Shown: one piece after another, positions 1 through 64,000 of the stretch | Layout of the letters: every line of letters begins with the position of its first letter | Numbering within the stretch: position 1 is the first letter of the stretch | Assembly: GCA_049515915.1 (NCBI GenBank) | Contig: JBEKTP010000003.1 | Coordinates: forward strand, 735-64,734 | Direction: 5' to 3' | DNA: 64,000 nt | From: Patescibacteria group bacterium | Lineage (GTDB): Bacteria > Patescibacteriota > UBA1384 > UBA12157 > JAENIV01 | The notes under the pieces: generated by a model | The model's database searches: none | What the model saw: only the letters and a program-made list of their open reading frames with translations | Told to the model about the DNA's origin: nothing | Made by a program: the position numbers and the translations under genes

Positions 1-374
1 GCAAGTAAAATTCAGAAAGAACCGTACCGCCGGTCCAATAAAAATTTTTGGTTATTTCTTTATTTTGGTTGATAAGTTCCAAAAAGTTAAGTTGTCGGGG
101 AGAGAGTATACTTTTTTCCATAAGATATATTCCAAAAATCTTTTTTTATAAGGGTCAAGTTGATCTTTTATATAAGGCCAGAGCTTTTTTAATTTTGTTC
201 GATCTAATTTTTCATTATCCAATCCAAAATTGATCATTTGTTCCATTTCCCAAATTTTAAAGACTCTTTGATTTTTTTTGAGTTGCTGTGTATCGACTGA
301 CCAATTAATCATACTGTTATTATACCTGATTTAATGATAAATTACAAACACACAGGGGGATTTAAATTATGCCT

Positions 375-1985
375 TTAATCATACTTGTTTAGAGTAGCTT
401 TAATGAACTCAATAAAAAGTGGATGAGGATCTAAAGGTCTTGATTTGAGTTCGGGGTGGAATTGGGTGGCAAGAAAGAACGGATGATCAACGATTTCAAT
501 TATCTCAACCAATTTCCCGTTTGGTGACGTGCCGGAAATAACTAGACCTTTTTCTTCTAATTTCTTTTTATATTTATTATTGACTTCATAGCGGTGGCGA
601 TGACGCTCGGAAATCGCGGATTTTTTATAAGCTTGGTAAGCTGTTGTTCCCGTTTTAAGTTTGCAAGGATAAGCGCCTAAACGCATCGTGGCGCCGTACT
701 TTGAACCTTCGAGCAATTTCTCCTGTTCAGGCATAATGTAGACGACTGGATAAGGCGTTTTAGGATCGATTTCGGTTGTATTGGCTTTACTCATTTGGCA
801 AGCGTGGCGGGCAAACTCGATGGTGGCCAGTTGCAGGCCGTAGCAAAGTCCGAGGAAAGGAATTTTCTGTTCGCGGGCGTATTTGATGGCCTGAATTTTT
901 CCTTCGACCCCGCGGCTGCCAAAGCCGCCGGGCACGACAACGCCGTCAATATCTTTCAGCATTTTTTCGGGGCCTTCTTTTTCAATTTTTTCGGCATCAA
1001 TCCAATCAATTTGAATTTTGACATTGTTGTAGACCGCGGCCGTTTTTAAAGCTTCAGTCACCGAATAATAAGTGTCTTTCATCCCCATATATTTCCCGAT
1101 TAAGCCGATGCGAACAACTTTATCAGGTAAATTCTCAAGTTTTTTTAAGAATTTGTTCCACGCTTGGCCGTTGTCTTTCTTTCCTTTAAGTTTTAATTTT
1201 TTGGCAGTAATTTTATGAAGATTAAACTTTTCCAAAACGACCGGCACTTTATAAACCGAATCGACTGTTTCCAAAGGGATAACCGCTTCTGAATCGACAC
1301 CGGTAAAGAGGGCAATTTTATTAAGGAGATTAGGATTGACTGGATGGTCGGATCGGCAAATTAAAATATCCGGTTGAATCCCCATCGCTTGAAGGTCATG
1401 GACGCTATTTTGAATTGGTTTCGACTTGAGTTCCTCGGAAGCGCCAAGGTATGGCAGAAACCCGACGTGAACGTATAAAACATTTTCCTTCCCGACATCG
1501 TATTGCATTTGACGAATGGCTTCGACAAAATGCGTGCCTTCGTAGTCGCCGATCGTGCCGCCGATTTCGGTAATTAAAACTTCGCACTGGGATTTTTTGG
1601 CGGCCGAAAATATTCTTTCTTTGACTTCATCAGTCACATGCGGAATCATCTGGATGGTTTTACCGAGGTACTGGCCACCACGCTCTTTTTCCAAAACCGC
1701 TTGATAAATTTGGCCGGACATCACCGAAGAAGTTCGATTGAGACTTTTATTTAAAAATCTTTCGTAATGACCCAAATCTAAATCGGTTTCGGCACCGTCG
1801 TCTAAAACAAAACATTCGCCGTGCTCGTTGGGGTTTAATGTGCCGGCGTCGACATTGAGATACTGATCGAATTTTTGCATCCAAACTTTGAAACCTTGAG
1901 CTTGTAAAATATTGCCGATCGAAGCGGCGGTAATGCCTTTGCCCAAACCCGATAAAACTCCACCCGTGACGAAGATGAATTTCAT
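375..1985 (-). CDS. pyrG: CTP synthase
   Basis: 536-aa ORF. N-terminal MKFIFVTGGVLSGLGKGI P-loop-like synthetase domain and C-terminal GATase domain (GLCYGLQ). Full-length match to the PyrG family. Confidence 0.95.
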   Translation of the reverse strand: MKFIFVTGGVLSGLGKGITAASIGNILQAQGFKVWMQKFDQYLNVDAGTLNPNEHGECFVLDDGAETDLDLGHYERFLNKSLNRTSSVMSGQIYQAVLEKERGGQYLGKTIQMIPHVTDEVKERIFSAAKKSQCEVLITEIGGTIGDYEGTHFVEAIRQMQYDVGKENVLYVHVGFLPYLGASEELKSKPIQNSVHDLQAMGIQPDILICRSDHPVNPNLLNKIALFTGVDSEAVIPLETVDSVYKVPVVLEKFNLHKITAKKLKLKGKKDNGQAWNKFLKKLENLPDKVVRIGLIGKYMGMKDTYYSVTEALKTAAVYNNVKIQIDWIDAEKIEKEGPEKMLKDIDGVVVPGGFGSRGVEGKIQAIKYAREQKIPFLGLCYGLQLATIEFARHACQMSKANTTEIDPKTPYPVVYIMPEQEKLLEGSKYGATMRLGAYPCKLKTGTTAYQAYKKSAISERHRHRYEVNNKYKKKLEEKGLVISGTSPNGKLVEIIEIVDHPFFLATQFHPELKSRPLDPHPLFIEFIKATLNKYD

Positions 1986-2077
1986 TGAGAACTTTTCTAG
2001 CCCTCATTAATTTAGCAACAACTTGCGAAAGTTGTCAAATTGTTAAGAAAAATTATACTATAAAAATAGGAGGATTG

Positions 2078-3478
2078 ATGAATATCAAATTTGGCACTGA
2101 CGGTTGGCGAGGAATTATCGATAAGGACTTCGATGAAGAAAATGTTAAGCTGGCGACGCAGGCGATCGCAAAGTTTTTTATTGATAATGGCAAAAAAAGT
2201 GTTGTTATCGGGTACGACGGCCGCCGCAAGGCGGATATTTTTGCGAACACCGTGGCCGAAGTAATGGCCGGCAATGGTATCAAAGTTTATTTAGTTGATA
2301 AACCCTGTCCTTCGCCAGTGGCTGGTTATGCTGTCATCGATAAGGGTGCGGACGGTGGTATAATGCTGACGGCCTCGCACAATCCGCCGGAGTTTTTGGG
2401 TCTCAAGTATATTACTGAAAAAGTGATGGTCGCACCGACGGAAGTGACCGATCAATTTATTAAGAATTTGGAAGATTTAGAACTGGCTGATGTTAAATTG
2501 GGCGACAAAATTGAAATTTTTGATCCGAAGCCGGCCTATGTGGTTAAAATCAAGAGTTTAGTTGATATCGAGAAAATTAAAAATTTCGAGCTTAAAGTTT
2601 TATTGAATCCGATGAACGGTGCCGGCGTGGGATATTTGGAGGAAATGCTTAAGGGTGGAAAAATTCAGATTGAAACGATTAATAACGAAGTTAAACCGGA
2701 TTTTGGCGGAAAACATCCCGAGCCGATTGTTGAGAAGAATGTCACCGATGCCATCGAAAAAATGAAAAGCGACAATTTTGATGTCTGCCTTTCTTCTGAC
2801 GGCGACGCTGATCGAATTGGTTTAATTGATGAAAATGGCAAAATGATTACCTCACTCGAAGGCTCTTTGCTTTTGGTTTATTATCTGGTCGTGGTTAAAG
2901 GTCAAAAAGGACCGATTGTCGAAACCTTGTCCAACACGGTGATGGGGGAAAATCTATGCAAAAAATATAACCTAGATTTTTATGAAGTCAAAGTCGGTTT
3001 TAAATATGTCGGCGAAAAAATGGCCGAAGTGGGGGCGATCTGGGGTGGGGAAGAATCTGGTGGCTCGGCAATTAAAGATTTTATTCCTTATCGCGACGCT
3101 CAACTGATGAATTTATTGATTTTGGATTTGATGGTAGAAAAACAAAGGCCGATTTCGGAAATTTTAGAAATCGCTAAAAAAGAAGCGGGCGGCGGTTATC
3201 AATTCCGTCGTGAAGATGTCCATTTCGAGTACGATCAATATGAAAAAATTAAAAACACTCAAGCGGCTGAACTGACCAAAAACCCGCCGAAAGAAGTTTT
3301 AGGCCGGAAAGTCGCCCGAACCCGGGACGATGACGGCTTAAAAATATATTTTGAAGACGGTTCCTGGCTCTTGATTCGCTTTTCAGGTACGGAGCCGGTG
3401 TTAAGACTCTATGCGGAAGCCAAAACAATGACTGAGGTTGATAAATTTATCAATTATGCCAAAGAATATTTTGGTTAG
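2078..3478 (+). CDS. phosphoglucomutase/phosphomannomutase family protein
   Basis: GTDGWRG motif and TASHNPPEF active-site serine loop. Start chosen at ATG 2078, preceded by AGGAGG 5 nt upstream. Upstream TTGTCA-16-TATACT promoter at about 2031-2058. Confidence 0.85.
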   Translation: MNIKFGTDGWRGIIDKDFDEENVKLATQAIAKFFIDNGKKSVVIGYDGRRKADIFANTVAEVMAGNGIKVYLVDKPCPSPVAGYAVIDKGADGGIMLTASHNPPEFLGLKYITEKVMVAPTEVTDQFIKNLEDLELADVKLGDKIEIFDPKPAYVVKIKSLVDIEKIKNFELKVLLNPMNGAGVGYLEEMLKGGKIQIETINNEVKPDFGGKHPEPIVEKNVTDAIEKMKSDNFDVCLSSDGDADRIGLIDENGKMITSLEGSLLLVYYLVVVKGQKGPIVETLSNTVMGENLCKKYNLDFYEVKVGFKYVGEKMAEVGAIWGGEESGGSAIKDFIPYRDAQLMNLLILDLMVEKQRPISEILEIAKKEAGGGYQFRREDVHFEYDQYEKIKNTQAAELTKNPPKEVLGRKVARTRDDDGLKIYFEDGSWLLIRFSGTEPVLRLYAEAKTMTEVDKFINYAKEYFG

Positions 3479-3499
3479 TAATTGTTCTCTCTAAAAAAA

Positions 3500-3535
3500 G
3501 AGAGGCGCCGCGCGCTGGGGGAGCGCGGCGCCTCG
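3500..3535. terminator. 12-bp GC hairpin (GAGGCGCCGCGC...GCGCGGCGCCTC)
   Basis: Perfect 12-bp stem. A-run on the plus-strand 5' side, which is a U-run for the minus-strand transcript. Likely terminates the minus-strand small-peptide operon and possibly the phosphoglucomutase-family gene. Confidence 0.5.
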
Positions 3536-3584
3536 TAGCCAAGTTCGAGGCGGACAGCCACTTGGCTACAGCGAGATCGTTTGT

Positions 3585-3791
3585 CTAGGTGGAGACCAAA
3601 CCTCCATCCTTGCTTTGGGATAGGGTCTGGTCGGGATGCGGGCTTTTTCCCGCGTCCATCTCAGCGAGGAGTTCCGCGGTGGTCGTCTTGGACATCTTGG
3701 CGACGAAGGCCATGTCAATTCCTGGTTTCAAACATCGCTCTTCGTAGGACTTGACCTTGGCCTCTTGGGCCGGCGGGAGAGCGTCTCGCAT
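3585..3791 (-). CDS. hypothetical 68-aa protein (GC-rich cassette)
   Basis: ORF with GGGGGTGAGAG upstream of the ATG. Third gene of a minus-strand small-ORF operon. Confidence 0.4.
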   Translation of the reverse strand: MRDALPPAQEAKVKSYEERCLKPGIDMAFVAKMSKTTTAELLAEMDAGKSPHPDQTLSQSKDGGLVST

Positions 3792-3794
3792 CTC

Positions 3795-3914
3795 TCACCC
3801 CCTTTCTTTCCGTGGTGCTCTGGCGCTGATCGCCATAAAGAGGAAAAGGAACATCGGTCCTCCAATGGCAAAGGCTCCAAAAGCCCAACGAATCACCACA
3901 GCGAGTCCGTTCAT
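3795..3914 (-). CDS. 39-aa hydrophobic peptide (MNGLAVVIRWAFGAFAIGGPMFLFLFMAISARAPRKERG)
   Basis: Hand-translated, below the ORF-track cutoff. GGAAAGGAAAGG immediately upstream of the ATG. Single predicted TM helix. Stop lies 3 nt before the start of the 68-aa ORF. Confidence 0.35.
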   Translation of the reverse strand: MNGLAVVIRWAFGAFAIGGPMFLFLFMAISARAPRKERG

Positions 3915-4092
3915 CGGCCTTTCCTTTCCGCTGTTGGCTACATCTCTATCGGGTGTAGTGCGATGAGGCACTTGTTCACATCACCCGGATGATCCGTAAG
4001 AAACAGACAGTCACACAGGCGATGCCAATCACCAGACGATATCCTCTCTCAATGAGAGGATTGGATCTGAACCAAAACTTGCTGAAGATCGC

Positions 4093-4164
4093 TTACAGGA
4101 TCAGGAAAATCCCGCAAAGAGCGCAGAAAAGCGTCAGTCCGACAGAATAGACCGTTGGCCACAT
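4093..4164 (-). CDS. 23-aa hydrophobic peptide (MWPTVYSVGLTLFCALCGIFLIL)
   Basis: Hand-translated. GGAGG 7 nt upstream of the ATG. TTGAAC-16/17-TATAAT promoter at about 4225-4252 (minus strand) in host-like AT-rich DNA directly upstream. Confidence 0.3.
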   Translation of the reverse strand: MWPTVYSVGLTLFCALCGIFLIL

Positions 4165-4275
4165 CGTCACGACCTCCGAAAGTTGAATTGTGAGGTAGCC
4201 CCTCAATTCTATTATGGCTCGCAAGGAATTATAAATACAAGAGATTGGAGTTCAAAAATAGATTCTTATTAATTC

Positions 4276-5244
4276 TTATATTATCAAACCCATTTTTTCT
4301 TTAACATCAGTAATGGTTTTTTGGGCGGCGGGAGCCAGTTTCAGAGCGCCGTCTTTAAGGATTTTCTTGATATCTTCGTCAGAAATTTCTTGGCGCTTCT
4401 TTTGAATCGGCTCGAGTTCTTTAATGATCGCTTCGGCGAGAGCGGGTTTAAACTCCGAATATTTAATCGTGCCGGCTTGGCGCTCTTTCATATATTTTCC
4501 TTCAGCTTCATGGCCGGCAAAAATTCCTATCAGCCCGATCAGGTTTTTGGTTCCTTCGGAAATCTCCTCACCTTGGCCAGTGTCGGTGGTTGCGGCCGCA
4601 ATTTTTTGGCGAATAATATCTGGACTATCAGAAAGCGCGATGTAGGTTCCCGGCGTATTTGATTTACTCATCTTACCTTTACCGTCGAGGCCGATGATTC
4701 TTTTCGTTTCTGTCAATATGGGTTTTGGTTCGATGAAAGTTTGGCCAAATTTGGAATTGAATCGCCGGGCCAAATCGCGGGCGAGCTCGATATGCTGGGT
4801 TTGGTCTTCACCGACAGGTACCCCTTCACCGCCATAAATTAAAATATCCGCCGCCATTAAAATAGGGTAATCGAAAAGACCCATCAATTGTTCGTGTTTT
4901 CCATGCTTTGCAGATTTTTCTTTAAACTGGGTCATCCGATTAAGTTCCCCCATCGTGGTAATTGTATTTAAGAGCCATGCCAATTCGGTGTGTTCGGGGC
5001 GGTCGGATTGCAAAAATAAGATCGATTTGGCTGGATCAATGCCCACGGCCAAAAGGTCTTTGGCGGCATTTAAAATTCGCGCGGGCATTTCTTTCGGATC
5101 GTAGTCAACGGTAATGGCATGGTAATCGACGACCCCAAAAATACATTCATTGTCATCTTGAAGAGCGACCCAGTTTTTCATGGCACCTAAATAATTGCCA
5201 ATATGAAACTCGCCCGAAGGCTGGATGCCGGAAAAAATTTTCAT
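4276..5244 (-). CDS. trpS: tryptophan--tRNA ligase
   Basis: HIGN (HIGH-type) motif in FSGIQPSGEFHIGNYLG, and KMSKS. Start set at MKIFSG (GGAGG upstream), not the longer ORF-track start. Confidence 0.9.
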   Translation of the reverse strand: MKIFSGIQPSGEFHIGNYLGAMKNWVALQDDNECIFGVVDYHAITVDYDPKEMPARILNAAKDLLAVGIDPAKSILFLQSDRPEHTELAWLLNTITTMGELNRMTQFKEKSAKHGKHEQLMGLFDYPILMAADILIYGGEGVPVGEDQTQHIELARDLARRFNSKFGQTFIEPKPILTETKRIIGLDGKGKMSKSNTPGTYIALSDSPDIIRQKIAAATTDTGQGEEISEGTKNLIGLIGIFAGHEAEGKYMKERQAGTIKYSEFKPALAEAIIKELEPIQKKRQEISDEDIKKILKDGALKLAPAAQKTITDVKEKMGLII

Positions 5245-5329
5245 AAAAAACCTCCAATATCGTTTATTTAATATTATCACAGGTGTGCTACGATACAAGC
5301 GAAAAATAATTTAAAATTTAAATCTCAAA

Positions 5330-6001
5330 ATGCAAAATGACAATGTAAAATTAAAAATTCAGAGTAAATATATGAAACGGGCTCGAATTATCGCTTTTTT
5401 ATTATCGATTGTGCCATTTACGCGGATGGTGGCGCTTGATGGCTCGTTGGCAAGAGGGGAGGCGACGGAAAAGTCGGATATTGATTTTTTTATTGTCTTA
5501 AAAACCGGCCGGATTTGGACCGGCCGGATTCTTGTCACTGCTCTAGTTCATCTCACTGGTCTTCGCCGCGCTGGCCAAAAAATCGCCGGCCGAATCTGTT
5601 TAAATCGCTACCAGACTGAGGATTTTTTGCTGATCAGGCCCAAGAACAAAAAAAACGCTTTGGATTATCGCCACTTTCGAGTGTTTTGGGGAAGTGCGAA
5701 ACTGCGAGCGCGTTTTTTTGACTTAAATAGCTGGATTCCGAAGAAAGGATACACCTTTACAAACAAAAATCGAAAACTGACATTTTGGGAGAAAGTATTG
5801 TTGATAATATCTTGGCCTTTTCAACGATTTTTCGAAATAATTTATGACGTTCTTTTTGGTGAACCAGGCGAAAAATATTTACGAAACTTTCAAATTAAGC
5901 GGATTTTAAAAGATCCGCGGACTCAACAATCATCAAATGAGCAAATTTTAATTTCCGATTACGAGCTTCGTTTTCACCCGCCAAAGGTATCGAGGGATTG
6001 A
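5330..6001 (+). CDS. nucleotidyltransferase-domain protein (pol-beta-like NTase fold)
   Basis: GSLARGEATEKSDIDFFIV motif (GS...D.D). Start uncertain; Met at 5372 (MKRARII) is also possible. Confidence 0.5.
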   Translation: MQNDNVKLKIQSKYMKRARIIAFLLSIVPFTRMVALDGSLARGEATEKSDIDFFIVLKTGRIWTGRILVTALVHLTGLRRAGQKIAGRICLNRYQTEDFLLIRPKNKKNALDYRHFRVFWGSAKLRARFFDLNSWIPKKGYTFTNKNRKLTFWEKVLLIISWPFQRFFEIIYDVLFGEPGEKYLRNFQIKRILKDPRTQQSSNEQILISDYELRFHPPKVSRD

Positions 6002-6036
6002 TTTTTCCGTTCTCTCTATGATATAGTTTCTAAGTT

Positions 6037-6924
6037 ATGACAAGGTTAGAGAAATCGATCTTAAAAACATTAGCTTTTTTTGATTTAAACCAAAGAGCAC
6101 TTGAGCTGGACGAAATTTGGCAATTTTTGTATCGAACTCGAGCAAGCAAGATTCAGGTTTTAATTGGTTTGCAGAATTTAGAAAAAAATGGCAAAATTTC
6201 GAAAAAAAATGAAAAATATTTTTTGGCCGGGCGAGGCAGAGTCGTGGTCGCTGAACCCGAAAAAGAAAAACTTTTGGTCGAGCGCTGGAAAAAAGTGGAG
6301 CGGTTCTCAAAAATTTTCCGTCACCTTCCGTTCGTCCAAAACGTCTCGGTGATTGGCTCGCTTGCGACGGGTGCTTCAAGTGAAGGATCGGATATTAACT
6401 TATTTATTATCGCTCGAAAACATCGGACGTGGCTAGCGAAAATCTTCGTGATGATCACCTTGGAAATTTTTGGGCAAAATAAAAATCGCTGGTACCGCGC
6501 GGGCAAGTTCTCGGTTGATTACGTTTTAGATGAGGGAGATCTTGATTTAGCCAAGCGCCAATTCAAAAAAGATAATTATTCAACTTACGCTCTGGCTAAT
6601 CTTACCCCGGTTTTGGACCGGGGTGGTTATAAAAAACTTCTGGCCGCTAACCTTTGGATTCAGCGCGAATTTCCCAATTGGCAAATTAAAGAAGTCAATT
6701 CGACCTCTTCTTGTTATACACCTTTAGAGAAGTTTATTTTAAGTAAATTCGGCCAGGCGGTCTGGGACTTAATTAAAAAGCTTAAACGAGTCAAAATTTG
6801 GTGGGATTACTTCAAAAATAAATCCCACGAGGCGGAACAAAAGTTAATTAAGTATCGAATCGAAGTTAAAAGGAGAGAATACCATCATAAGTGGCACAAA
6901 ATAGTTGAAAAAATTGTCCGTTAA
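6037..6924 (+). CDS. nucleotidyltransferase-domain protein with N-terminal winged-helix-like region (paralog of previous)
   Basis: GSLATGASSEGSDINLFII motif, same architecture as 5330-6001. Tandem paralogs. Confidence 0.5.
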   Translation: MTRLEKSILKTLAFFDLNQRALELDEIWQFLYRTRASKIQVLIGLQNLEKNGKISKKNEKYFLAGRGRVVVAEPEKEKLLVERWKKVERFSKIFRHLPFVQNVSVIGSLATGASSEGSDINLFIIARKHRTWLAKIFVMITLEIFGQNKNRWYRAGKFSVDYVLDEGDLDLAKRQFKKDNYSTYALANLTPVLDRGGYKKLLAANLWIQREFPNWQIKEVNSTSSCYTPLEKFILSKFGQAVWDLIKKLKRVKIWWDYFKNKSHEAEQKLIKYRIEVKRREYHHKWHKIVEKIVR

Positions 6925-7190
6925 TAACCAAAATTTGGCCCTTGACAAAAACAATGCCTATTCTACAATGGGTAATGATGGAAGTAGGTTATCCCCCTTC
7001 CTGCTTCCATCGCTAAAGAAACTTCATCAATGACTTGAAGTTTTTTTAGATCTTTGATAAAATAAAATGCTGTAAAGTATAGCCTCGGGTCGCCCTGTTT
7101 GCTCAGGGGCATTTCCTCGGCTAAAAAATATTTTTGAAGATTAAAGAGCAAGCAAATTAGAAATTTAAAATTTAATTTTTTGGAGGTAAT

Positions 7191-7478
7191 ATGAAAATTA
7201 AACCTTTAGCCGATCGCGTGGTGCTTAAACCACAAGAAGAAGAATCCAAAACAAAATCCGGCATTATTATTCCCGACACGGCCAAAGAAAAATCTCAGAA
7301 GGGAAAAGTCTTATCGGTCGGTCCAGGTAAATTTAGCAAAGGCGAAATCGTTCCTTTGACGGTCAAAGTTGGCGATATCGTTTTGTATAAGGAATACGGC
7401 GGCGAGGAAATTAAAATGGACGGCGAAGATGTCGTCATTATTAAAGAAGAAGATATCCTGGCGATTATCGAAGGATAA
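7191..7478 (+). CDS. groES: co-chaperonin GroES
   Basis: 95 aa, [14 protein letters not shown]...[11 protein letters not shown]...VGDIVLY, classic Cpn10. Confidence 0.92.
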
Positions 7479-7549
7479 TCACCCAATCTAATTAATAAAA
7501 TCCAAATTCCAAATAATTTAAAATTGGAGCTTTGGACTTTGGAATTTAA

Positions 7550-9199
<1,650 letters not shown>

Positions 9200-9320
9200 G
9201 CAGGAGACTTACAAATCTCAAAATTTAGGTAAAAAACACTATAAAAGAAGACCCTTCTGAGCTTGCTTTGGGCGGCTTGCCCTGAGCGTAGTCGAAGGGT
9301 TTTCTTTTGATTAGAAAAAG

Positions 9321-9382
9321 GGCGGCCAGCTGCGTTGCAGCTGGCCGCCTGTAGTCCGTGCATCGCACGGACGGGGACCTCA
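9321..9382. repeat. double-hairpin element, family A copy 1
   Basis: GGCGGCCAGCTGC-gtt-GCAGCTGGCCGCC (13-bp stem), then GTCCGTGC-atc-GCACGGAC, then GGGGACCTCA. Near-identical copy at 11203-11269. On the minus strand it is followed by a T-run, so it looks like an intrinsic terminator. Confidence 0.7.
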
Positions 9383-9462
9383 AGTTCGTAGTTCAGCTCG
9401 ACCGAAATCTTGACATCATGGTTTGGCCGAGGCTGTACTGTGCACGGCGTGATACTACTACG

Positions 9463-10242
9463 TTATCGCTCTGGCCCTTGTAACGTATCGCTCCTGAAGT
9501 GCCTTCTCATCGGTGGAACGAACGGCGGCGAGTAGCTGACCGAGACAAAAACTCTTTTTTGCTCGGCCAACAGCGCCTTGATCGCTTGATCGATCACTTC
9601 CACGTTCTCCGTGAGGTTCTCTATGAGAATCTTGCGGATGGCACGTTCCAGATCCTCGCACATGGAATCAAAGCCTGTTGGAGAGAAATCGTAATCGGTG
9701 GCCTTGATGAAAAACGATGCCTCCGCTCTTCGGTCCATGGAGTCTTTCGCTTCGATTCCACTGATGGTTCTGGCGGTGGAATAGAAGATGTGACCCTTTA
9801 GTCGCCAGATCCAGCTGCCACAGAAAGGCCAGTGGGTCTTCTTACCGATCCAGATGCCGACGATCTCTTTGCCTTTCTGGGCCACCTCGCGGGCTTTGAA
9901 TAATTCATCGAGCTCGTCGATGAACTGTCTCTTGTATCCCAGGTAGGCGATATTCACGCACAGGGCACACACGATCATCGCCACAATCCACATAATCACT
10001 CGCGTTGTAATAATCGGATGGTTGTAGTGGGCGGCGAGGATAGCCGCGGCAAGCACGGCCAGTGAGCCCAAGATAGTCCAAGCGCCGATTGAACGATCGT
10101 ATTTCTTGGACCGCTCGTTGATATGCGGGTACTCACGGTACCACTCGATCACGTTACCCCACCGGAGTGGGAGAGAGCCTGTCGAGCCAAGAGTGACGAT
10201 CGTCAGAACTACCTCAATCACGTCTATCAGCTTTTCCGGCAT
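9463..10242 (-). CDS. hypothetical membrane protein (about 3 TM N-terminal, about 150-aa soluble C-terminal domain), GC-rich cassette
   Basis: Start set at MPEKLIDV with AAAAGGAG upstream. Own TTGACA-17-TATATAAT promoter at about 10317-10348 (minus strand). Confidence 0.6.
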   Translation of the reverse strand: MPEKLIDVIEVVLTIVTLGSTGSLPLRWGNVIEWYREYPHINERSKKYDRSIGAWTILGSLAVLAAAILAAHYNHPIITTRVIMWIVAMIVCALCVNIAYLGYKRQFIDELDELFKAREVAQKGKEIVGIWIGKKTHWPFCGSWIWRLKGHIFYSTARTISGIEAKDSMDRRAEASFFIKATDYDFSPTGFDSMCEDLERAIRKILIENLTENVEVIDQAIKALLAEQKRVFVSVSYSPPFVPPMRRHFRSDTLQGPER

Positions 10243-10316
10243 TTGCGGCTCCTTTTGCCAGCAATCGGTTGGATTGTGGGGCATTGGCCCCACCGATTGC
10301 CGAGGCATTCGATTGT

Positions 10317-10348
10317 ATTATATAAGAGTTCTCAAGTCAATTGTCAAC
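10317..10348 (-). promoter_or_regulatory. sigma70-like promoter (TTGACA-17-TATATAAT) for 9463-10242
   Basis: Read on the minus strand. Preceded by the GGCCCGCCACCCGGCGGGCC hairpin that terminates the upstream gene. Confidence 0.5.
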
Positions 10349-10408
10349 AAAGTTAATAAGATGAAGGCCCGCCGGGTGGCGGGCCGAGAAGTCATGATAG
10401 TCGATGAA

Positions 10409-11083
10409 CTATCGGTGGAGGATCTTCGGCGCGGACATAATCCGCTTGGCTGCTTCGCCCGCGCGGTCGCTGGGTTCACCGAGCTGTTCTTTCACTGCGT
10501 CGTTGTAGAGAGATTCTGTAATCGCGAGCAGAGCATAGTGCGCTTCCGCGAGCGACTCATCGCGCGAAAAGGTATCGTCTGCGCGGATTCTCGGGATGAT
10601 CAACTCAATCTCGCCACGGTTGAAGAAGAAGCCCCATACGGGAGTGATCCCGAAGCCCGCCAGTTCGATACTGGTTGGGTAGAATTCGCCAAGGTGCTTT
10701 TTCATCCCGGGGCACTTGGCGAAAGCTTCTTTACCCAGCTCGTGATAGATCGTCGCCATCGCCCAGACGGCTGCCAGGTCAGTGAACGTCCGTGTGTGAA
10801 ACTGGGCGCTCATTGTTCTTTCGCCCTCAACTTTGACAGCGCGGAGTTGACCTTGGCTATGTTCTCCGCGGATCAGCGCCCCGTGGTGATAGTAGTCAAA
10901 CAACAGGATTGTTCGGGGGCTTAAGGGGATACTCTTACCGCGCGGAGGGGTTCCATCGAAACGGGCCAGCTGGAGGCCGAATTCCGCTGATTCGAGTTGA
11001 CCGATATCGATGTTGTCATCACTGGGCGAGAAGTCGGGCAATCGAAACCGGTTAATCTCGACGACAAGAAGCGTATGTCTCAT
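10409..11083 (-). CDS. hypothetical 224-aa protein (GC-rich cassette)
   Basis: AAAGAGGAAG RBS. TTGACA-16-TATATT promoter (minus strand) at about 11140-11175. No recognisable domain. Confidence 0.5.
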   Translation of the reverse strand: MRHTLLVVEINRFRLPDFSPSDDNIDIGQLESAEFGLQLARFDGTPPRGKSIPLSPRTILLFDYYHHGALIRGEHSQGQLRAVKVEGERTMSAQFHTRTFTDLAAVWAMATIYHELGKEAFAKCPGMKKHLGEFYPTSIELAGFGITPVWGFFFNRGEIELIIPRIRADDTFSRDESLAEAHYALLAITESLYNDAVKEQLGEPSDRAGEAAKRIMSAPKILHR

Positions 11084-11202
11084 CTTCTTCCTCTTTCGGG
11101 CGAGGTGCCCACGGTGTATTCCGGTCAGAGCCGGTAGCTAAAATATATTTTAAAATGAGAATTTGTCAACAAAAAACAGATTTTTTCTCTTAGATAAGAG
11201 AA

Positions 11203-11269
11203 GACGGCCAGCTGCGTTGCAGCTGGCCGTCTGTAGTCCGTGCAAAACATCACACGGACGGGGACCTCA
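11203..11269. repeat. double-hairpin element, family A copy 2
   Basis: GACGGCCAGCTGC-gtt-GCAGCTGGCCGTC. Relative to copy 1 it has a G-C to A-T compensatory pair in the stem. Second hairpin GTCCGTG-loop10-CACGGAC, then GGGGACCTCA, whose last 3 nt are the stop codon of 11267-12100. Confidence 0.7.
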
Positions 11270-12100
11270 TTTGAAATGCAAACCCAACTCTGCATCCGTA
11301 ACCGGCGTGGCCCCATCAGCGGCCGCAGACTCCTCGCTAGTTTCGCCTTTCGGCGGGATGTTGAAGATCTCCGCGCCGAGCTTGATACTCTTGACTCTGG
11401 CGATGGCTCGAGGATCAAATCGAAAGCTGTTGACCAGGTTGCAGACCCTCTCTTCGGTGGGATTTTCGAGCTCGAGGAGAGCCTCGATGAACGCCTTGTA
11501 GGTTTGGTCGACGATTACATCGTAGCTTTCTGGCGGTATCGCCCAGAAATTGTCAAAGCTGGAGTCGGGGATGAAGCTCGTCACAGTAGAGGCAACGGCC
11601 CCGCCTTTCTCCGGTGCCAGAGCCAGCGGCTTCAGCGGAAGGGCTTTCTCGCGTTTGGTGCGCACGGCGCCGTAGAAGAACATATTGCCATCGATGTTGG
11701 CCGACTTGCCCGGTTCGAGGTAGATCCAGGTCTTTCCGAGGATCAACCAGCCTGGGCCATAAGCCCTTCCCCAATGTTCCTCGGGCTCGGGTGCTGTGAA
11801 CCAGCCGAACAGCCGACCCAAAAGGGGGAGGACCGTTGCCGTCAACGCGAAGACGATGGTGAGAGAGCGTGATTTCTCATGATTGGTGGGTAGTGTGAAT
11901 GTTGCTAACAAGCATACGACAGCAAGAGCTAGGACGATCACAGAGACACTAATGGCGGTGTTTGTGATCACACACAGTGCCATGTCGTTGTGGCCCGGCA
12001 CTTTTCCCCTTAGGGTGGTTCTCCCATGGATTTCGCGCATCAGATAGATGCTGACGACAGCGAGAACCAAGACAGTCAGACAAAAGGCGACTTCGGACAT
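11267..12100 (-). CDS. hypothetical membrane protein (4 TM N-terminal, soluble C-terminal domain), GC-rich cassette
   Basis: Start set at MSEVAFCL with AAAGGAGAG upstream. Stop codon embedded in the end of repeat A2. Confidence 0.6.
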   Translation of the reverse strand: MSEVAFCLTVLVLAVVSIYLMREIHGRTTLRGKVPGHNDMALCVITNTAISVSVIVLALAVVCLLATFTLPTNHEKSRSLTIVFALTATVLPLLGRLFGWFTAPEPEEHWGRAYGPGWLILGKTWIYLEPGKSANIDGNMFFYGAVRTKREKALPLKPLALAPEKGGAVASTVTSFIPDSSFDNFWAIPPESYDVIVDQTYKAFIEALLELENPTEERVCNLVNSFRFDPRAIARVKSIKLGAEIFNIPPKGETSEESAAADGATPVTDAELGLHFK

Positions 12101-12240
12101 CGCGGCTCTCCTTTGCTTGCCGGGGTTGTATGGGGCGGTATGGCCCGCCGGCAAGACAAGGAATGGGGCGAAACGCTCCGACGGAGCTTGAGCCGATTAT
12201 ATCTCGAGAACGTTTAAATGTAAATAGTATTTAATATCGT

Positions 12241-12489
12241 TTATACCAAAAGATGGAAGGCGGAAGGATTGAAGACGTAGTAAGTTCGATAATCGGTTTC
12301 TTTGGCTTTCAAAAAATGATGCTTGGCGAAATTGCGGCAATAATATTGCGTCGCGCCAATGGACCAGCCTAATTCTTTGGCCACTTCCGCTTGGTAAAAC
12401 TCTTTTTTTTCTTCGCAAAATCGCAAAAACTGGGCTTTCTTTTTGCCAAAGAGAAATTCAAATTGGCCGGTGTCTTTAATCTTGATCAT
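12241..12489 (-). CDS. small putative winged-helix DNA-binding protein
   Basis: 82 aa, AT-rich host-like codon use. Helix-turn-helix-like segment (QAEVAKELGWSIGATQYY). Weak call. Confidence 0.35.
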   Translation of the reverse strand: MIKIKDTGQFEFLFGKKKAQFLRFCEEKKEFYQAEVAKELGWSIGATQYYCRNFAKHHFLKAKETDYRTYYVFNPSAFHLLV

Positions 12490-12575
12490 TTTGCTCCTTG
12501 TAAGTTCGATTAAAAATTAATCTATGTCGTTAGATTTATAATATCGTGAGATCAAAAAAATAGCAAATCAATATT

Positions 12576-12902
12576 CTAAGCAAAATCGGGCAGGTGAATT
12601 TTATGCTTGTCGATTACATGGCCTTCATTGGCAAGCAATTTTTCTTTGGCCTTGATTCCCTTGGCATATTCGCCGACAAAATTATCGGAACGAATGACGC
12701 GATGGCAGGGAACCGGTTCGAATTCTTTCATTGGTAGCTGCCAATTTTTAGCACGATAATTACGATTCAAAATTGAACCGACGGCACGGTAGGCCTGAGG
12801 GCTTCCGGCTTTTTTAGCGACTTGAGAATAAGTCATGACTTTACCTTTAGGAATCTGCGCTACAATATTGAGAACTTTACGCGAAAAATCTTTTTTAAGC
12901 AT
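12576..12902 (-). CDS. ogt: methylated-DNA--protein-cysteine methyltransferase DNA-binding/active-site domain protein (MGMT/Ogt-like)
   Basis: PCHRVI active-site motif with downstream helix-turn-wing. The 108 aa correspond to the C-terminal catalytic domain only. Confidence 0.7.
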   Translation of the reverse strand: MLKKDFSRKVLNIVAQIPKGKVMTYSQVAKKAGSPQAYRAVGSILNRNYRAKNWQLPMKEFEPVPCHRVIRSDNFVGEYAKGIKAKEKLLANEGHVIDKHKIHLPDFA

Positions 12903-12960
12903 GGCACTTTCAATATAGGCTTCCGAAATAAGTTGTCAATTAAACGAAATCGACTCCGCC

Positions 12961-13398
12961 TCAGAAAGGCGGAGTCGTCGATAGACCCAGTCGGTTACTG
13001 GGGAAGAAATAAGTACACCGATTCAGCCGGAACGGCTGAGGGTGATCGATGCGGGTGTACCGGGGAACGCCGCTGAAATCGAGCGCCCCGATTTCCCCCG
13101 GACCTTTGTGGATGCCACCGCCCCAGTTGAGATCAGTGCTGGTAAACCAGCACCAGAAAGCTCCGATGGTGGCCATGATGGTTCCGGTAATCCAGCCGTC
13201 CGGCGTGCCTTGTCCCAGTATGGGAGAGATCAGAGCCACTAAGAAGCTGACCGAACAGCCTACCACGGCACAGATTTCATCCCGCCGGCTTGGTCGCGGC
13301 CTGATGGGAAGCATCAAGTAGCAGTAGGCAAGCAGCCACCGCCAGTACAAAGCGATGGCGGCCGCGATGATCGCAACCAGCCAGAGTAACCAGAGCAT
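12961..13398 (-). CDS. hypothetical polytopic membrane protein (GC-rich cassette)
   Basis: Start at MLWLLWLV with GAAAGGAGAGG upstream. Perfect TTGACT-17-TATAAT promoter (minus strand) at 13455-13483. GC hairpin CGACTCCGCC...GGCGGAGTCG overlaps the stop. Confidence 0.55.
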   Translation of the reverse strand: MLWLLWLVAIIAAAIALYWRWLLAYCYLMLPIRPRPSRRDEICAVVGCSVSFLVALISPILGQGTPDGWITGTIMATIGAFWCWFTSTDLNWGGGIHKGPGEIGALDFSGVPRYTRIDHPQPFRLNRCTYFFPSNRLGLSTTPPF

Positions 13399-13454
13399 CA
13401 GCGCCTCTCCTTTCTTGGTTCGACCTTTCACTTCAAGATCACGGCATAATCAAA

Positions 13455-13483
13455 ATTATACTTGGTAGAAGAGATCAAGTCAA
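13455..13483 (-). promoter_or_regulatory. sigma70 consensus-like promoter TTGACT-17-TATAAT driving 12961-13398
   Basis: Read on the minus strand. Lies in AT-rich DNA immediately outside the GC-rich CDS. Confidence 0.5.
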
Positions 13484-13505
13484 CTCATACCAAAGGTTTA
13501 AGGTT

Positions 13506-14021
13506 TTAGGCCGCCGCGCCGGCGACGCCCGAAGGAATCTCAACGTCATCCATAAAAATAATCGCATTTTTTTCAATTCGGACGACTTTTTCGGCCGGAT
13601 AAATGCGCGCTTTCAAAACTAAATCTTTAAGATAATATTTGATGACACAGTTTGTTTCAGTCTCGATTAAGAAATTTTCAATGCTACCCAAATTTTTGCC
13701 CGATTCGGTTTTGGCTTTGAGACCGAAAAGATCAAAATCTTGGGTTAAAACTTCCTTTATTCGGACGATATCGATAGGGTTAATCAGATTGTTAGGCGAT
13801 TCGGTGACAAGGCCATTTCTATCCCAATCGCGGATGTCGACGGAGGAAATAACTTTTTTAGGAGAAAAAATTCCGCCGGCGCTCACTAAAAATCCTAAGA
13901 CAGAACCGCTCTCTGGGTCAACGAGAATTTTGCGAATTTCGGCAATTTTCGATTGCGTGTCGAGGGCGGCAATCGGAAGCCCGATTAAGTTTTTGGCTTC
14001 AATAAACATAACTGATTTCAT
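13506..14021 (-). CDS. PRC-barrel domain protein (two PRC-like repeats)
   Basis: Repeated (I/V)xGLPI...D.ESG..LG.LV... pattern typical of PRC barrels. Moderate confidence. Confidence 0.45.
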   Translation of the reverse strand: MKSVMFIEAKNLIGLPIAALDTQSKIAEIRKILVDPESGSVLGFLVSAGGIFSPKKVISSVDIRDWDRNGLVTESPNNLINPIDIVRIKEVLTQDFDLFGLKAKTESGKNLGSIENFLIETETNCVIKYYLKDLVLKARIYPAEKVVRIEKNAIIFMDDVEIPSGVAGAAA

Positions 14022-14104
14022 TGTATGAAATTAGAACTAAAAACGCAAAACTAAAAACTTAAAATTGAAGCTCGAAAGAAATTAACATCTTGATAAGTCG
14101 GTGA

Positions 14105-14405
14105 TAATATGATATATTCAGAAAAGGTTAGGGCCATTGCAATCTGGTGGAAAAGGGAGTCGCCTATGAGGAGTTGGTGATGTCGCTATCGTTGGGGCAA
14201 AGTTTTATGTAGGACGGCGATATCGCCGCGGTCACCTTACGGGAGGTGAAGAAAGTGCACCACAATGGTGTACGACGCCCGCGTCCGCAGGCCAAGGGAG
14301 CCTGGCAGGGCGACCATTCCTTGTTCGGCGTAGTTGTGTCCAATCCGAGTTTATCGAGTCACGACTCACAGAGTCCAGGGTATGTATTACCTGGACTCAT
14401 TTTTT
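14105..14405 (+). ncRNA. rnpB: candidate RNase P RNA (reduced, bacterial type A-like)
   Basis: No ORF in about 300 nt. Four motifs lie in the same order as in E. coli rnpB. GGAAAAGGGAGUCGCCUAUGAGGAG resembles GGAAAGUCCGGGCUCCAUAGGGCAG. GGUGAAGAAAGUGCACC...GGUGUAC resembles GGUGAAAGGGUGCGG..GCGCACC. GCAGGCCAAGGGAG resembles GCAAGGCCAAAUAGGGG. CACGACUCACAGAG resembles CACGACAGAA. Ends in a GTCCAGG...CCTGGAC hairpin plus TTTTTT. A P4 pairing could not be verified by hand. Confidence 0.35.
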
Positions 14406-14415
14406 ATTAGAACAT

Positions 14416-14973
14416 TTAAGCTCTCGCCACATATTCGCCGGTACGAGTATCGAGAACAATTTTATCGCCCTCTTTGATAAATAAAGGTACTTGGATTTGA
14501 GCGCCGCTCTCCAGCGTGGCCGGTTTGGTCACTGTCGAGGTGGTGTTACCCTTAAATCCTGGTTCAGTGTAAGTTACTTCGAGAGCAATTTTTATTGGTA
14601 AATTGATATTGATTGGCTGATTATCAAAATACAAAATATCGACATCGCTGCCCTCTTTTAAATAGCGAGAGACATCGCCAAGTTGGTTTTTGGTAAGTGA
14701 AAACTGTTCGAAATTATTCGAATCCATAAAATAATAACTGTTGCTATCTTTATAGAGATATTGGGCTTTTTTGGTTTCAAGTTCGGCTTCTTCGAGCTTT
14801 TCGGCGCCGGCAAAAGTTTTTTCGATAATCGTGCCGGAAATTAAATTACGCATTTTCGTGCGCATAATTCCACCCCCGCGGCCGAGTTTGGAATGCTGGG
14901 CAAAAATAACGGTGTAAGGCGTGCCGTCAAAATTAACTTTAATACCAACTTTTAGATCGTTGATAGTTAACAT
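14416..14973 (-). CDS. efp: elongation factor P
   Basis: 185 aa, KVG..V.FDG.PY.V..AQHSKLGRGGGIMRTKMRNL family signature. Confidence 0.92.
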   Translation of the reverse strand: MLTINDLKVGIKVNFDGTPYTVIFAQHSKLGRGGGIMRTKMRNLISGTIIEKTFAGAEKLEEAELETKKAQYLYKDSNSYYFMDSNNFEQFSLTKNQLGDVSRYLKEGSDVDILYFDNQPININLPIKIALEVTYTEPGFKGNTTSTVTKPATLESGAQIQVPLFIKEGDKIVLDTRTGEYVARA

Positions 14974-15041
14974 AATATTTGCTATAAATTACAAAAAAGA
15001 TGATACGAAATACAATTTTTTGTACTTTTGTAGTCCAATGT

Positions 15042-15284
15042 TTATCTTTTAACGTAGGGAATCAGGGCCATGAATCGCGCTCTTTTCATCGCGTCGGTGA
15101 GGATGCGCTGGTGGCGCGAGCAGGTGCCGGTATCGCGGCCAGCTTTGATTTTGCCCCAGCTCGATAGATATTTCGAAAGGAGTCCACTATCTTTAAAATC
15201 AATATATTGGACTTTTTTGCGGCAAAAATTGCATTTTTTACGGCCGATGCCGAACGGTCTTCGATTGTTCTGGGGTCGTGGCAT
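15042..15284 (-). CDS. rpsR: 30S ribosomal protein S18
   Basis: CNFCRKK...IDFKD...LSKYLS..GKI..GR.TGTCSRHQRILTDAMKRARFMALIPY. Confidence 0.9.
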   Translation of the reverse strand: MPRPQNNRRPFGIGRKKCNFCRKKVQYIDFKDSGLLSKYLSSWGKIKAGRDTGTCSRHQRILTDAMKRARFMALIPYVKR

Positions 15285-15350
15285 ATATTTCCTTAGGTTG
15301 ATATATATAACAATTATAGATTCGGAATTTGTTCGATGTCTCTATAACTT

Positions 15351-15875
15351 CTAAAATGGGATTTCGTCTAAATTAATTTCGTCATCGGCGGTGTCTGCTT
15401 TAGTTTCATTGGGGGATTTATCAGATTTTTTTTCTTTTGAGGCCGGTTTATCCTGAGTATCCTTGAGAGACTTTTCTTCTTTTTTCTCTTGACTGGGAAA
15501 TTCTTCGGGGCCTGGAACAGCATCAACATCGGCCGGGGTGGCGCCTTTTGGCGTGAAAACGATGAAATCTTCCATGACAATTTCGGTACGGTTGCGCTGA
15601 TTGCCGTCTTGGCCTTCCCATTGTCGGGTTTGCAGACGTCCTTCGAGGTAGATTTTGGTGCCTTTGTGAACGAGCTGACTCATCAGTTCCGCCAATTTTC
15701 CCCAAGCAACAATGTTATGAAATTCGGCTTGTTCTTGATTGTTGCCGTCTTTGTCGCGCCAGCGACGGTTAGTGGCGACGCCGAAACTGCAGACGGCTTG
15801 GCCGTTAGGGGTGTATCGCATTTCCGGATCGCGGGTGGCGTTACCGACAATTTGGGCTCGATTAAGACTAAACAT
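15351..15875 (-). CDS. ssb: single-stranded DNA-binding protein
   Basis: OB-fold N-terminus (NRAQIVGNATRDPEMRYTPNGQAVCSF) and acidic C-terminal tail ending DEIPF. Confidence 0.92.
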   Translation of the reverse strand: MFSLNRAQIVGNATRDPEMRYTPNGQAVCSFGVATNRRWRDKDGNNQEQAEFHNIVAWGKLAELMSQLVHKGTKIYLEGRLQTRQWEGQDGNQRNRTEIVMEDFIVFTPKGATPADVDAVPGPEEFPSQEKKEEKSLKDTQDKPASKEKKSDKSPNETKADTADDEINLDEIPF

Positions 15876-15963
15876 AGCAGCCTCCCGGCGTTTATAGATT
15901 TATAGCACTATATTATAGATTCCATATTGCCATAATACTATCTTACTTACTATAAGCGCTTAT

Positions 15964-16599
15964 CTACTCTTTTAATAATTCATCCAATTTTTTGTCCAAG
16001 GCCTTGAGTCGCTCTTCGGTCGAAACTTCTTTATCCCGAGCGACGTCGAGAGATTCTTCTTTTGGTTCGGCGACGGGTTTTTCTATTTTGGGCTTCGATG
16101 GTTTTTTGACCGTTTCTTTTTTGGGCTTTTCTTTTGATGGCTCGGGAGTTTCTTGAATTTTTGGCGCTTCTTTTTCTTTAGTCACGGCTTTGATTTCTGT
16201 TTCAGCGGGTTTAGCCAGTGCGCTGACGGCGGGCTCAATCATCGCTTTTTCTTCAGGGATCATGATTTCTTCTGGTTTTGGTTCAGTGATCGCTTTGGTT
16301 TCGACTTTGGCCGGCTTTGGCGCTTCTATTTGAGCCGCTTTTACGATAATAATTAAATGTCTTAAAATTTCACCTTTTAGGCTCAGTTTTTTATTCAGTT
16401 CCATCACTTTTTCCGGCGCCATTGTAAACTTGACGGCGGTGTAGTAGCCGGCCGTTTCTTTCTTAATTGAAAAAGCTAATTGCTTTTGGCCTAAACCATT
16501 GACTTCGGAAATTTTTCCGTCGAGGGCTTCAATTTCTTTTTTGACGGGTTCCTCTTTGAGGTCTTCTTTGGTAATAAAGGTGATTTCGTATTTATTCAT
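15964..16599 (-). CDS. rpsF: 30S ribosomal protein S6 with lysine/glutamate-rich C-terminal extension
   Basis: MNKYEITFI...YYTAVKF S6 core. Forms an rpsF-ssb-rpsR operon. Confidence 0.85.
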   Translation of the reverse strand: MNKYEITFITKEDLKEEPVKKEIEALDGKISEVNGLGQKQLAFSIKKETAGYYTAVKFTMAPEKVMELNKKLSLKGEILRHLIIIVKAAQIEAPKPAKVETKAITEPKPEEIMIPEEKAMIEPAVSALAKPAETEIKAVTKEKEAPKIQETPEPSKEKPKKETVKKPSKPKIEKPVAEPKEESLDVARDKEVSTEERLKALDKKLDELLKE

Positions 16600-16643
16600 T
16601 GCTTAATTAATTTTAGCATACCATATCTTATTTGACAATAGGT

Positions 16644-17501
16644 TTAGACATTGAACTTAAAGAGTACAATGTCATCTTCTTGCATCACGTAATCCTTGCC
16701 TTGAGTTTTGACGAGGCCTTTTTCGCGGGCTTCCTGCCAGCCGGCGGCATCGATCAAATCGATATAGTGGCAAACATCGGCGGCAATGAAACCGCGTTGC
16801 ATATCGGTGTGGACTTTACCGGCCGCCTGTGGGGCTTTGGAATCTTGCAAAATCGCCCAAGCTTGAACCTGTTTATGGGGGATTAAAGTATAAAAAGTGA
16901 TGAGATTTAATAATTTGTAGGATTCTTTAATTAAGCGGACTAAGCTTGATTGGGCCAGCCCGAAAGATTCTAAATATTGTTTAGCCTCGTTTTCAGAAAG
17001 GTCAGTCAGTTCTTCTTCCATTTTGGCAGAGATTATAATAGTATTTTCTAAATCTTGAGATTTATTTAAGCTCTCTTCTTTGACATTTAAAACATAAAGC
17101 ATTGGTTTTTTAATTTCCGCCAATTCCAGTTCGATGTTAATAATTTCTTTGGCGTTTTCTGGATCGGAATCTTTAGAAAAGCCGTCTAAAACATGGATGA
17201 TCGCATCAACTTCGCGGATATGACTTAAAAATTGATTGCCCAAACCTTCGCCTTGATGAGCGTTTTTAACGAGGCCGGCAATGTCAATAAATTTAATGGT
17301 AGCCGGGATTTTTTTAGGTAATTTCAATATTGCCGCGATCTTATCTAATCTCTCATCCGGTACTTCCACCATGCCCACATTTGGTTCAATCGTGGTAAAC
17401 GGATAATCGGCCACCTTGGCTTGATGACCTTTAACTAAAGCATTAAATAAAGTTGATTTGCCGACGTTTGGCAGACCGACTATGCCGATACTTAAACTCA
17501 A
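16644..17501 (-). CDS. ychF: ribosome-binding ATPase YchF (Obg-family GTPase fold)
   Basis: GIVGLPNVGKSTLFNAL P-loop. C-terminal TGS-like segment. Shorter than typical YchF. Confidence 0.85.
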   Translation of the reverse strand: MSLSIGIVGLPNVGKSTLFNALVKGHQAKVADYPFTTIEPNVGMVEVPDERLDKIAAILKLPKKIPATIKFIDIAGLVKNAHQGEGLGNQFLSHIREVDAIIHVLDGFSKDSDPENAKEIINIELELAEIKKPMLYVLNVKEESLNKSQDLENTIIISAKMEEELTDLSENEAKQYLESFGLAQSSLVRLIKESYKLLNLITFYTLIPHKQVQAWAILQDSKAPQAAGKVHTDMQRGFIAADVCHYIDLIDAAGWQEAREKGLVKTQGKDYVMQEDDIVLFKFNV

Positions 17502-17616
17502 TTTACTCCTTTAACTATTGACAAATAGTAAACCGCTTGTTACGGTATAAATGACAAGTAAATCCTTGTGCGTGGGCTTCCGGAATGGTTGCTCGTAAAT
17601 AGCGCACAAGGTTTTG

Positions 17617-18255
17617 TTATTTAAAAAGACTGTTTTCCTCAAAAACTAAATTTTTAAATATCTCGTAATATGACAGATCGTTGTACTCATATTTTCTAAA
17701 AATCGACCAGCTTATAAAATCAACGGCTTGTAAAGATTTTTCTTCAAAAGGTGTTTTGATATCGACTTCAATATCCAAATTGTGATTGTTTTTAATTTGA
17801 TCCTTGAGGTAATTTTTAAAATTTAAATTTAGAAATTTATTTGTTTCTTTGCGAGAAGCAACTAAATTAATTTCTTTAGTAAAATCGATTAATTTTTTTG
17901 AACAAATTCTGTCTAATAGGATATTTGTGACATAGTTATATAAGACATCTTTTTGGTTTTGGAGTTTGGTATAAACTTTGCTCTTGTTAAGATAAATTGC
18001 CAAAATTTTGATCTCTTTTTGAGCAAGCTGCTTGAGTAATCTTTTGCGCGTTATCGGTTTTTCGTGAAAGCAATGAAGTACTCCGCCTTTTTGTTTATGC
18101 TTCTTTTTAAGAGCCGAATGTATTTTTTTGACTATTTTTTCAATCGGACGCTTATTTTGGGCAAATAGAAATGTGATAATAAAGAATTTAGAAGTTCGTT
18201 TCTTACGAAAATCAAAACCAAGATCGCCGCTTTCATCAAGAAAAATATATGACAT
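17617..18255 (-). CDS. DUF3800-family protein
   Basis: N-terminal MSYIFLDESGDLGF signature typical of DUF3800. AT-rich. CGCACAAGG hairpin terminator at about 17570-17615. Confidence 0.5.
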   Translation of the reverse strand: MSYIFLDESGDLGFDFRKKRTSKFFIITFLFAQNKRPIEKIVKKIHSALKKKHKQKGGVLHCFHEKPITRKRLLKQLAQKEIKILAIYLNKSKVYTKLQNQKDVLYNYVTNILLDRICSKKLIDFTKEINLVASRKETNKFLNLNFKNYLKDQIKNNHNLDIEVDIKTPFEEKSLQAVDFISWSIFRKYEYNDLSYYEIFKNLVFEENSLFK

Positions 18256-18365
18256 AGGTCAATTATACCTGAAATAACTTCTCAGTTAAAGATGTTGTCA
18301 TATTGACGATGCAGTTTTATAGTGGTATATTATTATGTTCTGACAACGAAAGGAGGTACGGTTTA

Positions 18366-18632
18366 ATGGATTGGAACCCAGCTGCGCAATATCGTGAGTC
18401 GCTCGGGGAATGGGCGGATGCTAACGCAGGTTCCGCTGATGTCCCCACGCGAAACGCCGTGGAAAAAGTCCGTGAGGTTCTCTGCATCGAAGATGATCAG
18501 CGGTTTCTGGTGGAAGCACGGGTCGCTTTCAGCATCTTCCTTACAGACACCAATCCATTCGCGAAGGAACGAACCCCGCTCGACGAGCTACATAGTATCG
18601 TCTGCGGTATCAGCGAGACCCTGATGTGGTAG
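18366..18632 (+). CDS. hypothetical 88-aa protein (GC-rich cassette)
   Basis: Start MDWNPAAQ with AAAGGAGGT upstream. Followed by GGGTGGGT...ACCCACCC hairpin plus T-run terminator at 18672-18705. Confidence 0.45.
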   Translation: MDWNPAAQYRESLGEWADANAGSADVPTRNAVEKVREVLCIEDDQRFLVEARVAFSIFLTDTNPFAKERTPLDELHSIVCGISETLMW

Positions 18633-18671
18633 GGGTCTCTGTCTGATAATGAGTTCCGATCATTTCCCGTC

Positions 18672-18705
18672 CGGGGTGGGTAAAGAAGTAGCCCACCCTA
18701 TTTTT
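18672..18705 (+). terminator. intrinsic terminator
   Basis: GGGTGGGTAAAGAAGTAGCCCACCC hairpin followed by TATTTTTTT. Confidence 0.5.
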
Positions 18706-18838
18706 TTGCCCAAATCATACTACAAAATAAATAAAAAATTAAAGATTAAAAATAAAAAAAGTTTGGCAGGATTGATTTCTATCCTGGTTTTATATATAAA
18801 GGGTTTAGTTTCCGATCGGATTCCAGAAAGGAAGGGAT

Positions 18839-19207
18839 ATGGTGGTTAACTGGATTTTGCCGTTAGCGGCCATATTGGCGCTGGCCAGCACTAAACGGCG
18901 GGCGCCGAAGACGCAACCGCTACCCCCCGATTACCACGTGCATCCGGACGAGCCCGAGGACTTTACCATCCTCACGATGGTGATGCGAACGGATGCTGAC
19001 TGGACAAGAGACGAGATCTTCCAAGTCTGCCGGTTGATCGCGCCCAAAAGCGTCAGCCGTCATCCGGACCATCCTCGCGTTCTGTTCTTGCCGGGACGCG
19101 GCTATCAGCGCGAGCTGATTACGGCTGTGCTCGGCCACGAGCACTTCGATCTGGACGAAGTGGCCAAGGGAGATCCGGCTCTGCCCTTCCTGGCCATTTT
19201 TGTCTAG
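18839..19207 (+). CDS. hypothetical secreted/membrane-anchored 122-aa protein (GC-rich cassette)
   Basis: GAAAGGAAGGG RBS. N-terminal hydrophobic signal-like segment. TTGATT-17-TATAAA promoter in AT-rich DNA at about 18770-18805. GGCGGCGGTCTCATCGCCGCC hairpin terminator at 19235-19256. Confidence 0.5.
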   Translation: MVVNWILPLAAILALASTKRRAPKTQPLPPDYHVHPDEPEDFTILTMVMRTDADWTRDEIFQVCRLIAPKSVSRHPDHPRVLFLPGRGYQRELITAVLGHEHFDLDEVAKGDPALPFLAIFV

Positions 19208-19330
19208 CTGGCTTCGCCAGTGTTGACATCAAGGCGGCGGTCTCATCGCCGCCTTTCTCTTATATTTATAAAAGGAAGGGCGGCAGGACTTCTGTCCTGC
19301 CGCCGTTATAATCTGGGCGAGAAACGCTGG

Positions 19331-19828
19331 TTAGGCAGTGGCCATCTCTGGGATCATGGCATCCACGGCTCGCATCACCGCCGCGGCGGTCTGATCGCTG
19401 ACTCTGAGTGGCGCTCGGAGCTCGGGCGCGGCGCGGAAGATGTCTCTGAGAGTAAGGACGAGCTCGCCGTAGTATGGCCTTTCTCGGAGGTCGCAGTCGA
19501 CGCTGAAAGTGGCGACGGGCTCTTTCCAGCAAAGTGTGAACAACCGTTCGTACTTTGGATGGCCGAGCCCGAGCTTGGCCAGCTCGCTGAAGATGACGAA
19601 CTGGTGTGGCTCGACGAGCAAGACGAGTCGCAGGTTGGTCACCTCGAGCTTCTTGTACAGCCGGAAGCCGCCGGTATTATACAGTGGCGCAAACTCCATT
19701 TTCTCCGTCGGCGAACCCGTGATGGCGAACACGACAGAAGTCGTCAGCTTCTCGAGGTCGCTCGCGTCAACCTCTTTCCCCAGAATTGGAATCAAGGCAC
19801 GGCAAACTGATTTGATCCCAACTTTCAT
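19331..19828 (-). CDS. hypothetical 165-aa protein (GC-rich cassette)
   Basis: Start MKVGIKSV with AGGAGAGAG upstream. Convergent with 18839-19207. GGGCGGCAGGAC...GTCCTGCCGCC hairpin terminator. Confidence 0.5.
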   Translation of the reverse strand: MKVGIKSVCRALIPILGKEVDASDLEKLTTSVVFAITGSPTEKMEFAPLYNTGGFRLYKKLEVTNLRLVLLVEPHQFVIFSELAKLGLGHPKYERLFTLCWKEPVATFSVDCDLRERPYYGELVLTLRDIFRAAPELRAPLRVSDQTAAAVMRAVDAMIPEMATA

Positions 19829-20152
19829 CTGTCTCTCTCCTCGCCTTAAAATGTTCGGCACAGTCAAATCTAGCTTTATATTGATTAGTCAACAACCACT
19901 TGTAAAGACCCCTTTCAAAAAATAGGGAACCAATAAGTATTGAGCAACGACGGCGGTTTGGAGCACACACTGACAAGGGCGGATCGAACGCGCTGAAAGC
20001 GCTTTCGGCCGCCAAGAAAGTTTCGGCGAAAGCCGAGCAGGACTCGGGTGGGTGATGTATTGCCCGCCTTTTTTGTTAGAAAGTCGCCGGGGAATTGACA
20101 GAAGGTAAATCATATTATATAGTGCAACTAATCTGAACTGGTGAGGTGATTC

Positions 20153-20671
20153 ATGAAATACCGTATCAAAATCGGAGCCGTAGAACGTGAAGTCGTCATG
20201 GATGGTAAGGGTTGGGCAGTCAGCGCGGTGATCCTCGCCATCATCGAGCAGCATCTCCATGGAGTACCGGCGGCGGCCATCAGCCTGGAGATCGGGGATA
20301 AGACTCTCGATCCGAACGGAGGGATCGATGTCCAGCTCGATAAGCTTAGGGCTACCAAAGTGATTGAGAACTTGCCGGTAATCACCGTGCAGATCGATCA
20401 AGAAATGGTGGCCGAGGAGCAACGGAGAATCACCGAAGCCAGCCGACCCGAAGCGCTCTCGACGGTGCATCAGGGGAAGGTTCGGTTCGTCCGGGTCAAC
20501 GACAAAACCCGGACCGACGTGGCCAGCATCCGGCGGCTGGCTCTCTCATCACGGGCGAGCCGGCGTTGTGGCTTTCTCTGGCTCTCGCGGCGCTACTGCG
20601 TCGCCTTCGGTGATAAACCGGTGCAGTGGCTGAGAGAGATGGAAATCGCCAGCGAGCTCTTGCGGAAGTGA
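20153..20671 (+). CDS. hypothetical 172-aa protein (GC-rich cassette)
   Basis: GGTGAGGTGA RBS. TTGACA-17-TATTAT promoter at about 20094-20125. Terminator hairpin 20700-20738. Confidence 0.5.
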   Translation: MKYRIKIGAVEREVVMDGKGWAVSAVILAIIEQHLHGVPAAAISLEIGDKTLDPNGGIDVQLDKLRATKVIENLPVITVQIDQEMVAEEQRRITEASRPEALSTVHQGKVRFVRVNDKTRTDVASIRRLALSSRASRRCGFLWLSRRYCVAFGDKPVQWLREMEIASELLRK

Positions 20672-20699
20672 GAGCTTCTCGGCCGCGGGGCCGGAAAAA

Positions 20700-20738
20700 C
20701 AGGCAGGGCGCGTATACGCGCCCTGCCTTCTCTGTTTT
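20700..20738 (+). terminator. intrinsic terminator
   Basis: CAGGCAGGGCGCGTATACGCGCCCTGCCT hairpin followed by TCTCTGTTTT. Confidence 0.5.
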
Positions 20739-20816
20739 AAAGAGTTCCAGAGAAAATTGTTATTTTGGTGATATAATAAAATAAAGTTATAAATAAATTA
20801 TTCTCAAGGAGGGTTC

Positions 20817-21347
20817 GTGAGAAAAAGGAAAGCTCTTACCTTGTGGGTCATTGTTTTAATTGTCGTTTTGGTTTTGGCGGCTGGTTTTGCGGTTTACTAT
20901 TTTGTCCAAAAAACTCCGAGTAAAACTGCGACCGCTCCCAACGCTCCATCGGCGACCAGCTCCACTAAATCTTCGGGTAAACAAATGGTTGGTTGTCAAG
21001 TTTATCAAAACCTCAATGCTAATGGCGCCACCGCTTTCAAAACGGGAGATGATTCTTTGCTTCCAGCTGATGTTGCGGCGTGGAAAGGAACAAATACTTT
21101 GTGCGGCAGCTCGGCCGATTTGGATTACGTTTATTATTCGACCACTCAAGACGATCAGACTCTCTTGAGCTACTATCGCCAGAAACTAACCGCCAGAGGA
21201 TGCACGGTTGAAGATTTAGAAACTCCGCCAGACGGTCAAGTTGGCCCTTTTGCCTACGTGGAATCTTTTACTTGCTCCGATGGATATCATGGCCAGGTCG
21301 GGACGGACTTTGCTTACAATACTTATTGGGTTCAATTTACAAAATAG
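20817..21347 (+). CDS. hypothetical membrane-anchored extracytoplasmic protein
   Basis: AAGGAGGG RBS with GTG start. One N-terminal TM, then a Ser/Thr/Ala-rich linker, then a Cys-containing domain. Terminator hairpin 21360-21394. Confidence 0.5.
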   Translation: MRKRKALTLWVIVLIVVLVLAAGFAVYYFVQKTPSKTATAPNAPSATSSTKSSGKQMVGCQVYQNLNANGATAFKTGDDSLLPADVAAWKGTNTLCGSSADLDYVYYSTTQDDQTLLSYYRQKLTARGCTVEDLETPPDGQVGPFAYVESFTCSDGYHGQVGTDFAYNTYWVQFTK

Positions 21348-21584
21348 AAATCAGGTCCCAAAAAAGGACTGCGAACAGTCCTTTTTTGTTTTTTCAATAA
21401 GCGGTGTTTATGGCTTCGGGCACATAGGATATTCTCCTTCCTATTTAACTTTCTATTGGTAATTATTACTACGAACACCTCTTAATTTTATTTCGCCACC
21501 TCGAGTTTTGAAAGAAAAGTCCCATTCCATCGTAGTATTGTTTGAGGCAGGCTCTTTTTAGTTAGAGAGTGTAGAAAGGAAAGA

Positions 21585-22019
21585 ATGGAGAGTAAAAATC
21601 AAACATCAGGTGTCTTAATTATTATCATTGTGATTATTGTCGTTTTGGTGATTGGGCTGGGCGTAATGTCGTTAGCTTTTTTTCGGGCCAGCCGTTTGAA
21701 AGTGAATCGTGAGTTTGGGATGTTCGACACGATGAACTATCGCGGGTCTGGTTTAATGGTGGAAGGCCGAAATTTTGGCGGCGGGCGCATCGGCTTTGGC
21801 CGTTTGAGCGGGCAAGTGACGGCCATTTCTGGTAGTAATTTAACCGTTAAAGATGCCGCCGGCGATTCAATCTCGGTTGTGATTTCCGATACGACTTCGG
21901 TTTACAATCAAGGTAAAATCGCCAAAGCCTCCGATATCAAGGTCAACAACAGCGTCATTGTTTTAGGTCAGCCTAATAGTTCGGGCGTCGTGCCGGCGAC
22001 CGCGATTCTTATTCAATAG
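21585..22019 (+). CDS. membrane-anchored protein, possible accessory of the downstream ABC exporter
   Basis: N-terminal TM (LIIIIVIIVVLVIGLGV), Gly-rich segment, beta-rich C-terminus. Immediately upstream of the FtsX-like permease. Confidence 0.45.
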   Translation: MESKNQTSGVLIIIIVIIVVLVIGLGVMSLAFFRASRLKVNREFGMFDTMNYRGSGLMVEGRNFGGGRIGFGRLSGQVTAISGSNLTVKDAAGDSISVVISDTTSVYNQGKIAKASDIKVNNSVIVLGQPNSSGVVPATAILIQ

Positions 22020-22085
22020 TAAAGCATTTTTTAAATAATTAAAACCGCCGCGGTCGGCGAGATATTTTGAAGATTAGGAGTTTAA

Positions 22086-23456
22086 ATGGGAATGATTATT
22101 CGTGGATTCAAAAATGCCTTTCGTAACGGGATTAGATCTTTTGCCGTCATTATTATCTTGGCTATTAGTATCGGTATGGCCTTGGTGATGCTCGTGGCGA
22201 TGAAAGCGGTTGAAGCTAAAATCACTTCGGTGAAAGCTTCTGTTGGTAATGTCGTCACTATTTCCCCGGCCGGGGCGCAAGGCTTTGAAGGAGGCGGTAC
22301 ACCGTTGACCGGCACTCAGCTTAAGGATGTTTCTTCAATTACTCATGTTTCTAAGGTGACGGAAACCCTAGAGGATCGGGTTTCGACGACCGGGAGTTCG
22401 ACCGGCAGTGGTTTCGGGGGCGGGACTTCCGGCACGACCAGCCTTTCCTCGGCCATTAATCCGGGTACTTTGGGTCAGCGTTTCAATGGCGGCAGTAGTA
22501 GTAACCAAACCTTGCCGACGAACTTCAGCTTGCCGATCGAAATTATGGGTACAAATGACCTTTCGACGACTCAAGCGCTTGGTAATGTCAGTCAATTTAA
22601 GATCACTTCTGGTCAGGCTTTCGATGCCACTTCCAATAACAACGAAGCGTTAATCGGTAGCGGCTTGGCGACGAAAAATAATTTAAGCGTTGGCGGGACA
22701 TTTACCGCCTACGACACGACGATTAAAGTCGATGGTATTTTTGATACGGGAACCGAATTTTCGAACGGGATGGTCGTCATGCCACTAGCTTCTGTTCAGC
22801 GGCTTTCGGCACAATCGGATCAGATTAGCTCGGCCACGGTTCAAGTTGATTCCGTTGATCAGGTTACAGCGGTCGCGACGGCCATTAAAAATAAACTGGG
22901 TAGCGCCGCCGATGTGACCTCATCCATTGATGCCGCCAATAACTCGTTAGCCCCCTTGGAAAATGTTAAAAATATTTCAATGTATAGTCTAATTGGCGCT
23001 TTGGTGGCCGGCGCGGTTATTATTTTCTTAATTATGGTGATGATTGTCCGCGAGCGCCGCCAGGAAATCGGCGTCTTAAAAGCGATCGGCGCTTCCAATG
23101 CGATGGTGGTCGGGCAATTCATGTCCGAATCGATGATTTTGGCTCTGTTGGGCTCAATTATCGGTGCGCTGATTGGCTTTGCCCTGGCGAATCCCATTTT
23201 AAAAATGTTAGTTAATAATGCGAGTTCGAGTGCAAGCACGGCTGTTCGCGGCGCTGGTGGTGGCGGTTTTGCTCGTGCTTTTCGTGGCGCCACTTCCGGT
23301 TTTCAAAATTCTCTTCAAAGTCTTCACGGCGCGGTCGGCACAAGCCTGATTTTATACGCGGTTTTGGCCGCGGTGGCAATTGCCATTTTGGGCAGTGCCA
23401 TTCCGGCCTTTATAATTTCCAAAATCCGACCGGCGGAGGTCATGAGAGCCGAATAA
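22086..23456 (+). CDS. ABC transporter permease, FtsX/MacB-like
   Basis: N-terminal TM, large extracytoplasmic domain, C-terminal 3-TM FtsX-like module (VRERRQEIGVLKAIGAS). Confidence 0.85.
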   Translation: MGMIIRGFKNAFRNGIRSFAVIIILAISIGMALVMLVAMKAVEAKITSVKASVGNVVTISPAGAQGFEGGGTPLTGTQLKDVSSITHVSKVTETLEDRVSTTGSSTGSGFGGGTSGTTSLSSAINPGTLGQRFNGGSSSNQTLPTNFSLPIEIMGTNDLSTTQALGNVSQFKITSGQAFDATSNNNEALIGSGLATKNNLSVGGTFTAYDTTIKVDGIFDTGTEFSNGMVVMPLASVQRLSAQSDQISSATVQVDSVDQVTAVATAIKNKLGSAADVTSSIDAANNSLAPLENVKNISMYSLIGALVAGAVIIFLIMVMIVRERRQEIGVLKAIGASNAMVVGQFMSESMILALLGSIIGALIGFALANPILKMLVNNASSSASTAVRGAGGGGFARAFRGATSGFQNSLQSLHGAVGTSLILYAVLAAVAIAILGSAIPAFIISKIRPAEVMRAE

Positions 23457-23526
23457 GTTATCTACTAAATACGAAATCCGCCGGTTGGCGGATACGAAAG
23501 AATATGAAAAAAGAAATGGAGACATT

Positions 23527-24195
23527 ATGATTATTACCAAAGGGTTGTCCAAGGAATTTACTTCTGGCGATCATAAAGTTAAAGCCGTCAATAACATCAG
23601 CTTTGAAATGCCCGAAGGAATTTTTGCGGCCATTTTGGGCAAATCCGGCAGCGGCAAAAGTACTTTGCTTTCTTTACTTGGCGCTCTTGATAAACCGACG
23701 GCTGGTTCAATCGAAGTTGACGGCATCAAGATTAACGAGCTTTCGGACCGCAAATTGATCAAATATCGCCGCGATAAAATCGGCTTTGTTTTTCAAAATT
23801 ATAGTTTAATCCACAATTTAAATGCGTTAGAAAATGTTTGTCTGCCGATGGAATTCGCCGGTGTTGGGGCAGCCGAGAGAAAGGAAAGAGCGGAAAAATT
23901 ACTCGAGGAAGTCGGCCTGACCGAAGATAAATTTCACCGCCGTCCCGCCCGCCTTTCCGGCGGGGAACAACAACGGGTCGCGATTGCCCGGGCCTTGGCT
24001 AATAAACCAAAACTGATTTTGGCCGATGAACCAACCGGTAATTTAGATTCCAAAACCGGTCAGGTCATTATTGACCTTTTGCACGAATTGGCTAAAACCG
24101 AAAAGACAACCATTTTAGCGGTCACTCACGACATTGGTATTGCCAGACAAGCCAAAGTTATCTTTAAATTGCAGGATGGTACGTTGGTTGAATAA
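23527..24195 (+). CDS. ABC transporter ATP-binding protein (MacB/LolD-like)
   Basis: Walker [10 protein letters not shown], signature [15 protein letters not shown], Walker [13 protein letters not shown]. Start set at MIITKG with GGAGA RBS. Confidence 0.9.
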
Positions 24196-24662
24196 GAACT
24201 TTTTAGCTTCTCAAATACAAAAGGACCCGGTGGGCCCTTTTGTGGAAGGCTATTTTTAGGCGCTGCCTTTCTTTTTGAGTGAAGCTAAATGATTATTGCT
24301 TCATTCAGGTGAGCGCCATGGCCGTTTTTTTGGCGAGCCGTAGATTTTTTCCACGAAACGTCTGGGCCATTTTGGAGGGTTCTCGGCGCTCGGCAATGAA
24401 ATTTTTTTTCGCGGGCGCTCGCTTGACGATCTTTGGGGATATATATATTAGGTGGATCCGCTTAAGATCTGATCGTCATTACTGACCTAAAGCGTGAGGA
24501 TTCCTGCCTCCCCGGCAGATGACCGAAGAGGCCGTTGCCCCCGCCAAGAGCAAGCGGCAGGGGCGAGAGATTAATTGGTTGTGGGTCTATTTTTATGAGG
24601 GTGGATTCTTTTTGCTCCTTTCGTACTTAGTACTACGAACAATGAAAATTTTTCTTTCATGG

Positions 24663-25412
24663 TTAAAAAGGCGGTGGCGGCACGAGCATCGATTCTTGAT
24701 TGCGGATAAAAATTCGTCTCGGTCGCGAGCCGACGCTGGGGTGAATTTCATCGGCATCAAAAGTGTTATCGCCGGTTTTCTCGCCAATGATTTTGATTTC
24801 TTGCCCAACTTTAACCGGTGCACCAAAATATTGGACTTCAGTTGTGCTAACTTGCCAAATTTTGCCACTTGAATCTTTTAACTCCAAACTTTGACCCGAA
24901 ATTTTAGTGACCGTTCCGCCGAGGCGGCCTTCATCTGGTTCGGACCAGAGCTCACGCGTTTGATTCTCGACTGATTGGTACGCGGGAATATCTTTGGCCA
25001 ACCCGGCGTCGACCCTAGCGCCCAAGCCGATGATGTTGAACAAGGCGCCAAAGATTAGACTAAAAATCAAACTGCCCAAAACAATCCAGTAGGCCGAATA
25101 ACGATATCCGCTTTTCGAATGTTTGACGTTATAGTAGGCCAGTAAGATGGTTAAAACGAGCAAAATCAGCCAAATCGACGGGATATCCGAGAGAAGATGA
25201 CTGGGCGCGAGCGGCCGGTGGGCGGCGGTATAGAGAAACCAATCGCGATTTAAAATCACGTGAATAATCACGGCGACGCCGATGCTCCCGACTAAAGCTG
25301 AGGTAACGGCAGCGGCCAAGATAACATCGTTTTTGAGTAAAAAGTGCCATTTTGGAATCGGCGCGATTTTTTCTTGGCGGATTTTTTGAATTGTTTCTTT
25401 ACTGACACTCAT
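24663..25412 (-). CDS. membrane protein downstream of ECF sigma (putative anti-sigma factor)
   Basis: Cytoplasmic N-terminus, multiple TM helices, extracytoplasmic C-terminus. Position immediately 3' of the ECF sigma gene. The 3' end runs into an unusual GC-rich segment. Confidence 0.45.
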   Translation of the reverse strand: MSVSKETIQKIRQEKIAPIPKWHFLLKNDVILAAAVTSALVGSIGVAVIIHVILNRDWFLYTAAHRPLAPSHLLSDIPSIWLILLVLTILLAYYNVKHSKSGYRYSAYWIVLGSLIFSLIFGALFNIIGLGARVDAGLAKDIPAYQSVENQTRELWSEPDEGRLGGTVTKISGQSLELKDSSGKIWQVSTTEVQYFGAPVKVGQEIKIIGEKTGDNTFDADEIHPSVGSRPRRIFIRNQESMLVPPPPF

Positions 25413-25420
25413 GGTTTTAT

Positions 25421-25993
25421 TTAAAAATTAATCTTATTTTTTTGGGCGGCTTCTTTAAATACTTTCTTGGCGCGAGAAATTAAAGTGCCGACAGTGCCGA
25501 GCGGACTCTTTAAAATATCAGCAATTTCGCCGTAATCCTTTTCTTCAAAGAAGCGCAAGACTAAAACGTCGCGATATTTAATCGGCAATTTCTTTAAAAC
25601 CTCGTCGATTTTTTCCTTATTTAATTTAATATCCAGTTCTTTGTAAATCGGAGCATTGGAACTTAACTTGATATCGTTATCGAAAAGCTCGACATTTTTC
25701 GGGGAGTTGTTTAGTTTTCGCCAGTGAGAAATGACTTCGTTGTGGCAAATCCGATAAATCCAGGAAGAAAATTTTAAACTTTGATCAAAATCGTTGAGGT
25801 TTTGATACGCCTTGATAAAAACTTCCTGCAGAATATCTTCGGCGTCTTCGCGTGAACAGTTAGTAATCCGAAAGATATAGCGTAAGAGTTTCGGTTCGTA
25901 GCGTCGCATCAAATGCAAATAATTTTCTTTGTCTGATAAAGAAAGCTGGACGATTTTTTCATCGCTTGTTTTTTCGGGAATCTTTCCGACCAT
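25421..25993 (-). CDS. RNA polymerase sigma-70 factor, ECF subfamily
   Basis: Region 2 (DAEDILQEVFIKAYQNLNDFD) and region 4 (YRDVLVLRFFEEKDYGEIADIL...GTVGTLISRAKK). Confidence 0.85.
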   Translation of the reverse strand: MVGKIPEKTSDEKIVQLSLSDKENYLHLMRRYEPKLLRYIFRITNCSREDAEDILQEVFIKAYQNLNDFDQSLKFSSWIYRICHNEVISHWRKLNNSPKNVELFDNDIKLSSNAPIYKELDIKLNKEKIDEVLKKLPIKYRDVLVLRFFEEKDYGEIADILKSPLGTVGTLISRAKKVFKEAAQKNKINF

Positions 25994-26174
25994 ATCCCGA
26001 TTCTACCATATCGTCTCGCTTATTGATACGTCTGGGAAGGTTTTTTCTTTCAGAAGCCAGTCGGGGGCTTGTCCCGAGCCACGTCGAGGGTTGATTTTTT
26101 TGATGATATATGGTAAGCTCGAGCCAACTTGCCAACGTACCGGCAAAATTCAAGGTAAAGGGGTGCGCCCCAAA

Positions 26175-26792
26175 ATGGCAGCAAAGGAAACGGCCGTACA
26201 GAAGTTTATCGATGAGGTGCTGGGTCCGAACCTCATAATGCCGGAGGACCCGAACCACCCGTGGTGGTTTCAGATTCTGAAGGCGCGGCTCTGGGACGTG
26301 GAAAGACGTGAAAAGCGTCTGATCTGGCGGCTGTTGGGAGAAATGAGATTTCTCAAAGGCTGCCCGACTGGTGATCCGACACATAACCACCACAGTTTGA
26401 GGCAGGATTTCAGCCTAGACGTGCTCTTGCCCTATGTGCAGGGCTACTTCCACGTGGTCCCGGATATGACGGGCATTGATGGTTCCGCCGGAGAACTGAG
26501 TTTCTGGGGATACATCCGTGATGGTCGAACTGTGCTCGGCAGAGTTTCATTCTCGGTAGAAAAGAACGGGGCTGAAGAATACTGGAAAGCCAGTAACCTC
26601 TGGGTCTTACTGAAGGACCCGGAGGATATCGTGATCAAGCTCGGCGTCACAGCCAAAGGAATGTTCCTCGCAATCTGCGAGGACCATAAGTGGGTGCTGA
26701 AGCGCCGCCAGGAGTACGAGGCGGAGACAGCGACATGGGTGGACGGGATGGAGCTTGAGAACAGTGAGCTTATCAACGGGATCGGAGGGTGA
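26175..26792 (+). CDS. hypothetical 205-aa protein (GC-rich cassette)
   Basis: Start MAAKETAV with AAAGGGG upstream. Stop overlaps the RBS and start region of the next ORF. Confidence 0.5.
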   Translation: MAAKETAVQKFIDEVLGPNLIMPEDPNHPWWFQILKARLWDVERREKRLIWRLLGEMRFLKGCPTGDPTHNHHSLRQDFSLDVLLPYVQGYFHVVPDMTGIDGSAGELSFWGYIRDGRTVLGRVSFSVEKNGAEEYWKASNLWVLLKDPEDIVIKLGVTAKGMFLAICEDHKWVLKRRQEYEAETATWVDGMELENSELINGIGG

Positions 26793-26796
26793 GAGG

Positions 26797-27063
26797 ATGA
26801 AGTACACAGAGTATGAGAGTGTCAAGCAACTCTATGATTCCCTTGCTCGACAGCACGGTCTTTCGCGCGAGCAAGTCGTGATCCGAGAAGATTCAACTGT
26901 CCCTAAGTTGGGACACAGACCTTCGGAGCGGCAGACTGGTCGCATGATGGTGAGTAACGACAGTCACACTATCGTGCGTTTCATCATCGAGGAACTGCGG
27001 GCCCACAAACCGGTCAAGTACCGAGCGTGGGTCTACGACGACCAAAATCATGTGTCCATATAG
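26797..27063 (+). CDS. hypothetical 88-aa protein (GC-rich cassette, translationally coupled)
   Basis: GGAGGGTGAGAGG immediately upstream. Followed by GGCCCCGCCAC...GTGGCGGGGCC terminator at 27091-27130. Confidence 0.45.
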   Translation: MKYTEYESVKQLYDSLARQHGLSREQVVIREDSTVPKLGHRPSERQTGRMMVSNDSHTIVRFIIEELRAHKPVKYRAWVYDDQNHVSI

Positions 27064-27090
27064 GGCATATGAACTTGAAGGGGAAAGAGC

Positions 27091-27130
27091 GGCCCCGCCA
27101 CAAAAGTGGCGGGGCCTTCTCTATTTTATA
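27091..27130 (+). terminator. intrinsic terminator
   Basis: GGCCCCGCCACAAAAGTGGCGGGGCC hairpin followed by TTCTCTATTTT. Confidence 0.5.
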
Positions 27131-27194
27131 GCGTAAATATCCTTGTAAACTACGATTAAAAATTAATCGTAGTTTGATTAGTTCTCAAAAAGGA

Positions 27195-27224
27195 TTGACA
27201 TTATCGAACCAAATTATTTACAAT
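27195..27224 (+). promoter_or_regulatory. sigma70-like promoter TTGACA-17-TTACAAT
   Basis: Lies in AT-rich DNA about 100 nt upstream of the GC-rich OMP-decarboxylase-like gene. Confidence 0.45.
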
Positions 27225-27328
27225 GCGTTTGGAAAGAAAGCTCTAAACTTTGCCGTCGGCAAGTTTGGGGTACGCACCTTAAGTTTTGAATGTGGATTCT
27301 ATTTTACCGCCCAAAGGGCGAGGAGGAG

Positions 27329-28162
27329 ATGACGTTGGCAGGCTGTAGAATTGATAAGCGCGTCGTGATTCTGGCTCTTGATGGTGTCGAAGGCAAGAGA
27401 GCAATGTTGGATACTATTACTCGTGTCATGGACGGCCCGATCGGTCCGTATGTGGCATATGTCAAACTCAATGATGGACTGCACGATAAGGACGGCGGTC
27501 CAAACATTGTCCGCGCGATCCTCGTGGAGCATCCGAAACTGGATGTCTTCGGCGACATCAAGGGTGCCGATGTCTGGGGTACAATCCAGAACATCTGCAA
27601 GCGCTACGATGTCGCACGGATGCTCATGACTATCTCGATCCACGTGGACCACGGCGTCTTCGCGAAGCTGGCAACCACCTATCCGGCGCTAAAGATTGCG
27701 GCGATGGTGGTGCCCACCGACATTGCGAAGAAGGACTTCCTGCGTCGGTACGACATGGAGCCAGCCGAGGCCATGGAAACGTGGTATGGCGGGCTGACTG
27801 ATCTCTACCGCGAAGAACTTGACATCCCGGACGGCTATCCTTCGGAGCTGGTTATTGCCAGCAAAGACATGCTCCCGACTGTGCAGGAGAACTTCCCAGG
27901 AGTCCTCTCGATCACGCCAGGCGTGCGCGACGTCTGGATGGTTGATGCCGATCATCAAAAGCGCACTACAGGTGTCCAGAAAGCACTGGAGCTTGGGGCG
28001 CGGTACGTTGTCATGGGCGCCCAGCTTCTCAAGGGTGCAACTGGCGTAGACGCTAAAGAGAGCCAGGCGCGGACCGTGGTGGAGATCGAGCGCTTTTTCA
28101 ATCCGCCGGACGAGGGCAACGATGCGCTGGCGGGGATACACTACCGCGAGCCGCAGATCTGA
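27329..28162 (+). CDS. orotidine-5'-phosphate decarboxylase-fold protein (PyrF-like; OMPDC/KGPDC/HPS superfamily)
   Basis: GC-rich. VILALDG...YVKLNDG...FGDIKGADV (D-x-K-x-x-D catalytic motif) ... MTISIHV ... ITPGVR ... GARYVVMG. Motif order matches OMP decarboxylase. GGAGGAG RBS. Confidence 0.6.
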   Translation: MTLAGCRIDKRVVILALDGVEGKRAMLDTITRVMDGPIGPYVAYVKLNDGLHDKDGGPNIVRAILVEHPKLDVFGDIKGADVWGTIQNICKRYDVARMLMTISIHVDHGVFAKLATTYPALKIAAMVVPTDIAKKDFLRRYDMEPAEAMETWYGGLTDLYREELDIPDGYPSELVIASKDMLPTVQENFPGVLSITPGVRDVWMVDADHQKRTTGVQKALELGARYVVMGAQLLKGATGVDAKESQARTVVEIERFFNPPDEGNDALAGIHYREPQI

Positions 28163-28264
28163 ACGTCATATCAAGCCGTTAATGACCGACCGAGATCGGT
28201 CAACGGCGCCGCACACCATTACGAAGGGAAGGAGAGGCCAATTTCTGAACAGCGAATCAGGGTT

Positions 28265-28543
28265 TTGAAAACGCCGGTCGGAACGGCGCCAAAATGGGTG
28301 CGCGAGGCTTGGACGGGACTGGAACTTCCCGCCGCTCCTGGATATTGGGGAGTTGTCGGCGTGGCCGCGGCGGCTGATGATACCGAAGGCTATGCCGTCC
28401 ATGCCCACACCGCTTTCTCATCTCTCGAGAGAGATCCCGAAAAAGCGAAAGCGTACGAGTGGTATCTGCAGCATCAGTCCGACCTGTTCCAATCGCATGT
28501 TTACCTGCGATTCGGCAAGCGGTTTTGCGAGTTGGTTACGTAG
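28265..28543 (+). CDS. hypothetical 92-aa protein between the PyrF-like and PRTase genes
   Basis: ORF with apparent TTG start. No clear RBS. Uncertain. Confidence 0.25.
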   Translation: MKTPVGTAPKWVREAWTGLELPAAPGYWGVVGVAAAADDTEGYAVHAHTAFSSLERDPEKAKAYEWYLQHQSDLFQSHVYLRFGKRFCELVT

Positions 28544-28578
28544 TCCATCACCGCTTGGAAAGAGGAGGAGGTGAAGAG

Positions 28579-29340
28579 ATGGCGAATAGTACGTTCAGAA
28601 GCATCCTCGATGTCAGGTCCGCAGAAGGGTTGTGGGCACTGAAGCCCTCGCATTTCGTCGATCGCGAGATTACTATCGGGGAGTTCACGCACATGCTCAA
28701 GCTACGAGACGCCTTCTGGCAGTACGAAGGCGAGCCGCGGCCGGAACAACCGCACGCCCTGACCCGGGACGGCATGTGCACCGACGGGTTCGTTGACACC
28801 CTGAGGCTTCTCTGCTTGTCCAATATCTGCGAAATTCTCGGCGGACAGATGCTGGCGCAGGTGAGGAAAGTAACTGTGTTGAAACCTTTCCAGTGGACCA
28901 TCAGTGCCGCCAACGCCGGAATCGATCTCGGTCACGAAGTTGGTCGGCAGGCGCGAACCAACATCGCCTTCACCGAGAAGGACAAGGATGGCAACCCGAC
29001 GGTCTGGAAGAGATTTACTGTTGCCGAGGGCGAGACAGTCCTGATTGTCAACGAGCTCATGACCACGGCCCATGGCAGTACTTATATGGCCAAGGCAGCT
29101 GTCCGGGACCAGAACAAGGTTCAGCCGGTTCGGTTCATGCCGGTAACGGCCGTGCTCGTCAACCGGTCAGCCGACACGGAGACCCTCGAAGACGGAACGC
29201 CGGTGGTGGCACGTTTCCGCTACCACATGCACACCTATCAGCCAGGCCCAGCCACCTGCAAGTACTGTGCGGCCGGTTCGCCCTCCATTAAGCCGAAGGT
29301 CGAAGGCAACTGGGAGAAGTACTTCGCTTCGGCGATCTGA
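28579..29340 (+). CDS. type I phosphoribosyltransferase (orotate-PRTase-like) with Cys-containing C-terminal extension
   Basis: PRPP-binding motif VLIVNELMTTAHGST (hydrophobic x4, acidic, TTG/A-x-T). N-terminal GEFTHMLKL resembles the OPRTase GEFTLKSG hood. GAGGAGGAGG RBS. Confidence 0.6.
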   Translation: MANSTFRSILDVRSAEGLWALKPSHFVDREITIGEFTHMLKLRDAFWQYEGEPRPEQPHALTRDGMCTDGFVDTLRLLCLSNICEILGGQMLAQVRKVTVLKPFQWTISAANAGIDLGHEVGRQARTNIAFTEKDKDGNPTVWKRFTVAEGETVLIVNELMTTAHGSTYMAKAAVRDQNKVQPVRFMPVTAVLVNRSADTETLEDGTPVVARFRYHMHTYQPGPATCKYCAAGSPSIKPKVEGNWEKYFASAI

Positions 29341-29434
29341 TCACATCAGGCCGGGAATACGAGGTTTGACCTCTGCCCGGCCTTCGCTTTATCCACTTGA
29401 CGGATGGTTTGAGAAGGCTTTTAATTAAAAAAAT

Positions 29435-30580
29435 ATGAAAAAAATTGACGAGTTTAAATTAGCGCTAACCTTTGATGATATTCTCCTTTTGCCGGGCTAC
29501 ACCGATTTTACGCGCGATAAAATTGATCTTTCAACCAATTTAACTAAAAAAATTAAACTCCAAATCCCCTTAGTTTCGGCGCCAATGGATAAGGTGACGG
29601 AAGCAAAAATGGCGGCCGCTTTGGCCGGTTTAGGCGGCCTTGGCATTATTCATCGAAATTTAACGATCAAAGATCAAGCCAACGAAGTTAGGAAAGTCAA
29701 AGCAAAGAATTTATTGGTCGGGGCGGCCATCGGCTCTTCGCCCGGCTTTGAAGACCGCGTCAACGAACTCGTTCGGGCTAAAGTGGATGTGATTGTGATT
29801 GATTCGGCCCACGGTTTTTGTCAATTTGTGATCGAGGCGGTCAAGTTTATCAAGAAAAAATATCCTAAAATGCAAGTCATCGGCGGCAACGTGGCCACTT
29901 TCGAAGGCACTAAAGCGTTAATTAAAGCCGGCGCCGACGGGATTCGAGTGGGCATGGGGCCGGGTTCAATTTGTTCAACCCGGGTCATTTCGGGTATGGG
30001 CGTGCCTCAATTGATGGCCCTTGAAGAATCGGTTCGGGCAGCCAACCCATCCAAAACGCCGATTATGGCCGACGGCGGGATCCAATTTTCCGGCGATATC
30101 GTCAAAGCTTTGGCGATGGGTGCTTCGACGGTGATGATGGGCTCGCTTTTTGGTTCGGCTCTCGAATCGCCCGGTAAAGTGGTGAAATTGACCAAAGATT
30201 CCGTTCCCAGCCGATTTCAAAGTATTTGGAATAGCAAGAACAAAATTTATCTTTTTAAAGAATATCGGGGAATGGGTTCGGTAGCGGCCATTCAAAAGGG
30301 ACAGAAAATTAAATCGGAGGGCGAATTTCATAATAAAGATTACTCTCAGAAAAAAGCACTGGTGGCTGAAGGAGTAGAAGGGTTAGTGCCGGTAAAGGGA
30401 AAGGTCAAAGACCTGGTTGAACAACTGACGGGCGGGATTCTTTCGGGCATGTACTATACGGGCGCAAAATCTATCCCAAAACTCTGGCAAAAGGCGCGTT
30501 TTATTCGGATTACGGAGGCTTCGCTTAAAGAAAGCCATCCGCATAACGTTTTAATTACTAATGGCGGCCAAAATCTGTAG
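29435..30580 (+). CDS. IMP dehydrogenase/GMP reductase family protein (no CBS subdomain)
   Basis: Catalytic loop GSICSTR. Phosphate-binding [17 protein letters not shown]. The 381-aa length implies the CBS insertion is absent. Confidence 0.8.
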
Positions 30581-30593
30581 TGAGAGTAAATTA

Positions 30594-31670
30594 TTATTTT
30601 TCGAGGCGACGGCGCCGGCCGTGAAAGGCTTGGTGAACTTCGGCGAGATGTTGATCGGTGACGTGAGTATAAATTTGAGTGGTGGTAATTGAAGAATGAC
30701 CAAGAAGCTGCTGAACCGAGCGGATATCGGCGCCGTTTATGAGTAAATCTGTTGCAAAGCTATGACGGAGTGTGTGGGCCGTCACTTTTTTAGTTAGCCC
30801 TGCCATCTTAGCGTATTTTCGAATCATTCGTTGGACGGAACGGGGAGTGATGGATATTTCATCTTTGGTGATATTTATGTCGGGTTGGTTGGTGTGACCG
30901 TAAGAGATGAATAAGAATTTGTTTTTGTCATTGCGGCGAATGAGGTAATTATGGATGGCGTTTTTAGCTTCTTGGTCTAGAAAAACGACGCGAACTTTTT
31001 GCCCTTTGCCGACGACGGAGAATTCCGATTTGTCCAAATTAATATCTTCGATTTTGAGGTGGCAAAGTTCGGAAATCCGCAGGCCGGTCGAGAAAAATAA
31101 TTCTATTATGGCGCGGTCGCGGACGCCTTGAATAGTAGTAAGGTCGGGCATCGAAAGCAAATGATCGAGTTCGGTCTCATCCAAAAAAGAAATTTGCCGT
31201 TCACCGGTTTTAGCAAGCTCGATTTTGTCGGGCGAAAGTGTGGTGATATTGCGGCTGCCGAGGTACTTCAGGAAAGCGCGCAAGGCGATGAGGTAGTAGT
31301 TTTGGGTGGATTTGGAAAGAGTGTGACCGGGGAGGGTTGATGTTCTTAAAGATGCTGGTCGTGCCTGACCCAGCGAGTCGGGACTTTCTCCGCGCTCGGC
31401 TTGGCCTTGACCGTGCGCCTCGCCTATGCGAGTTACTTTGAGGTCACCGACCCCGCTTTTAGAGAGTTGTTGAGGGAGGCGGTTGAGCCAGAGGCGATAT
31501 TTATGGATCAAATTTTGATCAATTTTTTCCACCTCGGTAACACCATTTTCTTTAGCGAAACCGGCGAAACGTCGGAGATATCGATCATAATTTTGGGCTG
31601 AAAAGGGGGAGTTACCCTTCTCAATCTCCATATATTCTAAATAATCGATAATCAGCGAGTTGATGGTCAT
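30594..31670 (-). CDS. tyrosine site-specific recombinase (XerC/XerD-like) with a roughly 50-aa low-complexity insertion in the N-terminal domain
   Basis: C-terminal HTLRHSFATDLLINGADIRSVQQLLGHSSITTTQIYTHV (R..H..R..Y catalytic residues). GC-rich in-frame insertion at about 31320-31475. Confidence 0.85.
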   Translation of the reverse strand: MTINSLIIDYLEYMEIEKGNSPFSAQNYDRYLRRFAGFAKENGVTEVEKIDQNLIHKYRLWLNRLPQQLSKSGVGDLKVTRIGEAHGQGQAERGESPDSLGQARPASLRTSTLPGHTLSKSTQNYYLIALRAFLKYLGSRNITTLSPDKIELAKTGERQISFLDETELDHLLSMPDLTTIQGVRDRAIIELFFSTGLRISELCHLKIEDINLDKSEFSVVGKGQKVRVVFLDQEAKNAIHNYLIRRNDKNKFLFISYGHTNQPDINITKDEISITPRSVQRMIRKYAKMAGLTKKVTAHTLRHSFATDLLINGADIRSVQQLLGHSSITTTQIYTHVTDQHLAEVHQAFHGRRRRLEK

Positions 31671-31727
31671 ATTTTTATTTTACGACGCAAATTAGCGCTT
31701 GTCAAAGGTCAATTTTACTGATAAAGT

Positions 31728-32306
31728 ATGAGGGAAATGAATAAAATTTTAAACCTGGATAACCGCTGGCTCGCTGTCTTAAACCGGATCGCCACATCAA
31801 ATCATTTTTTGCAAACGCTGACAAAAGACGCGGCCGAATATCTTATTTACATTATCCCTCTTTTATTGGTGGTGGTTTGGTTTTACTCGGCGCAATCGAA
31901 AAAAGTGGCCCTTCGGGCGCTTGGGGCTGGCGGACTTGGCCTTTTGATTACCAGAATTATTGGTCAAAATGTTAATCGCGCGCGGCCTTTCGCTAGCGGC
32001 GGCATTAAAGAAATTCTTTTTCATCGCCCCGATTATTCTTTTCCTTCGGATCACGCTACCCTCTTGGCGGCGATCACTCTTTCGTTGTACTTATCCGGTT
32101 ACAAAAAATTATCATATTTTGTCTTTGCCCTTTTTGTGATAATCGGCTTGGCGCGGGTGGCGGCCGGGATCCACTTTCCTTCCGATATCATCGTCGGGGG
32201 CGTGGTCGGCATCGGCGCGGCCTATATTGTTTATGCCCTCGATGGTCTGTTAAATTATATTTATGAGTTTATCATTTTGGTGGCCAAAAAAATCCGGCTG
32301 GCTTAA
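31728..32306 (+). CDS. PAP2-family phosphatase (undecaprenyl-diphosphatase-like)
   Basis: KX6RP (NRARPF), PSDH (PSDHAT) and SRX5HX3D-like (GIHFPSDIIVGG) motifs. Confidence 0.75.
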   Translation: MREMNKILNLDNRWLAVLNRIATSNHFLQTLTKDAAEYLIYIIPLLLVVVWFYSAQSKKVALRALGAGGLGLLITRIIGQNVNRARPFASGGIKEILFHRPDYSFPSDHATLLAAITLSLYLSGYKKLSYFVFALFVIIGLARVAAGIHFPSDIIVGGVVGIGAAYIVYALDGLLNYIYEFIILVAKKIRLA

Positions 32307-32309
32307 AAA

Positions 32310-32927
32310 TTGAGCATGAAAAAAGAAAAACAGCTTCACAATTTCTTTGACTTTATTGCTTTTGGCATCTCGGCTTTATTTTCTCCCTATATTACGGCGG
32401 CCATTTTTATATTGCTGATTACCTACATGAACTCATCGGACTTAAGGCAATTTTTACCGTGGGTGAGTATTGCCGTTTTTTTCAGCGTTATTGTGCCGGG
32501 CGGTTATGTTTTATGGCTCTTGGAAAAAGAAGGTGTTCGGGATATTCATCTTTCGGACCATGAACAAAGAAAAGTGCCATTTATGATTGCGGCGATTTCT
32601 TCGACAATCGGGGCGGTCGCACTCGCTTGGGTGGGGGCGGCCAGACCGGTGATCGTGATGGGGGTAACTTATGCCGCTAATGCGGTAATGGTCGGCTTTT
32701 TGACTTTGGTTTGGAAAGTCTCCGTTCACACGGCTTTGCTTGCCTCAGTGGTAACGGTGATTGTCATTCTTTTTGGCGTTCAATTTGCATGGTTATATCT
32801 TCTTTTAGTACCGCTGGCTTGGTCACGAATTTATCGCCGTCGTCATACCTTAACTCAAGTGGTTGGCGGTTCCTTAATCGCTTTTGTGGTTACCTCAATG
32901 GTTTTTTGGTTATTTGGGTATATCTGA
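32310..32927 (+). CDS. hypothetical polytopic membrane protein
   Basis: 205 aa, 5-6 predicted TM helices, AT-rich host-like. Confidence 0.45.
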   Translation: MSMKKEKQLHNFFDFIAFGISALFSPYITAAIFILLITYMNSSDLRQFLPWVSIAVFFSVIVPGGYVLWLLEKEGVRDIHLSDHEQRKVPFMIAAISSTIGAVALAWVGAARPVIVMGVTYAANAVMVGFLTLVWKVSVHTALLASVVTVIVILFGVQFAWLYLLLVPLAWSRIYRRRHTLTQVVGGSLIAFVVTSMVFWLFGYI

Positions 32928-33037
32928 AATAAATACAAAATATAAATCTCAAAAATCAAAATTCAGGAAGAGAACATTAATATTAATTTTAAATTTTACA
33001 TTGTCATTTTGAGATTTGGATTTTGAGATTTGAGATT

Positions 33038-33655
33038 ATGGCTTCAACTATTTTAGGCGCAATCGGGAGTTTAATCATCTCGGCAATTTCCGTTTTAGGC
33101 TATGGCGGAGTTATTTTATTGATGGCCATTCAATCGGCCAATATTCCGATCCCTTCTGAAGTAATTATGCCGTTCGCTGGTTTTTTGGTTTGGCAAGGAA
33201 CGATGAATCTTTGGTGGGTCACTTTGGCCGGGGCGGTGGGGACGGTCTTGGGTTCGGTTTTTTCTTATTGGTTAGGAAAGGCGGGCGGGCGGCCGCTTAT
33301 TGAAAAATATGGCCAGTATATTTTGATTTCACGCCACGATCTGGATATGGCCGACTCCTGGTTTAAAAAAAGCGGCGAACTGACCGTTTTTTTGGGAAGA
33401 TTTTTGCCGATTATTCGAACTTTTATTTCCTTTCCAGCCGGCATTGCCCGAATGGATTTTAGGAAGTTTGTCGTTTACAGTTTTTTGGGTTCCATCCCTT
33501 GGACTTTAGCCCTGGTTTATTTTGGCTTTAGGCTCGGCGCCGACTGGATCAATCTTCGAACTTATTTTCATCGATTTGATGATCTAATTTTAGCTCTTAT
33601 TGTTCTTGGCATCGTTTGGTGGGTTTGGCGACATCTAAAATCAACTAAAAACTAA
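33038..33655 (+). CDS. DedA/SNARE-associated family membrane protein
   Basis: GGVILLMAIQSANIPIPSEVIMPFAGFLV ... LGRFLPIIRTFISFPAGIARMDF motifs typical of DedA. Confidence 0.75.
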   Translation: MASTILGAIGSLIISAISVLGYGGVILLMAIQSANIPIPSEVIMPFAGFLVWQGTMNLWWVTLAGAVGTVLGSVFSYWLGKAGGRPLIEKYGQYILISRHDLDMADSWFKKSGELTVFLGRFLPIIRTFISFPAGIARMDFRKFVVYSFLGSIPWTLALVYFGFRLGADWINLRTYFHRFDDLILALIVLGIVWWVWRHLKSTKN

Positions 33656-33699
33656 AAGCTTGAAGCTTAAAACTAGTATTTTTTACTTTTAAGCTTATT

Positions 33700-34605
33700 T
33701 TAACCGATTTCCATTTCTTCAGGTTCACTGTTCTCGCCTTTATACTGAGCCGAAGAGGCTTCATCGTCAGGTTCAAGATGAGGTTTTTCGGTCTTATGTG
33801 CTTCTAAATCGGCGTCGGCATTACTGAACTCCACCTCGATTTTAGCGTTGTCGTTAAAATTTGGGCCACTTGATGGGTTTTTGGGCTGAGCGTTAATCGG
33901 AATTTGGCTGGAATTGGCTGGTGACTTTTCGCTTCCTGGCATAATTAATTGACCCGGAGTGGCTGGTTTTTCAGCGGCCGGTGGCGGTGGGGTCGGGGGA
34001 ACAAACGGGGTCGGCACTTTGGGTTCGGCTGGAGATGGAGTAAATGACGATAAAGTGGGCGGGGTTGGTGCTTTAGGTTCAGGAGCAGTTGGTTTGGGGA
34101 CAGACGACGGCGGCGTTGAGGGGCTTGGGGCGGAAGGTTTTGTTGGAGCGGGCGGCGGAGTGGGTTTGGTAAAATTTTGGTTAGTCGGCGTGGGTGTGTT
34201 TGGCTTGGGGACTGGCGGTGGCGAAACAAGTGGTTTATTCGGTAACAACGCGGGTTTTCCAGGCGGGGGCGGCACGCTTGGCTTAAATTTTAAACTGCCA
34301 AAGTTTTGGCTGGGCGGCGGGGGGGCGGATGGATTTTTAGGTGGCTCGGCATGGTGCTCGACCATTTTCGGCAGGCCGACCTGCTCGGGGTTTTTATCGA
34401 TTTCTTCTTTGATTTCGGCTTTTTTAATCAAACCGCCGGTGAGTTGCTCTAAATAACGGACATCAATTAAAGCGATGGCCGGTTTGCCGCCTTTAGTAAG
34501 AATGTACATCTTGTCGCGCTGAACTTCGTTGACGATGTTTGAAAAGTGATCGCGGGCGTAGGTTAGGGGAATAATGTTTTCCAGGGCAACTTTTAAGTCG
34601 TTCAT
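33700..34605 (-). CDS. Phd/YefM-like N-terminal domain fused to long proline-rich low-complexity region
   Basis: N-terminal 60 aa (VALENIIPLTYARDHFSNIVNEV...PAIALIDV) resemble the Phd/YefM antitoxin fold. Residues about 90-230 are PPPxPxP repeats. Confidence 0.45.
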   Translation of the reverse strand: MNDLKVALENIIPLTYARDHFSNIVNEVQRDKMYILTKGGKPAIALIDVRYLEQLTGGLIKKAEIKEEIDKNPEQVGLPKMVEHHAEPPKNPSAPPPPSQNFGSLKFKPSVPPPPGKPALLPNKPLVSPPPVPKPNTPTPTNQNFTKPTPPPAPTKPSAPSPSTPPSSVPKPTAPEPKAPTPPTLSSFTPSPAEPKVPTPFVPPTPPPPAAEKPATPGQLIMPGSEKSPANSSQIPINAQPKNPSSGPNFNDNAKIEVEFSNADADLEAHKTEKPHLEPDDEASSAQYKGENSEPEEMEIG

Positions 34606-34727
34606 GGTCCTCCTTTTGTTTCGGCAGTATAATAAACTACCTTTTTAATGGTCATTCTAATCTTATCGCGGGAAGGGTAATTTTGTCAAAAATAAACCCG
34701 AAAAGACTCGCCGGGCATGGGTGGGGA

Positions 34728-35834
34728 TGCACAAGTTGAGATACATCGGTAACACTCCTAAAGTTATATTCGGAGGTGTTACCGATGAACAAACCATTGC
34801 CGGCTGAGCTGTTTTGTTACTTTAAGTCAAAACCAATAGTTCTTATCAATCGTCACGAGCGGTGGAAGAAGGTAGCGAAAGAGCAAAAGATCTCCCGCGA
34901 GGCCGCAAAGCGGCTCGAATGGATCATTTTCTATGAAACCAAAGGTGAGTTTAATGCCGTCTTTACTTGTCGCCATTTCGGCATTGCCAGAAAAACTTTC
35001 TACAAATACCTCAACCGTTTCAATCAGAACCCGATTTCACTTGAGGATCATTCCAAAAGACCGTTCAATGTTCGCCAGAAAATGATTACGCTTGAGGAAG
35101 AAACCAGAATCATTTCGCTAAGAAAACGCTATATTTTTTACGGCGCAGAAAAACTCCGAGCAGAGTACAATGAGCTTTATGGCAAGGATATTTCCAGCTG
35201 GAAAATCGGCTACACCATTGCTAAATTCCAGTTATATCCAAACCCAAAAAAGGTTGACAAACATCGGTTACAGATTAAGCGCAACAGGAGAAAACGAAAG
35301 ATCACCGAGCTTAAAAAGAGAAATGAAAACATCTTGGGCCACCTAATCCAGATCGATACGATCGTACTTCATCTGGATGGTCTCAAGCGTTATATTCTCA
35401 CCGCCATCGATACCTACGGCAAGCTGGCCTTTGCCCGGGTCTACCGTAATGCCAGCTCTTACTCGGCGGCTGATTTCTTAGAAAGATTAAACTTCCTTTT
35501 TGACGATCAAATCGTTAATATACAAACAGACAACGGTTCGGAGTTTCTAAAGCACTTTGAGAAAGCCTGCCAGAGTCTCAAAATGGAACATTTCTTCTCC
35601 AGAGCCAGAACTCCTCAAGACAACGCCTATGTCGAACGCTTCAACCAAACCTTACAAAAAGAATGGCTCTCTGAGGGACACTTCCACCCCGACCCCAGCG
35701 TTATGAATGCCAAGCTGACCGACTGGCTTATCCGCTACAACTTCCACCGCCGCCATGCCAGCTTAGGCAATATCTCACCCATCAATTATTGCATCAAAAA
35801 TAGACAACTGTTACCGATGTACTCAACTCGTACA
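34728..35834 (+). mobile_element. IS481-like insertion sequence (DDE rve transposase) with about 25-bp imperfect terminal inverted repeats and 5-bp GGGGA target-site duplication
   Basis: Left inverted repeat TGCACAAGTTGAGATACATCGGTAAC (34728-34753). Right inverted repeat GTTACCGATGTACTCAACTCGTACA (35810-35834), whose reverse complement is TGTACGAGTTGAG-TACATCGGTAAC. GGGGA directly flanks both ends (34723-34727 and 35835-35839). Confidence 0.7.
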
Positions 35835-35843
35835 GGGGATTGA
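34785..35843 (+). CDS. IS481-family transposase (HTH + rve integrase core)
   Basis: DDE core: QIDT..., TAIDTYGKLA..., DNGSEF..., YVERFNQTLQKEW. GGAGG RBS. Stop lies just past the right inverted repeat. Confidence 0.85.
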   Translation: MNKPLPAELFCYFKSKPIVLINRHERWKKVAKEQKISREAAKRLEWIIFYETKGEFNAVFTCRHFGIARKTFYKYLNRFNQNPISLEDHSKRPFNVRQKMITLEEETRIISLRKRYIFYGAEKLRAEYNELYGKDISSWKIGYTIAKFQLYPNPKKVDKHRLQIKRNRRKRKITELKKRNENILGHLIQIDTIVLHLDGLKRYILTAIDTYGKLAFARVYRNASSYSAADFLERLNFLFDDQIVNIQTDNGSEFLKHFEKACQSLKMEHFFSRARTPQDNAYVERFNQTLQKEWLSEGHFHPDPSVMNAKLTDWLIRYNFHRRHASLGNISPINYCIKNRQLLPMYSTRTGD

Positions 35844-36065
35844 CAAATCGGCGATTATATGGTATATTAACAGGTCGAAGCTTGAGAAATGTACTTTTGG
35901 GCGCTAAACTCAAGCTAAGTAATCTTGACAACCTGGAGGCTATCGTGAATTACCGTTGGTTGATGATCGTGATGGGGGTTTTCTTTGGCGGATCCCGTCT
36001 CGTCTGGGCGTAGCAGTTCAACTCGCGCTTTGCGCTGAGTCCATATAGTAAGGGAGGTAGCACCG

Positions 36066-36476
36066 ATGACGCAGCAAATGTTGCAGGCAGTTTCGGAGTA
36101 CGCGCACGCAGAGCCGGTTCATTTCGGTGTGATTGTCGCCATGTGTGTGGCGGCGCTGATGTTTGGGGGAGTACTGTTGCTACTGAAGCAGCAGTATAAC
36201 AAGCGTCAGCGTTTCCGCAAGTACTTTGACGGCGATCCGGAAAATCTGGAGAGCCAAAGCAAAGTCGATGCGGTGATGACTAAAGAGTATCGACGCCGCG
36301 ATCAGCTCGACGAGCAACTTGAGGAGTCACTGACTGTCGTCGAGAAAACTCGCCAAGCAATTCGCGCCCAGAACCATAAGATCGAGCTGAGGATCTCCTC
36401 GGCGGGCGACTTCAAATTCCGGGCGAAACGGCCAAAGACTCTGGATGCCTCCAGCGAGGAGTCGGGCGCCTCCTAG
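36066..36476 (+). CDS. hypothetical membrane-anchored 136-aa protein (GC-rich cassette)
   Basis: GGGAGGT RBS. One TM (FGVIVAMCVAALMFGGVLLLL), then a charged coiled-coil-like C-terminus. Stacked hairpins and a terminator at 36490-36610. Confidence 0.5.
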   Translation: MTQQMLQAVSEYAHAEPVHFGVIVAMCVAALMFGGVLLLLKQQYNKRQRFRKYFDGDPENLESQSKVDAVMTKEYRRRDQLDEQLEESLTVVEKTRQAIRAQNHKIELRISSAGDFKFRAKRPKTLDASSEESGAS

Positions 36477-36647
36477 CGGAGCGGAAACTTGGAGGGCGTT
36501 CCCTCTCCAGAACCTGGGCGGAACCCAGGTGTTGAAAATTCTGCTGCCATTAGCGGCGCGGCAGGATAACAGGGGCGAGTGTGACATAATGCACTCGCTC
36601 CTTTCTTATGTCTAAAAAGGTATATACTAAATTCAAGAAAGGGGCGT

Positions 36648-36878
36648 ATGGGTGAACATCTAACTGAACAAAGTCAAGTCGAAGGCGATCTTGGTAAGGA
36701 AAAGTTGACGGAGGAGAAAAAAGCGGCGTTGGCTAAGAAAGCTAAGCAAAGCGTTGAAGAAGAGGTTTTAGCGATGCATTTGGCCGCTCAAGATCGAAAG
36801 GAATATCTTAAAAATGAGCAAGCCTATCGAAATGAAGCTGAAGAAGTTATCAGAGAATCCGACGATCTGCCAAATTAA
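36648..36878 (+). CDS. small charged hypothetical protein (76 aa)
   Basis: AAAGGGG RBS. Lys/Glu-rich. Confidence 0.35.
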   Translation: MGEHLTEQSQVEGDLGKEKLTEEKKAALAKKAKQSVEEEVLAMHLAAQDRKEYLKNEQAYRNEAEEVIRESDDLPN

Positions 36879-36941
36879 AATTCAATCATAATTTTGATTT
36901 TTGATCTTTGATTTTTGAATTTCTTCTGGTATACTCTAAAT

Positions 36942-38219
36942 ATGTTAGACTACAAACTAACTAAGTTTTCGAATGGTCTCAAGCTGATTACTGTCCCTTT
37001 AGAAAATACTAAGGCAGTAACGGTTTTATTTTCGATCGGGGTCGGCTCGCGGTATGAGCCGAAAGAGCTTAACGGTATTTCTCATTTTTTGGAACATATG
37101 TTTTTTAAAGGTACCGAGAAACGCCCTACCGCTTTAGATATATCGAAGGCTCTCGATTCCGTTGGCGCGAGTTTTAACGCTTTTACTGGCGAAGAAGGGA
37201 CCGATTTTTATGTTCGGGCGGCTTCTGAACACTTCGACTTGGCGTTGGACGTTTTATCGGATATGCTTTATGCTTCCAAGTTTGAGCCGAGTGAAATCGA
37301 ACGCGAAAAAGGAGTTATCGCCGAAGAAATCAATATGTATCAAGATGTTCCTCAAACATACATTTATGACGTGGCTAAAAAGCTTTTATTTGGTGATCAC
37401 CCTTTAGGACGCGAAACGACGGGCCAAAAAGAAACAATCAAAAAATTTAAACGCGAAAGTTTTCTTTCCTTCCGGAATAAATTTTACAGTCCCCACAATA
37501 TGGTTGTGGCGGTGGCTGGGGGAAAAGATTCTTTTGATTGGGTTAAACGTATTACGGAGAAATTTGAAAAAATTCCGGTCTCGCGAGGGGAAGATTATGA
37601 AAAAGTGCAAATTGCTCAAATAAAACCTGAACTCTTAATTCATCATAAAAAAACCGATCAGGCCCATATAATTTTGGGCTTTCGTTCACTGCCGCGAACA
37701 GATCCGCGCCGGCCGGTTTTAAAAGTTCTCAATAACTTATTCGGTGAAAATATGTCGTCGCGGCTTTTTATCGAAGTCCGCGAGCGGCGGGGCTTGGCTT
37801 ATTATGTTGGCTCGGAGATGGGTGATTTTCGCGATGCCGGTGTTTTTGGAGCCGGAGCAGGCGTGGATATTGCCCGCGCTGAAGAAGCGATCAAAGTTAT
37901 TCTGGACGAGTTCGGTAAACTCAAATCCCACCGAGTCAGCGCTGATGAGCTTGTTCGAGCTAAAGAAAATCTTAAAGGTAAACTTTATCTCTATCTTGAG
38001 GAATCGTTTGCGGTGGCGGAGTTTTTAGCCGATCAAGAACTTTTTTGGGGAAAAATTAAAGATCCGGAAGAAATTGTTGAGCAATATGAAAGGGTGACGG
38101 CGGAGGATATCCAGAATCTGGCCCAAGAACTATTTATTCCCAAAAATCTTAACTTAGCTATGATCGCCCCTTTTAAAGATAAAAGTAAATTTCAAACAAT
38201 TTTAGAGGATTATTGTTGA
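36942..38219 (+). CDS. M16-family zinc peptidase (insulinase-like)
   Basis: HFLEHMFFKGT zinc-binding motif (HxxEH). TTGATT-16-TATACT promoter ends about 5 nt before the ATG, suggesting a leaderless or very short-leader mRNA. Confidence 0.8.
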   Translation: MLDYKLTKFSNGLKLITVPLENTKAVTVLFSIGVGSRYEPKELNGISHFLEHMFFKGTEKRPTALDISKALDSVGASFNAFTGEEGTDFYVRAASEHFDLALDVLSDMLYASKFEPSEIEREKGVIAEEINMYQDVPQTYIYDVAKKLLFGDHPLGRETTGQKETIKKFKRESFLSFRNKFYSPHNMVVAVAGGKDSFDWVKRITEKFEKIPVSRGEDYEKVQIAQIKPELLIHHKKTDQAHIILGFRSLPRTDPRRPVLKVLNNLFGENMSSRLFIEVRERRGLAYYVGSEMGDFRDAGVFGAGAGVDIARAEEAIKVILDEFGKLKSHRVSADELVRAKENLKGKLYLYLEESFAVAEFLADQELFWGKIKDPEEIVEQYERVTAEDIQNLAQELFIPKNLNLAMIAPFKDKSKFQTILEDYC

Positions 38220-38376
38220 TAATTTTAGTAAGGCTCGTTGTATCTTTAAAGTACCGGATTTGATTTCTTAAAACAGCAAATCGATCCTAAACGTTTGGCT
38301 CGACTTTAACTAGGGTGCCTTGCCTCCGCGATTTACTTTAAAAATACAGCTCACTTTTTTAGAGAAAGGATTAAAA

Positions 38377-38979
38377 ATGGAAAGAATGGAAAAGACGTTT
38401 GTGGCGGTTAAACCTGATGGTATTCAGCGCCATCTTATGGGTGAAATTATCAGTCGATTTGAGAAGCGGGGCCTGAAGCTCGTGGCCGCAAAATTAATCG
38501 CTCCCCAAAAAGCTCAGGTTTTGCAGCAGTATCCGGATGATGAAAATTGGTATGTCTCTTTAGGAACGCGAACTTTAGAGGGTTATAAAGAGCGGGGAGT
38601 CCAGATGAATAAAACTCCACTAGAAATTGGCAAGATGATTCGCAATCAATTGGTTGATTATATTTCGGATCGGCCGTTTTTAGCGATGGTTTGGGTTGGT
38701 CCTCATGCCGTTGAACTGGGGCGGAAGACCGCTGGGCATACTAACCCTCTTAAAGCCGAAATTGGTTCGATCCGCGGCGATTATTCGATGGAATCTTATT
38801 GGCTGGCTGACGATATGAATCGAGCGATTCAAAACTTGATTCATGCCTCGGGCACACCGGAGGAAGCCAAGCGCGAGATTGCGATTTGGTTTAAGGACGA
38901 TGAGGTATTGGATTATGATTTACTGACCGGTGAAGTGACGATGGGTTCAGGGTGGGGACGAGTTAAGAACAATAAATAA
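38377..38979 (+). CDS. ndk: nucleoside diphosphate kinase (with insertion)
   Basis: MEKTFVAVKPDGIQRHLMGEIISRFEKRGLKLVAAK. Active-site N(H)AS region (LIHASG). Longer than the canonical NDK length. Confidence 0.8.
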   Translation: MERMEKTFVAVKPDGIQRHLMGEIISRFEKRGLKLVAAKLIAPQKAQVLQQYPDDENWYVSLGTRTLEGYKERGVQMNKTPLEIGKMIRNQLVDYISDRPFLAMVWVGPHAVELGRKTAGHTNPLKAEIGSIRGDYSMESYWLADDMNRAIQNLIHASGTPEEAKREIAIWFKDDEVLDYDLLTGEVTMGSGWGRVKNNK

Positions 38980-39578
38980 TGTTTTATACCATTGAGGGAA
39001 TTGACGGCGCTGGCTGCGGGACGGTCAGGCGAGCGTTAGAAAAGCGACTGGCGGCGTCGGGCAAAAAATTTCAGAGTCTGAAGTATCCAGTCCCTAATTT
39101 ACCTTTTGGGGAGATTATTTATAAGTTTTTGGACGGTAAGCTTGATATTAAACCCGAGATCCAATTTCTGGCTTTTGTTGGGCAAATGATTTTGGAGAAA
39201 GAACGCTTAAAAAAATTGCGCAAAGATATTTTGATTGTTGATCGGTATTTACCCTGCACCTTAGTTTTTCAAGGAGCGAAAGGCTTTTCGATTCGGAAAG
39301 GTTTAGAATTTGCTCGTCTCTTTGAGGTTGAAAAACCCAATAAGATTTTTCTTCTTTTGGTGCCGTGGCAAATTGGCTACCAAAGAAAAAACGCCGAAAA
39401 ACGGCCAAGTGATCTTCATGAGAAAGATACCTCGCTTTATAAAAAGACGGCCCAAATTTATAATCGGCTGGCTAAAAAAAACATCCTAGGTCAGTGGAAA
39501 ATAATTGATGCGACTCGTTCCGTTGATACAATCGCTGATGAAATTTTTGACATAATTTTGAAGGATTCCAAAAAATGA
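38979..39578 (+). CDS. tmk: thymidylate kinase-like (dTMP kinase family)
   Basis: P-loop FYTIEGIDGAGCGT and DRY-like LIVDRY motif. Confidence 0.65.
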   Translation: MFYTIEGIDGAGCGTVRRALEKRLAASGKKFQSLKYPVPNLPFGEIIYKFLDGKLDIKPEIQFLAFVGQMILEKERLKKLRKDILIVDRYLPCTLVFQGAKGFSIRKGLEFARLFEVEKPNKIFLLLVPWQIGYQRKNAEKRPSDLHEKDTSLYKKTAQIYNRLAKKNILGQWKIIDATRSVDTIADEIFDIILKDSKK

Positions 39579-40687
39579 TGATCCAAAATTATCTCGCTCC
39601 CTTTGTCGTCGCAGCCCTTATTAGTGGCGGCTTAACCGGCTACGTTAAAACTCTGGCGGCGAAGTTAAACTTAGTCGATCACCCAGCGCCGCGCAAAATT
39701 CACTCCAAACCGGTGCCGCGATTAGGCGGTGTAGCCATTGTCTTAGCTTTTTTAATTGTCTTGATAGGCTATGCGCTCGCTTCGCCGAGGCTTTCTTTTT
39801 CGCCTTTTAAATTTTGGGTCGTCGATAAAAGATTAATCGGGGTGCTGGTGGGACTAATTATTCTTTTAATCACCGGCTTAATTGATGATATTAAAGGAGT
39901 CAAGGCGTGGAAAAAACTTTTTTGGCATATTGTGGCCGCCGCTGCGGTGGTCGCAGGTGGTATTTCGATTAGCTATCTTCGGTTGCCGTTCGGCTCTCAT
40001 ATTAACTTGACCCAGATTCAGTTTCCCATCCGTCTTTTCGACCAGACTTATCATTTTGTTTTGTGGGGTGATTTGCTGGCCGTTTTTTGGATTGTCTTAT
40101 TGATAAACACGTTGAATTTTTTGGATGGGCTTGACGGGTTGGCGGCCGGCGTTTCGGTGATTACTGGTCTGGTCATCTTCTTTTTAGCGATTTCTTTAGG
40201 ACAAGACGCCAATGCTTTGCTGGCTATTTTAATTGCTGGAGTCGCTTTTGGCTTTCTTCCCTGGAATTTTAATCCGGCGAAGATTTTTATGGGTGATAGC
40301 GGCAGTATGGCTTTGGGATTTCTTTTGGGAGTCTCTTCGATAATTTCCGGGGGCAAATTGGCAACCGCTTTTTTAGTTTTGGGTATCCCGGTCTTGGATG
40401 TCGGTTGGGTCGTCTTGCGCCGGATCATCGCTGGCCGATCGCCCTTTGAGGCCGACAAAGGTCATTTTCATCACCGGTTACTGACAGCTGGGCTTTCGCA
40501 AAGGCAGGCGGTAATTATGCTCTATTTGATTGCTTCGGCTTTTGGAGTGGTGGCCGTCATCGCCTCGACCCAGGAAAAAATTCAGGCGGTCATTTCGCTG
40601 GTGGTCTTGATGCTTATCTTGGCCGCCATTTTAGTTTATCTGGGATGGCGTAAGAAAAAACGCCCAGCGGGAGAAAACCATGGATAA
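39575..40687 (+). CDS. polyprenyl-phosphate N-acetylhexosamine-1-phosphate transferase (MraY/WecA family)
   Basis: NTLNFLDGLDGLAAG and MGDSGS motifs, 10-11 TM helices. Confidence 0.8.
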   Translation: MMIQNYLAPFVVAALISGGLTGYVKTLAAKLNLVDHPAPRKIHSKPVPRLGGVAIVLAFLIVLIGYALASPRLSFSPFKFWVVDKRLIGVLVGLIILLITGLIDDIKGVKAWKKLFWHIVAAAAVVAGGISISYLRLPFGSHINLTQIQFPIRLFDQTYHFVLWGDLLAVFWIVLLINTLNFLDGLDGLAAGVSVITGLVIFFLAISLGQDANALLAILIAGVAFGFLPWNFNPAKIFMGDSGSMALGFLLGVSSIISGGKLATAFLVLGIPVLDVGWVVLRRIIAGRSPFEADKGHFHHRLLTAGLSQRQAVIMLYLIASAFGVVAVIASTQEKIQAVISLVVLMLILAAILVYLGWRKKKRPAGENHG

Positions 40688-40811
40688 AGGATCGTGTAAG
40701 AGAGCTTTATTTATTATAATAATGGTGATCGTGGCGCTAGGCATGCTGATGCCTTTTATTTCTCAGCTTTGGAAATAGTTGATTAAAAGCGCCGATAGAA
40801 ATCGGAGATTT

Positions 40812-41345
40812 ATGGAAAATTTTACTTTTGATGGGCAGCGGGCGGACGAAAATGTTATTTTATATCGCCATCAACACCCTTGGGTTCTGGCCCGCGCTGG
40901 CTTTTTAGATGTTTTCCTGGCGCTAATCGTCTTAATCTTTTTTTTGGCGCTGGGTTCATCAAGTCTCAGCTTTTGGGTTCTGGGAATTGCCATTGCGGTT
41001 GGATTTTTCTATACTTTTAATAAAATTTTTCTTTTTAAAAACGTCCTTTTTATTATCACCGATCAACGGATTATTAATATTAACCAGTCGAGTATTTTCG
41101 GCCACAAAGTTCAAGAAACTGAACTGATTAACATTTATAACCTTTCCTACAGTGTTAAAGGAATGATTCGAAATCTCTTGGATTTTGGTAATATCGAGCT
41201 GACCACCGAGGGCGATGTCAATGATCGGATTATTCTTAAAAACGTGCCTACCCCTCATGAAGTTTTTGATAAACTTTCTAAGGCGCGTAAAGAAGCTATG
41301 CAAATTTCTGGCCTTGATGCGAGAAATAGGCCAGTAGCAAAATAG
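40812..41345 (+). CDS. membrane protein with bacterial PH (YdbS/YdbT-like) domain
   Basis: Two TM helices followed by ...ITDQRIININ...LTTEG... pattern typical of bPH_2. Start uncertain (TTG at 40779 is also possible). Confidence 0.4.
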   Translation: MENFTFDGQRADENVILYRHQHPWVLARAGFLDVFLALIVLIFFLALGSSSLSFWVLGIAIAVGFFYTFNKIFLFKNVLFIITDQRIININQSSIFGHKVQETELINIYNLSYSVKGMIRNLLDFGNIELTTEGDVNDRIILKNVPTPHEVFDKLSKARKEAMQISGLDARNRPVAK

Positions 41346-41413
41346 ACCAACTATTTTTTACTCATCAACGCGAATAGTTTGTGATTATTTACTGAAAAGC
41401 GAATTCGTGGTTT

Positions 41414-41758
41414 TTAGGCGTTCTTTTCAGCAATGTTACCGATGACCGGTAGTTTGTACTTTTCACCGCCGTACGATTTGACCATCATAACGATACTCAA
41501 GGCGACGAAGGCCAGCCACAGTAACCAAGTAATCCAGAAGAAAAAGGGAATGAAATCGAGCACAAAATAAATTACGAAGTAAGCGACACCCAAGAGAAGG
41601 GATTGCATGGCGTGAAAACGAACGAACTTGTCTTTGGAGATAAGATAGAAAACGATGCCGCCGATAACCGAAAAAAGATAGGCGAGCAAAGCCGCCAACT
41701 TTGGGTCGATTCCCCCTGTTTGAGACGAACCCGAACTCGATGGTTGATTCCCAGTCAT
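41414..41758 (-). CDS. small membrane protein (DUF4870-like)
   Basis: KDKFVRFHAMQSLLLG motif and two TM helices. Confidence 0.45.
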   Translation of the reverse strand: MTGNQPSSSGSSQTGGIDPKLAALLAYLFSVIGGIVFYLISKDKFVRFHAMQSLLLGVAYFVIYFVLDFIPFFFWITWLLWLAFVALSIVMMVKSYGGEKYKLPVIGNIAEKNA

Positions 41759-41833
41759 GTTGCCTCCTTGAAAAACTATTTAATGTTATCTAAGCCAATT
41801 ATGCCGGAATTCAAAACCGAATGCAACTGTTAT

Positions 41834-44800
41834 TTAATGAAGAGTAATTTTACTGCCGGAAATGGCTCGGAGTTTCGCAATCAATTCGGGATTATCAGCG
41901 ACGGTATTTTTCGCTTTGATTTCTTGAACGCCCGTCGATCGCTGGAGCCGCAAGGTGACCGGCAGAGCGCCCGGATAAGCGGCGAGAATGTCTTTGAATT
42001 TTAGTAATACTTCTTTAGTGACTGCTTTCGGTAAATCAATGACTAACCGAGTCGGCTCGGGCGGGTTATCAATCAAATCAGTGGTAATATCAGTTGCCAA
42101 CGGTGATGCCTCATCAACGATCATTTTCAGTATGCCATCTTTATTATTAACGCGGCCGCTTAAGACAATTAAGTTGTCGTTGACCCAAAGGGCAGGGTTT
42201 TGTTTTAAGACTTTTGGGAAGACCAAAATTTCCATTTTGCCGGTGGTATCTTCGATGGTGGCAAAAATCATCGGCTCGTTTGATTTAGTCACGATTTTTT
42301 TAATCGCCGAAATTAGGCCGGCAATTTTTACTTTATGATCAACGTCTTTAGTGGAAATTTCGGCCACTGGCGTACCTTCGCGCTCTAAAATACCTTCGAT
42401 GCCGGAAAGTGGATGTTCGGAAACATACATGCCCAAAAGCTCTTTTTCTTGAGAAAGCCTTTCCTTCCGAGAAAGTTCGTTGACCGGTGGTAAATTGAGT
42501 TTGCCCACGGCTGGTTTTTCAGTAAGGGTGCCGAAAAGATCGGGCTGATTTTCGGCGGCGGTTTTTGAAACATCGCCAAGATATTTAATGACAATTTCTA
42601 AACCGCTGATGATAGCGGCTCGATCAACGAGGGAGTCGAGTGTGCCGGCCTTGGCAAGCGCCTCAATGACTTTTTTATTGAGAATTCGATTGCCCAATCG
42701 TTGCAGAAAATCCTCGAAGTTAGCAAATTTTCTTTTTTTTCTTTCTTCAGTAATCGCTTCGGCTACGCCTTCTCCGACATTTTTGATGGCCGCTAAACCG
42801 AAGCGGATTTCACCGGTTTCTTTCATTACGCCGAATTCGACGAAAGATTCATTGACGTCTGGCGGCAAGATCTTCAAATTCATTCTTTTACATTCGGCAA
42901 TTGCGAAGGCGACTTTATCGATATTTTGTTGCTCGGCGGTCAGCCAAGCCGCCATAAAAGCCGATGGGTAGTGAGCTTTAAGATAGGCGGTTTGATAGGC
43001 AATCATGGCGTAGCAGGCCGCGTGAGCGCGGTTAAAGCCATAACTGGCAAATGGTTCAATAAAATTCCAAACCGCTTGAGCGGTTTTAGGGCTGGCGCCG
43101 GTTTTGACGGCACCTTTGAGAAATTTTTCCTTTTGTTCGTCGAGTAATTCTTTGATTTTTTTGCCGACGGCTTTTCTTAAAATATCGGCTTCACCATAAG
43201 TAAAACCGGCAAAATACCGCGCGATTTGCAAGACCTGGTCTTGGGTGACAATAACACCGTAGGTATTTTTTAAAATCGGTTCAAGTTTTGGATCGAGATA
43301 GGTAATTTTTTTGCGGCCATGCTTGGAAGCGATAAAGTCGGCGACCGATTCCATCGGACCGGGCCGGTACAAAGCGACCATCGAGAGAATATCTTCGAAA
43401 GTCGTTGGCTTGAGTTCTTTGAGATATCTTTTCATGCCGTCGGATTCCAATTGGAAAACGCCGGAGGTCTCGCCGCGCGAGAGGAGGACAAAAGTTTTTT
43501 TGTCGTCGAGCGGCAGCTCTTCGAGCTTGATTTCAATCTCGTTGACTTTACGGATGATTCTTAGAGCATTTTTGATAATAGTGAGATTTGATAATCCCAA
43601 AATATCAACCTTTAAAAGTCCGATGTCTTCGAGATAATTCATCGAATATTGGGTGACTAAACTTTCTTCGCCGCGCGGTGGATGCTGGAGCGGGACGTAA
43701 TCGGTCAAAGGTTTTTGGGAGATGACCACACCGGCGGCGTGGGTGCCGGCGTTCCGGGCAACGTTTTCCAATCGTTTAGCCATATCGATAAGGTTTTTGA
43801 ATTTCGGTTCATTGTTATAAATATCTTTTAATTCGTTAATATTACTTAAGCTTTCGTCGAGCGTCATCCCCAGAGGGATAAGTTTAGCGATTCGATCACC
43901 GTCGTCGTAGCTCATGCCCATGGCTCGAGCGACGTCGCGGATGGCCATCCTTGCTTTCATCACCCCAAAAGTAATAATTTGGGCAACGTGGTCGGCGCCG
44001 TATTTTTCAGAAATATATTGAATCACTTCTTCGCGGCGGTCGTCAGCAAAATCTAAATCAATGTCGGGTGGCGAAATACGGTCGGGATTTAAAAATCGTT
44101 CAAACAAGAGATCATATTTAATGGGATCGAGATCGGTGACGCCTAAAACATAAGCGACAATTGAGCCACCGGCCGATCCGCGGCCGGGCCCAACCAAAAT
44201 GCCGTTCTCCTTAGCAAAGTGGACATAATCAGCAACGATTAGAAAGTAATCTTCAAAATGGCACTTTTCAATCACCGAAAGTTCGTAATCTAGCCGCTCT
44301 TGAATTTTAGTGATCACCTTGCCATAACGTGCTTGGGCACCCTCGCGGCAGAGCTTTTCAAGATAACTTTTGGCCGTTTGAGATTTTGGGACATCAAACT
44401 TAGGCATAATCGTTTGGCCAAGCTCGATTTTTAAATTACAGGCGGCCGCAATTTTAACCGTATTTTCTAAGGCTTCCGGCGTCTGACCAAAATTTCTCAG
44501 CACGTCTTCCGGCGAGGTCAGCGAAAGGTCGAATTCTCGAAGCGACATTCGGGTGTCATCATCATAATCTTTGCCGGTTTGGACGGCTAACAATATTTCG
44601 TGGGCGTCTTTATCTTCGAAGTTGACATAATGAACATCATTAGAAGCAACCAAACCCGCTCCGACCTCTTTGGATAATTCGATTAATTTTTGGTTAACTT
44701 TTTTTTGATCTTCGAGCTCGGGATGATATTGCATTTCGAAGTAGAAATTTTCTGGGCCAAAGATATCTTGGTATTCTTTAACGGTCTCGCGCAGTTTCTC

Positions 44801-45256
44801 TTTTTGGTTGCTCAATATTAGTCTTGGAATCTCGCCGGCCAAGCAAGCCGTCAAAGCGATTAAACCCTCGGCATGATTTTTCAGATATTCTTTATCGACG
44901 CGGGGTTTGTAATAATAACCTTCTAAATGGGCGGCCGAAACCAGTTTGAGCAGGTTTTTATAGCCGACTTCATTTTTGGCTAAAAGAATGAGGTGATAGG
45001 GGGCGGTGTCAACTTTCGGTTCTCTATCTTGCATAGTTCGGGTGGCGATATAGGCTTCGACGCCAATAATTGGTTTAATACCTTGTTTTTGACATTCTTT
45101 ATAAAATTCGATGGCGCCGTACATGACGCCGTGATCGGTCAGCGCTAGCGAATCCATGCCTAATCTCTTGGCCCGTGAAACCAGCTCCGGAATTTTCCCG
45201 AGCCCGTCGAGCAAAGAGTAATGGGAATGAGTGTGAAGATGAACAAATTTAGACAT
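41834..45256 (-). CDS. dnaE: DNA polymerase III alpha subunit
   Basis: 1140 aa. PHP domain FVHLHTHSHYSLLDG. Polymerase core and OB-fold. Confidence 0.95.
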   Translation of the reverse strand: MSKFVHLHTHSHYSLLDGLGKIPELVSRAKRLGMDSLALTDHGVMYGAIEFYKECQKQGIKPIIGVEAYIATRTMQDREPKVDTAPYHLILLAKNEVGYKNLLKLVSAAHLEGYYYKPRVDKEYLKNHAEGLIALTACLAGEIPRLILSNQKEKLRETVKEYQDIFGPENFYFEMQYHPELEDQKKVNQKLIELSKEVGAGLVASNDVHYVNFEDKDAHEILLAVQTGKDYDDDTRMSLREFDLSLTSPEDVLRNFGQTPEALENTVKIAAACNLKIELGQTIMPKFDVPKSQTAKSYLEKLCREGAQARYGKVITKIQERLDYELSVIEKCHFEDYFLIVADYVHFAKENGILVGPGRGSAGGSIVAYVLGVTDLDPIKYDLLFERFLNPDRISPPDIDLDFADDRREEVIQYISEKYGADHVAQIITFGVMKARMAIRDVARAMGMSYDDGDRIAKLIPLGMTLDESLSNINELKDIYNNEPKFKNLIDMAKRLENVARNAGTHAAGVVISQKPLTDYVPLQHPPRGEESLVTQYSMNYLEDIGLLKVDILGLSNLTIIKNALRIIRKVNEIEIKLEELPLDDKKTFVLLSRGETSGVFQLESDGMKRYLKELKPTTFEDILSMVALYRPGPMESVADFIASKHGRKKITYLDPKLEPILKNTYGVIVTQDQVLQIARYFAGFTYGEADILRKAVGKKIKELLDEQKEKFLKGAVKTGASPKTAQAVWNFIEPFASYGFNRAHAACYAMIAYQTAYLKAHYPSAFMAAWLTAEQQNIDKVAFAIAECKRMNLKILPPDVNESFVEFGVMKETGEIRFGLAAIKNVGEGVAEAITEERKKRKFANFEDFLQRLGNRILNKKVIEALAKAGTLDSLVDRAAIISGLEIVIKYLGDVSKTAAENQPDLFGTLTEKPAVGKLNLPPVNELSRKERLSQEKELLGMYVSEHPLSGIEGILEREGTPVAEISTKDVDHKVKIAGLISAIKKIVTKSNEPMIFATIEDTTGKMEILVFPKVLKQNPALWVNDNLIVLSGRVNNKDGILKMIVDEASPLATDITTDLIDNPPEPTRLVIDLPKAVTKEVLLKFKDILAAYPGALPVTLRLQRSTGVQEIKAKNTVADNPELIAKLRAISGSKITLH

Positions 45257-45435
45257 ATTAACTCAAAAATATGATATCATATTTTTGAGAAATCCCAATT
45301 ATTTAAATCCAAATGTTTGAAGTCAAAGTTCTCAATGGTTGACTTTTTTTCTTCATTTTGCTATTTTAATAGTATCGATTCTTTAATTTTCGGATTTCGG
45401 GTTGAAAAATTTGAATTTATATACGGAGTATAGCG

Positions 45436-45708
45436 GTGGCACATACAAAAGCAAAAGGAACATCTAAATTAGGCCGCGACAGTCGTAGTAAGCGCTTAGG
45501 CGTTAAAATTTTCAGTGGTCAAAAAGTTCTTTCGGGACAAATTATTGTGCGCCAGCGCGGTTCGAAATATTATATTGGTACGGGTGTGGCTCGGGCCGAT
45601 GACGATACAATCTACGCTAAAAAAGATGGTTCGGTTTCATTTTCGAATAAAAAAGTTCGCCGCTTTAGCGGGCGATTAGATAAAAAAGTGATAGTCAATG
45701 TAGCTTAA
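45436..45708 (+). CDS. rpmA: 50S ribosomal protein L27
   Basis: GTG start with GGAG RBS. AHTKAKGTSKLGRDSRSKRLGVK...IIVRQRG L27 signature. Confidence 0.9.
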   Translation: MAHTKAKGTSKLGRDSRSKRLGVKIFSGQKVLSGQIIVRQRGSKYYIGTGVARADDDTIYAKKDGSVSFSNKKVRRFSGRLDKKVIVNVA

Positions 45709-45856
45709 CGCTTGGAGATCGTTTGACTTGCGATGATCTCGAAGCGTTAAGCCTGCTTTAGGTAGGTTTGACGCGAACCGGCCCTGTCGGTTTTAGGTCA
45801 CAGTAAGGAGGTGGTGAGTAGCGATTCTTGAGTGACGTTGTTTTGTTGGGGGCGAG

Positions 45857-46216
45857 GTGAACTTTGATCTCACTCCGTCCATGCAAACTTCCTGGGATCA
45901 GGGAGTCATCTTAGCTCGGAGTACTACTGTAATGGGTAAAGGGGACGAAAGGCCCAAGCCTTCTCAGCGAGGGCATATGTCGGGCCTTAGCAGACAAGCG
46001 CGTCAAGATGAAGCCATTATGGCAGCTGTTCTTGCTAGCGGTGGTTCAGGCTTCAGGTCTGATCACCTGGTGCAAGCCAGACTGGCCATGGTGGCTCTGC
46101 ACCCGCGGATGTTCAAGTCACCGGCCGACGTAGTTGAGCGCATTAACTCACTAGCCTGCCGGTCAAGTATCCGGCGTGAATACCGTGATCTTGTACATCG
46201 ACTCAAGCCCCAGTAG
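45857..46216 (+). CDS. hypothetical 119-aa protein (GC-rich cassette)
   Basis: GTG start after GGGGGCGAG. No recognisable domain. Confidence 0.4.
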   Translation: MNFDLTPSMQTSWDQGVILARSTTVMGKGDERPKPSQRGHMSGLSRQARQDEAIMAAVLASGGSGFRSDHLVQARLAMVALHPRMFKSPADVVERINSLACRSSIRREYRDLVHRLKPQ

Positions 46217-46288
46217 GAGGGGGGCAGCAATCAGAACGGGGCGACGCACTGCGCGTCGCCCCGAAACTATCTTAGGGAGGTAAAGGAT

Positions 46289-46870
46289 TTGGTTGCTCTG
46301 CGCGAAGAAGTTTGGCATAACCTCGGCGGTATGTCGCGACCGCGCCGAGTTGCCCCGAGCCATCTTCCCAAGTGGAGTCGGGGCCTGCCCTGGAAAGTTT
46401 CGGGTGACATTGAAGTTGTGATGCCGCTGGTCGAACAACTCTCGGGTAAGCACCCGGACTTGGTAGATCAACTGATCGTTCAGTGGGAGAAAGAAAAGCT
46501 TTCCTCGCTTCATTGCAGTTCCGGTAACTTCTACGAATCACTTCTTCGGGGGACGAAGATTTCTCTCGGGCATATCTGGGCAGAGATCTACGTCCTATGG
46601 CTTCGGATTGCCATGCTTGAACTCGGTCTTCACGACATTGAGTGCGCTGAGCGCTTCCGGACCATCTACCACGACGTGGGAAGAGTTGAGATCCGTGTGA
46701 CGTTGTATTTCTCTGAACCGTTGCCGAAACAGTTTGCCGGGCTCGAGACACTCATCTCGAGCTATCTCAACCGGCTGATTTCGGGACAGCAATTTGATCT
46801 GAAGGCAAGAATGGCAGCTTACGTGGCTTTCCGCCGCGCGATACTGCCAGAAGAAAAGGAGACAGTTTAA
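46289..46870 (+). CDS. hypothetical 193-aa protein (GC-rich cassette)
   Basis: TTG start after GGGAGGTAAAGGA. Followed by GGCAGGCGGCG...GCTGCCTGCC hairpin plus T-rich tail (46872-46915). Confidence 0.45.
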   Translation: MVALREEVWHNLGGMSRPRRVAPSHLPKWSRGLPWKVSGDIEVVMPLVEQLSGKHPDLVDQLIVQWEKEKLSSLHCSSGNFYESLLRGTKISLGHIWAEIYVLWLRIAMLELGLHDIECAERFRTIYHDVGRVEIRVTLYFSEPLPKQFAGLETLISSYLNRLISGQQFDLKARMAAYVAFRRAILPEEKETV

Positions 46871-46871
46871 A

Positions 46872-46915
46872 GTGGCAGGCGGCGTGAAATTATTGCTGCC
46901 TGCCATTTTCACTTT
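46872..46915 (+). terminator. intrinsic terminator
   Basis: GGCAGGCGGCGTGAAATTATTGCTGCCTGCC hairpin followed by ATTTTCACTTTTC. Confidence 0.45.
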
Positions 46916-47003
46916 TCAAAACTTGTATTTTAAACCTTAATATGATAAATTTATAAAGAACTTTTTCTTTCTTTTTGTATATAAATGCTTTGCGTATTAA
47001 TAC

Positions 47004-47585
47004 ATGTCTAAAGATGTATTTAATATTAAACTTATGTTGCTACAAGATATAACTAAACAATTTGGTAAAAAGAATATCCCTCAAATCAATCCAGGCGATA
47101 CGCTGCGAGTTTATTTTAAAATCACCGAAGGCAATAAAACTCGAATCCAAATTTTTGAAGGTGTTTGCATTGCCCGTAAACACGGCAATACTTTAGATGG
47201 CAGTTTTACGGTTAGAAAAATTTCTGATGGGGTAGGAGTGGAACGCACTTTTCCGATTCATTCGCCCCTGGTTACCAAAATCGAAAAGGTTAAATCACGC
47301 CATGTCAGCCGTGCCAAACTTTATTTTATTCGCGATTTAGTTGGTAAAAAAGCCAAGAAAACACGTGAAACGAAAGACTTTAAAATGTGGGAGGAAGCAA
47401 CCTCCGAAGAGGAGTTAACGCGTATTGAAGAAGAAAAGAAAATTGAAGCGGAAAAGAAAGCCACTGTGAAGGCTCAAAAAGAAAAAGAGCTTGAAAATAA
47501 ATATGAGCAAGCGGCTGCCGCTCATAATGAAGCTGAAAAATCCGCCGTTTCCAATCCCAAATCCGAAACAAATCAAAAATCTTAA
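47004..47585 (+). CDS. rplS: 50S ribosomal protein L19 with Lys/Glu-rich C-terminal extension
   Basis: PQINPGDTLRVYFKITEGNKTRIQIFEGVCIARKHGN...FTVRKIS.GVGVERTFPIHSP. Confidence 0.85.
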   Translation: MSKDVFNIKLMLLQDITKQFGKKNIPQINPGDTLRVYFKITEGNKTRIQIFEGVCIARKHGNTLDGSFTVRKISDGVGVERTFPIHSPLVTKIEKVKSRHVSRAKLYFIRDLVGKKAKKTRETKDFKMWEEATSEEELTRIEEEKKIEAEKKATVKAQKEKELENKYEQAAAAHNEAEKSAVSNPKSETNQKS

Positions 47586-47643
47586 AATTCAAATTTTAGT
47601 CATATTTTCGTAGTTTGCATCTAAGCGACCAAAGAAAGCATTT

Positions 47644-49089
47644 ATGAACGAAGAAATAAGAGTAAGAATTGCGCCTAGCCCGACGGGGCCGCTGCATATC
47701 GGCACTGCTCACACTGCTTTGTTTAATTGGCTTTTCGCCCGCGGCAAACAGGGCAAGTTTATTTTAAGAATTGAAGACACTGACCTTGAACGTTCGAAAG
47801 AGGAATTCATTACCGATATCACTGACGGTTTTTCTTGGCTCGGTCTCGATTGGGATGAAGGTCCGGAGCGCGATGCGCCTTATGGTCCGTACCGACAAAG
47901 CAAACGGCTTGAGATTTACCGTCAATATGCCAAACAATTACTTAATGAAAAAAAAGCCTATTATTGTTATTGCACGCCTGAAGAACTTGAAAAAGAGCGC
48001 CAAGACCAATCGGCGAAAAAGCAAGCGCCAAAATATTCCGGCCGCTGCCGAAATTTAACGGTCGAACAAATTGCCAGATTTAAAACCGAAGGCCGTAAAC
48101 CTTCGATTCGTTTTATTATTAAAGGAAAAAAAATTAAATTTGACGATATGGTCAAAGGTGAAGTGGAATTTGATACCGCTTTATTTGGTGATTTTGTAAT
48201 TATGAAATCAAACAATATCGCGACTTTTATGTTTGCCGGGGCAATTGATGATTTCCTGATGAAAATTTCGCATGTGATCCGGGGCGAAGACCATCTTTCG
48301 AACACGCCTCGACAAATTCTTTTGGCCGAAGCCTTGAATTTTTCAGTGCCCGGGTACGGCCATTTGCCGCTGATTTTAAATCCGGATCGAACCAAACTGT
48401 CAAAAAGGAAAAATCCCACTTCGATTAATAAAGATTTTCGTGATCAAGGCTATCTGCCGGAGGCGATGATTAATTTTATTGTCTTGATGGGCTGGTCGCC
48501 AAAAACTAATAAGGAAATTTGGACGCTTAAGGATTTAATTACTGAATTTAACTTTGATGATGTCGGTAAAAGTCCCTCAATTTTTGATCAAAAAAAACTT
48601 GATTATTTAAATGGTTATTACATTCGCAAACTTCTTATTGGTGAACTAGCCAAGATAGCTCAACCCTTTTTGAGAAAATCGGGGCACGACAAAGCCAAAG
48701 ACAAGTTACTTGTTGCTTTGGCTTTAATCCAAGAGCGATTAAAAAAATTATCAGAAGTGCCGGAACTCATAAGGTTTTTCTTTGAAAGTCCCAAGGGTTA
48801 TGAACATTTTCTGGTAGCTAAAGGGTCGGATAAGGAAAAAACCAAGCTGGCTTTGAAAGAATCTTATCAGTATCTCTCAGCGGAAAAAGATTTTGGCCGC
48901 GATTCACTGGAAAAACTTTTAAGAGCCATTGCCCAAAAGAATAATCTTAAAAGCGGGGAAGTTTTATGGCCGATTCGGGTGGCTTTGACCGGCAAGGAAG
49001 CTTCGCCAGGCACATTTGAAGTGCTGGAAGCGTTAGGTAAAGAAGAATCACTGACGCGTATCAAATTGGCTTTGGATATGTTAAAATAA
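47644..49089 (+). CDS. gltX: glutamate--tRNA ligase
   Basis: RIAPSPTGPLHIGTAHTALFNWLFAR (HIGH) and KLSKRK (KMSKS). Confidence 0.93.
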   Translation: MNEEIRVRIAPSPTGPLHIGTAHTALFNWLFARGKQGKFILRIEDTDLERSKEEFITDITDGFSWLGLDWDEGPERDAPYGPYRQSKRLEIYRQYAKQLLNEKKAYYCYCTPEELEKERQDQSAKKQAPKYSGRCRNLTVEQIARFKTEGRKPSIRFIIKGKKIKFDDMVKGEVEFDTALFGDFVIMKSNNIATFMFAGAIDDFLMKISHVIRGEDHLSNTPRQILLAEALNFSVPGYGHLPLILNPDRTKLSKRKNPTSINKDFRDQGYLPEAMINFIVLMGWSPKTNKEIWTLKDLITEFNFDDVGKSPSIFDQKKLDYLNGYYIRKLLIGELAKIAQPFLRKSGHDKAKDKLLVALALIQERLKKLSEVPELIRFFFESPKGYEHFLVAKGSDKEKTKLALKESYQYLSAEKDFGRDSLEKLLRAIAQKNNLKSGEVLWPIRVALTGKEASPGTFEVLEALGKEESLTRIKLALDMLK

Positions 49090-49175
49090 AATTGTCTAAG
49101 AAGTACGGAAAGAATACAAAAATACAATTTTTTTTGGTATTTTAGTGTCATTTTCGTAATTTAGTAGAAAAAAAC

Positions 49176-50285
49176 ATGAAGATAAAGGTTCTTGAAATTA
49201 TTGGTGATACGACTTTGGCTGGTGCCCCGCGGCATCTTCTTTCTCTTTTGGAAAGTTTTGATTACGATAAATTTCAAGTTTTTGTCATCAGTCCCCCTGG
49301 CCCTTTGACAGGGGAGATCAAATCACTCAAAAAATCAATTAATCTTGAAACAGTATCGATGCCGACCAAGTACGATCTCAGAGCGATGCGCGAAATAAGA
49401 TCATATATTCAGCATATTAAACCTGATTTAGTTCATATTCACGGCACACGGGCGGGGGTTTTGGGCCGTCTTGCTCTGATTGGGGTGAAAGTCCCCGTTG
49501 TTTATACCGAACATCTCTGGACGAAGCAATATCGATTGCCCGGTTGGCTGGCCCATAACGTTCAGTTGTTTGGACTTTGGTTTCTTGATATGTTTACAAC
49601 GCTCAATATTGCAGTCTCACAGGCAGTGAAAGATTTTATGGTCGAAAATCAGATCTCGCGGCCGGAAAAAATTGTTGTGGTTTATAACGGGGTTGAACCA
49701 CCCCACAAAAAAGCCAAGCCGTTCGGCCATAAAAATGAGTATCGATTGGGTTCGATTGGAACACTCAACGAACAAAAGGGAATGCAGTATCTTCTCGAAG
49801 CGATGCCGACTATCATTAAAGAATTTCCCGACACTTCCTTAGAAATTATTGGCGAAGGCTACTATAAAAGCCGTTTGCAAAAATTAATTCGAACTTTAAA
49901 GCTCTCGCGACATGTTAAGTTGACAGGATTTTTAAAGGATGTTTATGATGAGCTAGAGAAGCTGGACATTTATATTCAGCCATCACTTTCGGAGAGTTTC
50001 GGTTTAGCCATCCTACAGGCAATGAGTATGGGATTACCGGTCGTGGCGACTAACGCTGGGGGTATTCCTGAGGTGGTGACCTCTTCAAAAACGGGAATTT
50101 TGGTTGAGCCGAAGGATCCAAAAGCGCTGGCGGGAGCCATCTTGGAGCTTCTTCGGAATCAATCGGCGGCCGTTCATATGGGAAAACTTGGCGAGCAAGA
50201 CGCGGACATTAAGTTTTCTCTGAAAGATATGGTGGAGGAAACAGAGAAAATTTATATTGACGTGGCCGATAAAAAAGGCCGCTAA
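49176..50285 (+). CDS. glycosyltransferase family 4
   Basis: C-terminal EGFGLAILQAMSMGLPVVATNAGGIPEVV motif of GT-B group 1 transferases. Confidence 0.8.
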   Translation: MKIKVLEIIGDTTLAGAPRHLLSLLESFDYDKFQVFVISPPGPLTGEIKSLKKSINLETVSMPTKYDLRAMREIRSYIQHIKPDLVHIHGTRAGVLGRLALIGVKVPVVYTEHLWTKQYRLPGWLAHNVQLFGLWFLDMFTTLNIAVSQAVKDFMVENQISRPEKIVVVYNGVEPPHKKAKPFGHKNEYRLGSIGTLNEQKGMQYLLEAMPTIIKEFPDTSLEIIGEGYYKSRLQKLIRTLKLSRHVKLTGFLKDVYDELEKLDIYIQPSLSESFGLAILQAMSMGLPVVATNAGGIPEVVTSSKTGILVEPKDPKALAGAILELLRNQSAAVHMGKLGEQDADIKFSLKDMVEETEKIYIDVADKKGR

Positions 50286-50299
50286 GGGATCGGAGATTT

Positions 50300-51109
50300 A
50301 TGGGAACGTTATCAAGAAACGCTCGTAGTTTTAACGCTCTAAACAAAGCTTTAGGTTTAGGAAATGTTTTTCGGGTGCTCAAATTTGATTTTGGCGTGGA
50401 AGATAACGCTGCTATCAGTTTTGAGAAGGTGCTTGTTTTGTCACCACACCCGGACGATGAAGCTTTTGGTATGGGAGGAACGGTCAAAAAGATGACCGTC
50501 GCCGGCAAACATGTTGCCGTTGCTTTTTTGACCGATGGCTCTCGCGGCATACCAGAAAGGAACGCTCAAGGAACGATCATTGAAAATATCAAGCCGGATA
50601 AAAAGCTCATTAAAGCCAGAAAGGATGAAGGTCTCCGCTCATGTGAAATTTTAGGCGTCCAGCAAAGTATTTTTTGGGGCAATCGCGATTCAAAATTGGC
50701 CGCCTCGATTTCAGCAATCAAGGCTTTAGAAGACTTGATCCGCCAACTTAAACCAGGTATAATTTTTGTACCTTCTTTTTTAGATCCTCATTCTGATCAC
50801 CGGGCCGCTAATGAGATTTTGATTAACGCGGCGGTGGGGTTGTCTTCGGTTGAACGAAATTTTGAAATCTGGAGCTACGAAATCTGGACGCCGATTTTCG
50901 CTAACCGAGTGGTAGACATTTCCTTGTATATTAAAACAAAAGAAGAGGCTATTAAAGTTTATGCCAGCCAGTTGGAATCGAGGAGATACGACAAGGCATT
51001 CTTAGGCTTAAGCCAATATCGAGCCGAAATCAGAAATATTCATGGTTATGCCGAAGGGTTTTTCGCCTCTAGCTTTAAAATATACAAAGAATTGTACGAA
51101 AAAAGTTAA
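50300..51109 (+). CDS. PIG-L/LmbE-family N-acetylglucosaminyl deacetylase
   Basis: VLVLSPHPDDEAFGMGGT and HSDHRA motifs. Confidence 0.75.
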   Translation: MGTLSRNARSFNALNKALGLGNVFRVLKFDFGVEDNAAISFEKVLVLSPHPDDEAFGMGGTVKKMTVAGKHVAVAFLTDGSRGIPERNAQGTIIENIKPDKKLIKARKDEGLRSCEILGVQQSIFWGNRDSKLAASISAIKALEDLIRQLKPGIIFVPSFLDPHSDHRAANEILINAAVGLSSVERNFEIWSYEIWTPIFANRVVDISLYIKTKEEAIKVYASQLESRRYDKAFLGLSQYRAEIRNIHGYAEGFFASSFKIYKELYEKS

Positions 51110-51125
51110 AAATAAGATATATCGT

Positions 51126-51199
51126 TCCGGGGTAGATTAGTGGTAGATCGTCGGACTCTGGATCCGAAGACCTAGGTTCGAATCCTAGCCCCGGAGCCA
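51126..51199 (+). tRNA. tRNA-Gln (anticodon CUG)
   Basis: Hand-folded cloverleaf. Acceptor TCCGGGG/CCCCGGA. Anticodon stem TCGGA/TCCGA with loop CTCTGGA. T-arm CTAGG-TTCGAAT-CCTAG. Encoded CCA. G37 is atypical for Gln. Confidence 0.75.
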
Positions 51200-51252
51200 A
51201 TCTATCAAGAACGGATTTTTTGATTATTTTAAAAAGATGGTATTATCTTGTT

Positions 51253-51993
51253 GTGATAAAATCATCAAAAAAAGTTCTCATTATTATTCCCACTTATAAT
51301 GAAAAAGAAAATGTTGAAAGAATCGTTAACGCTATTTTAAAAATTCAGACAAATCTTCACATTTTAATTGTGGACGATAACTCACCGGATAAAACCTGGC
51401 AAATAGCTCAGAGATTGAGTAAGAAAAATAATCAGGTTCATTTTATCCGTCGAGATTTCAAAGAGGGAATTGGACCGGCCTATATGGTTGGATTCAATTA
51501 CGCTCTCAAAAATAAATTCGATTATATCTTTCAAATGGACGGCGATTTTTCTCATGATCCAAAAATGATTCCCTTGATGCTAGCGGTGGCCCAGTTTTCC
51601 GATTGGGTGATTGGTTCTCGCTATGTTAAAGGCGGCAATATTAAAGGCTGGGGGGCCAGAAGAAAAATTATCAGTTGGTTGGGTAATTTTTATACGAAAT
51701 TGTTTTTAGGGTTTCAAATTCGAGATTGGACTTCTGGTTTCAGCTGTTGGAACGCCCAAGTTTTAAAAAAAATTAACCTCACTTCCGATGAAAATCCCAA
51801 TGGCTATGCCTTCCAAATTGCCATCAAATATAAAGCTTTGTTAGCCGGTTTTAAACCTTCAGAAATTCCGATTGCTTTTTGTGACCGGAAAAAAGGAATG
51901 ACCAAAATGGGTGGCGGGATCGTCAATGAAGCCGCCCTCACGGTTGTAAGATTGCGATTAATGAAAAAGGAATTGATGAAAACGTTTGTTTAA
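51253..51993 (+). CDS. glycosyltransferase family 2 (dolichyl/polyprenyl-phosphate mannosyltransferase-like)
   Basis: VLIIIPTYNEKENV ... IVDDNSPDKT ... DGDFSHDP motifs (DXD). Start uncertain (GTG at 51253 or TTG at 51220). Confidence 0.75.
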   Translation: MIKSSKKVLIIIPTYNEKENVERIVNAILKIQTNLHILIVDDNSPDKTWQIAQRLSKKNNQVHFIRRDFKEGIGPAYMVGFNYALKNKFDYIFQMDGDFSHDPKMIPLMLAVAQFSDWVIGSRYVKGGNIKGWGARRKIISWLGNFYTKLFLGFQIRDWTSGFSCWNAQVLKKINLTSDENPNGYAFQIAIKYKALLAGFKPSEIPIAFCDRKKGMTKMGGGIVNEAALTVVRLRLMKKELMKTFV

Positions 51994-52039
51994 CCAAAGA
52001 TCACCTTTATCTTTATGATATAATGAAAGCGAGGTTAAG

Positions 52040-52348
52040 ATGGAAGAGGCCAAAGATCTTATTCCATTAAGCAAAAGTGAGATTCTAAAAAATCTTAAAA
52101 GTTTGGCGGGTTGGGAATATCGAGAAAACAAAATTCTCAAACAGTTTGAATTCAAAGATTTTCAAGATGCTTTGGAGTTTATTAACCGTCTGGCGCCTTT
52201 TTGTAATAAAATCGACCATCATCCAGATGTGCACATTTACTTCCGGAAAGTTACCTTCGAACTGACACGTTATAGTATTGGCGGCAAGGTGACCTTACGG
52301 GATTTTACCGTCGCAAGAGGAATCGAACGTCTTTATAAAAGTAGATAA
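52040..52348 (+). CDS. pterin-4a-carbinolamine dehydratase (PCD/DCoH)
   Basis: L.GW.......L...F.F.DF..A..F.N.......DHHPD signature. Confidence 0.7.
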   Translation: MEEAKDLIPLSKSEILKNLKSLAGWEYRENKILKQFEFKDFQDALEFINRLAPFCNKIDHHPDVHIYFRKVTFELTRYSIGGKVTLRDFTVARGIERLYKSR

Positions 52349-52407
52349 GAATATATTTTTGTTCTATCGATTGATTTTGGGGCATTTTTAAGGTAAAATT
52401 ATTTTGT

Positions 52408-52484
52408 GGCGCGTTCGTCTAGCGGCCTAGGATATCGCCTTCTCAGGGCGAAGATCACCGGTTCGAATCCGGTACGCGCTGCCA
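52408..52484 (+). tRNA. tRNA-Glu (anticodon CUC)
   Basis: Hand-folded. Glu-like D-arm GUCUAGCGGCCUAGGA. Anticodon stem TCGCC/GGCGA with loop TTCTCAG. T-arm ACCGG-TTCGAAT-CCGGT. Acceptor with G1-U72 wobble. Encoded CCA. Confidence 0.75.
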
Positions 52485-52559
52485 AATATAAAAACTCTCG
52501 TGGTCTTTTTTTGTTAGCTCTTGCTTGTCGACTAGGATTTTGTTATTTTTAAAAGGCCG

Positions 52560-53723
52560 ATGACATTTAAACAGTTCTCAAAATTAAGAAGGGGTTTAGC
52601 GAAAAATATTCTCATCATGGGGGTGATGCTGGTAATGGTCTTTTGGCCTTTTTTGGGCGTTCAATCCTCGAGCCTTAGCGACTTAGAGCAGCAACAAGCC
52701 GATTTGCAAAAACAGATTCAGGCTATCCAGCAGTCTCTCAACGCCAAGCAGAAGGAAGTTTCAAATAACCAAGATTTGGTTAATCAGCTTCAGGATCAAA
52801 TCGCGGCGACTCAAGAGGAAATCAACTTAGAAAATCAGCAAATTTCAGTTCTCAATCAACAGATTGCCGCTTTAAATGATCAAATTACCCAAAAAGAGGC
52901 CGAGTTAGCAGTTCAGAAAGATAATTTGGCCGAGACGTTGAAAACTTTGTACGAAGAAGGAAACCAATCCTCTTTGGAAATAATCCTCGGTTCAAATTCA
53001 CTTTCCGATGTCGTCACCCGCGAGCAGGACCTTTCGGCCATCAGCTCAAGTATAAACGATAATATCAACACGATTACGCAAATCGAAAATAGTCTCAAGG
53101 CCGATCAAAGTAATCTTCAAACTCAACAGACTAATTTAAGCAACACGGTCAGTTCTCTGACGGATAAACAGCGAAACTTAAATATTCAGCAACAACGTCA
53201 AAGTGCTCTCTTGGCTCAAGCGGCGGCCCAGCAGGCCCAAATTCAATCTAACTTAAATTCGACGGTGGCCGATCAAGATAATGTCTCCGCTCAAATTTAT
53301 GCGCTCCGTCAAGCTAGCGGCGGATACACCTCCGGTGGCACGGGTGGTTATCCATTTGCTAACTCCACGCCGGATATGCCCGATCCGTGGGGTTTTTACA
53401 CACGGGAATGCACTTCTTACGCGGCTTGGTATTTTAATGATATTGAGGGAAAATATTGGTACAATACGAGACCCGGTTCCGGCAGTGCCTGGAACTGGCC
53501 GGCGCTGGCGACCGACCAGGGATATTCGGTCAGCTCGACGCCTCGTGCGGGGGCGATTGCTTCGTGGCCAGCCGGTGGGATTTTTGGTAGCTATGGTCAT
53601 GTGGCTATTGTTATGTCGGTCAACGCTAATGGGACAATTAATGTTTCCGAATATAACTGGGTCAAATTTGCCTACGATGAGCGGTATAATGTCTCACCGT
53701 CGGGCGCCCGCTTTATTTTTTAA
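52560..53723 (+). CDS. secreted coiled-coil + CHAP-domain peptidoglycan hydrolase (PcsB-like architecture)
   Basis: N-terminal TM/signal, long Q/L-rich coiled coil, C-terminal CHAP domain (ECTSYAAWY ... GHVAIV). Confidence 0.7.
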   Translation: MTFKQFSKLRRGLAKNILIMGVMLVMVFWPFLGVQSSSLSDLEQQQADLQKQIQAIQQSLNAKQKEVSNNQDLVNQLQDQIAATQEEINLENQQISVLNQQIAALNDQITQKEAELAVQKDNLAETLKTLYEEGNQSSLEIILGSNSLSDVVTREQDLSAISSSINDNINTITQIENSLKADQSNLQTQQTNLSNTVSSLTDKQRNLNIQQQRQSALLAQAAAQQAQIQSNLNSTVADQDNVSAQIYALRQASGGYTSGGTGGYPFANSTPDMPDPWGFYTRECTSYAAWYFNDIEGKYWYNTRPGSGSAWNWPALATDQGYSVSSTPRAGAIASWPAGGIFGSYGHVAIVMSVNANGTINVSEYNWVKFAYDERYNVSPSGARFIF

Positions 53724-53765
53724 AAGGTGGACTAATTAATCTTTAAAAGATATATTAAATGAATA

Positions 53766-54446
53766 ATGACTCATTCGCTTTTATATTTAGTGATCACCAC
53801 CGGCTTTTTGGACAGCTTTAATCCTTGCGCGATTGCGATTTTATTGATTTTTATCGCCTTGATGCTCACACTCGAAAAGTCTCGGCGGCTGATTTTTATT
53901 TTAGGACTGACTTATATTTTTTCCGTTTACTTAACTTATTTTGCCATTGGTCTGGGATTATTACGGCTGGTTCATCTTTTTTCTATCCCAAGATATGTTG
54001 CTCAGGTCATCGGCTGGATTTTAATTATCTGGTCTTTATGGGGATTTAAAGATTATTTTTTTCCGCAACTTCCTTGGCGGCTTTCGACCTCGGTTCGCTC
54101 GCGTCAAATTATTGCCTCCTGGGCGGAACGTCTGACTTTGCCGGCCACTATTATAATGGGGTTTTTTGTGGCGATCTTCGGTTTTCCTTGCACCGGCGGG
54201 ATTTATTTAGCGACTTTGGCACTGCTTTCTACGAAAGCGACATATTTTAAGGGAGTCCTCTATTTATTGATCTATAATCTGATGTTTGTGGCGCCACTTC
54301 TCGTGATCTTTTTTGGCACGACCAACCGATTTGTCGCCGAAAAATTAATTAATCTTAATGAACAAAAAAGCCATCTCTTAAGATTAATTATTGCCATCTT
54401 GACCTTAATTCTTGGTTTGGCATTAGTTTTTTATTTAGCAAAATGA
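53766..54446 (+). CDS. CcdA/DsbD-family thiol-disulfide transporter membrane protein
   Basis: 6 TM helices with conserved Cys in TM1 (SFNPCAI) and TM4 (GFPCTGG). Confidence 0.6.
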   Translation: MTHSLLYLVITTGFLDSFNPCAIAILLIFIALMLTLEKSRRLIFILGLTYIFSVYLTYFAIGLGLLRLVHLFSIPRYVAQVIGWILIIWSLWGFKDYFFPQLPWRLSTSVRSRQIIASWAERLTLPATIIMGFFVAIFGFPCTGGIYLATLALLSTKATYFKGVLYLLIYNLMFVAPLLVIFFGTTNRFVAEKLINLNEQKSHLLRLIIAILTLILGLALVFYLAK

Positions 54447-54487
54447 TAAAATTAGAGAGATTTTAGTTATTATTTGGAGGTTAGATT

Positions 54488-54715
54488 ATGGATCCAAAAG
54501 ATGAGCAAAAACTGGCGGGCCAGAAAGTCGTTGTCGACCAAAGCAAATGTATTGGTTGCGGACTTTGCGCTTCGACATGCTCTGATGTTTTTGAACTTGA
54601 TGAAAGCGGTAAATCTAAAGTTAAAGATGACGCCGATTGCGAGAAAGCCGGCTGTTGTCAAGAAGCAGTCGATAATTGCCCAGCTAAAGCAATAAGTTGG
54701 AGCAAACAGGATTAA
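54488..54715 (+). CDS. 4Fe-4S ferredoxin
   Basis: CIGCGLCASTC cluster motif plus distal CP. Confidence 0.7.
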   Translation: MDPKDEQKLAGQKVVVDQSKCIGCGLCASTCSDVFELDESGKSKVKDDADCEKAGCCQEAVDNCPAKAISWSKQD

Positions 54716-54794
54716 TAGAAATATAGAAATATAGAAAAATCTATAACGCTATATATTTATAAATCTATTATCTCTAATTTTCCGGAGGAAAATT

Positions 54795-55706
54795 ATGCAA
54801 GATTGTATTATTATTGGTGGTGGGCCGGCGGGATTGACCGCGGCGATTTATTTAGTTCGAAAAAAGGTCAACATTCAAGTTCTTTCCAATAGTTTGGGCG
54901 GCCAGATTATGGATGGGCCGTTAATTGAAAATTATCCTGGTTTCGAACAATTGCCAGGACCCGACTGGGTTACTAAGGTTAAAGAGCAAGCCGATAAATT
55001 GGGTGTAAAATTTGAACTCAATGCCGAAGTGACGAAAATTTCTCAAGAAAATAATATTTTTGCCGTCGAGACCACGAATGGCAAATTCGAAGGAAAATCA
55101 GTTTTAATTGCCTCTGGCAAAACCCCCCGAAAATTGGGAGTGCCGGGTGAGGAAGAGTTTTTAGGCAAAGGGGTCAGCCATTGTGTGACTTGTGACGGGC
55201 CGCTTTTTTCAGGCAAAACCGTGGCGGTCATTGGTGGCGGGAACTCGGCTATTTCGGCTGCTTTAGAACTTGAAAAATATGCTCAAAAAGTCTATGTGAT
55301 TAATTTGGGATCGGCGCTAATCGGCGAAGAAGTTCGAATTGATCAACTCAAAAAATCCACCAAAGTTGAAATTATCGGGCAAGCTAAAACGACTGCCATT
55401 TCCGGTTCAAAATTTGTCGAGAGCTTAAAATATCAGGATTTAAGCTCAAGCCAAGAAAAAAAAATCGCTTGCCAGGGAATTATCGTGGAAATCGGTTGGG
55501 TTCCGTCGACGAAATATTTAGAAGGTTTTGTCGAACTCTCGGACACTAAGGAGATCAAAATCGATAAAGAAAACGCCACTAGCGTGCCGGGCGTTTTTGC
55601 AGCTGGTGACGTGACTGAAATTCCTTATAAACAACTTGTCATTGCCGCTGGTCAAGGTGCCAACGCAGCGATGAGCGTTTGGGACTATCTCTCGAAATTA
55701 AAATAG
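54795..55706 (+). CDS. trxB: thioredoxin-disulfide reductase
   Basis: FAD motif IIGGGPAGLTAA, redox-active CVTCDG, NADPH motif VIGGGNSA. Confidence 0.88.
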   Translation: MQDCIIIGGGPAGLTAAIYLVRKKVNIQVLSNSLGGQIMDGPLIENYPGFEQLPGPDWVTKVKEQADKLGVKFELNAEVTKISQENNIFAVETTNGKFEGKSVLIASGKTPRKLGVPGEEEFLGKGVSHCVTCDGPLFSGKTVAVIGGGNSAISAALELEKYAQKVYVINLGSALIGEEVRIDQLKKSTKVEIIGQAKTTAISGSKFVESLKYQDLSSSQEKKIACQGIIVEIGWVPSTKYLEGFVELSDTKEIKIDKENATSVPGVFAAGDVTEIPYKQLVIAAGQGANAAMSVWDYLSKLK

Positions 55707-55711
55707 GTAAT

Positions 55712-56086
55712 CTAGTTAATGGGAATTTTGGCGGCCGATTTAACAATATCCAAAAGCATTTTTGGTTCGTATTCGGCTTTAACTAAATAACCGGCTGCTC
55801 CCAGTTCTTTAGCTTTGCTCCCGGAGCTTTCCGGAGGGAGATTGGTCAGCAAGAAAACCGGGGTGTTCTTTAAATCTGGGTCATTTTTGATATCACGCAA
55901 CACATCAAGGCCATTAAATTTTGGCATAATGATATCCAAAAAAATCACGTCTGGTTTATTTTCTTTAGCCATTTTGAAGCCAGTTTCGCCGTCAGGGGCC
56001 GTTAGTGTCTCGACTCCGCCCATATTGAGACACTCGCTGTACATTTTTAAAACCCCTTTTTCATCATCAATAATCAAAACCTTCAT
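55712..56086 (-). CDS. response regulator receiver-domain protein (CheY-like, no output domain)
   Basis: MKVLIIDDE...D(57)-like LDIIMP...K. The 125 aa are the receiver domain only. Confidence 0.8.
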   Translation of the reverse strand: MKVLIIDDEKGVLKMYSECLNMGGVETLTAPDGETGFKMAKENKPDVIFLDIIMPKFNGLDVLRDIKNDPDLKNTPVFLLTNLPPESSGSKAKELGAAGYLVKAEYEPKMLLDIVKSAAKIPIN

Positions 56087-56192
56087 ATAACCTCCATGGT
56101 ATAGCACTCTACCAATCTTTTATTTAAGAATGATCGTAAATATTTATTTAGATTAATTGGTGAAAGTCAATTCGCCGGGGTGTGATACTATA

Positions 56193-57440
56193 TTAACTCA
56201 TCGGTAAGGTGAATTCAAAGACGGCGCCTTTTTCCGCGTTATTTTCGGCTGTAATATGGCCGCCATGTTGCTCGATAATTAATCGCGAAATATAGAGGCC
56301 TAAACCTGTGCCTTTGTTATCAAGTTCCAGAATATTTTTTCCTCTAAAAAATGGTTGGAATAATTTTTCAAAGTCGGCTGGATTAAGGCCGACGCCTTGA
56401 TCGGAAACTCTGACCGTTGTCCAATCCTTGGACTGTAAAGCGCTGACGGTGATCGTGCCTTCTGGGCAATATTTAAGGGAGTTATCGAGGAGGTTATAGA
56501 GAACCTGCCGAATTTTTTCTGGATCGGCGGTGACGGACCGAAAAGCCCCATTTTTTTCAAAGGAAAGTTTTGCTTTTCCTTTGGCCAGAGTTTTATCCAA
56601 AACATTGATTGTTTCTGAAATTAATTGATTTAAATCGAAAGATTTCTTATTTAAAATAAAAGTGCCCGTTTGAATGCGGGAGATTGATAAAAGCTCGGAA
56701 ACCAAATTAACCATTCTTTTAGTGTTTTTATGAATCTCGTCCACGGCTTCTTTTTGTTTCGGCGCCAATTTGCCCAAGCTATTGTCATTAAGCATCGAGA
56801 CAAAGCCACGGACAATCGAAAGAGGGGTAAAAAGCTGATGGGAGGTCATTGATAAAAATTCTTTCTGGCGGGCGGATTCTTCCTCAAGGACTTTTTCGCG
56901 GGTCAAAGATTCTTCTTTAGCCTGTTTTTCCTGTTTAAGTTGGATGGCGAGCATCCGGCAAAAAATTGTGATGAATAAAATCAAAGCGACTTGCCAGACG
57001 CCTTGAAAAAGTTCACTTTGGATGGGTAAAAGCTGCTGTGAGCCAAGAAAAATTTCAAAAATAACAAACAAAGAAGCGATGGTCGCAATCAGCAAGGCAT
57101 TGATAAATTCCAATTCCAAAGCCGCGGCCGCGATGGGCAAAAAATAAAGGGCAAAGAAATATTCACCGTAATCTTTTAAAAGGTGAATTAAGACGCCGAT
57201 AAGAATAATATCGGCAATGTTTTTGAGATAAATCCGATTCGAGCGAGCAAAGTATTTATAAATGACCAAATAGTAAAGCAGGGCAAAAGCGGCGATCCCG
57301 CCGACTAAATAATAAGTTAGTTGATTATTAATGCCGTTATTGGGCAAGAATCTCACCCCAAAAATAATCACCACTAAAACAGCCCATGTCGAAATTTCAA
57401 TAATCTTTTCCAAACGGTTGGCGGTTGGTTTTAGCGGCAA
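56193..57440 (-). CDS. sensor histidine kinase
   Basis: Multi-TM N-terminus, H-box SHQLFTPLS, HATPase_c N/G1/G2 boxes (NLLDNSLKY, DQGVGL, GTGLGL). TTG start with GGAGGGG RBS. Confidence 0.85.
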   Translation of the reverse strand: MPLKPTANRLEKIIEISTWAVLVVIIFGVRFLPNNGINNQLTYYLVGGIAAFALLYYLVIYKYFARSNRIYLKNIADIILIGVLIHLLKDYGEYFFALYFLPIAAAALELEFINALLIATIASLFVIFEIFLGSQQLLPIQSELFQGVWQVALILFITIFCRMLAIQLKQEKQAKEESLTREKVLEEESARQKEFLSMTSHQLFTPLSIVRGFVSMLNDNSLGKLAPKQKEAVDEIHKNTKRMVNLVSELLSISRIQTGTFILNKKSFDLNQLISETINVLDKTLAKGKAKLSFEKNGAFRSVTADPEKIRQVLYNLLDNSLKYCPEGTITVSALQSKDWTTVRVSDQGVGLNPADFEKLFQPFFRGKNILELDNKGTGLGLYISRLIIEQHGGHITAENNAEKGAVFEFTLPMS

Positions 57441-57666
57441 AATTACCCCTCCAAATTTATTATACCCTCTAAAACTTTAATACAAAAGACCGTCTCGGGT
57501 GAGACGGTCACGGGTAAAAGGGTATATGGTTTGAGTTTACTCGATCGTCACGCCGGCGATTTTATTTTAGATTAAAATTTTTCTGTCATTATGGATTAAG
57601 ATATCATAAAACACCGATTAAAATTTAATCGATGTTTTCAGGAGTAGTTAGAATTAATTCAGTCTA

Positions 57667-58950
57667 TTATGGACTCAAGCGTTTAACATCGCGTGGGAAT
57701 AAGACCGCTTCTTTGACATTCGTAAGTCTGAGTAATAATTGGATTAATCTTTCCGAACCGATAGCCCAACCGCCGTGCGGCGGCATCGCGTATTTAAAAA
57801 CATCCAAATAGAACTCTAAACCGGCGGATTTGACACCTTTCTTTTCCATATTTTCAATCAACATTTTATATTCGTGAATGCGCTGGGAACCGGTGACGAT
57901 CTCGACGCCACGGAAGAGTAAATCAAATCCGTAAGTGGCATTTTTATCTTCCGGATCGGGCATAGTGTAAAATGGCCGATCTTTCCAAGGATAATGAGTG
58001 ATAAAAATGAAATCACTGCCAAATTTTTCTAAAGCGTAACGACAGGCGAGCCGCTCAGCTTCCGGATCGATATCGGTTTCTTTTGGCACGTCATATCCAT
58101 ATTTTTCCTTGATGATTTTTTTGATTTCCGAGAGTTTAATGTGCGGAATTTCTTTCGGCACTGCCGGAACGGTCATATCGTAAAGATCAAAATATTTTTG
58201 ACCATTTTCTTTTAAGTGCTCGAACATTTTGACGAATACTTTATTTAGCATCGCGGTGACGGTTTTATAATTTTCGATGAATCCCATCTCGGCATCCAAA
58301 CTGATGTATTCATTGACATGACGAGTGGTAAAGTGCGGTTCGGCCCGAAAAACCGGCCCGATTTCAAAGACGCGTTCAAAAACGCCGACCATAATTTGTT
58401 TGTAAAGTTGCGGACTTTGAGCCAAGTAAGCGTCTTTTTCAAAATATTTCAATTTGAAAAAGTTGGCGCCGCCCTCGGAAGCCGCTTCCAAAATCTTGGG
58501 GGTTTTGATTTCGGTAAAACCTTCTTCACGCATCACCTTTTCGTAAGTTTCCAATAATAAATCATAAATCTTAAAAATAGCTTGAATTTTGCCGTGGCGG
58601 AGTGAAATCGGTCTTAGATCAAGCAGGGTTGAAAGCTGAAGTTCGAATTTGGTTTTAGCTAAATCTAAGGGCAGATCCTTGGCGAGCGGCGAAATTACTT
58701 CGGAGGCTTCGGCGGCGATTTCCCAGCCGCTTTTAGCGCGCTCGTCTTGGCGCGCCGTGCCGGTCACCGAAACGGCTTCGCCCATTTTAAAAGGCACGGC
58801 TTTTTCGAAAACGGTTTGAATAGTGCCGGTGTAATCTTGAATTTGGGCGAAGGTAATGCCGCCCATTGTTCGAAGATTAATGACGCGCCCGGCAATCGTA
58901 ATTTTCTTGCCCAAATGATTGGCGATATCCGAAATGAGAACTCTTGCCAT
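57667..58950 (-). CDS. class IIb aminoacyl-tRNA synthetase (aspartate/asparagine--tRNA ligase, archaeal-type length)
   Basis: N-terminal OB anticodon-binding domain. Motif 2 FRAEPHFTTRHVNEY. Motif 3 GGWAIGSERL. Confidence 0.88.
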   Translation of the reverse strand: MARVLISDIANHLGKKITIAGRVINLRTMGGITFAQIQDYTGTIQTVFEKAVPFKMGEAVSVTGTARQDERAKSGWEIAAEASEVISPLAKDLPLDLAKTKFELQLSTLLDLRPISLRHGKIQAIFKIYDLLLETYEKVMREEGFTEIKTPKILEAASEGGANFFKLKYFEKDAYLAQSPQLYKQIMVGVFERVFEIGPVFRAEPHFTTRHVNEYISLDAEMGFIENYKTVTAMLNKVFVKMFEHLKENGQKYFDLYDMTVPAVPKEIPHIKLSEIKKIIKEKYGYDVPKETDIDPEAERLACRYALEKFGSDFIFITHYPWKDRPFYTMPDPEDKNATYGFDLLFRGVEIVTGSQRIHEYKMLIENMEKKGVKSAGLEFYLDVFKYAMPPHGGWAIGSERLIQLLLRLTNVKEAVLFPRDVKRLSP

Positions 58951-59118
58951 TTTTCACCTCAAAATTTATTTGTCTTAGATAATCTTACCAAATTTGACGA
59001 AATTCTCAAGCGATTTTTGACCAAAGTGATTTTTTGGAGGGGGACGCCTTGATTATTCGTTAGTTTTATGGTAAAGTATGGTCAGAAATCGCCGTCATCA
59101 ACTCTGAGCGAGGTGAAG

Positions 59119-59541
59119 ATGATGTCTGATTCAAAGAAGACGTGGATTGGGGCGTTGATTTTTGTGACACTGATGGTATGCTGGTATTTCGTGACACGGC
59201 CCTCTGCGACAAGCCAGCCGCCGGGCGCAAGTGCAGTCGCGGCTATTCGGGCTATCGGTCTAGGCGGGCCGTCTTTCGTCCACACATGGACAGGGACGAA
59301 CGAGTTCGGGATGAGCGTGATTCTTATCATCAACGACGGCGGCATGTGTTCGTTCGGCGGTGATCCGCTCAAGTGGAGAGTCGAGGGCAGTACCCTCGTC
59401 ATCTACAAGGACGGGTCCAACTACACTCTCAGAGGGACTCTCTCGAGCGACGGGCACGGGTTGGAGCTGGCCATTCCGTGGAACAGCCCAATTACCGGAA
59501 AGCCGGAGGTACGAACCTACAACTTCGTCCGGCAAGGGTGA
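59119..59541 (+). CDS. hypothetical membrane-anchored 140-aa protein (GC-rich cassette)
   Basis: GAGGTGAAG RBS. N-terminal TM, beta-rich extracytoplasmic domain. Confidence 0.45.
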   Translation: MMSDSKKTWIGALIFVTLMVCWYFVTRPSATSQPPGASAVAAIRAIGLGGPSFVHTWTGTNEFGMSVILIINDGGMCSFGGDPLKWRVEGSTLVIYKDGSNYTLRGTLSSDGHGLELAIPWNSPITGKPEVRTYNFVRQG

Positions 59542-59627
59542 GAAGAATGCGGCGACCAAGGCGTTGTTGTCACCTTCCGCCGCGACGAAAATATCTTGAT
59601 CGGTACTGGAGGGGCGATGCAAGCCGG

Positions 59628-59687
59628 ACTCGGCGGGCTTTAGCCCGCCAGACGAGCTCTGGGGATTTCCCGGAGCTCGTTTTCGTT
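59628..59687 (+). repeat. double-hairpin terminator-like element, family B copy 1
   Basis: GGCGGGC-ttta-GCCCGCC, then ACGAGCTC..GGGGATTTCCC..GAGCTCGT, then TTTTCGTT. Near-identical copy at 61036-61094. Confidence 0.65.
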
Positions 59688-59770
59688 CCAAAGAGAAAAA
59701 TTTGACAGTTAAAATAGTCGTTGTGGTATAGTATTAATACATCAATTTAATGAACTTGACAGGAGGAAAA

Positions 59771-60106
59771 ATGGATCCGAAAGAAAAAAAAGAGATGACG
59801 GAACTTGTTGGCGAGGTAATTGACCGAAAGGTAACACCGCGGTTGGAGAAAATTGAAAAGAAATTATCAGATCACGATAAAAAATTTGAAACGATTATTG
59901 AGCAAGTCGTTAAAAATTCAGAAAACATTACCGATATTAAAGAAGATTTATCGGAACTAAATGAAGAGATGACTGATGTGAAGTATGTAGACGAACGCAT
60001 TGAAACAAAACTGGATTCCTCAATTCGTCGAGAAACCGACTTGGAAGTTAAAACTTCTCAACTTTCCCGCCGCGTTCTCCGGCTGGAATCTAAAAAGACA
60101 AGTTAA
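59771..60106 (+). CDS. small coiled-coil protein
   Basis: GGAGG RBS. Lys/Glu-rich heptad-like sequence. AT-rich host-like composition. Confidence 0.45.
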   Translation: MDPKEKKEMTELVGEVIDRKVTPRLEKIEKKLSDHDKKFETIIEQVVKNSENITDIKEDLSELNEEMTDVKYVDERIETKLDSSIRRETDLEVKTSQLSRRVLRLESKKTS

Positions 60107-60263
60107 TTATCAAATTTTTAATTGAACTCACTAATTATTAAGGGTAATTTTACTAGTCGGCGTTTGTTTTGGCGTTGGGTCTTGATATTTAAGGAATTTT
60201 GAGGTAGAATATAGCCAGAATTACCGATTGTACCACACTCTGCTAAAGAAAGGCGAAAAGACG

Positions 60264-60998
60264 ATGAGGAAGAGAGCAGGGCTGTTGATGTTGCTGGCAG
60301 TGGTTGTTGGTCTGACGATGATACTGGCGGGCTGCGGCGGACACTCGTCGGCGGCGGCGCTGGTGGCCAAATCCGGTGTGACGGCCGAACCTCCGGAAGG
60401 CGCTCCGAGGACGCCATTCAGCCAGGTCAGGACATCAGCCGATGATTCGAATTCGGGGAATTTGGCGCAGTCAGCGAAGGTGGCCAAGATAGCATCTACT
60501 ACTGAAGCCGCGCAGGCTCTCGACCACTTCACGGTTTCGTTGTACGGACTTTCGAGTATGAACGGAGATTCCGAAATAACCGCGCCGCCGGGGTGTGTGA
60601 TCTTTCCATGGATTCATGTGAGAAACATGGGAACCGTGCCAATCACGGGGATCAAGATCGCGATCCGTTCTAATCCCGCCATCACGGTGGCTTATCCGGA
60701 TGATCCTTTCAACAAGAAGTTCATTAAGGCTTTGACGACGTCAGGGGTACCACTTCTCGATGGGCAAACCCGGAAGAATACCATTGGACCGTACAACTCG
60801 AAGTACTATCGGCAAGGTGCCGAAGCAATTTGGTCAGCGCTTGTTGCCGGGCCCAGTGGTGTTGAGGGCGTGATGCCAATTCAGCTGAGCAAACATCTGA
60901 TGCCGGGTACAGACGAACAGCTCCGGTTTACTCTGATCTATAAAGGAGCTGAGAAGGTCGTAGCGGTGGCGACGGTACACGTGATGCACCCAGAATAG
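60264..60998 (+). CDS. hypothetical lipoprotein (GC-rich cassette)
   Basis: Signal peptide with lipobox LAGC (MRKRAGLLMLLAVVVGLTMILAGCGG). Followed 38 nt later by repeat B2. Confidence 0.55.
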   Translation: MRKRAGLLMLLAVVVGLTMILAGCGGHSSAAALVAKSGVTAEPPEGAPRTPFSQVRTSADDSNSGNLAQSAKVAKIASTTEAAQALDHFTVSLYGLSSMNGDSEITAPPGCVIFPWIHVRNMGTVPITGIKIAIRSNPAITVAYPDDPFNKKFIKALTTSGVPLLDGQTRKNTIGPYNSKYYRQGAEAIWSALVAGPSGVEGVMPIQLSKHLMPGTDEQLRFTLIYKGAEKVVAVATVHVMHPE

Positions 60999-61035
60999 CG
61001 AACACTTCGTCGTGACGTGACACGTTGCGGATCGA

Positions 61036-61094
61036 ACTCGGCGGGCTTTAGCCCGCCAGACGAGCTCTGGGATTTCCCGGAGCTCGTTTTCGTT
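61036..61094 (+). repeat. double-hairpin terminator-like element, family B copy 2
   Basis: Same sequence as 59628-59687 apart from a single G deletion in the second loop. Confidence 0.65.
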
Positions 61095-61184
61095 TATCTA
61101 AATTATTATTATGACAGCAATTCTTGTTAATTTCTCGAACTTGTGTTACAATGCGACCAGTTCTTGCACATCAAGGAGAGCGTC

Positions 61185-61457
61185 ATGGAAAGCGGTACGG
61201 CGAAGACGTTAGGAGTTATTTCAGTTGTACTGGGGGCGCTAACAGCCGGTGTCGAAGTGATTGGCGGGCTTTGCTGCGGCTGGATTGTCTGGCCGTTGGC
61301 GATTGCCGCCATCATCCTGGGCATTCTGGCGTGGACCAGCGCCCGGGGCGACCAGACGGCCGCGACTCTGGGCAAGATCGGGATCTGCTTGAGTTTAATC
61401 GTCCCTATCTGGCAGCTGCTGACCGCCACGATCCTGGCCGGTCTTATCCATCGGTAG
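61185..61457 (+). CDS. small membrane protein (DUF4190-like)
   Basis: Two TM helices with CCGW motif. Immediately upstream of the DUF2752-like gene. Confidence 0.4.
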   Translation: MESGTAKTLGVISVVLGALTAGVEVIGGLCCGWIVWPLAIAAIILGILAWTSARGDQTAATLGKIGICLSLIVPIWQLLTATILAGLIHR

Positions 61458-61460
61458 TCA

Positions 61461-61796
61461 GTGATGGATGCGTCAGTCAGGCAAGGTCTGAAAGCGTCAT
61501 TCCTGATCATCGCCGCTATGATGGCGGCAATGATCGGAAGAAGCTTCCTCCTAAACAGCTTTGATCCGCACCTCGCAGTTCTCTCGCGAATTGCACCGAC
61601 AGTGCCGGGTCACCACTGCTTGCTCTGCGGTATGACTCACAGTTTTATGGCCATTTCGCGGGGTGACTTTGGCCAGGCGGTTGCCGCTAATCCCGGCGGC
61701 CCAATGCTGTACTTTTTCTTTTGTCTGGCGGCGGTTGGCGGTCTCGTCGTAATCTTTCGAGATTACATCACTCGCCACCACCGCCACAAGGCCTGA
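61461..61796 (+). CDS. DUF2752-family membrane protein
   Basis: HCLLCGMTHSF (CxxCG-M/L-T) signature between TM helices. Confidence 0.5.
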   Translation: MMDASVRQGLKASFLIIAAMMAAMIGRSFLLNSFDPHLAVLSRIAPTVPGHHCLLCGMTHSFMAISRGDFGQAVAANPGGPMLYFFFCLAAVGGLVVIFRDYITRHHRHKA

Positions 61797-61910
61797 CCGG
61801 CAACAGTCAGGCCTGCTGTTTTAAATTAAACATTAAAGGCACGAAATGTTTCCTTGACATCCTTAAAAAAGAAGAATATATTAAAGGGTCTCATCAAGGA
61901 GGTGAGAATA

Positions 61911-62180
61911 ATGGCCATTCGGCTTGAGCCAGTTGTTGTCGAGCATGCGTGCAATCTTGCGCGTCTCATCCGAGTGATTCATCACAAGTCAAAAACACAG
62001 GACGAAATCCAGGCGAAGTTCGAAGTCTATTTTCGTCGAGTGGCTGATGAGCTTGAAGCACTGGGTGAATCGCCCGACAAAGCCGCCGAGATGGCCCTGG
62101 CGGCAATCAGTGTACTTTTGGACGAGATGAACAAACGCGTCGTAACTAAGGAGGAGAGCAATCAGAGCCCAAGCGCATAG
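61911..62180 (+). CDS. hypothetical 89-aa protein (GC-rich)
   Basis: AAGGAGGTGAG RBS. Confidence 0.4.
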   Translation: MAIRLEPVVVEHACNLARLIRVIHHKSKTQDEIQAKFEVYFRRVADELEALGESPDKAAEMALAAISVLLDEMNKRVVTKEESNQSPSA

Positions 62181-62346
62181 CAAGGGCTCTGCTGTTTAAT
62201 AAAAAATAGTTTGTTAAGCCATTGACTTTTAGATAGTTTTATGGTATAGTTGGGAGTATTTTGAGAATAAGCCAGGCGTCGCCTGACCTCAAAAACACCA
62301 TCCCCGCCTAGCGGGGAGAAACTTGAAAACATAGGAGGAGCCCGCG

Positions 62347-62616
62347 ATGCGGATCTTAGTAGGAATTTGGTGCTACGTCATCGCGATAGCTTTTGTCGCT
62401 ATAATCTGGTACACAATTCCGATGATTATCGGCGACTTCGTTGACTATCGCGTGATGGGGCGATGGATTGATTTGTTCGGCGCCATCTTGGGTATTGTCC
62501 TTGTCGTAGTGCTGATAGCCGCAGCAACGTTTCTTTTCGTTTTGCCCTGGAAACCAGCTGTGATTAAGTTTGTGGTTGACTTGGATCCATCCGATACAGA
62601 AAGGGAAACTAAGTGA
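62347..62616 (+). CDS. hypothetical 2-TM membrane protein (GC-rich)
   Basis: TAGGAGGAG RBS. Stop overlaps the start of the next ORF. Confidence 0.4.
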   Translation: MRILVGIWCYVIAIAFVAIIWYTIPMIIGDFVDYRVMGRWIDLFGAILGIVLVVVLIAAATFLFVLPWKPAVIKFVVDLDPSDTERETK

Positions 62617-63140
62617 TCGAACGTTTGATGGCGATTGAAGATCCGGAAGAACAGGGCCGACTATGGGAATTCTATGACAGGATTTTCGGGCCGGTCAACG
62701 AGCTCACGCCTATCATTCAGACCTTTCCGAAGGCGAACCTCATCGGTTTTCTGGCGAGTTCGCGCGTGGTGAAGTTCGTTGTTCGTGAGGAAGGTGAAAT
62801 CGTCGCTCTGGCGATCATCGCTGATCCCGAAGAGTGGGACAGCTGGCTTTCGCCGGCGTATTTCGCCAAGAACTACCCAGGGAAGATCGTCTTCCACATC
62901 CCCGTCATCGCTATCGCGCCAGAAAAGCGCGGCAGTCTGTTGGCGGTCCGACTGGTGAAGGCGCTGATTAACGAAGCGCCTGCGAACGCGGTCGTCACTC
63001 TGACTCACTCCGAGCTGGTTAATCCACTTATGCTCAAGCTTGTTCAAGCCACCGGCGTGATGGATTACGCGGAGGGTGGGAAGATTGACGCCGAAGCCTG
63101 CCTCGTCTTTCAATGGAAAGACGGGAAGGTGCGAATCTAA
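62613..63140 (+). CDS. hypothetical protein, possibly GNAT-like fold
   Basis: IAIAPEKRGSLLAVRLVKALINEA resembles GNAT motif A. Weak. Confidence 0.35.
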   Translation: MIERLMAIEDPEEQGRLWEFYDRIFGPVNELTPIIQTFPKANLIGFLASSRVVKFVVREEGEIVALAIIADPEEWDSWLSPAYFAKNYPGKIVFHIPVIAIAPEKRGSLLAVRLVKALINEAPANAVVTLTHSELVNPLMLKLVQATGVMDYAEGGKIDAEACLVFQWKDGKVRI

Positions 63141-63210
63141 GGGGCTGAATGTTACCATTCAGCCCCAAAAATTTTGAAATAAATCATTAAATAAACTACA
63201 ATAAACTCAC

Positions 63211-63714
63211 ATGGCACAGAATAAAGAAAAAACAATTAGTATTACTAGCGGGACAGGTGAAGGTCAAACGAAACTGTCTGCTTTTGATGCAGCTTTATGG
63301 GATGCCGGAATTGCGAATTTTAATTTAATTAAATTGTCCTCGATTATTCCTTTAGGAGTAAAAGTCAAGGTACAGCATCTTAAAAACAATGGCCAAGGTG
63401 GCTTTGGCGATAAACTTTATATTGTTTTAGCGGAAAAAAGGGAAAGCGAAAGAGGCAGGGAAGCTTGGGCCGGCATTGGTTGGGTGCAGGCCAAGGATGG
63501 TCGTGGCTTATTTGTCGAACATGAAGGCTCTCAACAAGCCGAAGTAATGCGTCTAATCAAAGAAACTCTATCTGATATGATTAAATATCGTAAAGAAAAA
63601 TATGGTGAAATTCATTATCATGTAGTTGGTGTTCGCTGTGAAAATAAACCAGTCTGTGCGGTTGTTTCTGCCGTTTATCAAGCCGAGAGCTGGAAAAAAA
63701 TGTTTTGCGAATAA
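63211..63714 (+). CDS. pdaD: pyruvoyl-dependent arginine decarboxylase
   Basis: SITSGTGEGQTKLSAFDAALWDAGIANFNLIKLSSIIP closely parallels archaeal PdaD (…[32 protein letters not shown]), including the Ser-Ser self-cleavage site. Confidence 0.8.
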   Translation: MAQNKEKTISITSGTGEGQTKLSAFDAALWDAGIANFNLIKLSSIIPLGVKVKVQHLKNNGQGGFGDKLYIVLAEKRESERGREAWAGIGWVQAKDGRGLFVEHEGSQQAEVMRLIKETLSDMIKYRKEKYGEIHYHVVGVRCENKPVCAVVSAVYQAESWKKMFCE

Positions 63715-64000
63715 TCAAGAGTCTCATAAATTTATTTGACTATTTTTAGTGCTCTTTTTTCTGCTATAATTAAATTAGACAGAATAAAAACCAATGAATA
63801 TTTTAGTAATTTATAAGTTGTGAGTAAGTGCTTGTTAGATGAGGAATGAACTACATTGGAGGTCTAAAATAACTGTTAAAACTGAGACTAGATCAATTGC
63901 AATAAGAAAATTATCTTTAGCTGATATTCCAGAAATGTTAATGGTTGAAAAGTTGGCTTGGCCTGATTCCAAACAGCAATTTTCAAAAGAAAACTTTAAA

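Follow-up and report, generated by a model that had tools for sequence, protein, structure and literature searches.

GC-rich gene units in the intergenic hot spots of an AT-rich Patescibacteria contig: a probable flexible gene pool of the Berkelbacteria lineage

Results and discussion

The analysed stretch of 64,000 nt (the window, 45% GC overall) carries small GC-rich units between its AT-rich core genes. We hold with moderate confidence that these units belong to a clade-restricted, fast-evolving flexible gene pool of a Berkelbacteria (CPR/Patescibacteria) lineage, with a stable GC-rich regime. In the window, the pool would comprise about 17 transcription units, each self-contained and with 1-3 small genes, that occupy a limited number of intergenic hot spots; most carry a sigma-70-like promoter, a Shine-Dalgarno site, and a GC-hairpin terminator of their own. 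Recombination within the clade would add, remove, replace, and move these units, presumably through homologous exchange via the core genes on either side, which would probably follow DNA uptake, and occasionally through illegitimate insertion. A gene-level force would keep them GC-rich against the AT-biased core regime, the candidates being selection on DNA or mRNA, or a supply of such genes that is repeatedly renewed from an unseen GC-rich replicon within the clade.

Composition of the GC-rich units

A two-state HMM on GC across the window separates AT-type stretches (GC 0.36-0.44) from GC-type stretches (GC 0.51-0.66), the main ones among the latter being 3500-4178, 8759-12195, 12951-13410, 14131-14380, 18373-20727, 26056-29387, 35987-36601, 45770-46886, 59190-59679, 60252-61818, and 62687-63147. 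About 20 small GC-rich ORFs make up the units. The cassette ORFs (n = 19) have a GC of 0.563 and a GC3 of 0.677 ± 0.047 (range 0.60-0.76), versus 0.430 and 0.437 ± 0.060 (range 0.29-0.57) for the housekeeping genes (n = 48), with no overlap between the two GC3 ranges. Unit edges are sharp, mean GC dropping from 0.57 in the 100 nt inside to 0.39 in the 100 nt outside. The abrupt switches at small ORFs and the GC difference from flanking genes that a preliminary description had noted are thus real, and its view of discrete, compositionally foreign-looking, transcriptionally self-contained units, interleaved with core genes on both strands, is borne out.

Lys is encoded by AAG in 67% of cases in the cassettes versus 18% in the core and Phe by TTC in 72% versus 23%, while TAA accounts for 21% versus 71% of the stops. 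In dinucleotide signature, the cassettes lie at a distance of 231 from the core, compared to 24 ± 8 for core subsets. They have a single codon and dinucleotide regime in common, which roughly corresponds to a genome of 56% GC.

In a non-circular test over positions 375-38979, ORFs were sorted by conservation instead of GC, using loci of 14 relatives that had been retrieved with core genes. None of the 13 ORFs with GC3 >= 0.60 had a homologue in these loci, and all 25 conserved genes had a GC3 <= 0.54. GC-type stretches are also found inside core genes (the GroEL C-terminus, FtsX, a Pro-rich antitoxin-like gene, and the XerC insertion), and AT-type accessory genes (28% GC) are present too.

Organization of the units

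Between a pgm-like gene and trpS, the GC-rich unit 3500..4260 looks like a minus-strand transcript with a promoter-like site (4255-4228), three small ORFs (4224-4093, 3971-3795, and 3791-3585, two of the three with a TM segment), and a double-hairpin terminator (about 3570-3500, fold z-score -4.4); it shows no similarity to the corresponding trpS/pgm-like gap of relatives. The plus-strand ORF 3636-3992 described there previously lacks a coding-like GC1/2/3 pattern and is probably spurious.

The other minus-strand cassettes are 9321..10340 (promoter 10340-10312; ORF 9463-10308, 281 aa, 3 TM, GC3 0.67; terminator module 9321-9385), which is absent from 14 relatives; 10366..11169 (promoter 11169-11142; 5' UTR hairpins; ORF 10409-11083, 224 aa, soluble; terminator 10385-10366); 11202..12224 (promoter 12224-12196; ORF 11267-12154, 295 aa, 3 TM; terminator module 11202-11270); 12951..13483 (ORF 12961-13431, 156 aa, 2 TM; terminator 12977-12951), whose flanking core genes are only about 10 nt apart in the locus L006; and 19279..19867 (ORF 19331-19795, 154 aa, longest reading to 19867; terminator 19304-19279). 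The last ORF has GC1/2/3 values of 0.59/0.41/0.73, and the plus-strand ORF 19220-19810 opposite to it is probably spurious. A GC-rich segment of 250 nt, 14131..14380, contains no convincing ORF.

On the plus strand, we find a small cassette at 18295..18632 (promoter-like site 18295-18323; ORF 18366-18632, 88 aa), followed by 18839..19255 (ORF 18839-19207, 122 aa, GC3 0.72; terminator 19231-19255), 20095..20728 (promoter 20095-20123; ORF 20153-20671, 172 aa; terminator 20701-20728), the two-gene cassette 26175..27116 (26175-26792, 205 aa; 26797-27063, 88 aa; terminator 27091-27116), and the pyrF/pyrE-like unit 27195..29340 (promoter 27195-27224; pyrF-like gene 27290-28162; pyrE-like gene 28579-29340). 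The cassette 36066..36602 (ORF 36066-36476, 136 aa, 1 TM; terminator 36571-36602) adjoins an IS481 transposase gene (34776-35843), and two cassette ORFs (45932-46216 and 46289-46870, together 45932..46870) lie between rpmA (L27) and rplS (L19). Further plus-strand units are 59049..59687, with a signal-anchor protein (ORF 59068 or 59119 to 59541; terminator module 59628-59687); 60182..61094, with a lipoprotein (60228/60264-60998, lipobox LAGC; promoter 60182-60210; terminator module 61036-61094); 61124..61814, with two membrane-protein ORFs (61143-61457 and 61461-61796, the latter DUF2752; terminator 61789-61814); and the GNAT-like gene 62613..63140, the conserved upstream partner of a pyruvoyl arginine decarboxylase gene (63211-63714).

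The products were previously said to be mostly membrane-anchored, secreted, or lipoproteins, which by our count of TM segments and lipoboxes holds for about half of them and not for most. The pool is functionally mixed, the remainder being soluble proteins that include the pyrF/pyrE-like pair and the GNAT-like protein.

In most units, a promoter-like site agrees with the sigma-70 consensus at 10-11 of 12 positions and a GC-hairpin/T-run terminator is present, as had been proposed for every cassette, and the cited TTGACT-17-TATAAT promoter is indeed found at 13483-13455 on the minus strand. Nevertheless, these elements are not special to cassettes, because core genes, too, are flanked by promoters and terminators of this kind.

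Relatives and hot spots

The closest genome, Ca. Berkelbacteria OY969116.1, has matches to all core genes, in the same order, and to none of the window's GC-rich ORFs. Across about a dozen related genomes, core order is kept and the same intergenic spots hold different GC-rich ORFs, AT-type ORFs, or nothing, which confirms, in syntenic loci, the presence/absence polymorphism suggested earlier. Ten further relatives share hot spots (GroEL/82-aa gene, ogt-like/PRC-like, PRC-like/efp, trpS/pgm, and the ychF side), where their GC-rich ORFs have a GC of 0.53-0.62 and a GC3 of 0.54-0.73. The content differs even among the closest relatives, with GroEL 89-90% identical. We surveyed the clade for ORFs with a GC3 at least 0.18 above the locus median and found 1-4 per locus in 12 of 12 Berkelbacteria-type loci, and one each in L015 and L038 and none in the rest of about 52 other loci, a survey biased because some loci (L086, L089, and L090) were fetched through cassette homologues.

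Four cassette proteins were searched in depth, against billions of sequences; one is an ORFan and the other three have 3-7 homologues each, and most of the other cassettes are ORFan-like. The lipoprotein 60228/60264-60998 is an ORFan among 5.8 billion clusters, and the 224-aa protein has only three other 50%-identity clusters among 1.8 billion representatives. The 224-aa family occurs at the GroEL spot both here and in L093 (48% identical) and next to rpmE in L107; an ORF at the L093 GroEL hot spot is also 31% identical to the 88/102-aa protein of cassette 26175..27116. The pyrF/pyrE-like module is found at three different loci in related CPR genomes and is GC-rich in all of them: in the window it adjoins IMPDH, in L089 it follows NusA, and in L086/L091 it stands between LytR and TsaE. 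The pairing of the GNAT-like and arginine decarboxylase genes recurs in L090, L109, and L110. Wherever homologues of these units were found, they lay in related CPR genomes, either at the corresponding spot or elsewhere, and their GC exceeded that of the surroundings in every case.

Chromosomal HGT hot spots, or genomic islets between core genes, are part of the flexible genome of bacterial species. As in these islets, one core gene pair flanks accessory content that varies between genomes, turnover is high, and many accessory genes have no known function and little or no mobility machinery. In contrast to islets, the units here are single genes of 0.5-2 kb and not islands, the comparison spans species and genera of a CPR clade and not strains, and the composition appears stable and not decaying. 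Accessory DNA is usually AT-richer than the core, whereas it is here GC-richer by about 13 points (24 in GC3).

Long-term stability of the GC-richness

The units with homologues are real genes under purifying selection, often fast-evolving, the dN/dS being about 0.1-0.19 for the pyrF-like and GNAT-like genes; compensatory changes are seen in a conserved 5' UTR hairpin. Orthologues of the pyrF-like gene have GC3 values of 0.69/0.72/0.79/0.55 at a dS of 1.1-3.7, in genomes of 38-46% GC. In four genomes, with dS saturated (1.7-3.9), the GNAT-like gene lies beside one and the same AT-rich gene, and it is the GC-richer of the two in all (GC3 0.68/0.65/0.49/0.53 versus 0.29/0.27/0.33/0.35). For this gene we therefore observe conservation at the same locus with the same composition, which the preliminary description had taken as speaking against its own reading. 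Polarised third-position changes, few in number (34, from parsimony with distant outgroups in recombining lineages), comprise 15 GC>AT and 19 AT>GC, whereas the core regime predicts 74% GC>AT (pooled P = 3e-4); for the trpS/pgm cassette taken alone, at all positions (59 versus 42, P = 0.10), the departure from the core regime is not significant. The GC-rich regime appears undecayed over saturating synonymous divergence. Gene flow within the clade is suggested by the dS of the GNAT-like gene (0.50), which is below that of its flanks (0.9-2.6), and by the block-wise similarity mosaic of L098, L101, and L102.

Such stability might also be expected from native, fast-evolving genes driven GC-rich in place, without transfer, either by a local process such as GC-biased gene conversion (gBGC) at hot spots of recombination or because mRNA stability or structure is under selection. 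GC-richness kept at a fixed locus across saturated divergence (GNAT-like gene, 224-aa family), AT>GC changes at least as frequent as GC>AT, and evident recombination among lineages are all consistent with this explanation. It also has a precedent in bacteria, where gBGC-like effects on GC3 are documented and where, as here, high GC3 is found in apparently recombining genes and substitutions are not AT-biased (Lassalle et al. 2015, PMC4450053). We nevertheless consider this explanation unlikely, since a gene with a GC3 of 0.68 located 70 nt from a co-inherited gene with a GC3 of 0.29 is hard to fit with kilobase conversion tracts. Translational selection is also unlikely, because highly expressed core genes are not GC3-rich. 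Furthermore, bacterial gBGC effects are reportedly far smaller than the 24-point GC3 shift seen here, which in addition affects single units with sharp edges and spares the adjacent co-inherited gene. Finally, the same gene families lie at different loci in different genomes; therefore, transfer or relocation does occur.

The question of a high-GC donor

The preliminary description had proposed that individual genes were repeatedly acquired from a high-GC donor such as a high-GC host. With one or more such donors, the acquisition would have to be recent and the genes still unameliorated. The homogeneous, foreign-looking codon, amino-acid, and dinucleotide regime, the lack of these genes in the relatives' syntenic loci, and the variable hot-spot content even at 89-90% GroEL identity would fit such an origin, but we judge it improbable. 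In all 11 homologue contexts inspected, the gene lies on an AT-rich CPR contig, from which it again stands out as a GC-elevated island, and the four searched proteins gave no match in a GC-rich genomic context. Phage and plasmid collections gave no match for 2,655 aa of concatenated cassette proteins, and viral contigs gave none to the cassettes. The pyrF-like cassette is nearest to CPR-type PyrF, not to a high-GC lineage, the GNAT-like gene is still GC-elevated in four syntenic genomes, third positions show no GC>AT excess, and the trait is clade-wide. A GC-rich donor could be absent from databases or too divergent for sequence searches.

In the amelioration model of Lawrence and Ochman, acquired genes decay towards the composition of their host. 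The cassettes resemble atypical acquired genes in their odd GC, codon usage, and dinucleotide signature and in their patchy distribution; unlike in the model, neither the orthologues at saturated dS nor the polarised substitutions indicate decay, and no donor lineage is detectable. In Saccharibacteria, acquired genes were assigned by their closest homologues in other phyla (McLean et al. 2020, PMC7427843). That case is similar to ours in concerning a CPR genome with lineage-specific acquired genes of possible lifestyle relevance, whereas here every closest homologue belongs to the CPR clade and the majority of cassettes lack one.

Capture mechanism and authenticity

A dedicated, integron-like or other site-specific capture system, also raised in the preliminary description, is highly improbable. 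Like integron cassettes, the units are small and single-gene, and two neighbouring pairs with unrelated ORFs share double-hairpin 3' modules of about 65 nt, 95-98% identical, that loosely recall attC sites (11202-11270 and 9321-9385, about 95%; 61036-61094 and 59628-59687, 98%). These modules are, however, canonical terminators, present in two copies each and in none of the relatives, and the set of cassettes has no word or site in common. The window's only tyrosine recombinase gene (30594-31670) is of XerC/D type (239 bits, versus 135 bits with the integron-integrase model, cut-off 265) and lies beside the same genes in all relatives. We see no IntI, attI, array, or common attC-like site, and no target duplications, flanking repeats, or dedicated recombinase at the cassettes, which are scattered between core genes in either orientation and carry promoters of their own.

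An artefact, either a chimeric assembly or GC-rich non-coding DNA with long chance ORFs, which would arise because stop codons are AT-rich, is very unlikely and already largely refuted, even if ORFs overlap on both strands at 3500-4178, 19220-20670, 45857-46870, and 61124-61800 and two GC-rich segments have no convincing ORF. Chimerism is excluded, since at least 16 contigs, from no fewer than 5 samples, have the identical arrangement (100% or 99.98-99.99% identity), and a closed chromosome, like ten other assemblies, also contains GC-rich genes of this kind. Each unit shows the coding pattern GC1 > GC2 << GC3 in one frame, and the homologues can be aligned from end to end, the pyrF-like and GNAT-like genes having the dN/dS given above.

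Two compositional classes in the window

The GC content of the window is 45.1% as a whole. Under a two-state HMM on GC, it divides into stretches of AT type (0.36-0.44) and of GC type (0.51-0.66), the latter with their main blocks where the preliminary description had placed them. GC at the third codon position (GC3) is 0.437 ± 0.060 (range 0.29-0.57) in 48 housekeeping genes vs. 0.677 ± 0.047 (range 0.60-0.76) in 19 cassette ORFs, two ranges that do not overlap, the groups in this comparison being set by GC. The comparison was repeated with grouping by conservation over window positions 375-38979, for which 14 relatives' loci were fetched with core genes: all 13 ORFs with GC3 of at least 0.60 have no homologue in these loci, and all 25 conserved genes have GC3 of at most 0.54.

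The shift from core to cassettes affects all three codon positions, the amino-acid usage, and the stop codons. Lys, Asn, and Ile are rarer and Arg, Pro, Trp, Cys, and His commoner in the cassette proteins than in the core; TAA accounts for 21% of the cassette stops vs. 71% in the core, and AAG for 67% of the Lys codons vs. 18%. By dinucleotide signature, the cassette and core pools are 231 apart (δ*), vs. 24 ± 8 for equal-sized core subsets and 38 ± 11 for cassette halves; the cassettes are therefore homogeneous among themselves. The units also have sharp edges, with a mean GC of 0.57 in the first or last 100 nt inside and 0.39 in the 100 nt outside. With GC3 ranges that separate and edges that are sharp at the unit boundaries, the claimed distinction between GC-rich cassettes and AT-rich genes is measurable, and the composition of the cassettes is atypical relative to the recipient core (GC3 0.68 vs. 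0.44).

Some GC-type stretches are parts of core genes, namely the GroEL C-terminus, the Pro-rich region of an antitoxin-like gene, and FtsX. The XerC/D-like recombinase gene (30594-31670) has an in-frame insertion of 44 aa in the N-terminal domain (58% GC, window 31340-31470, - strand), which is missing from the orthologues in the loci of the three closest genomes (L006, L007, and L008) and is not clearly palindromic; GC-rich DNA is therefore present within a core gene too. The core dinucleotide signature is itself unusual (AA/TT 1.46, CG 1.38, GC 1.25, AC/GT 0.67), and cassette dinucleotides are near random except for a low TA. Accessory genes of AT type also occur: a DUF3800 gene (17617-18255), which is absent from the relatives compared, and a small ORF (52-312) are both 28% GC, well below the core.

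Conserved hot spots with variable content

The gene content of the window, read from translations and from Pfam labels of public gene calls, is the housekeeping set of a reduced genome, including CTP synthase, a phosphoglucomutase-like protein, TrpRS, GroES/GroEL, EF-P, S18, SSB, S6, YchF, IMPDH, the XerC/D-like recombinase, NDK, dTMP kinase, DnaE, L27, L19, GluRS, and thioredoxin reductase. In a YchF scan with one genome per species, the closest genome was the Candidatus Berkelbacteria MAG OY969116.1 (929-kb chromosome, YchF 82% identical), followed by two Patescibacteria MAGs with 71% and 63% identity. Judged from this marker sequence, the source of the window is a Berkelbacteria-type CPR bacterium.

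A tblastn comparison of all window proteins with the loci of the three closest genomes recovered every core gene in order and none of the GC-rich ORFs. In L006, the closest of the three, GroEL and a lineage-specific 82-aa core protein gene are about 0.7 kb apart vs. 3.0 kb in the window, the ogt-like and PRC-like genes about 10 nt vs. 0.6 kb, and YchF and IMPDH 0.7 kb vs. 12 kb. A metagenome scan with the 82-aa protein gave eleven more relatives' loci, all with the same core order as the window (a twelfth, L095, is from the window's own population). Their core-gene gaps either are empty or contain other GC-rich ORFs, with GC of 0.53-0.62 and GC3 of 0.54-0.73, and now and then AT-type genes. 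The sites were compared in up to 14 relatives, between GroEL and the 82-aa gene, the ogt-like and PRC-like genes, the PRC-like gene and efp, trpS and pgm, and on the ychF side. They combine the same core flanks with differing accessory content across related genomes, as in flexible-genome hot spots, and the presence/absence polymorphism anticipated for the cassettes is indeed observed, the core being syntenic and the cassette content differing.

Few of the ORFs in these gaps are mutually related, and those that are related are far more diverged than the flanking genes, for example 30% identity between L096 and L097 at the ogt/PRC site and 49% between L097 and L101 at the GroEL site. Even the nearest relatives by GroEL (L093 and L103, 89-90%) have different content at the GroEL hot spot, and the window island between trpS and pgm is not similar in nucleotide sequence to those that relatives have there. 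An IS481-family transposase gene (34776-35843; NF033577, E 2e-55) is part of the hot spot flanked by the antitoxin-like gene and an M16 peptidase gene, adjoins the cassette 36066-36476, and is absent from the relatives.

A uniform survey of 65 loci counted the ORFs whose GC3 exceeds the locus median by at least 0.18: there are 1-4 per locus in 12/12 Berkelbacteria-type loci, a sample biased in that three of these loci were fetched via cassette homologues. Among the about 52 other loci (other Patescibacteria, Marinimicrobia, and others), one such ORF is found in each of L015 and L038 and none in the rest, the compositional outliers there being almost all low-GC. GC-rich outlier ORFs are a clade-specific phenomenon.

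Apparent stability of the GC-rich state

The best-supported reading is that the cassettes are a clade-restricted, fast-evolving accessory pool, placed in conserved hot spots and with its own stable GC-rich regime. How the units move and what keeps them GC-rich are the two steps of this reading that we infer. The direction of the offset, its fine grain, and its apparent persistence are unusual with respect to known flexible-genome hot spots, and in the literature we came across no account of such genes in the accessory part of CPR genomes.

In the standard view, one genome-wide mutation/repair regime sets the base composition within a bacterial genome, and imports ameliorate. The pyrF-like cassette gene (27290-28162) and its orthologues have GC3 values of 0.69, 0.72, 0.79, and 0.55 at dS of 1.1-3.7, which is saturated, and dN/dS of about 0.1-0.19. 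Synteny of the GNAT-like gene (62613-63140) with its neighbour extends over four genomes at dS of 1.7-3.9, with GC3 of 0.68, 0.65, 0.49, and 0.53 for the GNAT-like gene and of 0.29, 0.27, 0.33, and 0.35 for the gene 70 nt downstream in the same four genomes. The core third-position regime, estimated from three closely related loci, is 0.370 GC-to-AT and 0.271 AT-to-GC changes per site, that is, an equilibrium GC3 of 0.42; under this regime, 74% of the changes between GC and AT would be GC-to-AT at a GC3 of 0.67. Polarised GC-to-AT vs. AT-to-GC changes number 5 vs. 6 in the GNAT-like gene (two outgroups) and 10 vs. 13 in a 102-aa ORF between trpS and pgm, which pooled gives 15/34 vs. 19/34 at third positions (P = 3e-4 against the expected 74%), the counts being small and parsimony-based in lineages that recombine. 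For the trpS/pgm island at all positions, the counts are 59 vs. 42, a deviation that is not significant (P = 0.10). This amelioration test shows no GC-to-AT excess, on small counts, and the offset is kept at dS of 1.1-3.9. The third-position evidence suggests, short of proof, that the cassettes are not ameliorating imports. Between the window and L090, the dS of the GNAT-like gene is 0.50, below that of the flanking genes (0.9-2.6), which fits a later exchange between the two lineages; the similarity among L098, L101, and L102 is mosaic. The hot-spot content may be exchanged by homologous recombination in the core genes on either side.

We consider it possible, if rather doubtful, that a genome of less than 1 Mb holds two compartments at separate equilibria, with small, mobile, fast-evolving genes actively held at about 57% GC (GC3 about 0.68) and a core at about 43% (GC3 about 0.44). 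The cause would be either a gene-targeted GC-favouring process, such as selection on DNA or mRNA properties or targeted repair/conversion, or cycling via a Berkelbacteria-specific GC-rich replicon or partner. If the GC-rich state is really maintained in place, the cassettes would be a clean natural case against the single-regime view, usable for testing selection vs. biased conversion.

In CPR bacteria, which have tiny genomes and unknown partners, about one gene in two has no known function. Here, the lineage-specific part of such a genome is recognisable by composition alone, is confined to a small number of predictable hot spots, and appears to be exchanged between members of the clade, which results in a short, well-delimited list of candidate surface and niche-specific genes. 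Binning or HGT-detection tools based on GC or k-mers would flag, or even discard, these genuine parts of the genome.

Origin of the cassette genes

The preliminary description suggested repeated capture of single genes from a high-GC donor or host. Four of the about 20 cassette proteins were searched in depth (pyrF-like, lipoprotein, GNAT-like, and a 224-aa protein encoded at 10409-11083). The pyrF-like protein has eight matches in 5.8 billion clusters. The close ones (80, 74, and 67% identical) come from AT-rich CPR contigs, where their genes lie elsewhere than in the window: between LytR and TsaE in L086, L091, and L092 and after NusA in L089. There too the genes are GC-rich (50-66% in backgrounds of 38-46%). 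The distant ones (about 35%) include fused PyrF-PRTase proteins; for the one whose context was inspected, on L094, the gene stands beside pyrD in a CPR-type contig whose composition is ordinary. The pyrF-like cassette gene appears to be of CPR descent.

The lipoprotein (60228-60998) is an ORFan with zero homologues in the 5.8 billion clusters. The GNAT-like protein has three homologues; its gene lies directly upstream of a pyruvoyl arginine decarboxylase gene in the window, L090, and L109, and the pairing also occurs in L110. For the 224-aa protein, an exhaustive search of 1.8 billion representatives gave three other clusters (48, 47, and 38% identity), with family members in the same GroEL hot spot in L093 and beside rpmE in L107. 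None of the 11 inspected homologue contexts is GC-rich, all being AT-rich CPR contigs. With homologues of these four proteins only in AT-rich CPR contigs, or none, and no decay of the offset, capture from a high-GC donor or host is not borne out.

Matches to mobile elements were equally absent from our searches: 2,655 aa of concatenated cassette proteins had no tblastn match in phage and plasmid collections, three cassettes had none in viral contigs, and no defence-system or phage family was found among the cassette proteins in Pfam, NCBIfam, PADLOC, PHROGs, and PDB sequence searches. The few family matches are a weak OMP decarboxylase, a pyrE-type PRTase, DUF2752, and a weak GNAT, and the AlphaFold2 model of the 224-aa family (4-sequence alignment) has a pLDDT of 37, too low for a fold search.

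The closest genome has its own pair adjoining IMPDH (L006 6618-8131), a weakly OMPdecase-like gene and a downstream ORF that is PRTase-like by eye. This pair (GC 0.52-0.53) flanks IMPDH on the opposite side and has no detectable similarity to the window pair. In L091, a pyrF/E-like module (3365-4375) adjoins a gene for an aspartate/ornithine carbamoyltransferase. The variable pool of this clade seems to include remnant pyrimidine genes.

Boundaries of the mobile units

A dedicated cassette-capture mechanism, the other origin initially proposed, finds a tyrosine recombinase in the window, but this enzyme (30594-31670), the only one there, is of XerC/D type (239 bits as XerC, 237 as XerD), scores 135 bits against the integron integrase model TIGR02249 (cut-off 265), and is kept in synteny in L006, L007, and L008, the extra 44 aa belonging to its N-terminal domain. 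No IntI, the integron integrase with its specific extra domain, was found beside attI and Pc in the window. Integron arrays consist of promoterless, co-oriented cassettes with an attC each, whereas the window cassettes have their own promoter-like sites and are dispersed on both strands. For the cassettes in the window, we found no target duplication, tRNA association, or common site or word, and no common word or uptake-type motif across cassettes beyond duplicated terminators. Alignments of filled vs. empty sites gave no insertion boundary or target duplication, the intergenic DNA being too divergent. With only a XerC/D-type recombinase and no site common to the cassettes, an integron-like mechanism is not supported.

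The duplicated terminators are double-hairpin modules of about 65 nt that form two pairs (9321-9385 with 11202-11270, and 59628-59687 with 61036-61094). The members of a pair are 95-98% identical and lie downstream of neighbouring cassettes with unrelated ORFs, between which no paralogy was found. Each module type has two copies in 64 kb and zero in the relatives' loci. Miniature palindromic repeats (REP/MITE/RPE-like) would be expected to occur as many dispersed copies. We read the paired modules as recently copied terminators, not as recombination sites.

Members of the 224-aa and pyrF-like families that lie at different loci share a conserved 5' UTR, and their promoter hexamers are not alignable; what moves is therefore at least the UTR together with the gene. 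The conserved 5' UTR of the 224-aa family (window 11084-11150, - strand; L093 1300-1365; L107 1-42; L108 270-309) has a short ACCUC-loop hairpin directly upstream of the Shine-Dalgarno site (AAAGAGGAA). The hairpin stem is GGGC/GCCC in three copies and GGCG/CGCC in L093, a compensatory change. This hairpin may be a translational control element, in which the loop could pair with the Shine-Dalgarno site.

Anatomy of the units, assembly, and RNA candidates

The TTGACT-17-TATAAT promoter quoted in the preliminary description was found at 13483-13455 on the - strand. Most units have a promoter-like site with 10-11 of 12 matching positions and a terminator made of a GC-hairpin plus a T-run; the core genes bear comparable promoters and terminators, so such signals belong to the genome in general rather than to the cassettes. 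Membrane-anchored, secreted, or lipoprotein products, first attributed to most cassettes, are predicted for about half of them, on the basis of a TM segment or a lipobox. The + strand ORF 3636-3992 is probably spurious, as its codon positions have no coding-like pattern; the island there has a - strand promoter-like site (4255-4228) at one end and a - strand terminator at the other, with three tandem small - strand ORFs between them. In the region 19220-20670, the coding-like frames are 19331-19795 (-) and 20153-20671 (+), which match the public gene calls.

The mosaic is not a chimeric assembly: at least 16 contigs, from assemblies of JGI, ENA, and Logan, carry the gene for the pyrF-like cassette protein, and the five of them that were read match the window at 99.98-100% identity for up to 20.9 kb, across several GC switches. 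The population recurs in many metagenomes, its L19 protein being indexed in 59 blocks of the collection; its contigs include some of 187 kb and longer, and its source samples are JGI 3300038426, 3300038418, 3300038415, and 3300039412. The L095 contig (JGI Ga0209777_10136430, 2,041 nt) is identical to window 12134-12997 and then switches, about 20 nt inside the cassette ORF 11267-12154, to unrelated genes, for an ArsR-type regulator, a C_GCAxxG-like protein, and a membrane protein. It represents either a short chimera or the replacement, at strain level, of the content of the GroEL hot spot, and was left out as evidence since a 2-kb contig could be chimeric.

The GC islands were also considered as known structured RNA genes, which was rejected: at the gathering threshold, Rfam gives only two tRNAs in the whole window, and at an E-value threshold adds a 6C RNA match of 41 bits, below the gathering score of 47 (3498-3570, - strand). 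This match coincides with two strong terminator hairpins common to the convergent pgm-like gene and GC-rich unit, and is probably a structural look-alike. The GC-rich island 14131-14380 (250 nt), between the PRC-barrel-like gene and efp, has no convincing ORF, an empty Rfam search (14000-14450), and a fold z-score of only -1.9; it is preceded by a + strand promoter-like site (14090-14118) and has the terminator hairpin of efp at its right end. In two relatives, a GC-rich stretch (0.59-0.62) beside the pgm-like gene (L098 10068-10496, L101 17405-17740) shows 91% DNA identity and has no window counterpart. The translations of its - strand ORF are 96% identical over 77 aa, yet the ORF appears non-coding, and the stretch may be a conserved RNA or regulatory element.

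Follow-up and report, generated by a model that had tools for sequence, protein, structure and literature searches.

A probable lineage-restricted small-protein operon, partly eroded, between trpS and a phosphoglucomutase gene in a Patescibacteria genome

In a Berkelbacteria-like Patescibacteria genome, a unit of small ORFs lies on the minus strand in the gap that separates trpS from a convergent phosphoglucomutase (PGM) gene. We think it probable that this unit is a lineage-restricted, separately promoted small-protein operon, lying in a recombination hot spot and partly eroded in the copy studied here. Comparison with a sister genome, L091, shows what the erosion comprises: ORF1 is cut by a CAA to TAA change to a 23-aa stump with a single transmembrane (TM) segment, a further gene, ORF3a, is absent, and in ORF3 only the first 20 residues are well kept.

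The original prediction for this part of the window (the whole 64-kb stretch of DNA that was analysed) was a transcription unit encoding two tiny hydrophobic peptides and a 68-aa protein. A separate small-ORF transcription unit is indeed there, with a promoter, three Shine-Dalgarno-led ORFs, and terminal hairpins (Table 1). As a description of the unit's design, however, the trio falls, because ORF1 is truncated and the sister genome has an additional two-TM gene.

Table 1. Features of the small-ORF unit, in window positions
Feature	Position	Strand	Remarks
Sigma-70-type promoter, TTGAAC-16-TATAAT	4228..4255	-	10/12 match; identical in L091
5' leader	4165..4221	-	GGAGG Shine-Dalgarno 4177-4173, 8 nt 5' of ATG 4164
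ORF1 stump, 23 aa (MWPTVYSVGLTLFCALCGIFLIL), one TM segment	4093..4164	-	stop TAA 4095-4093
Former ORF1 codons 25-62 and stop TGA (3978-3976)	3976..4092	-	frame still open; translation AIFSKFWFRSNPLIERGYRLVIGIACVTVCFLRIIRVM, then stop
Hairpin ATCCTCTC-ATTGA-GAGAGGAT	4061-4041	-	inside former ORF1 frame
ORF1-ORF2 spacer, small hairpin and GGAAAGGAAAGG Shine-Dalgarno (3929-3918)	3915..3975	-	Shine-Dalgarno block identical in L091
ORF2, 39 aa, single TM and basic tail (MNGLAVVIRWAFGAFAIGGPMFLFLFMAISARAPRKERG)	3795..3914	-	L091 homologue 33 aa
Junction lacking about 335 nt of L091 (6423-6757, ORF3a)	3815..3816	-	alignment with L091
ORF3, 68 aa, soluble	3585..3791	-	preceded by AAAGGGGGTGA Shine-Dalgarno
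3' hairpin 1 (GTAGCCAAG...CTTGGCTAC)	3535..3569	-	one compensatory A-U to G-C change vs L091
3' hairpin 2, 12-bp GC stem (3534-3502), C-rich loop, TCTC, T7	3493..3534	-	sequence reading

Results

The Locus and Its Promoter

Genes called up to about 6 kb to either side comprise pyrG, PGM, trpS, two genes of nucleotidyltransferase fold, groES, and groEL. The view of the locus as a GC-rich island is right locally (55%-62% GC, against 45% in the window) but the island is not unique, since about 30 such segments occur in the window. More generally, base composition in this genome falls into two classes, with core genes at 40%-45% GC and orphan, often membrane, genes at 55%-60%; this pattern may merit a look across the whole genome. 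ARAGORN called neither a tmRNA nor a tRNA in the island, and the modules have no paralogues within the 64 kb. Two competing plus-strand ORFs were considered and rejected: one of 118 aa is not conserved, and one of 53 aa (3989-4150) has no Shine-Dalgarno and is an expected shadow, because second codon positions are T-rich.

The predicted promoter is present, and the region has four promoter-like sites where shuffled sequence would lead one to expect 1.0. Over the first 50 aligned bases, promoter included, L091 differs at two positions (4%), as against 13%-16% in the 5' UTR and the ORF1-ORF2 spacer. Judging from the position of the -10 element, transcription would start near 4221. Because no terminator-like site is seen between the trpS stop (4276) and ORF1, read-through from trpS into the unit is also possible. 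In the leader, the GGAGG and its spacing are kept in L091; a hairpin there is poorly kept, with one-sided changes, none of them compensatory.

The Reading Frames Are Conserved in a Sister Genome

L091 is a close relative: its groEL, groES, orf295, and nucleotidyltransferase gene are 96% identical in nucleotide sequence (dS 0.13-0.20). At the same locus it has a homologue of the unit, with 87% identity over the first 449 nt, 89% at the start of ORF3, and 88.5% in the terminal hairpins. The island has diverged as far as its flanks (dS of about 0.2), and horizontal transfer from one genome to the other was rejected on this ground. The L091 unit is fuller, comprising ORF1 (62 aa, two TM segments), ORF2 (33 aa, one TM segment), ORF3a (about 100 aa), and ORF3b (65 aa, soluble). 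ORF3a, which has two TM segments and a Pro-rich tail, lies upstream of ORF3b; it is also found, 69% identical, in the related genome L093 (as P0123).

The peptide frames, on whose conservation the original prediction hung, are kept in L091, each with its start codon and Shine-Dalgarno, and show dN/dS below 1 throughout: 0.30 for ORF1, 0.23 for ORF2, 0.41 for ORF3a (L091 versus L093), and 0.17-0.36 for the N terminus of ORF3b, values that average both lineages and are not proof of current selection on the window copy. Across these comparisons with L091 and L093 (omega 0.17-0.41), indels are in frame and the Shine-Dalgarno and ATG are identical, the one exception being the ORF1 frame with its TAA; TM segments are retained in ORF1, ORF2, and ORF3a. 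The modules occur in only three genomes, which limits the tests to one or two pairwise comparisons, and substitutions are few (16 in ORF1).

ORF1 Reads as the Stump of a Longer Gene

The 23-aa ORF had been taken for a peptide in its own right. The ORF and its GGAGG ribosome-binding site are real, but comparison of the sequences shows a nonsense-truncated form of a 62-aa, two-TM gene: the codon that is CAA in L091, where ORF1 runs on to its full length, is TAA here, and this TAA was found in all seven same-species contigs that were fetched. Peat or groundwater samples that yielded the species include JGI 3300038451, 3300038417, and 3300017941 and ENA ERZ27250124. Codons 1-23 differ from L091 by four synonymous and no non-synonymous changes, whereas former codons 25-62 differ by four synonymous and eight non-synonymous (omega 0.61); the difference between the two parts has a Fisher p of 0.077. 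The hairpin predicted to follow the 23-aa ORF also exists, but its stem is spelled slightly differently and it sits inside the former frame. Both the stump and ORF2 pass a Kyte-Doolittle 19-residue window above 1.6. Longer starts offered by the ORF tool, a GTG (58 aa) and a TTG (43 aa), are not conserved in L091, and the ATG starts of the original prediction are therefore better.

ORF2 and ORF3

The single-TM peptide encoded by ORF2 was found as predicted, with its ribosome-binding site, although its size of 39 aa is not fixed, as the shorter L091 homologue shows. The two differ by in-frame indels and retain hydrophobicity despite 24% nucleotide divergence (pS 0.60, pN 0.23); divergence of the ORF1-ORF2 spacer, which we took as a roughly neutral level, is 16%. 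An AIGGP motif with a double glycine is conserved, located inside the hydrophobic segment. ORF2 and ORF3 share a frame across one TGA. We rejected recoding or read-through at this UGA because TGA serves as a stop codon in the genome (TAA 20, TAG 4, TGA 3) and because in L091 these two ORFs do not share a frame.

The 68-aa soluble ORF is likewise present; the sister's two-TM ORF3a is missing here. This difference of about 335 nt may be either a deletion here or an insertion in L091. The GC content of ORF3 by codon position (0.58/0.45/0.71) resembles that of the GC-rich genes of the window. The protein combines a conserved head with a fast-diverging tail: only the first 20 residues are well conserved, with omega 0.36 against L091 and a counterpart that can still be recognised in L093. 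From residue 22 to residue 55, it matches the C terminus of a 180-aa L093 protein at 50% identity (omega 0.22). A chimeric origin was considered and rejected, since traces of the same motif emerged in the L091 tail when it was aligned more closely. A single-sequence AF2 model has three short helices and a disordered tail (pLDDT 69), and in one MAG variant the tail is frameshifted.

The locus could be a relic, the dying remnant of a fuller cassette, perhaps transcribed but with inert peptides, the coding signal being contributed by the sister lineage and by its own history before decay. The ORF1 nonsense codon and the seemingly relaxed constraint beyond it would fit such a history, as would the absence of about 335 nt with ORF3a, an ORF3 tail that is divergent, predicted to be disordered, and frameshifted in a variant, and the fast turnover of this locus in relatives. 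Against it, the promoter has survived intact, as have the Shine-Dalgarno/ATG pairs of all three ORFs, and these elements are better conserved than the spacers; apart from the ORF1 TAA, there is no further stop or frameshift in the three frames; the sequence is identical across the seven same-species contigs; and the 23 codons that ORF1 retains have changed only synonymously. We give complete decay a minor, though not negligible, chance, and continue to favour an operon that is partly eroded, of which the present copy may be only partly functional.

3' Hairpins and RNA Structure

The unit ends, as predicted, at a 12-bp hairpin whose stem is followed by TCTC and seven T. This second 3' hairpin is likely to be an intrinsic terminator, facing the convergent PGM gene. 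A consensus terminator scan did not list it, because the T-run starts 4 nt past the stem and falls outside the scan's rule; the call therefore comes from reading the sequence. The stem is kept in L091, and the equivalent stems of two L093 units covary (three of eight pairs).

The mRNA is more structured than shuffles, with z = -5.7 over the full unit and z = -4.5 once the terminator is removed, and hairpins in the transcript body contain two compensatory pairs. Some RNA-level role for this unusually structured body is conceivable. A stronger version would make the whole island a structured non-coding RNA, or the 3' double hairpin a processed, 6C-like small RNA, with the ORFs incidental. Besides the folding scores and the body pairs, the compensatory change in hairpin 1 and the covarying terminator stems speak for this, as does the best Rfam match in the region, 6C (RF01066), which spans hairpins 1 and 2 at a sub-threshold 41.3 bits (gathering score 47). 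The two hairpins have C-rich loops (..UGUCCGCCUCGA.. and UCCCCCA), the second kept in L091 with one extra C. However, the match drops to 31.8 bits in L091 and is absent in L093, and 6C RNA is an actinobacterial family, whereas the host belongs to another phylum. At gathering threshold, Rfam yielded two tRNAs only in the whole window; a permissive scan of the island added only the sub-threshold 6C, ncS54, and snoRNA-like noise. A GC-rich tandem hairpin with a T-run also looks like a terminator, and the frames show a third-position bias, indels that stay in frame, dN/dS below 1, and hydrophobicity that is kept, all of which point to coding. We judge the non-coding RNA reading very unlikely.

The same folding counts in favour of a type I toxin-antitoxin locus, a class raised by the original prediction, in which ORF2 or the ORF1 stump would be a membrane toxin whose translation is restrained by the structure of the mRNA and by an antisense RNA. 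These hydrophobic peptides have 23-39 aa, and each has a good Shine-Dalgarno; ORF2 combines a TM segment with a basic tail. Yet we found no convincing antisense promoter: the plus strand offers only 9/12 promoter-like matches (3438-3467 and 4188-4215), neither placed to overlap a peptide start and neither with a matching terminator, in a scan by sequence that cannot rule out an unconventional promoter. In addition, the unit has several ORFs, the would-be 23-aa toxin is a truncated 62-aa gene, there are no paralogues in the window, and neither PADLOC nor Pfam gives a match. The class does not fit well, and we regard it as distinctly unlikely.

Searches for Relatives

True relatives of the unit appear, from sequence searches, to be confined to the two related genomes. 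Pfam, PHROGs, and PADLOC matched neither the window ORFs nor the L091/L093 modules, and a PDB sequence search with the modules was also negative. Among 5.8 billion proteins, the 68-aa ORF retrieved only itself, and a 178-aa ORF of L091 only itself and P0123; in a cluster look-up, every family was a singleton. The only phmmer match among 1.84 billion representatives was spurious, to FN3 repeats of a eukaryotic receptor phosphatase. Scans of metagenome contigs with ORF3a and with a concatenated ORF1/2/3 alignment gave no confirmed relative, but these are weak nulls because the ORF1/2/3 scan also missed the window's own species. Foldseek with the low-confidence AlphaFold models returned only E-values above 0.5; three-helix DNA-binding folds were enriched in its list and were not counted as evidence.

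The original prediction had also named bacteriocin or RiPP precursors, to which a prophage lysis cassette with ORF1 and ORF3a as holin-like proteins can be added. The conserved double glycine of ORF2 and the pattern of a conserved N terminus and variable C terminus in the ORF3 family (65-68 aa, hydrophilic) could suit a precursor peptide, and small two-TM proteins resemble class II holins in architecture. But the called neighbours within about 6 kb on each side include no modification enzyme, transporter (C39-peptidase or other), peptidase, immunity gene, or lysin; this neighbourhood already refutes the reading, if weakly. The GG of ORF2 lies within a hydrophobic segment rather than at the end of an amphipathic leader. 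For a lysis cassette, ORF1 lacks the charged C-terminal tail typical of holins, there was no PHROG match, blastn against 50,697 phage records found nothing, and DNA scans of viral contigs with two conserved island motifs of 30-35 nt were negative. Cassettes of either kind are extremely improbable here.

A Recombination Hot Spot between trpS and PGM

The trpS-PGM site is a recombination hot spot, holding differing GC-rich orphan cassettes among relatives. The order groESL-trpS-...-PGM-pyrG is kept, but the orphan ORFs in the gap vary between relatives and are mostly GC-rich; replacement has also affected trpS (dS 2.2), and L093 retains a duplicated trpS 3' end as a scar. In six other relatives (L086-L090 and L092), a conserved low-GC ORF of 61-68 aa with two TM segments directly follows trpS, starting 18 nt past it. 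Its position, strand, size, and architecture are those of ancestral ORF1, but it differs in composition, has no promoter of its own, and shows no detectable homology (hhalign probability 0.5%).

One could go further and see in the trpS-PGM gap of the Berkelbacteria-like clade a cassette exchange site, for which the two flanking genes provide anchors in their conserved 3' ends and at which GC-rich orphan small-membrane-protein genes are swapped, fused, truncated, and perhaps born. ORF1, ORF2, ORF3a, and ORF3b would then form an undescribed membrane-effector-plus-partner module specific to these episymbionts, with GC-richness arising from recombination-linked GC bias rather than a foreign donor, because no donor homologues occur among 5.8 billion proteins. 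This whole picture is speculative and, as we see it, unlikely; if true, the module might serve, for example, in phage exclusion or in symbiont-host surface interaction.

Discussion

The products of the favoured small-protein operon do not, with low confidence, look like housekeeping proteins. They would be accessory peptides that insert into the membrane, together with a small, soluble, helical partner, and perhaps a membrane-acting effector with a modulating or neutralising partner, as in toxin/immunity or phage-exclusion modules. Both suggestions are tentative, and the effector-plus-partner guess has no homology support from Pfam, PHROGs, PADLOC, PDB, or Foldseek.

As a single locus, the unit carries little weight: it is a further example of orphan small membrane proteins encoded together in a genome of the candidate phyla radiation, and the copy is partly broken. 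It does document the replacement of a core aminoacyl-tRNA synthetase gene and of adjacent accessory cassettes between close relatives. It also illustrates that what looks like a gene for a tiny peptide, ribosome-binding site included, may be the remnant of a longer one, which in the case of ORF1 only the sister genome revealed.

Among known systems, the type I toxin peptides (Hok, Ldr, TisB, Fst, Ibs) are similarly tiny, hydrophobic, single-TM products with their own Shine-Dalgarno and a strongly folded mRNA, and ORF2 has their shape of a TM segment with a basic tail. The island differs in that no antisense RNA gene was found, in its multi-ORF layout, in the origin of one peptide from a 62-aa protein, and in having neither sequence similarity to them nor multiple copies. 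The two-TM hairpins of ancestral ORF1 and of ORF3a are close in size to GhoT, class II holins, and pinholins (S21). ORF3a shares their charged cytoplasmic tail, whereas ORF1 lacks one; neither a partner RNase nor an endolysin accompanies them, PHROGs, Pfam, and PADLOC give no match, and they sit among core genes of the chromosome rather than in a prophage. At its 3' end, the unit is like 6C RNA in its two adjacent GC-rich hairpins with C-rich loops, and unlike it in scoring below threshold in both genomes, in its phylum, and in preceding a T-run that ends an mRNA as a terminator does. Finally, the small membrane regulators KdpF, CydX, AcrZ, and MgrB are, like the island's peptides, 20-60 aa long with one TM segment and encoded by short ORFs that annotation often misses. 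Those genes adjoin the operon of the complex they serve, whereas the island's neighbours, trpS and PGM, are unrelated to it, and the island genes are confined to three genomes and turn over fast.

A conserved small-ORF operon between trpS and PGM

A minus-strand unit of 55-62% GC, against 45% window-wide, lies between trpS and a convergent phosphoglucomutase-family gene (PGM). Sequence reading and a promoter scan recovered every element of the original prediction: a promoter, hairpins and ORFs of 23, 39 and 68 aa (ORF1, ORF2 and ORF3; see table). The term GC-rich island is accurate as to composition but does not set the unit apart, since about 30 other window segments are equally GC-rich. GC by codon position in ORF3 (0.58/0.45/0.71) is like that of the window's GC-rich genes. 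The last hairpin was recognized as a terminator by sequence reading and missed by a consensus terminator scan because its T-run begins 4 bases past the stem. The island occurs without any difference in seven same-species contigs (JGI, ENA and Logan collections), so its sequence, including the TAA of ORF1, is not an assembly error.

Features of the island and its neighborhood (window coordinates unless a locus is named)
Feature	Position	Strand or relation
trpS	4276-5244	flanks island
PGM-family gene	1985-3478	convergent to island
Promoter TTGAAC-16-TATAAT	4255-4228	minus
GGAGG	8 bases ahead of ATG 4164 (ORF1)	minus
ORF1, 23 aa, hydrophobic	ATG 4164 to TAA 4093	minus
Hairpin, 8 bp	4061-4041	minus
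GGAAAGGAAAGG, then ORF2, 39 aa	ORF 3914-3795	minus
AAAGGGGGTGA, then ORF3, 68 aa	ORF 3791-3585	minus
Two GC-rich hairpins, then TCTC + T7	3569-3535 and 3534-3502	minus
Low-GC two-TM ORF after trpS	L086 4010-4216, L087 5990-6196, L089 5994-6200, L090 5993-6199, L092 5978-6181, L088 5979-6164	

TrpS homologues were taken from a 5.8-billion-protein search and their contigs fetched for comparison of the locus. These relatives are Patescibacteria, many carrying the Berkelbacteria label. One of them, L091, holds a true homologue of the island: its first 449 nt match at 87%, a 72-nt stretch where ORF3 begins matches at 89%, and the final 96 nt match at 88.5%. Its groEL, groES, a 295-aa gene and a nucleotidyltransferase gene (96% identity, dS 0.13-0.20) mark it as a sister genome. 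The promoter hexamers are identical in the two, and the first 50 aligned bases contain two differences (4%), fewer than in the untranslated parts.

Within ORF1, codons 1-23 show 4 synonymous and no non-synonymous differences. In L091, residue 23 is followed by CAA and the ORF goes on to encode a 62-aa protein that has two TM segments; the window frame also stays open past its TAA, down to the TGA (3978-3976) that ends the L091 gene. The 23-aa ORF, first proposed as a peptide gene in itself, is therefore a nonsense-truncated longer gene, and the 8-bp hairpin said to follow it lies within the former coding frame. Codons 25-62 show 4 synonymous and 8 non-synonymous differences (omega 0.61), a contrast with the codons before the TAA that is suggestive only (Fisher p = 0.077). 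Reading-frame conservation in L091 thus holds for the starts, for the Shine-Dalgarno sites (all three Shine-Dalgarno/ATG pairs are kept) and in omega values below 1, but ORF1 is cut in the window. A plus-strand 53-aa ORF (3989-4150) has an omega equal to that of ORF1 because their third positions coincide; it lacks a Shine-Dalgarno site, an open frame is to be expected opposite codons whose second base is T, and it was discounted as a gene.

ORF2 is 33 aa in L091, with in-frame indels and hydrophobicity kept despite 24% nucleotide divergence (pS 0.60, pN 0.23, omega 0.23). Because synonymous divergence is raised too, positive selection is a less likely explanation than allele replacement. About 335 nt of L091 are missing from the window (junction 3816|3815). 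They encode ORF3a, whose product has two TM segments and a proline-rich tail; in L091 it is fused in frame to the ORF3 homologue to give 178 aa, with the internal GGAGG-ATG retained. The 178-aa ORF led to a third related genome (L093/L094), which has two tandem GC-rich units, each with its own promoter and a similar terminal double hairpin. There, in L093, ORF3a and the ORF3 homologue are separate genes of 102 and 65 aa, and ORF3a has an omega of 0.41 between L091 and L093. L091 conserves residues 1-20 of ORF3 (MRDALPPAQEAKVKSYEERC; omega 0.36), which can still be recognized in L093, the remainder diverging fast. Residues 22-55 share 50% identity (omega 0.22) with the C-terminal end of an L093 protein of 180 aa where the DNA is no longer alignable, a pattern that points to conservation at the protein level.

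ORF2 and ORF3 share one frame in the window, split by TGA GAG ATG (3795-3797). Because the frames differ in L091 and the genome stops at TGA (standard stop codons; TAA 20, TAG 4 and TGA 3 in 27 core genes), the shared frame is a side effect of the 335-nt length difference, and recoding that would join the two ORFs was rejected. In a MAG-catalogue variant of the ORF3 protein, P0125 (74 aa), the C-terminus is frameshifted (…SQARMEVWSPPRQTISL; window 3585-3615), reflecting either real population variation in a disordered tail or sequencing error.

These comparisons give good support to the conclusion that the island is a genuine operon, conserved and coding, whose first gene is truncated. The window copy is best read as partly eroded. 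The strongest rival would make it a pure relic, a non-functional remnant, as the nonsense codon in ORF1, the missing ORF3a gene and the frameshift variant of the ORF3 tail would suggest, but its expression signals are intact and conserved.

A structured transcript

An Rfam scan of the island returned no family at threshold. In a permissive scan, the region's best match was that of the two terminal hairpins (3498-3570, minus strand) to 6C RNA, an actinobacterial family with C-rich loops, at 41.3 bits, below the gathering score of 47. The equivalent element scores 31.8 in L091, where it also weakly matches sX13 and ncS54, and the equivalent L093 hairpins give no 6C score. We read the element as a probable tandem-hairpin terminator. 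Hairpin 1 at the 3' end carries one compensatory A-U to G-C change between the window and L091, and 3 of 8 pairs covary between the terminator stem and its L093 copies. Shuffled sequence folds less well than the sense strand (z = -5.7 whole, -4.5 without the terminal hairpins; opposite strand -2.9; 20 shuffles each) and, with no Rfam family at threshold, the transcript is therefore structured and outside any described RNA family. Both the coding signatures and Rfam scores under threshold contradict a reading as functional non-coding RNA, although the unit may yield a 3'-derived small RNA.

A putative recombination hot spot

Island divergence from L091 (ORF1 dS 0.20, spacers 13-16%) equals flanking dS, implying vertical inheritance with no exchange between the two genomes. 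dS is 0.34 for pyrG and 0.50 for PGM, which is mosaic too. For trpS (5001-5960 in L091), 74% identity and a dS of 2.2 mean that a divergent allele replaced the original in one of the two lineages. Next to pyrG in the same-species contig L001 (11124-12319), just past the window's left end, are genes for an AbiEii-family toxin and an IS200/IS605 Y1 transposase; AbiEii is at the corresponding place also in L090, L091 and L093.

The nearest species representative (L006, TrpS 70%) keeps the order groESL-trpS-...-PGM-pyrG, with three unrelated ORFs filling the gap. In six other relatives a conserved low-GC two-TM ORF (67-68 aa; 61 aa in L088), with loop motif STQSFNKKTHKYC, begins 18 nt past trpS. 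The window lacks it, and homology to ORF1 was not detected. Differing GC-rich orphan ORFs follow it in most of the six, L089 being the exception. At the corresponding position L088 (6184-6600) has an analogous unit unrelated in sequence to the island. A TTGACG-16-TACAAT promoter (10/12) leads into about 380 nt of 58% GC, where an uncalled ORF of some 70 codons has a GGAGG site; two strong hairpins come next, of which the second is a 12-bp terminator. In L093, where trpS ends at 2385, a second copy of its 3' end (EEVKEKMGLMI*, about 2950-2983) follows an inserted low-GC gene of 176 aa and looks like a recombination scar, with the trpS 3' end as the anchor for cassette exchange. Because the trpS allele was replaced, the trpS 3' end is duplicated in L093 and the GC-rich cassettes differ per relative, we propose that trpS and PGM anchor a recombination hot spot.

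Further blocks of ORFs with 55-62% GC (GC3 0.59-0.72) lie at 9463-13431, 18839-20750, 27290-29340 and 59068-63158, in a genome whose core genes have 40-45% GC. The ORFs sampled from them are mostly orphans with TM segments, with no PHROG match and one sub-threshold Pfam match, to OMP-decarboxylase. L091 does not share the block to the right of groEL.

Possible function

No island module matched Pfam, PHROGs, PADLOC or PDB sequences, and every cluster of the modules is a singleton. Searching 1.84 billion representatives with ORF3 (phmmer) returned only itself and one spurious repeat match. Single-sequence AlphaFold models give a two-helix TM hairpin for ORF3a and, at low confidence, three short helices with a disordered tail for ORF3; Foldseek found no match below E = 0.5. 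The window holds no paralogues of the island ORFs.

The type I toxin suggested originally fits poorly, as a toxin-antitoxin locus of that type would have an antisense gene, of which none was found here, and the several ORFs in one unit are a misfit. Nor does the neighborhood support the suggested bacteriocin or RiPP precursor, or a holin: the surrounding genes are core genes, and nearby there is neither a modification enzyme or transporter nor a lysin or phage gene. We infer instead that this may be an accessory operon whose small membrane-inserted proteins and small soluble partner would form an effector-plus-modulator pair.

Of more interest than the island is its context, the proposed trpS-PGM hot spot, together with the two-class base composition. 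The island proteins themselves, small orphan membrane proteins from a candidate-phyla-radiation lineage, form a family that is new and tiny, and of a known kind.

Follow-up and report, generated by a model that had tools for sequence, protein, structure and literature searches.

Why does a 60-nt element made of two hairpins stand twice, almost unchanged, beside GC-rich genes in the genome of a CPR bacterium? In the stretch of 64,000 nucleotides analyzed here (the window), a direct reading of the sequence located the two copies at 9321-9382 and 11203-11269, exactly where the preliminary description had placed them. Across 62 alignable positions the copies differ by three substitutions and one 5-nt indel in the loop of the smaller hairpin (H2), and they are 95% identical, the larger hairpin (H1) included. 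A repeat finder run on the window returned the element as a two-copy family; the 25-nt core of H1 and a pattern comprising H2 and its tail each occur exactly twice in the 64 kb, where 100 shuffles gave an expectation of 0. The three neighboring genes, A, B, and C, are all on the minus strand, so the functional orientation of the element is the reverse complement of the one in which it had been written. The functional strand reads 5'-UGAGGUCCCC-H2-UACA-H1-U-rich-3', and the order on the mRNA is stop codon, small hairpin H2, UACA, large GC hairpin H1, and U-rich tract. The features of the locus are as follows.

9244-9309, bidirectional: groEL hairpin terminator, kept in the related loci L035, L036, L038, and L040; fixed right-hand border of the variable site described below
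9311-9320, minus strand: copy 1, U-rich tract after H1, CUUUUUCUAA on the RNA
9321-9349, minus strand: copy 1, H1, GGCGGCCAGCUGC-AAC-GCAGCUGGCCGCC, 13-bp predicted terminator stem, a perfect inverted repeat
9354-9372, minus strand: copy 1, H2, GUCCGUGC-GAU-GCACGGAC, 8 bp
9373-9383, minus strand: copy 1, 5' leader, (U)UGAGGUCCCC, kept in copy 2 and, with a 1-nt deletion, in L035
9384-9401, minus strand: putative relic upstream of copy 1, stop-codon context of a displaced C-type gene, TCGAGCTGAACTACGAAC
9463-10242, minus strand: gene A, 259 aa, strict ORFan, predicted N-terminal helices, GC 53%
10312-10340, minus strand: promoter-like site of A, TTGACT-17-TACAAT
10366-10385, minus strand: predicted terminator of gene B itself, GGCCCGCC-ACCC-GGCGGGCC followed by UUCAUCUUAU
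10409-11083, minus strand: gene B, 224-aa ORFan, GC 56%, part of the putatively inserted segment
11142-11169, minus strand: promoter-like site of B, TTGACA-16-TATATT, 33 nt downstream of copy 2
11190-11201, minus strand: copy 2, U/C-rich tract after H1, UCUCUUAUCUAA, a weaker U-tract than that of copy 1
11202-11232, minus strand: copy 2, H1, 14 bp, AGACGGCCAGCUGC-AAC-GCAGCUGGCCGUCU, bearing the compensated A-U pair
11236-11259, minus strand: copy 2, H2 with enlarged loop, GUCCGUG-UGAUGUUUUG-CACGGAC
11260-11269, minus strand: copy 2, leader, UGAGGUCCCC, whose UGA (11267-11269) is the stop codon of gene C
11267-12100, minus strand: gene C, 277 aa, three predicted N-terminal helices, GC 56%
12196-12224, minus strand: promoter-like site of C, TTTACA-17-TATAAT

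The placement of both copies relative to the genes agreed with what had been described. Copy 2 starts on the stop codon of C (TCA at 11267-11269 on the forward strand) and ends 33 nt before the -35 element of B. Copy 1 lies 80 nt past the stop of A, directly before the groEL terminator. The reported sharp end of similarity holds at the upstream edge but not downstream, where the T-rich tails are still weakly alike and also resemble the tail of a relative.

No match indicating a function was found for A, B, C, or the cassette genes D and E in Pfam, PHROGs, NCBIfam, or PADLOC. B has a homolog, B', in the relative L040 (46% identity, E=8e-64), where it has different neighbors, and a search with a C-family profile returned only six representatives among 1.84 billion proteins. 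The two genes next to the copies had been called membrane-protein genes; A and C do have hydrophobic N-terminal helices, but homology between them is undetectable. If A were a paralog that had diverged from C, the repeat could simply be a conserved untranslated region (UTR) of tandem duplicates, but we rejected this view as unsupported: the BLASTP E value was 0.16, the hhalign probability was 0.2%, and A was absent from the six representatives of the C family. The resemblance between the 5'UTRs of A and C was not significant against shuffles, and the AlphaFold models of C and A (pLDDT 48 and 41) are too poor for comparison. Upstream of each of the three genes is a 10-11/12 match to the sigma-70 consensus.

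The sequence of H1 has the hallmarks of an intrinsic terminator, namely, a GC stem-loop, an adjoining U-rich tract, and a position after a stop codon and before a promoter or a convergent gene. On the minus strand, the stem is 13 bp with 11 GC pairs in copy 1 and 14 bp with 10 GC pairs in copy 2, closed in both by a 3-nt loop, and it is followed by CUUUUUCU, a good tract, in copy 1 and by UCUCUUAUCU, an interrupted one, in copy 2. A consensus terminator scan flagged both hairpins as terminator-like on the gene strand; its U-tract rule demands at least five T in eight, which the UCUCUUAUCU of copy 2 passes though interrupted. For copy 1, the scan gave the tail as CTTTTTCTAA, and the hairpin folds as predicted. 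A 23-nt core of H1 recurs independently as a hairpin with a T-run in unrelated bacteria, which marks it as a generic terminator sequence. Termination at H1 is a prediction, and among the candidates first put forward, an intrinsic terminator with an extra upstream hairpin fits. On this reading, a variable membrane-protein gene has the element as its 3' untranslated tail, consisting of a conserved small hairpin and a predicted hairpin-and-U-tract terminator and ordinary in kind.

Tandem-hairpin ("U-shaped") terminators are a catalogued class (WebGeSTer DB, PMC3013805), and clusters of hairpins have been discussed elsewhere (PMC8355165). Like them, the element has two hairpins less than 50 nt apart on the sense strand downstream of a stop codon, with a GC-rich, short-looped distal hairpin and a U-rich trail, and it lies between convergent genes, adjoining a shared bidirectional terminator. 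It differs in that one 60-nt module serves two unrelated genes, in that the proximal H2 sequence is kept across alleles whose coding regions are saturated, and in that C residues break the U-tract of copy 2 into a tail of the UUCUCUU type.

The preliminary description had noted variation that preserves structure, and this observation was sustained. Two of the three substitutions are partners of a single H1 base pair, G-C in copy 1 and A-T in copy 2, and in each copy two independent hairpins fold on either strand (z = -5.8 to -6.7 against shuffles). By our own estimate, a compensated pair would arise in about 1-3% of the placements of three random substitutions; as a single event, it is suggestive. 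The third known sequence comes from L035, the locus of a close relative whose flanking genes are 90-95% identical in nucleotide sequence to those of the window. There, the hairpin in the place of H1 has the same base (GGCGG/CCGCC) and an unrelated interior, still folds, and has the tail UUCUCUCU. The compensated pair and the retained fold suggest that the H1 stem is kept under selection. The covariation basis is thus one compensated pair and one orthologous hairpin, in an element known from three sequences; in their alignment, MAFFT placed the H1 of L035 two columns out of register.

H2 raises a separate question, since the small hairpin, with or without H1, could be a regulatory 3'UTR element, either a hairpin for protein binding or RNase processing or the body of a 3'UTR-derived small RNA. 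Such a role would be compatible with H1 as a terminator. The H2 stem is identical in copy 1, copy 2, and L035, as is, apart from the 1-nt deletion in L035, the leader UGAGGUCCCC, while loops and H1 vary, and C, C' (the C-type gene of L035), B', and E share a GUCCC motif just after the stop codon. The 5'UTR of C is conserved, structured, and predicted to sequester the Shine-Dalgarno sequence, so that C-type genes look post-transcriptionally regulated. Yet H2, at 85% against L035, is conserved no better than neighboring intergenic DNA (~89%), a level that does not demonstrate selection; H2 has no covariation, its stem never varying; and no Rfam family matched, the best hit in 9000-12600 scoring 21.8 bits against a threshold of 100 and the whole window yielding only two tRNAs at or above threshold. 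We regard a dedicated regulatory role as unlikely. H2 would most likely be an auxiliary or stabilizing 3' hairpin of the tandem terminator.

In seven relatives, the site between the gene of an 82-aa regulator and groEL holds zero to three unrelated GC-rich ORFan cassettes, each with its own promoter and terminator. L041 has none; L036 and L038 have D; L040 has E and B'; L035 has C'; L043 has X43 plus others; L044 has a 139-aa ORFan and GPDH; and the window has C, B, and A. The gene content found between the 82-aa ORF (or ogt) and groEL thus takes seven different forms, as in a minimal mobile element, and no transposase or integrase was found inside the site. Cassette GC is 52-57% (47% for X43 in L043), against 45% for the whole window. 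Every cassette ends in a GC hairpin and a T-rich tail, a tail of the UUCUCUU type recurring in the ORFan cassettes of this genome, and at the other junctions of the hot spot (D, E, B', X43), the hairpins differ and H2 is lacking. Regulatory modules of both kinds, 5'UTR and 3'UTR, are common to unrelated coding sequences; the B-type 5'UTR, for example, stands 87% identical before an unrelated gene in L043. Elsewhere in the window, ORFan genes are bracketed by another two-hairpin family, at 59.6 and 61.0 kb. The expectation that the copies always abut GC-rich cassettes stands insofar as both lie at cassette boundaries in a real gene-swapping hot spot; the reason differs from the one originally supposed.

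The origin of the two copies can be read from the comparison with L035, where only C' is present and A and B are absent. C and C' are 46% identical with a dS of 1.50 (dN/dS 0.29), against dS values of 0.10-0.21 for groEL, groES, ogt, EFP, and S18 and 0.49 for the 82-aa ORF; a value so far above those of the neighbors indicates that the alleles were exchanged by recombination and did not evolve in place. Homology between the window and L035 resumes in the 5'UTR (89%) and in the stop/H2 region (85%). On the 3' side of C', L035 has TTGAG-TCCCC, the identical H2 stem with a loop of its own, and then the different hairpin, directly before the conserved groEL terminator. By blastn, positions 5390-5448 of L035 match 9345-9401 of the window at 85% over 62 nt (E=8e-10), and 17 of the 19 nt upstream of copy 1 match the stop context of C'. 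In L035, TCG AGC TGA are the last codons of C', corresponding to the relic at copy 1, and the TGA that corresponds to the one in the copy 2 leader is an in-frame second stop, three codons past the C' stop. Copy 1 has an L035-type stop context on its upstream side and the groEL terminator beyond it; on this evidence, it is the relic 3'UTR of a displaced C-type gene, and copy 2 appears to be the 3'UTR of the present C.

These flanks also bear on whether the element is itself a recombination site at cassette ends, of attC or Xer/dif type, with B and A moved by a recombinase encoded elsewhere, such as the Xer-like product of 30594-31670. Direct repeats of about 60 nt do bracket a 1.9-kb segment absent from a close relative, at a true hot spot with zero to three cassettes; by our own inference, H1 can be parsed like a tyrosine-recombinase core site, with a 7-nt spacer between 11-bp inverted arms; and the family at 59.6 and 61.0 kb offers a second case of two-hairpin units around ORFan genes. 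However, each of the attL and attR halves of a site-specific insertion should have one ancestral flank, whereas copy 1 has both and copy 2 has new sequence on both sides. The different hairpins at the D, E, B', and X43 junctions, which lack H2, likewise count against a common site. The only tyrosine recombinase of the window lies 19 kb away behind housekeeping genes; it scored 134.8 bits against the 265-bit cut-off of the integron-integrase model TIGR02249, its best models being XerC and XerD, and no integron integrase was found in the window.

The element shares with integron attC sites the form of a structured, imperfectly conserved repeat, here 3' of each of two arrayed cassettes, with structure kept more than sequence. 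In contrast to integrons, IntI is absent, and in place of one long bulged hairpin there are two that fold independently, with no complementarity between the ends of the element. The R''/R' cores (RYYYAAC/GTTRRRY) are absent, as CTGCAAC and GTTGCAG do not fit. Integron cassettes are mostly promoterless, whereas A, B, and C have promoter-like sites of their own. Scans of viral, genome, and metagenome contigs also found no copy, the large collections not containing the window's own genome. A dedicated cassette-end recombination site is quite improbable, the flanks themselves contradicting site-specific insertion at the element.

The search for further copies suggested by the preliminary description extended to viral, genome, and metagenome contigs and to the fetched loci of relatives, and it yielded only the orthologous copy in L035. 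Beyond the two copies, none was found in the window and its flanks (~75 kb of this genome) or at other sites in ~500 kb of fetched loci. Three patterns had 0 matches in viral contigs; the H1 core matched 17 loci in genome contigs, all of them unrelated generic terminator hairpins or an unrelated Gaiella repeat, with H2 in none; and the H2 pattern had three chance matches in GC-rich metagenome contigs. The two large collections did not return the genome of the window itself, so that the lack of copies there says little. All five independent assemblies of this genome agree throughout both copies, and the contig counts for A, B, and C are similar, so no strain without B and A was seen.

Near-identical palindromic units at extragenic 3' sites between convergent genes, as in the REP sequences of Escherichia coli, suggest a small non-autonomous mobile repeat of the REP/BIME or MITE kind that lands in intergenic DNA after genes. 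The REP/BIME units of enterobacteria occur in hundreds of copies and have a cognate RAYT. They share with the element GC-rich palindromes in 3' intergenic positions that can stabilize upstream mRNA or aid termination. Assemblies also break at the copies, as they do at repeats, but the breaks are accounted for by a 40-nt exact repeat longer than the k-mers of the assemblers. Only two copies were found in ~75 kb and none elsewhere in the fetched loci except at the orthologous site; the unit lacks terminal inverted repeats, and neither copy has a target-site duplication; and the annotated genes of the window include no Y1/RAYT transposase. The L035 copy occupies the same position, and its flanks match, which indicates vertical descent at one locus and not insertion. 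An origin as a mobile repeat is very improbable.

A GC hairpin just 3' of a gene as hypervariable between close relatives as C also suggests the target-site structure of a diversity-generating retroelement (DGR); hairpins of this kind accompany DGR targets, and DGRs are abundant in CPR genomes. No reverse transcriptase (RVT domain in the Pfam annotation) or template repeat was found in the window, the divergence extends over the whole protein with saturated dS, and there is no adenine-specific C-terminal patch. The DGR reading is effectively refuted.

The explanation that we consider probable is that a C-type cassette gene of a Berkelbacteria-like CPR bacterium has the element as its 3'UTR module, which was doubled by cassette recombination and is neither mobile nor a site-specific att site. 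H1 and its U-tract would be a Rho-independent terminator on the minus-strand mRNA and, together with H2, a tandem-hairpin ("U-shaped") terminator. At the hot spot, self-contained GC-rich ORFan cassettes (promoter, 5'UTR, CDS, and terminator) would be exchanged between lineages. In one such exchange, the coding part of the resident C-type gene would have been displaced by a segment consisting of a C allele with its own H2-H1, cassette B, and cassette A; its last nine coding bases and its H2-H1 would have stayed behind as copy 1, now the terminator of gene A, with copy 2 terminating gene C. A likely route is homology-facilitated illegitimate recombination (HFIR), in which the conserved upstream flank or 5'UTR would have served as the anchor and the other end would have been joined illegitimately at ~9401/9402, as this one junction would suggest. 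The two copies are best explained, then, by a two-gene segment that recombined in upstream of the old copy, and the element marks a gene-swapping hot spot. Copies 1 and 2 are near-identical with H1 included, whereas the H1 of L035 is completely different; the duplication model therefore needs a closely related donor or later gene conversion. Outgroups do not polarize the event, which may be an insertion in the lineage of the window or a deletion or replacement in L035.

Orphaned 3' remnants left by sequential displacement occur in Rhs/CDI and in Vibrio T6SS effector-immunity arrays, for which HFIR (defined in PMC3240628) has been proposed (PMC5361080). In those arrays, too, incoming DNA is anchored by a conserved segment upstream and takes the place of the resident coding sequence, whose 3' end is shifted downstream and retained, and 3'-portion repeats line the array. 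Here, unlike there, only nine coding bases and the 3'UTR survive, the genes are ORFans without a toxin or immunity signature, and the proposed mechanism draws on a single junction.

The hot spot as a whole resembles the minimal mobile elements of Neisseria, in which strain-variable genes reportedly lie between a fixed conserved gene pair. PMC1538595 cites these elements to Saunders and Snyder (2002; pmid 12480877). Here, the fixed neighbors are groEL and the gene of the 82-aa regulator, and the genes that they enclose vary. The association with a transposase or integrase is likewise lacking, which makes homologous recombination of the flanks the likely route of exchange. The present site differs in belonging to an uncultivated CPR lineage, in its cassettes with a near-consensus promoter, a hairpin terminator, and a GC content above that of the window, and in the sharing of 5'UTR and 3'UTR modules by unrelated coding sequences.

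As an ordinary tandem-hairpin terminator, the element is of small direct importance. Its value is as a marker of a displacement event at a cassette hot spot in genomes that are otherwise 90-95% identical. A more far-reaching idea, which we consider decidedly doubtful, is that the shared UTR modules (H2-H1, the family at 59.6 and 61.0 kb, and the B-type 5'UTR) are working parts of a CPR-specific cassette-exchange system, in which unrelated GC-rich coding sequences are exchanged precisely between conserved UTR arms on the 5' and 3' sides and H2 or H1 is recognized by a protein; if true, such a system would parallel integron cassettes but carry promoters and work independently of an integrase. 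The genomes of CPR bacteria are tiny, these organisms are host-dependent, and, to our knowledge, little is known of how they acquire and turn over strain-specific membrane proteins. The locus offers a concrete, testable example of allele replacement (dS of 1.5 inside versus ~0.2 outside) and of unrelated genes that reuse the same regulatory modules.

Both copies of the ~60-nt double-hairpin element were confirmed at 9321-9382 (copy 1) and 11203-11269 (copy 2), where the preliminary description had placed them. The core of the larger hairpin (H1) and the pattern formed by the smaller hairpin (H2) plus tail are each present at exactly two places in the window, with none expected from shuffles; the copy count covers ~75 kb of this genome, and the public genome and metagenome collections that were scanned do not include it. 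Aligned over 62 bases, the copies are separated by three substitutions plus a single 5-nt indel, which falls in the H2 loop. Two of the three substitutions are the two sides of a single H1 base pair; copy 1 has G-C there and copy 2 has A-T, the compensatory stem change noted earlier. By our estimate, a compensated pair would arise in ~1 to 3% of random substitution placements, and this single event is suggestive of structure-preserving change. Each copy folds into two independent hairpins (z of about −6 versus shuffles), neither varies in sequence across all independent assemblies, and the element has no match in Rfam. Exact protein matches put the window in a 187-kb contig of a Patescibacteria MAG that is frequent in peat metagenomes, and GroEL homologs group the window with Candidatus Berkelbacteria.

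The interval beside groEL contains three genes:
9463-10242, minus strand, ORF of gene A
10409-11083, minus strand, ORF of gene B
11267-12100, minus strand, ORF of gene C

Because all three lie on the minus strand, the element is to be read as the reverse complement. Its sense-strand order is 5′-UGAGGUCCCC, H2 (GUCCGUGC...GCACGGAC), UACA, and H1 (GNCGGCCAGCUGC-AAC-GCAGCUGGCCGNC), followed by CUUUUUCU in copy 1 and UCUCUUAUCU in copy 2. A consensus scan found both H1 hairpins to be terminator-like on the minus strand, a promoter-like site upstream of each gene (10 to 11 of 12 consensus matches), and a separate terminator downstream of B. The terminator reading proposed earlier is thus supported by the H1 hairpins on the gene strand; termination is predicted at H1, and any role of H2 is putative. 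The element is most likely a tandem-hairpin terminator, or 3′UTR, of C-type genes; tandem-hairpin intrinsic terminators are a catalogued class (PMC3013805; PMC8355165). The three genes have a GC content of 53 to 56%, compared to 45% for the whole window, and lack family matches in Pfam, PHROGs, NCBIfam, and PADLOC. A test of whether A is a diverged C paralog gave no support for this, and structure models were of too poor quality to help with this question.

Several further features of these 3′ regions were observed. In one peat sample (L042 3560-3742, equivalent to window ~11270-11450), C carries a nonsense SNP (GAA to TAA) 25 codons ahead of the normal stop, so the C-terminal tail running into the element appears dispensable. 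The pentamer GTCCC lies a few bases past the stop codon of C (11260-11266), of its allele C′ (L035), and of the cassette genes B′ and E (L040), always in the 5′ arm region of a small hairpin, with statistics that are a rough estimate. The GGCCAGCTGC-NNN-GCAGCTGGCC palindrome of H1 also occurs in an unrelated ~130-nt repeat family of the Gaiella sp. MAG DAIOGR01 (L009, L011, L014, L018, and L019), and the exact hairpin plus a T run is found 3′ of genes in several unrelated Firmicutes and Proteobacteria, which looks like a generic hairpin that has been reused by convergence.

The one close homolog of C is C′, located in a syntenic relative (L031-L035) with flanking genes of 90 to 95% DNA identity and a GroEL protein of ~100% identity. 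There, C′ stands alone between groEL and the 82-aa ORF, a regulator gene, and both A and B are missing. Past the C′ stop, the relative reads TGA-tctacgac-TTGAG-TCCCC-GTCCGTGC-aacga-GCACGGAC-tcacaa-GGCGGGTTACC-ttatt-GGCGACCCGCC-TTCTCTCTATC, then the conserved groEL terminator. H2 and its leader are conserved. In place of H1 stands a hairpin that shares its GGCGG/CCGCC base and has an unrelated interior; the structure and the U-rich tail are kept. The 19 nt upstream of copy 1 also match the relative (TCGAGCTGAaCTACGAaCT), in which TCG AGC TGA are the last C′ codons, and on the downstream side copy 1 borders the groEL terminator. Both ancestral flanks are thus preserved at copy 1, which is orthologous to the relative's 3′UTR. 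Copy 2 is flanked upstream by the present C stop codon and downstream by the B promoter; in the relative, this UGA is a second stop, in frame. Such a pattern is unlike the attL/attR left by site-specific insertion, so the earlier suggestion of a recombination site is not supported. It is what would follow from displacement of a resident C-type coding sequence whose last 9 bases and 3′UTR stayed in place.

The C and C′ alleles differ at a dS of 1.50 (dN/dS, 0.29), compared to 0.10 to 0.21 between window and relative for groEL, groES, ogt, EFP, and S18, and 0.49 for the 82-aa ORF. The alleles are thus far older than the genomes carrying them and were borne in by recombination. Homology to the relative returns in two places: the 5′UTR, at 89% over 108 nt, and the region of the stop codon and H2, at 85%. 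This 5′UTR (12101-12196, minus; L035 6232-6330, minus) is conserved at 89% next to a coding region in which changes have reached saturation. Its fold pairs UUCCUUG with the Shine-Dalgarno CAAAGGAG, and its inner stem has a compensated change (cuugCcgg/ccgGcaag versus cuugUcgg/ccgAcaag); it lacks an Rfam match and is possibly a translational control element.

The interval from the 82-aa ORF (or ogt) to groEL was compared across GroEL-anchored loci and varies in content:
L041: nothing
L036 and L038: one ORFan, D
L040: E and B′ (a B homolog, 46% identical)
L043: X43 and others
L044: a 139-aa ORFan and GPDH

Most of these cassettes are GC rich, most have their own upstream promoter-like site, and all finish with a GC hairpin and a T-rich tail; H2 is limited to C-type cassettes among those at the site. 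No integrase, transposase, RAYT, or reverse transcriptase was found in or near the site, and the sole tyrosine recombinase of the window is Xer-like and below the integron-integrase cutoff. As a whole, the site behaves like the "minimal mobile element" of Neisseria, as that term is generally understood. The last ~45 nt of the B 5′UTR (11084-11130, minus; GGAATA..CCGTGGG.A.CTCGCCCG.AAAGAGGAAGAAGATG) are ~87% identical to the 5′UTR of X43 (L043 7518-7565, minus), which encodes a protein unrelated to B in a locus whose GroEL is only 85% identical to that of the window. Unrelated coding sequences thus have regulatory modules in common.

Similar arrangements were observed elsewhere. A second two-copy, two-hairpin family (59625-59687 and 61033-61094, plus strand; GGCGGGC-TTTA-GCCCGCC, then ACGAGCTCTGGGGATTTCCCGGAGCTCGT and TTTCGTT) sits 3′ of two GC-rich ORFan genes that are unrelated to each other (59068-59541 and 60228-60998); as in the H2-H1 layout, a small hairpin precedes the terminator hairpin. 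A 527-bp self-contained cassette at 12957-13482 (promoter, ORFan, and terminator 12951-12977), missing in L035, encodes a GC-rich, 156-aa membrane ORFan (12961-13431) and is bordered by an imperfect 7-nt direct repeat (TCGACTC/TCAACTC); the difference could equally well be an insertion in the window lineage or a deletion by microhomology in the relative. GC-rich (~50 to 58%) gene islets without Pfam hits (18.3-21.3 kb, 26-29 kb, and 59-63 kb) stand among housekeeping genes in stretches mostly of 39 to 45% GC. Terminators of GC-rich ORFan cassettes are mostly a GC hairpin plus TTCTCT(T/A)(A/T)T, and those of window housekeeping genes have plain T runs. Cassette terminators of the TTCTCT type, also present in L035 and L040, are as follows:
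19231-19255
20701-20728
27091-27116
11202-11232

These tails could have come with cassettes that share an ancestor, or they could be a terminator style specific to the lineage. In relatives, ychF has a large serine recombinase and small phage-like genes as neighbors (L031 2892-4702 and L036 17814-19412), and ssb is separated from rpsR by an IS1595 transposase (L031 and L032); both features are missing from the window. Within the window, an IS481/IS3-type DDE transposase with rve domains (34776-35843, plus) adjoins a 301-aa protein (33700-34605, minus) with an N-terminal Phd/YefM antitoxin domain.

Duplication of the element is most likely a scar left when one cassette displaced another. The coding sequence of a resident C-type gene would have been lost, with its last 9 bases and 3′UTR staying behind as copy 1. 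A plausible route would be homology-facilitated illegitimate recombination, with an upstream anchor and an illegitimate join at ~9401/9402, a route also put forward for the orphan 3′ ends of T6SS and Rhs arrays (PMC5361080; PMC3240628); both direction and mechanism are putative. The near-identity of the two copies may stem from a closely related donor or from gene conversion. The element is of interest chiefly for the cassette hot spot that its copies mark.
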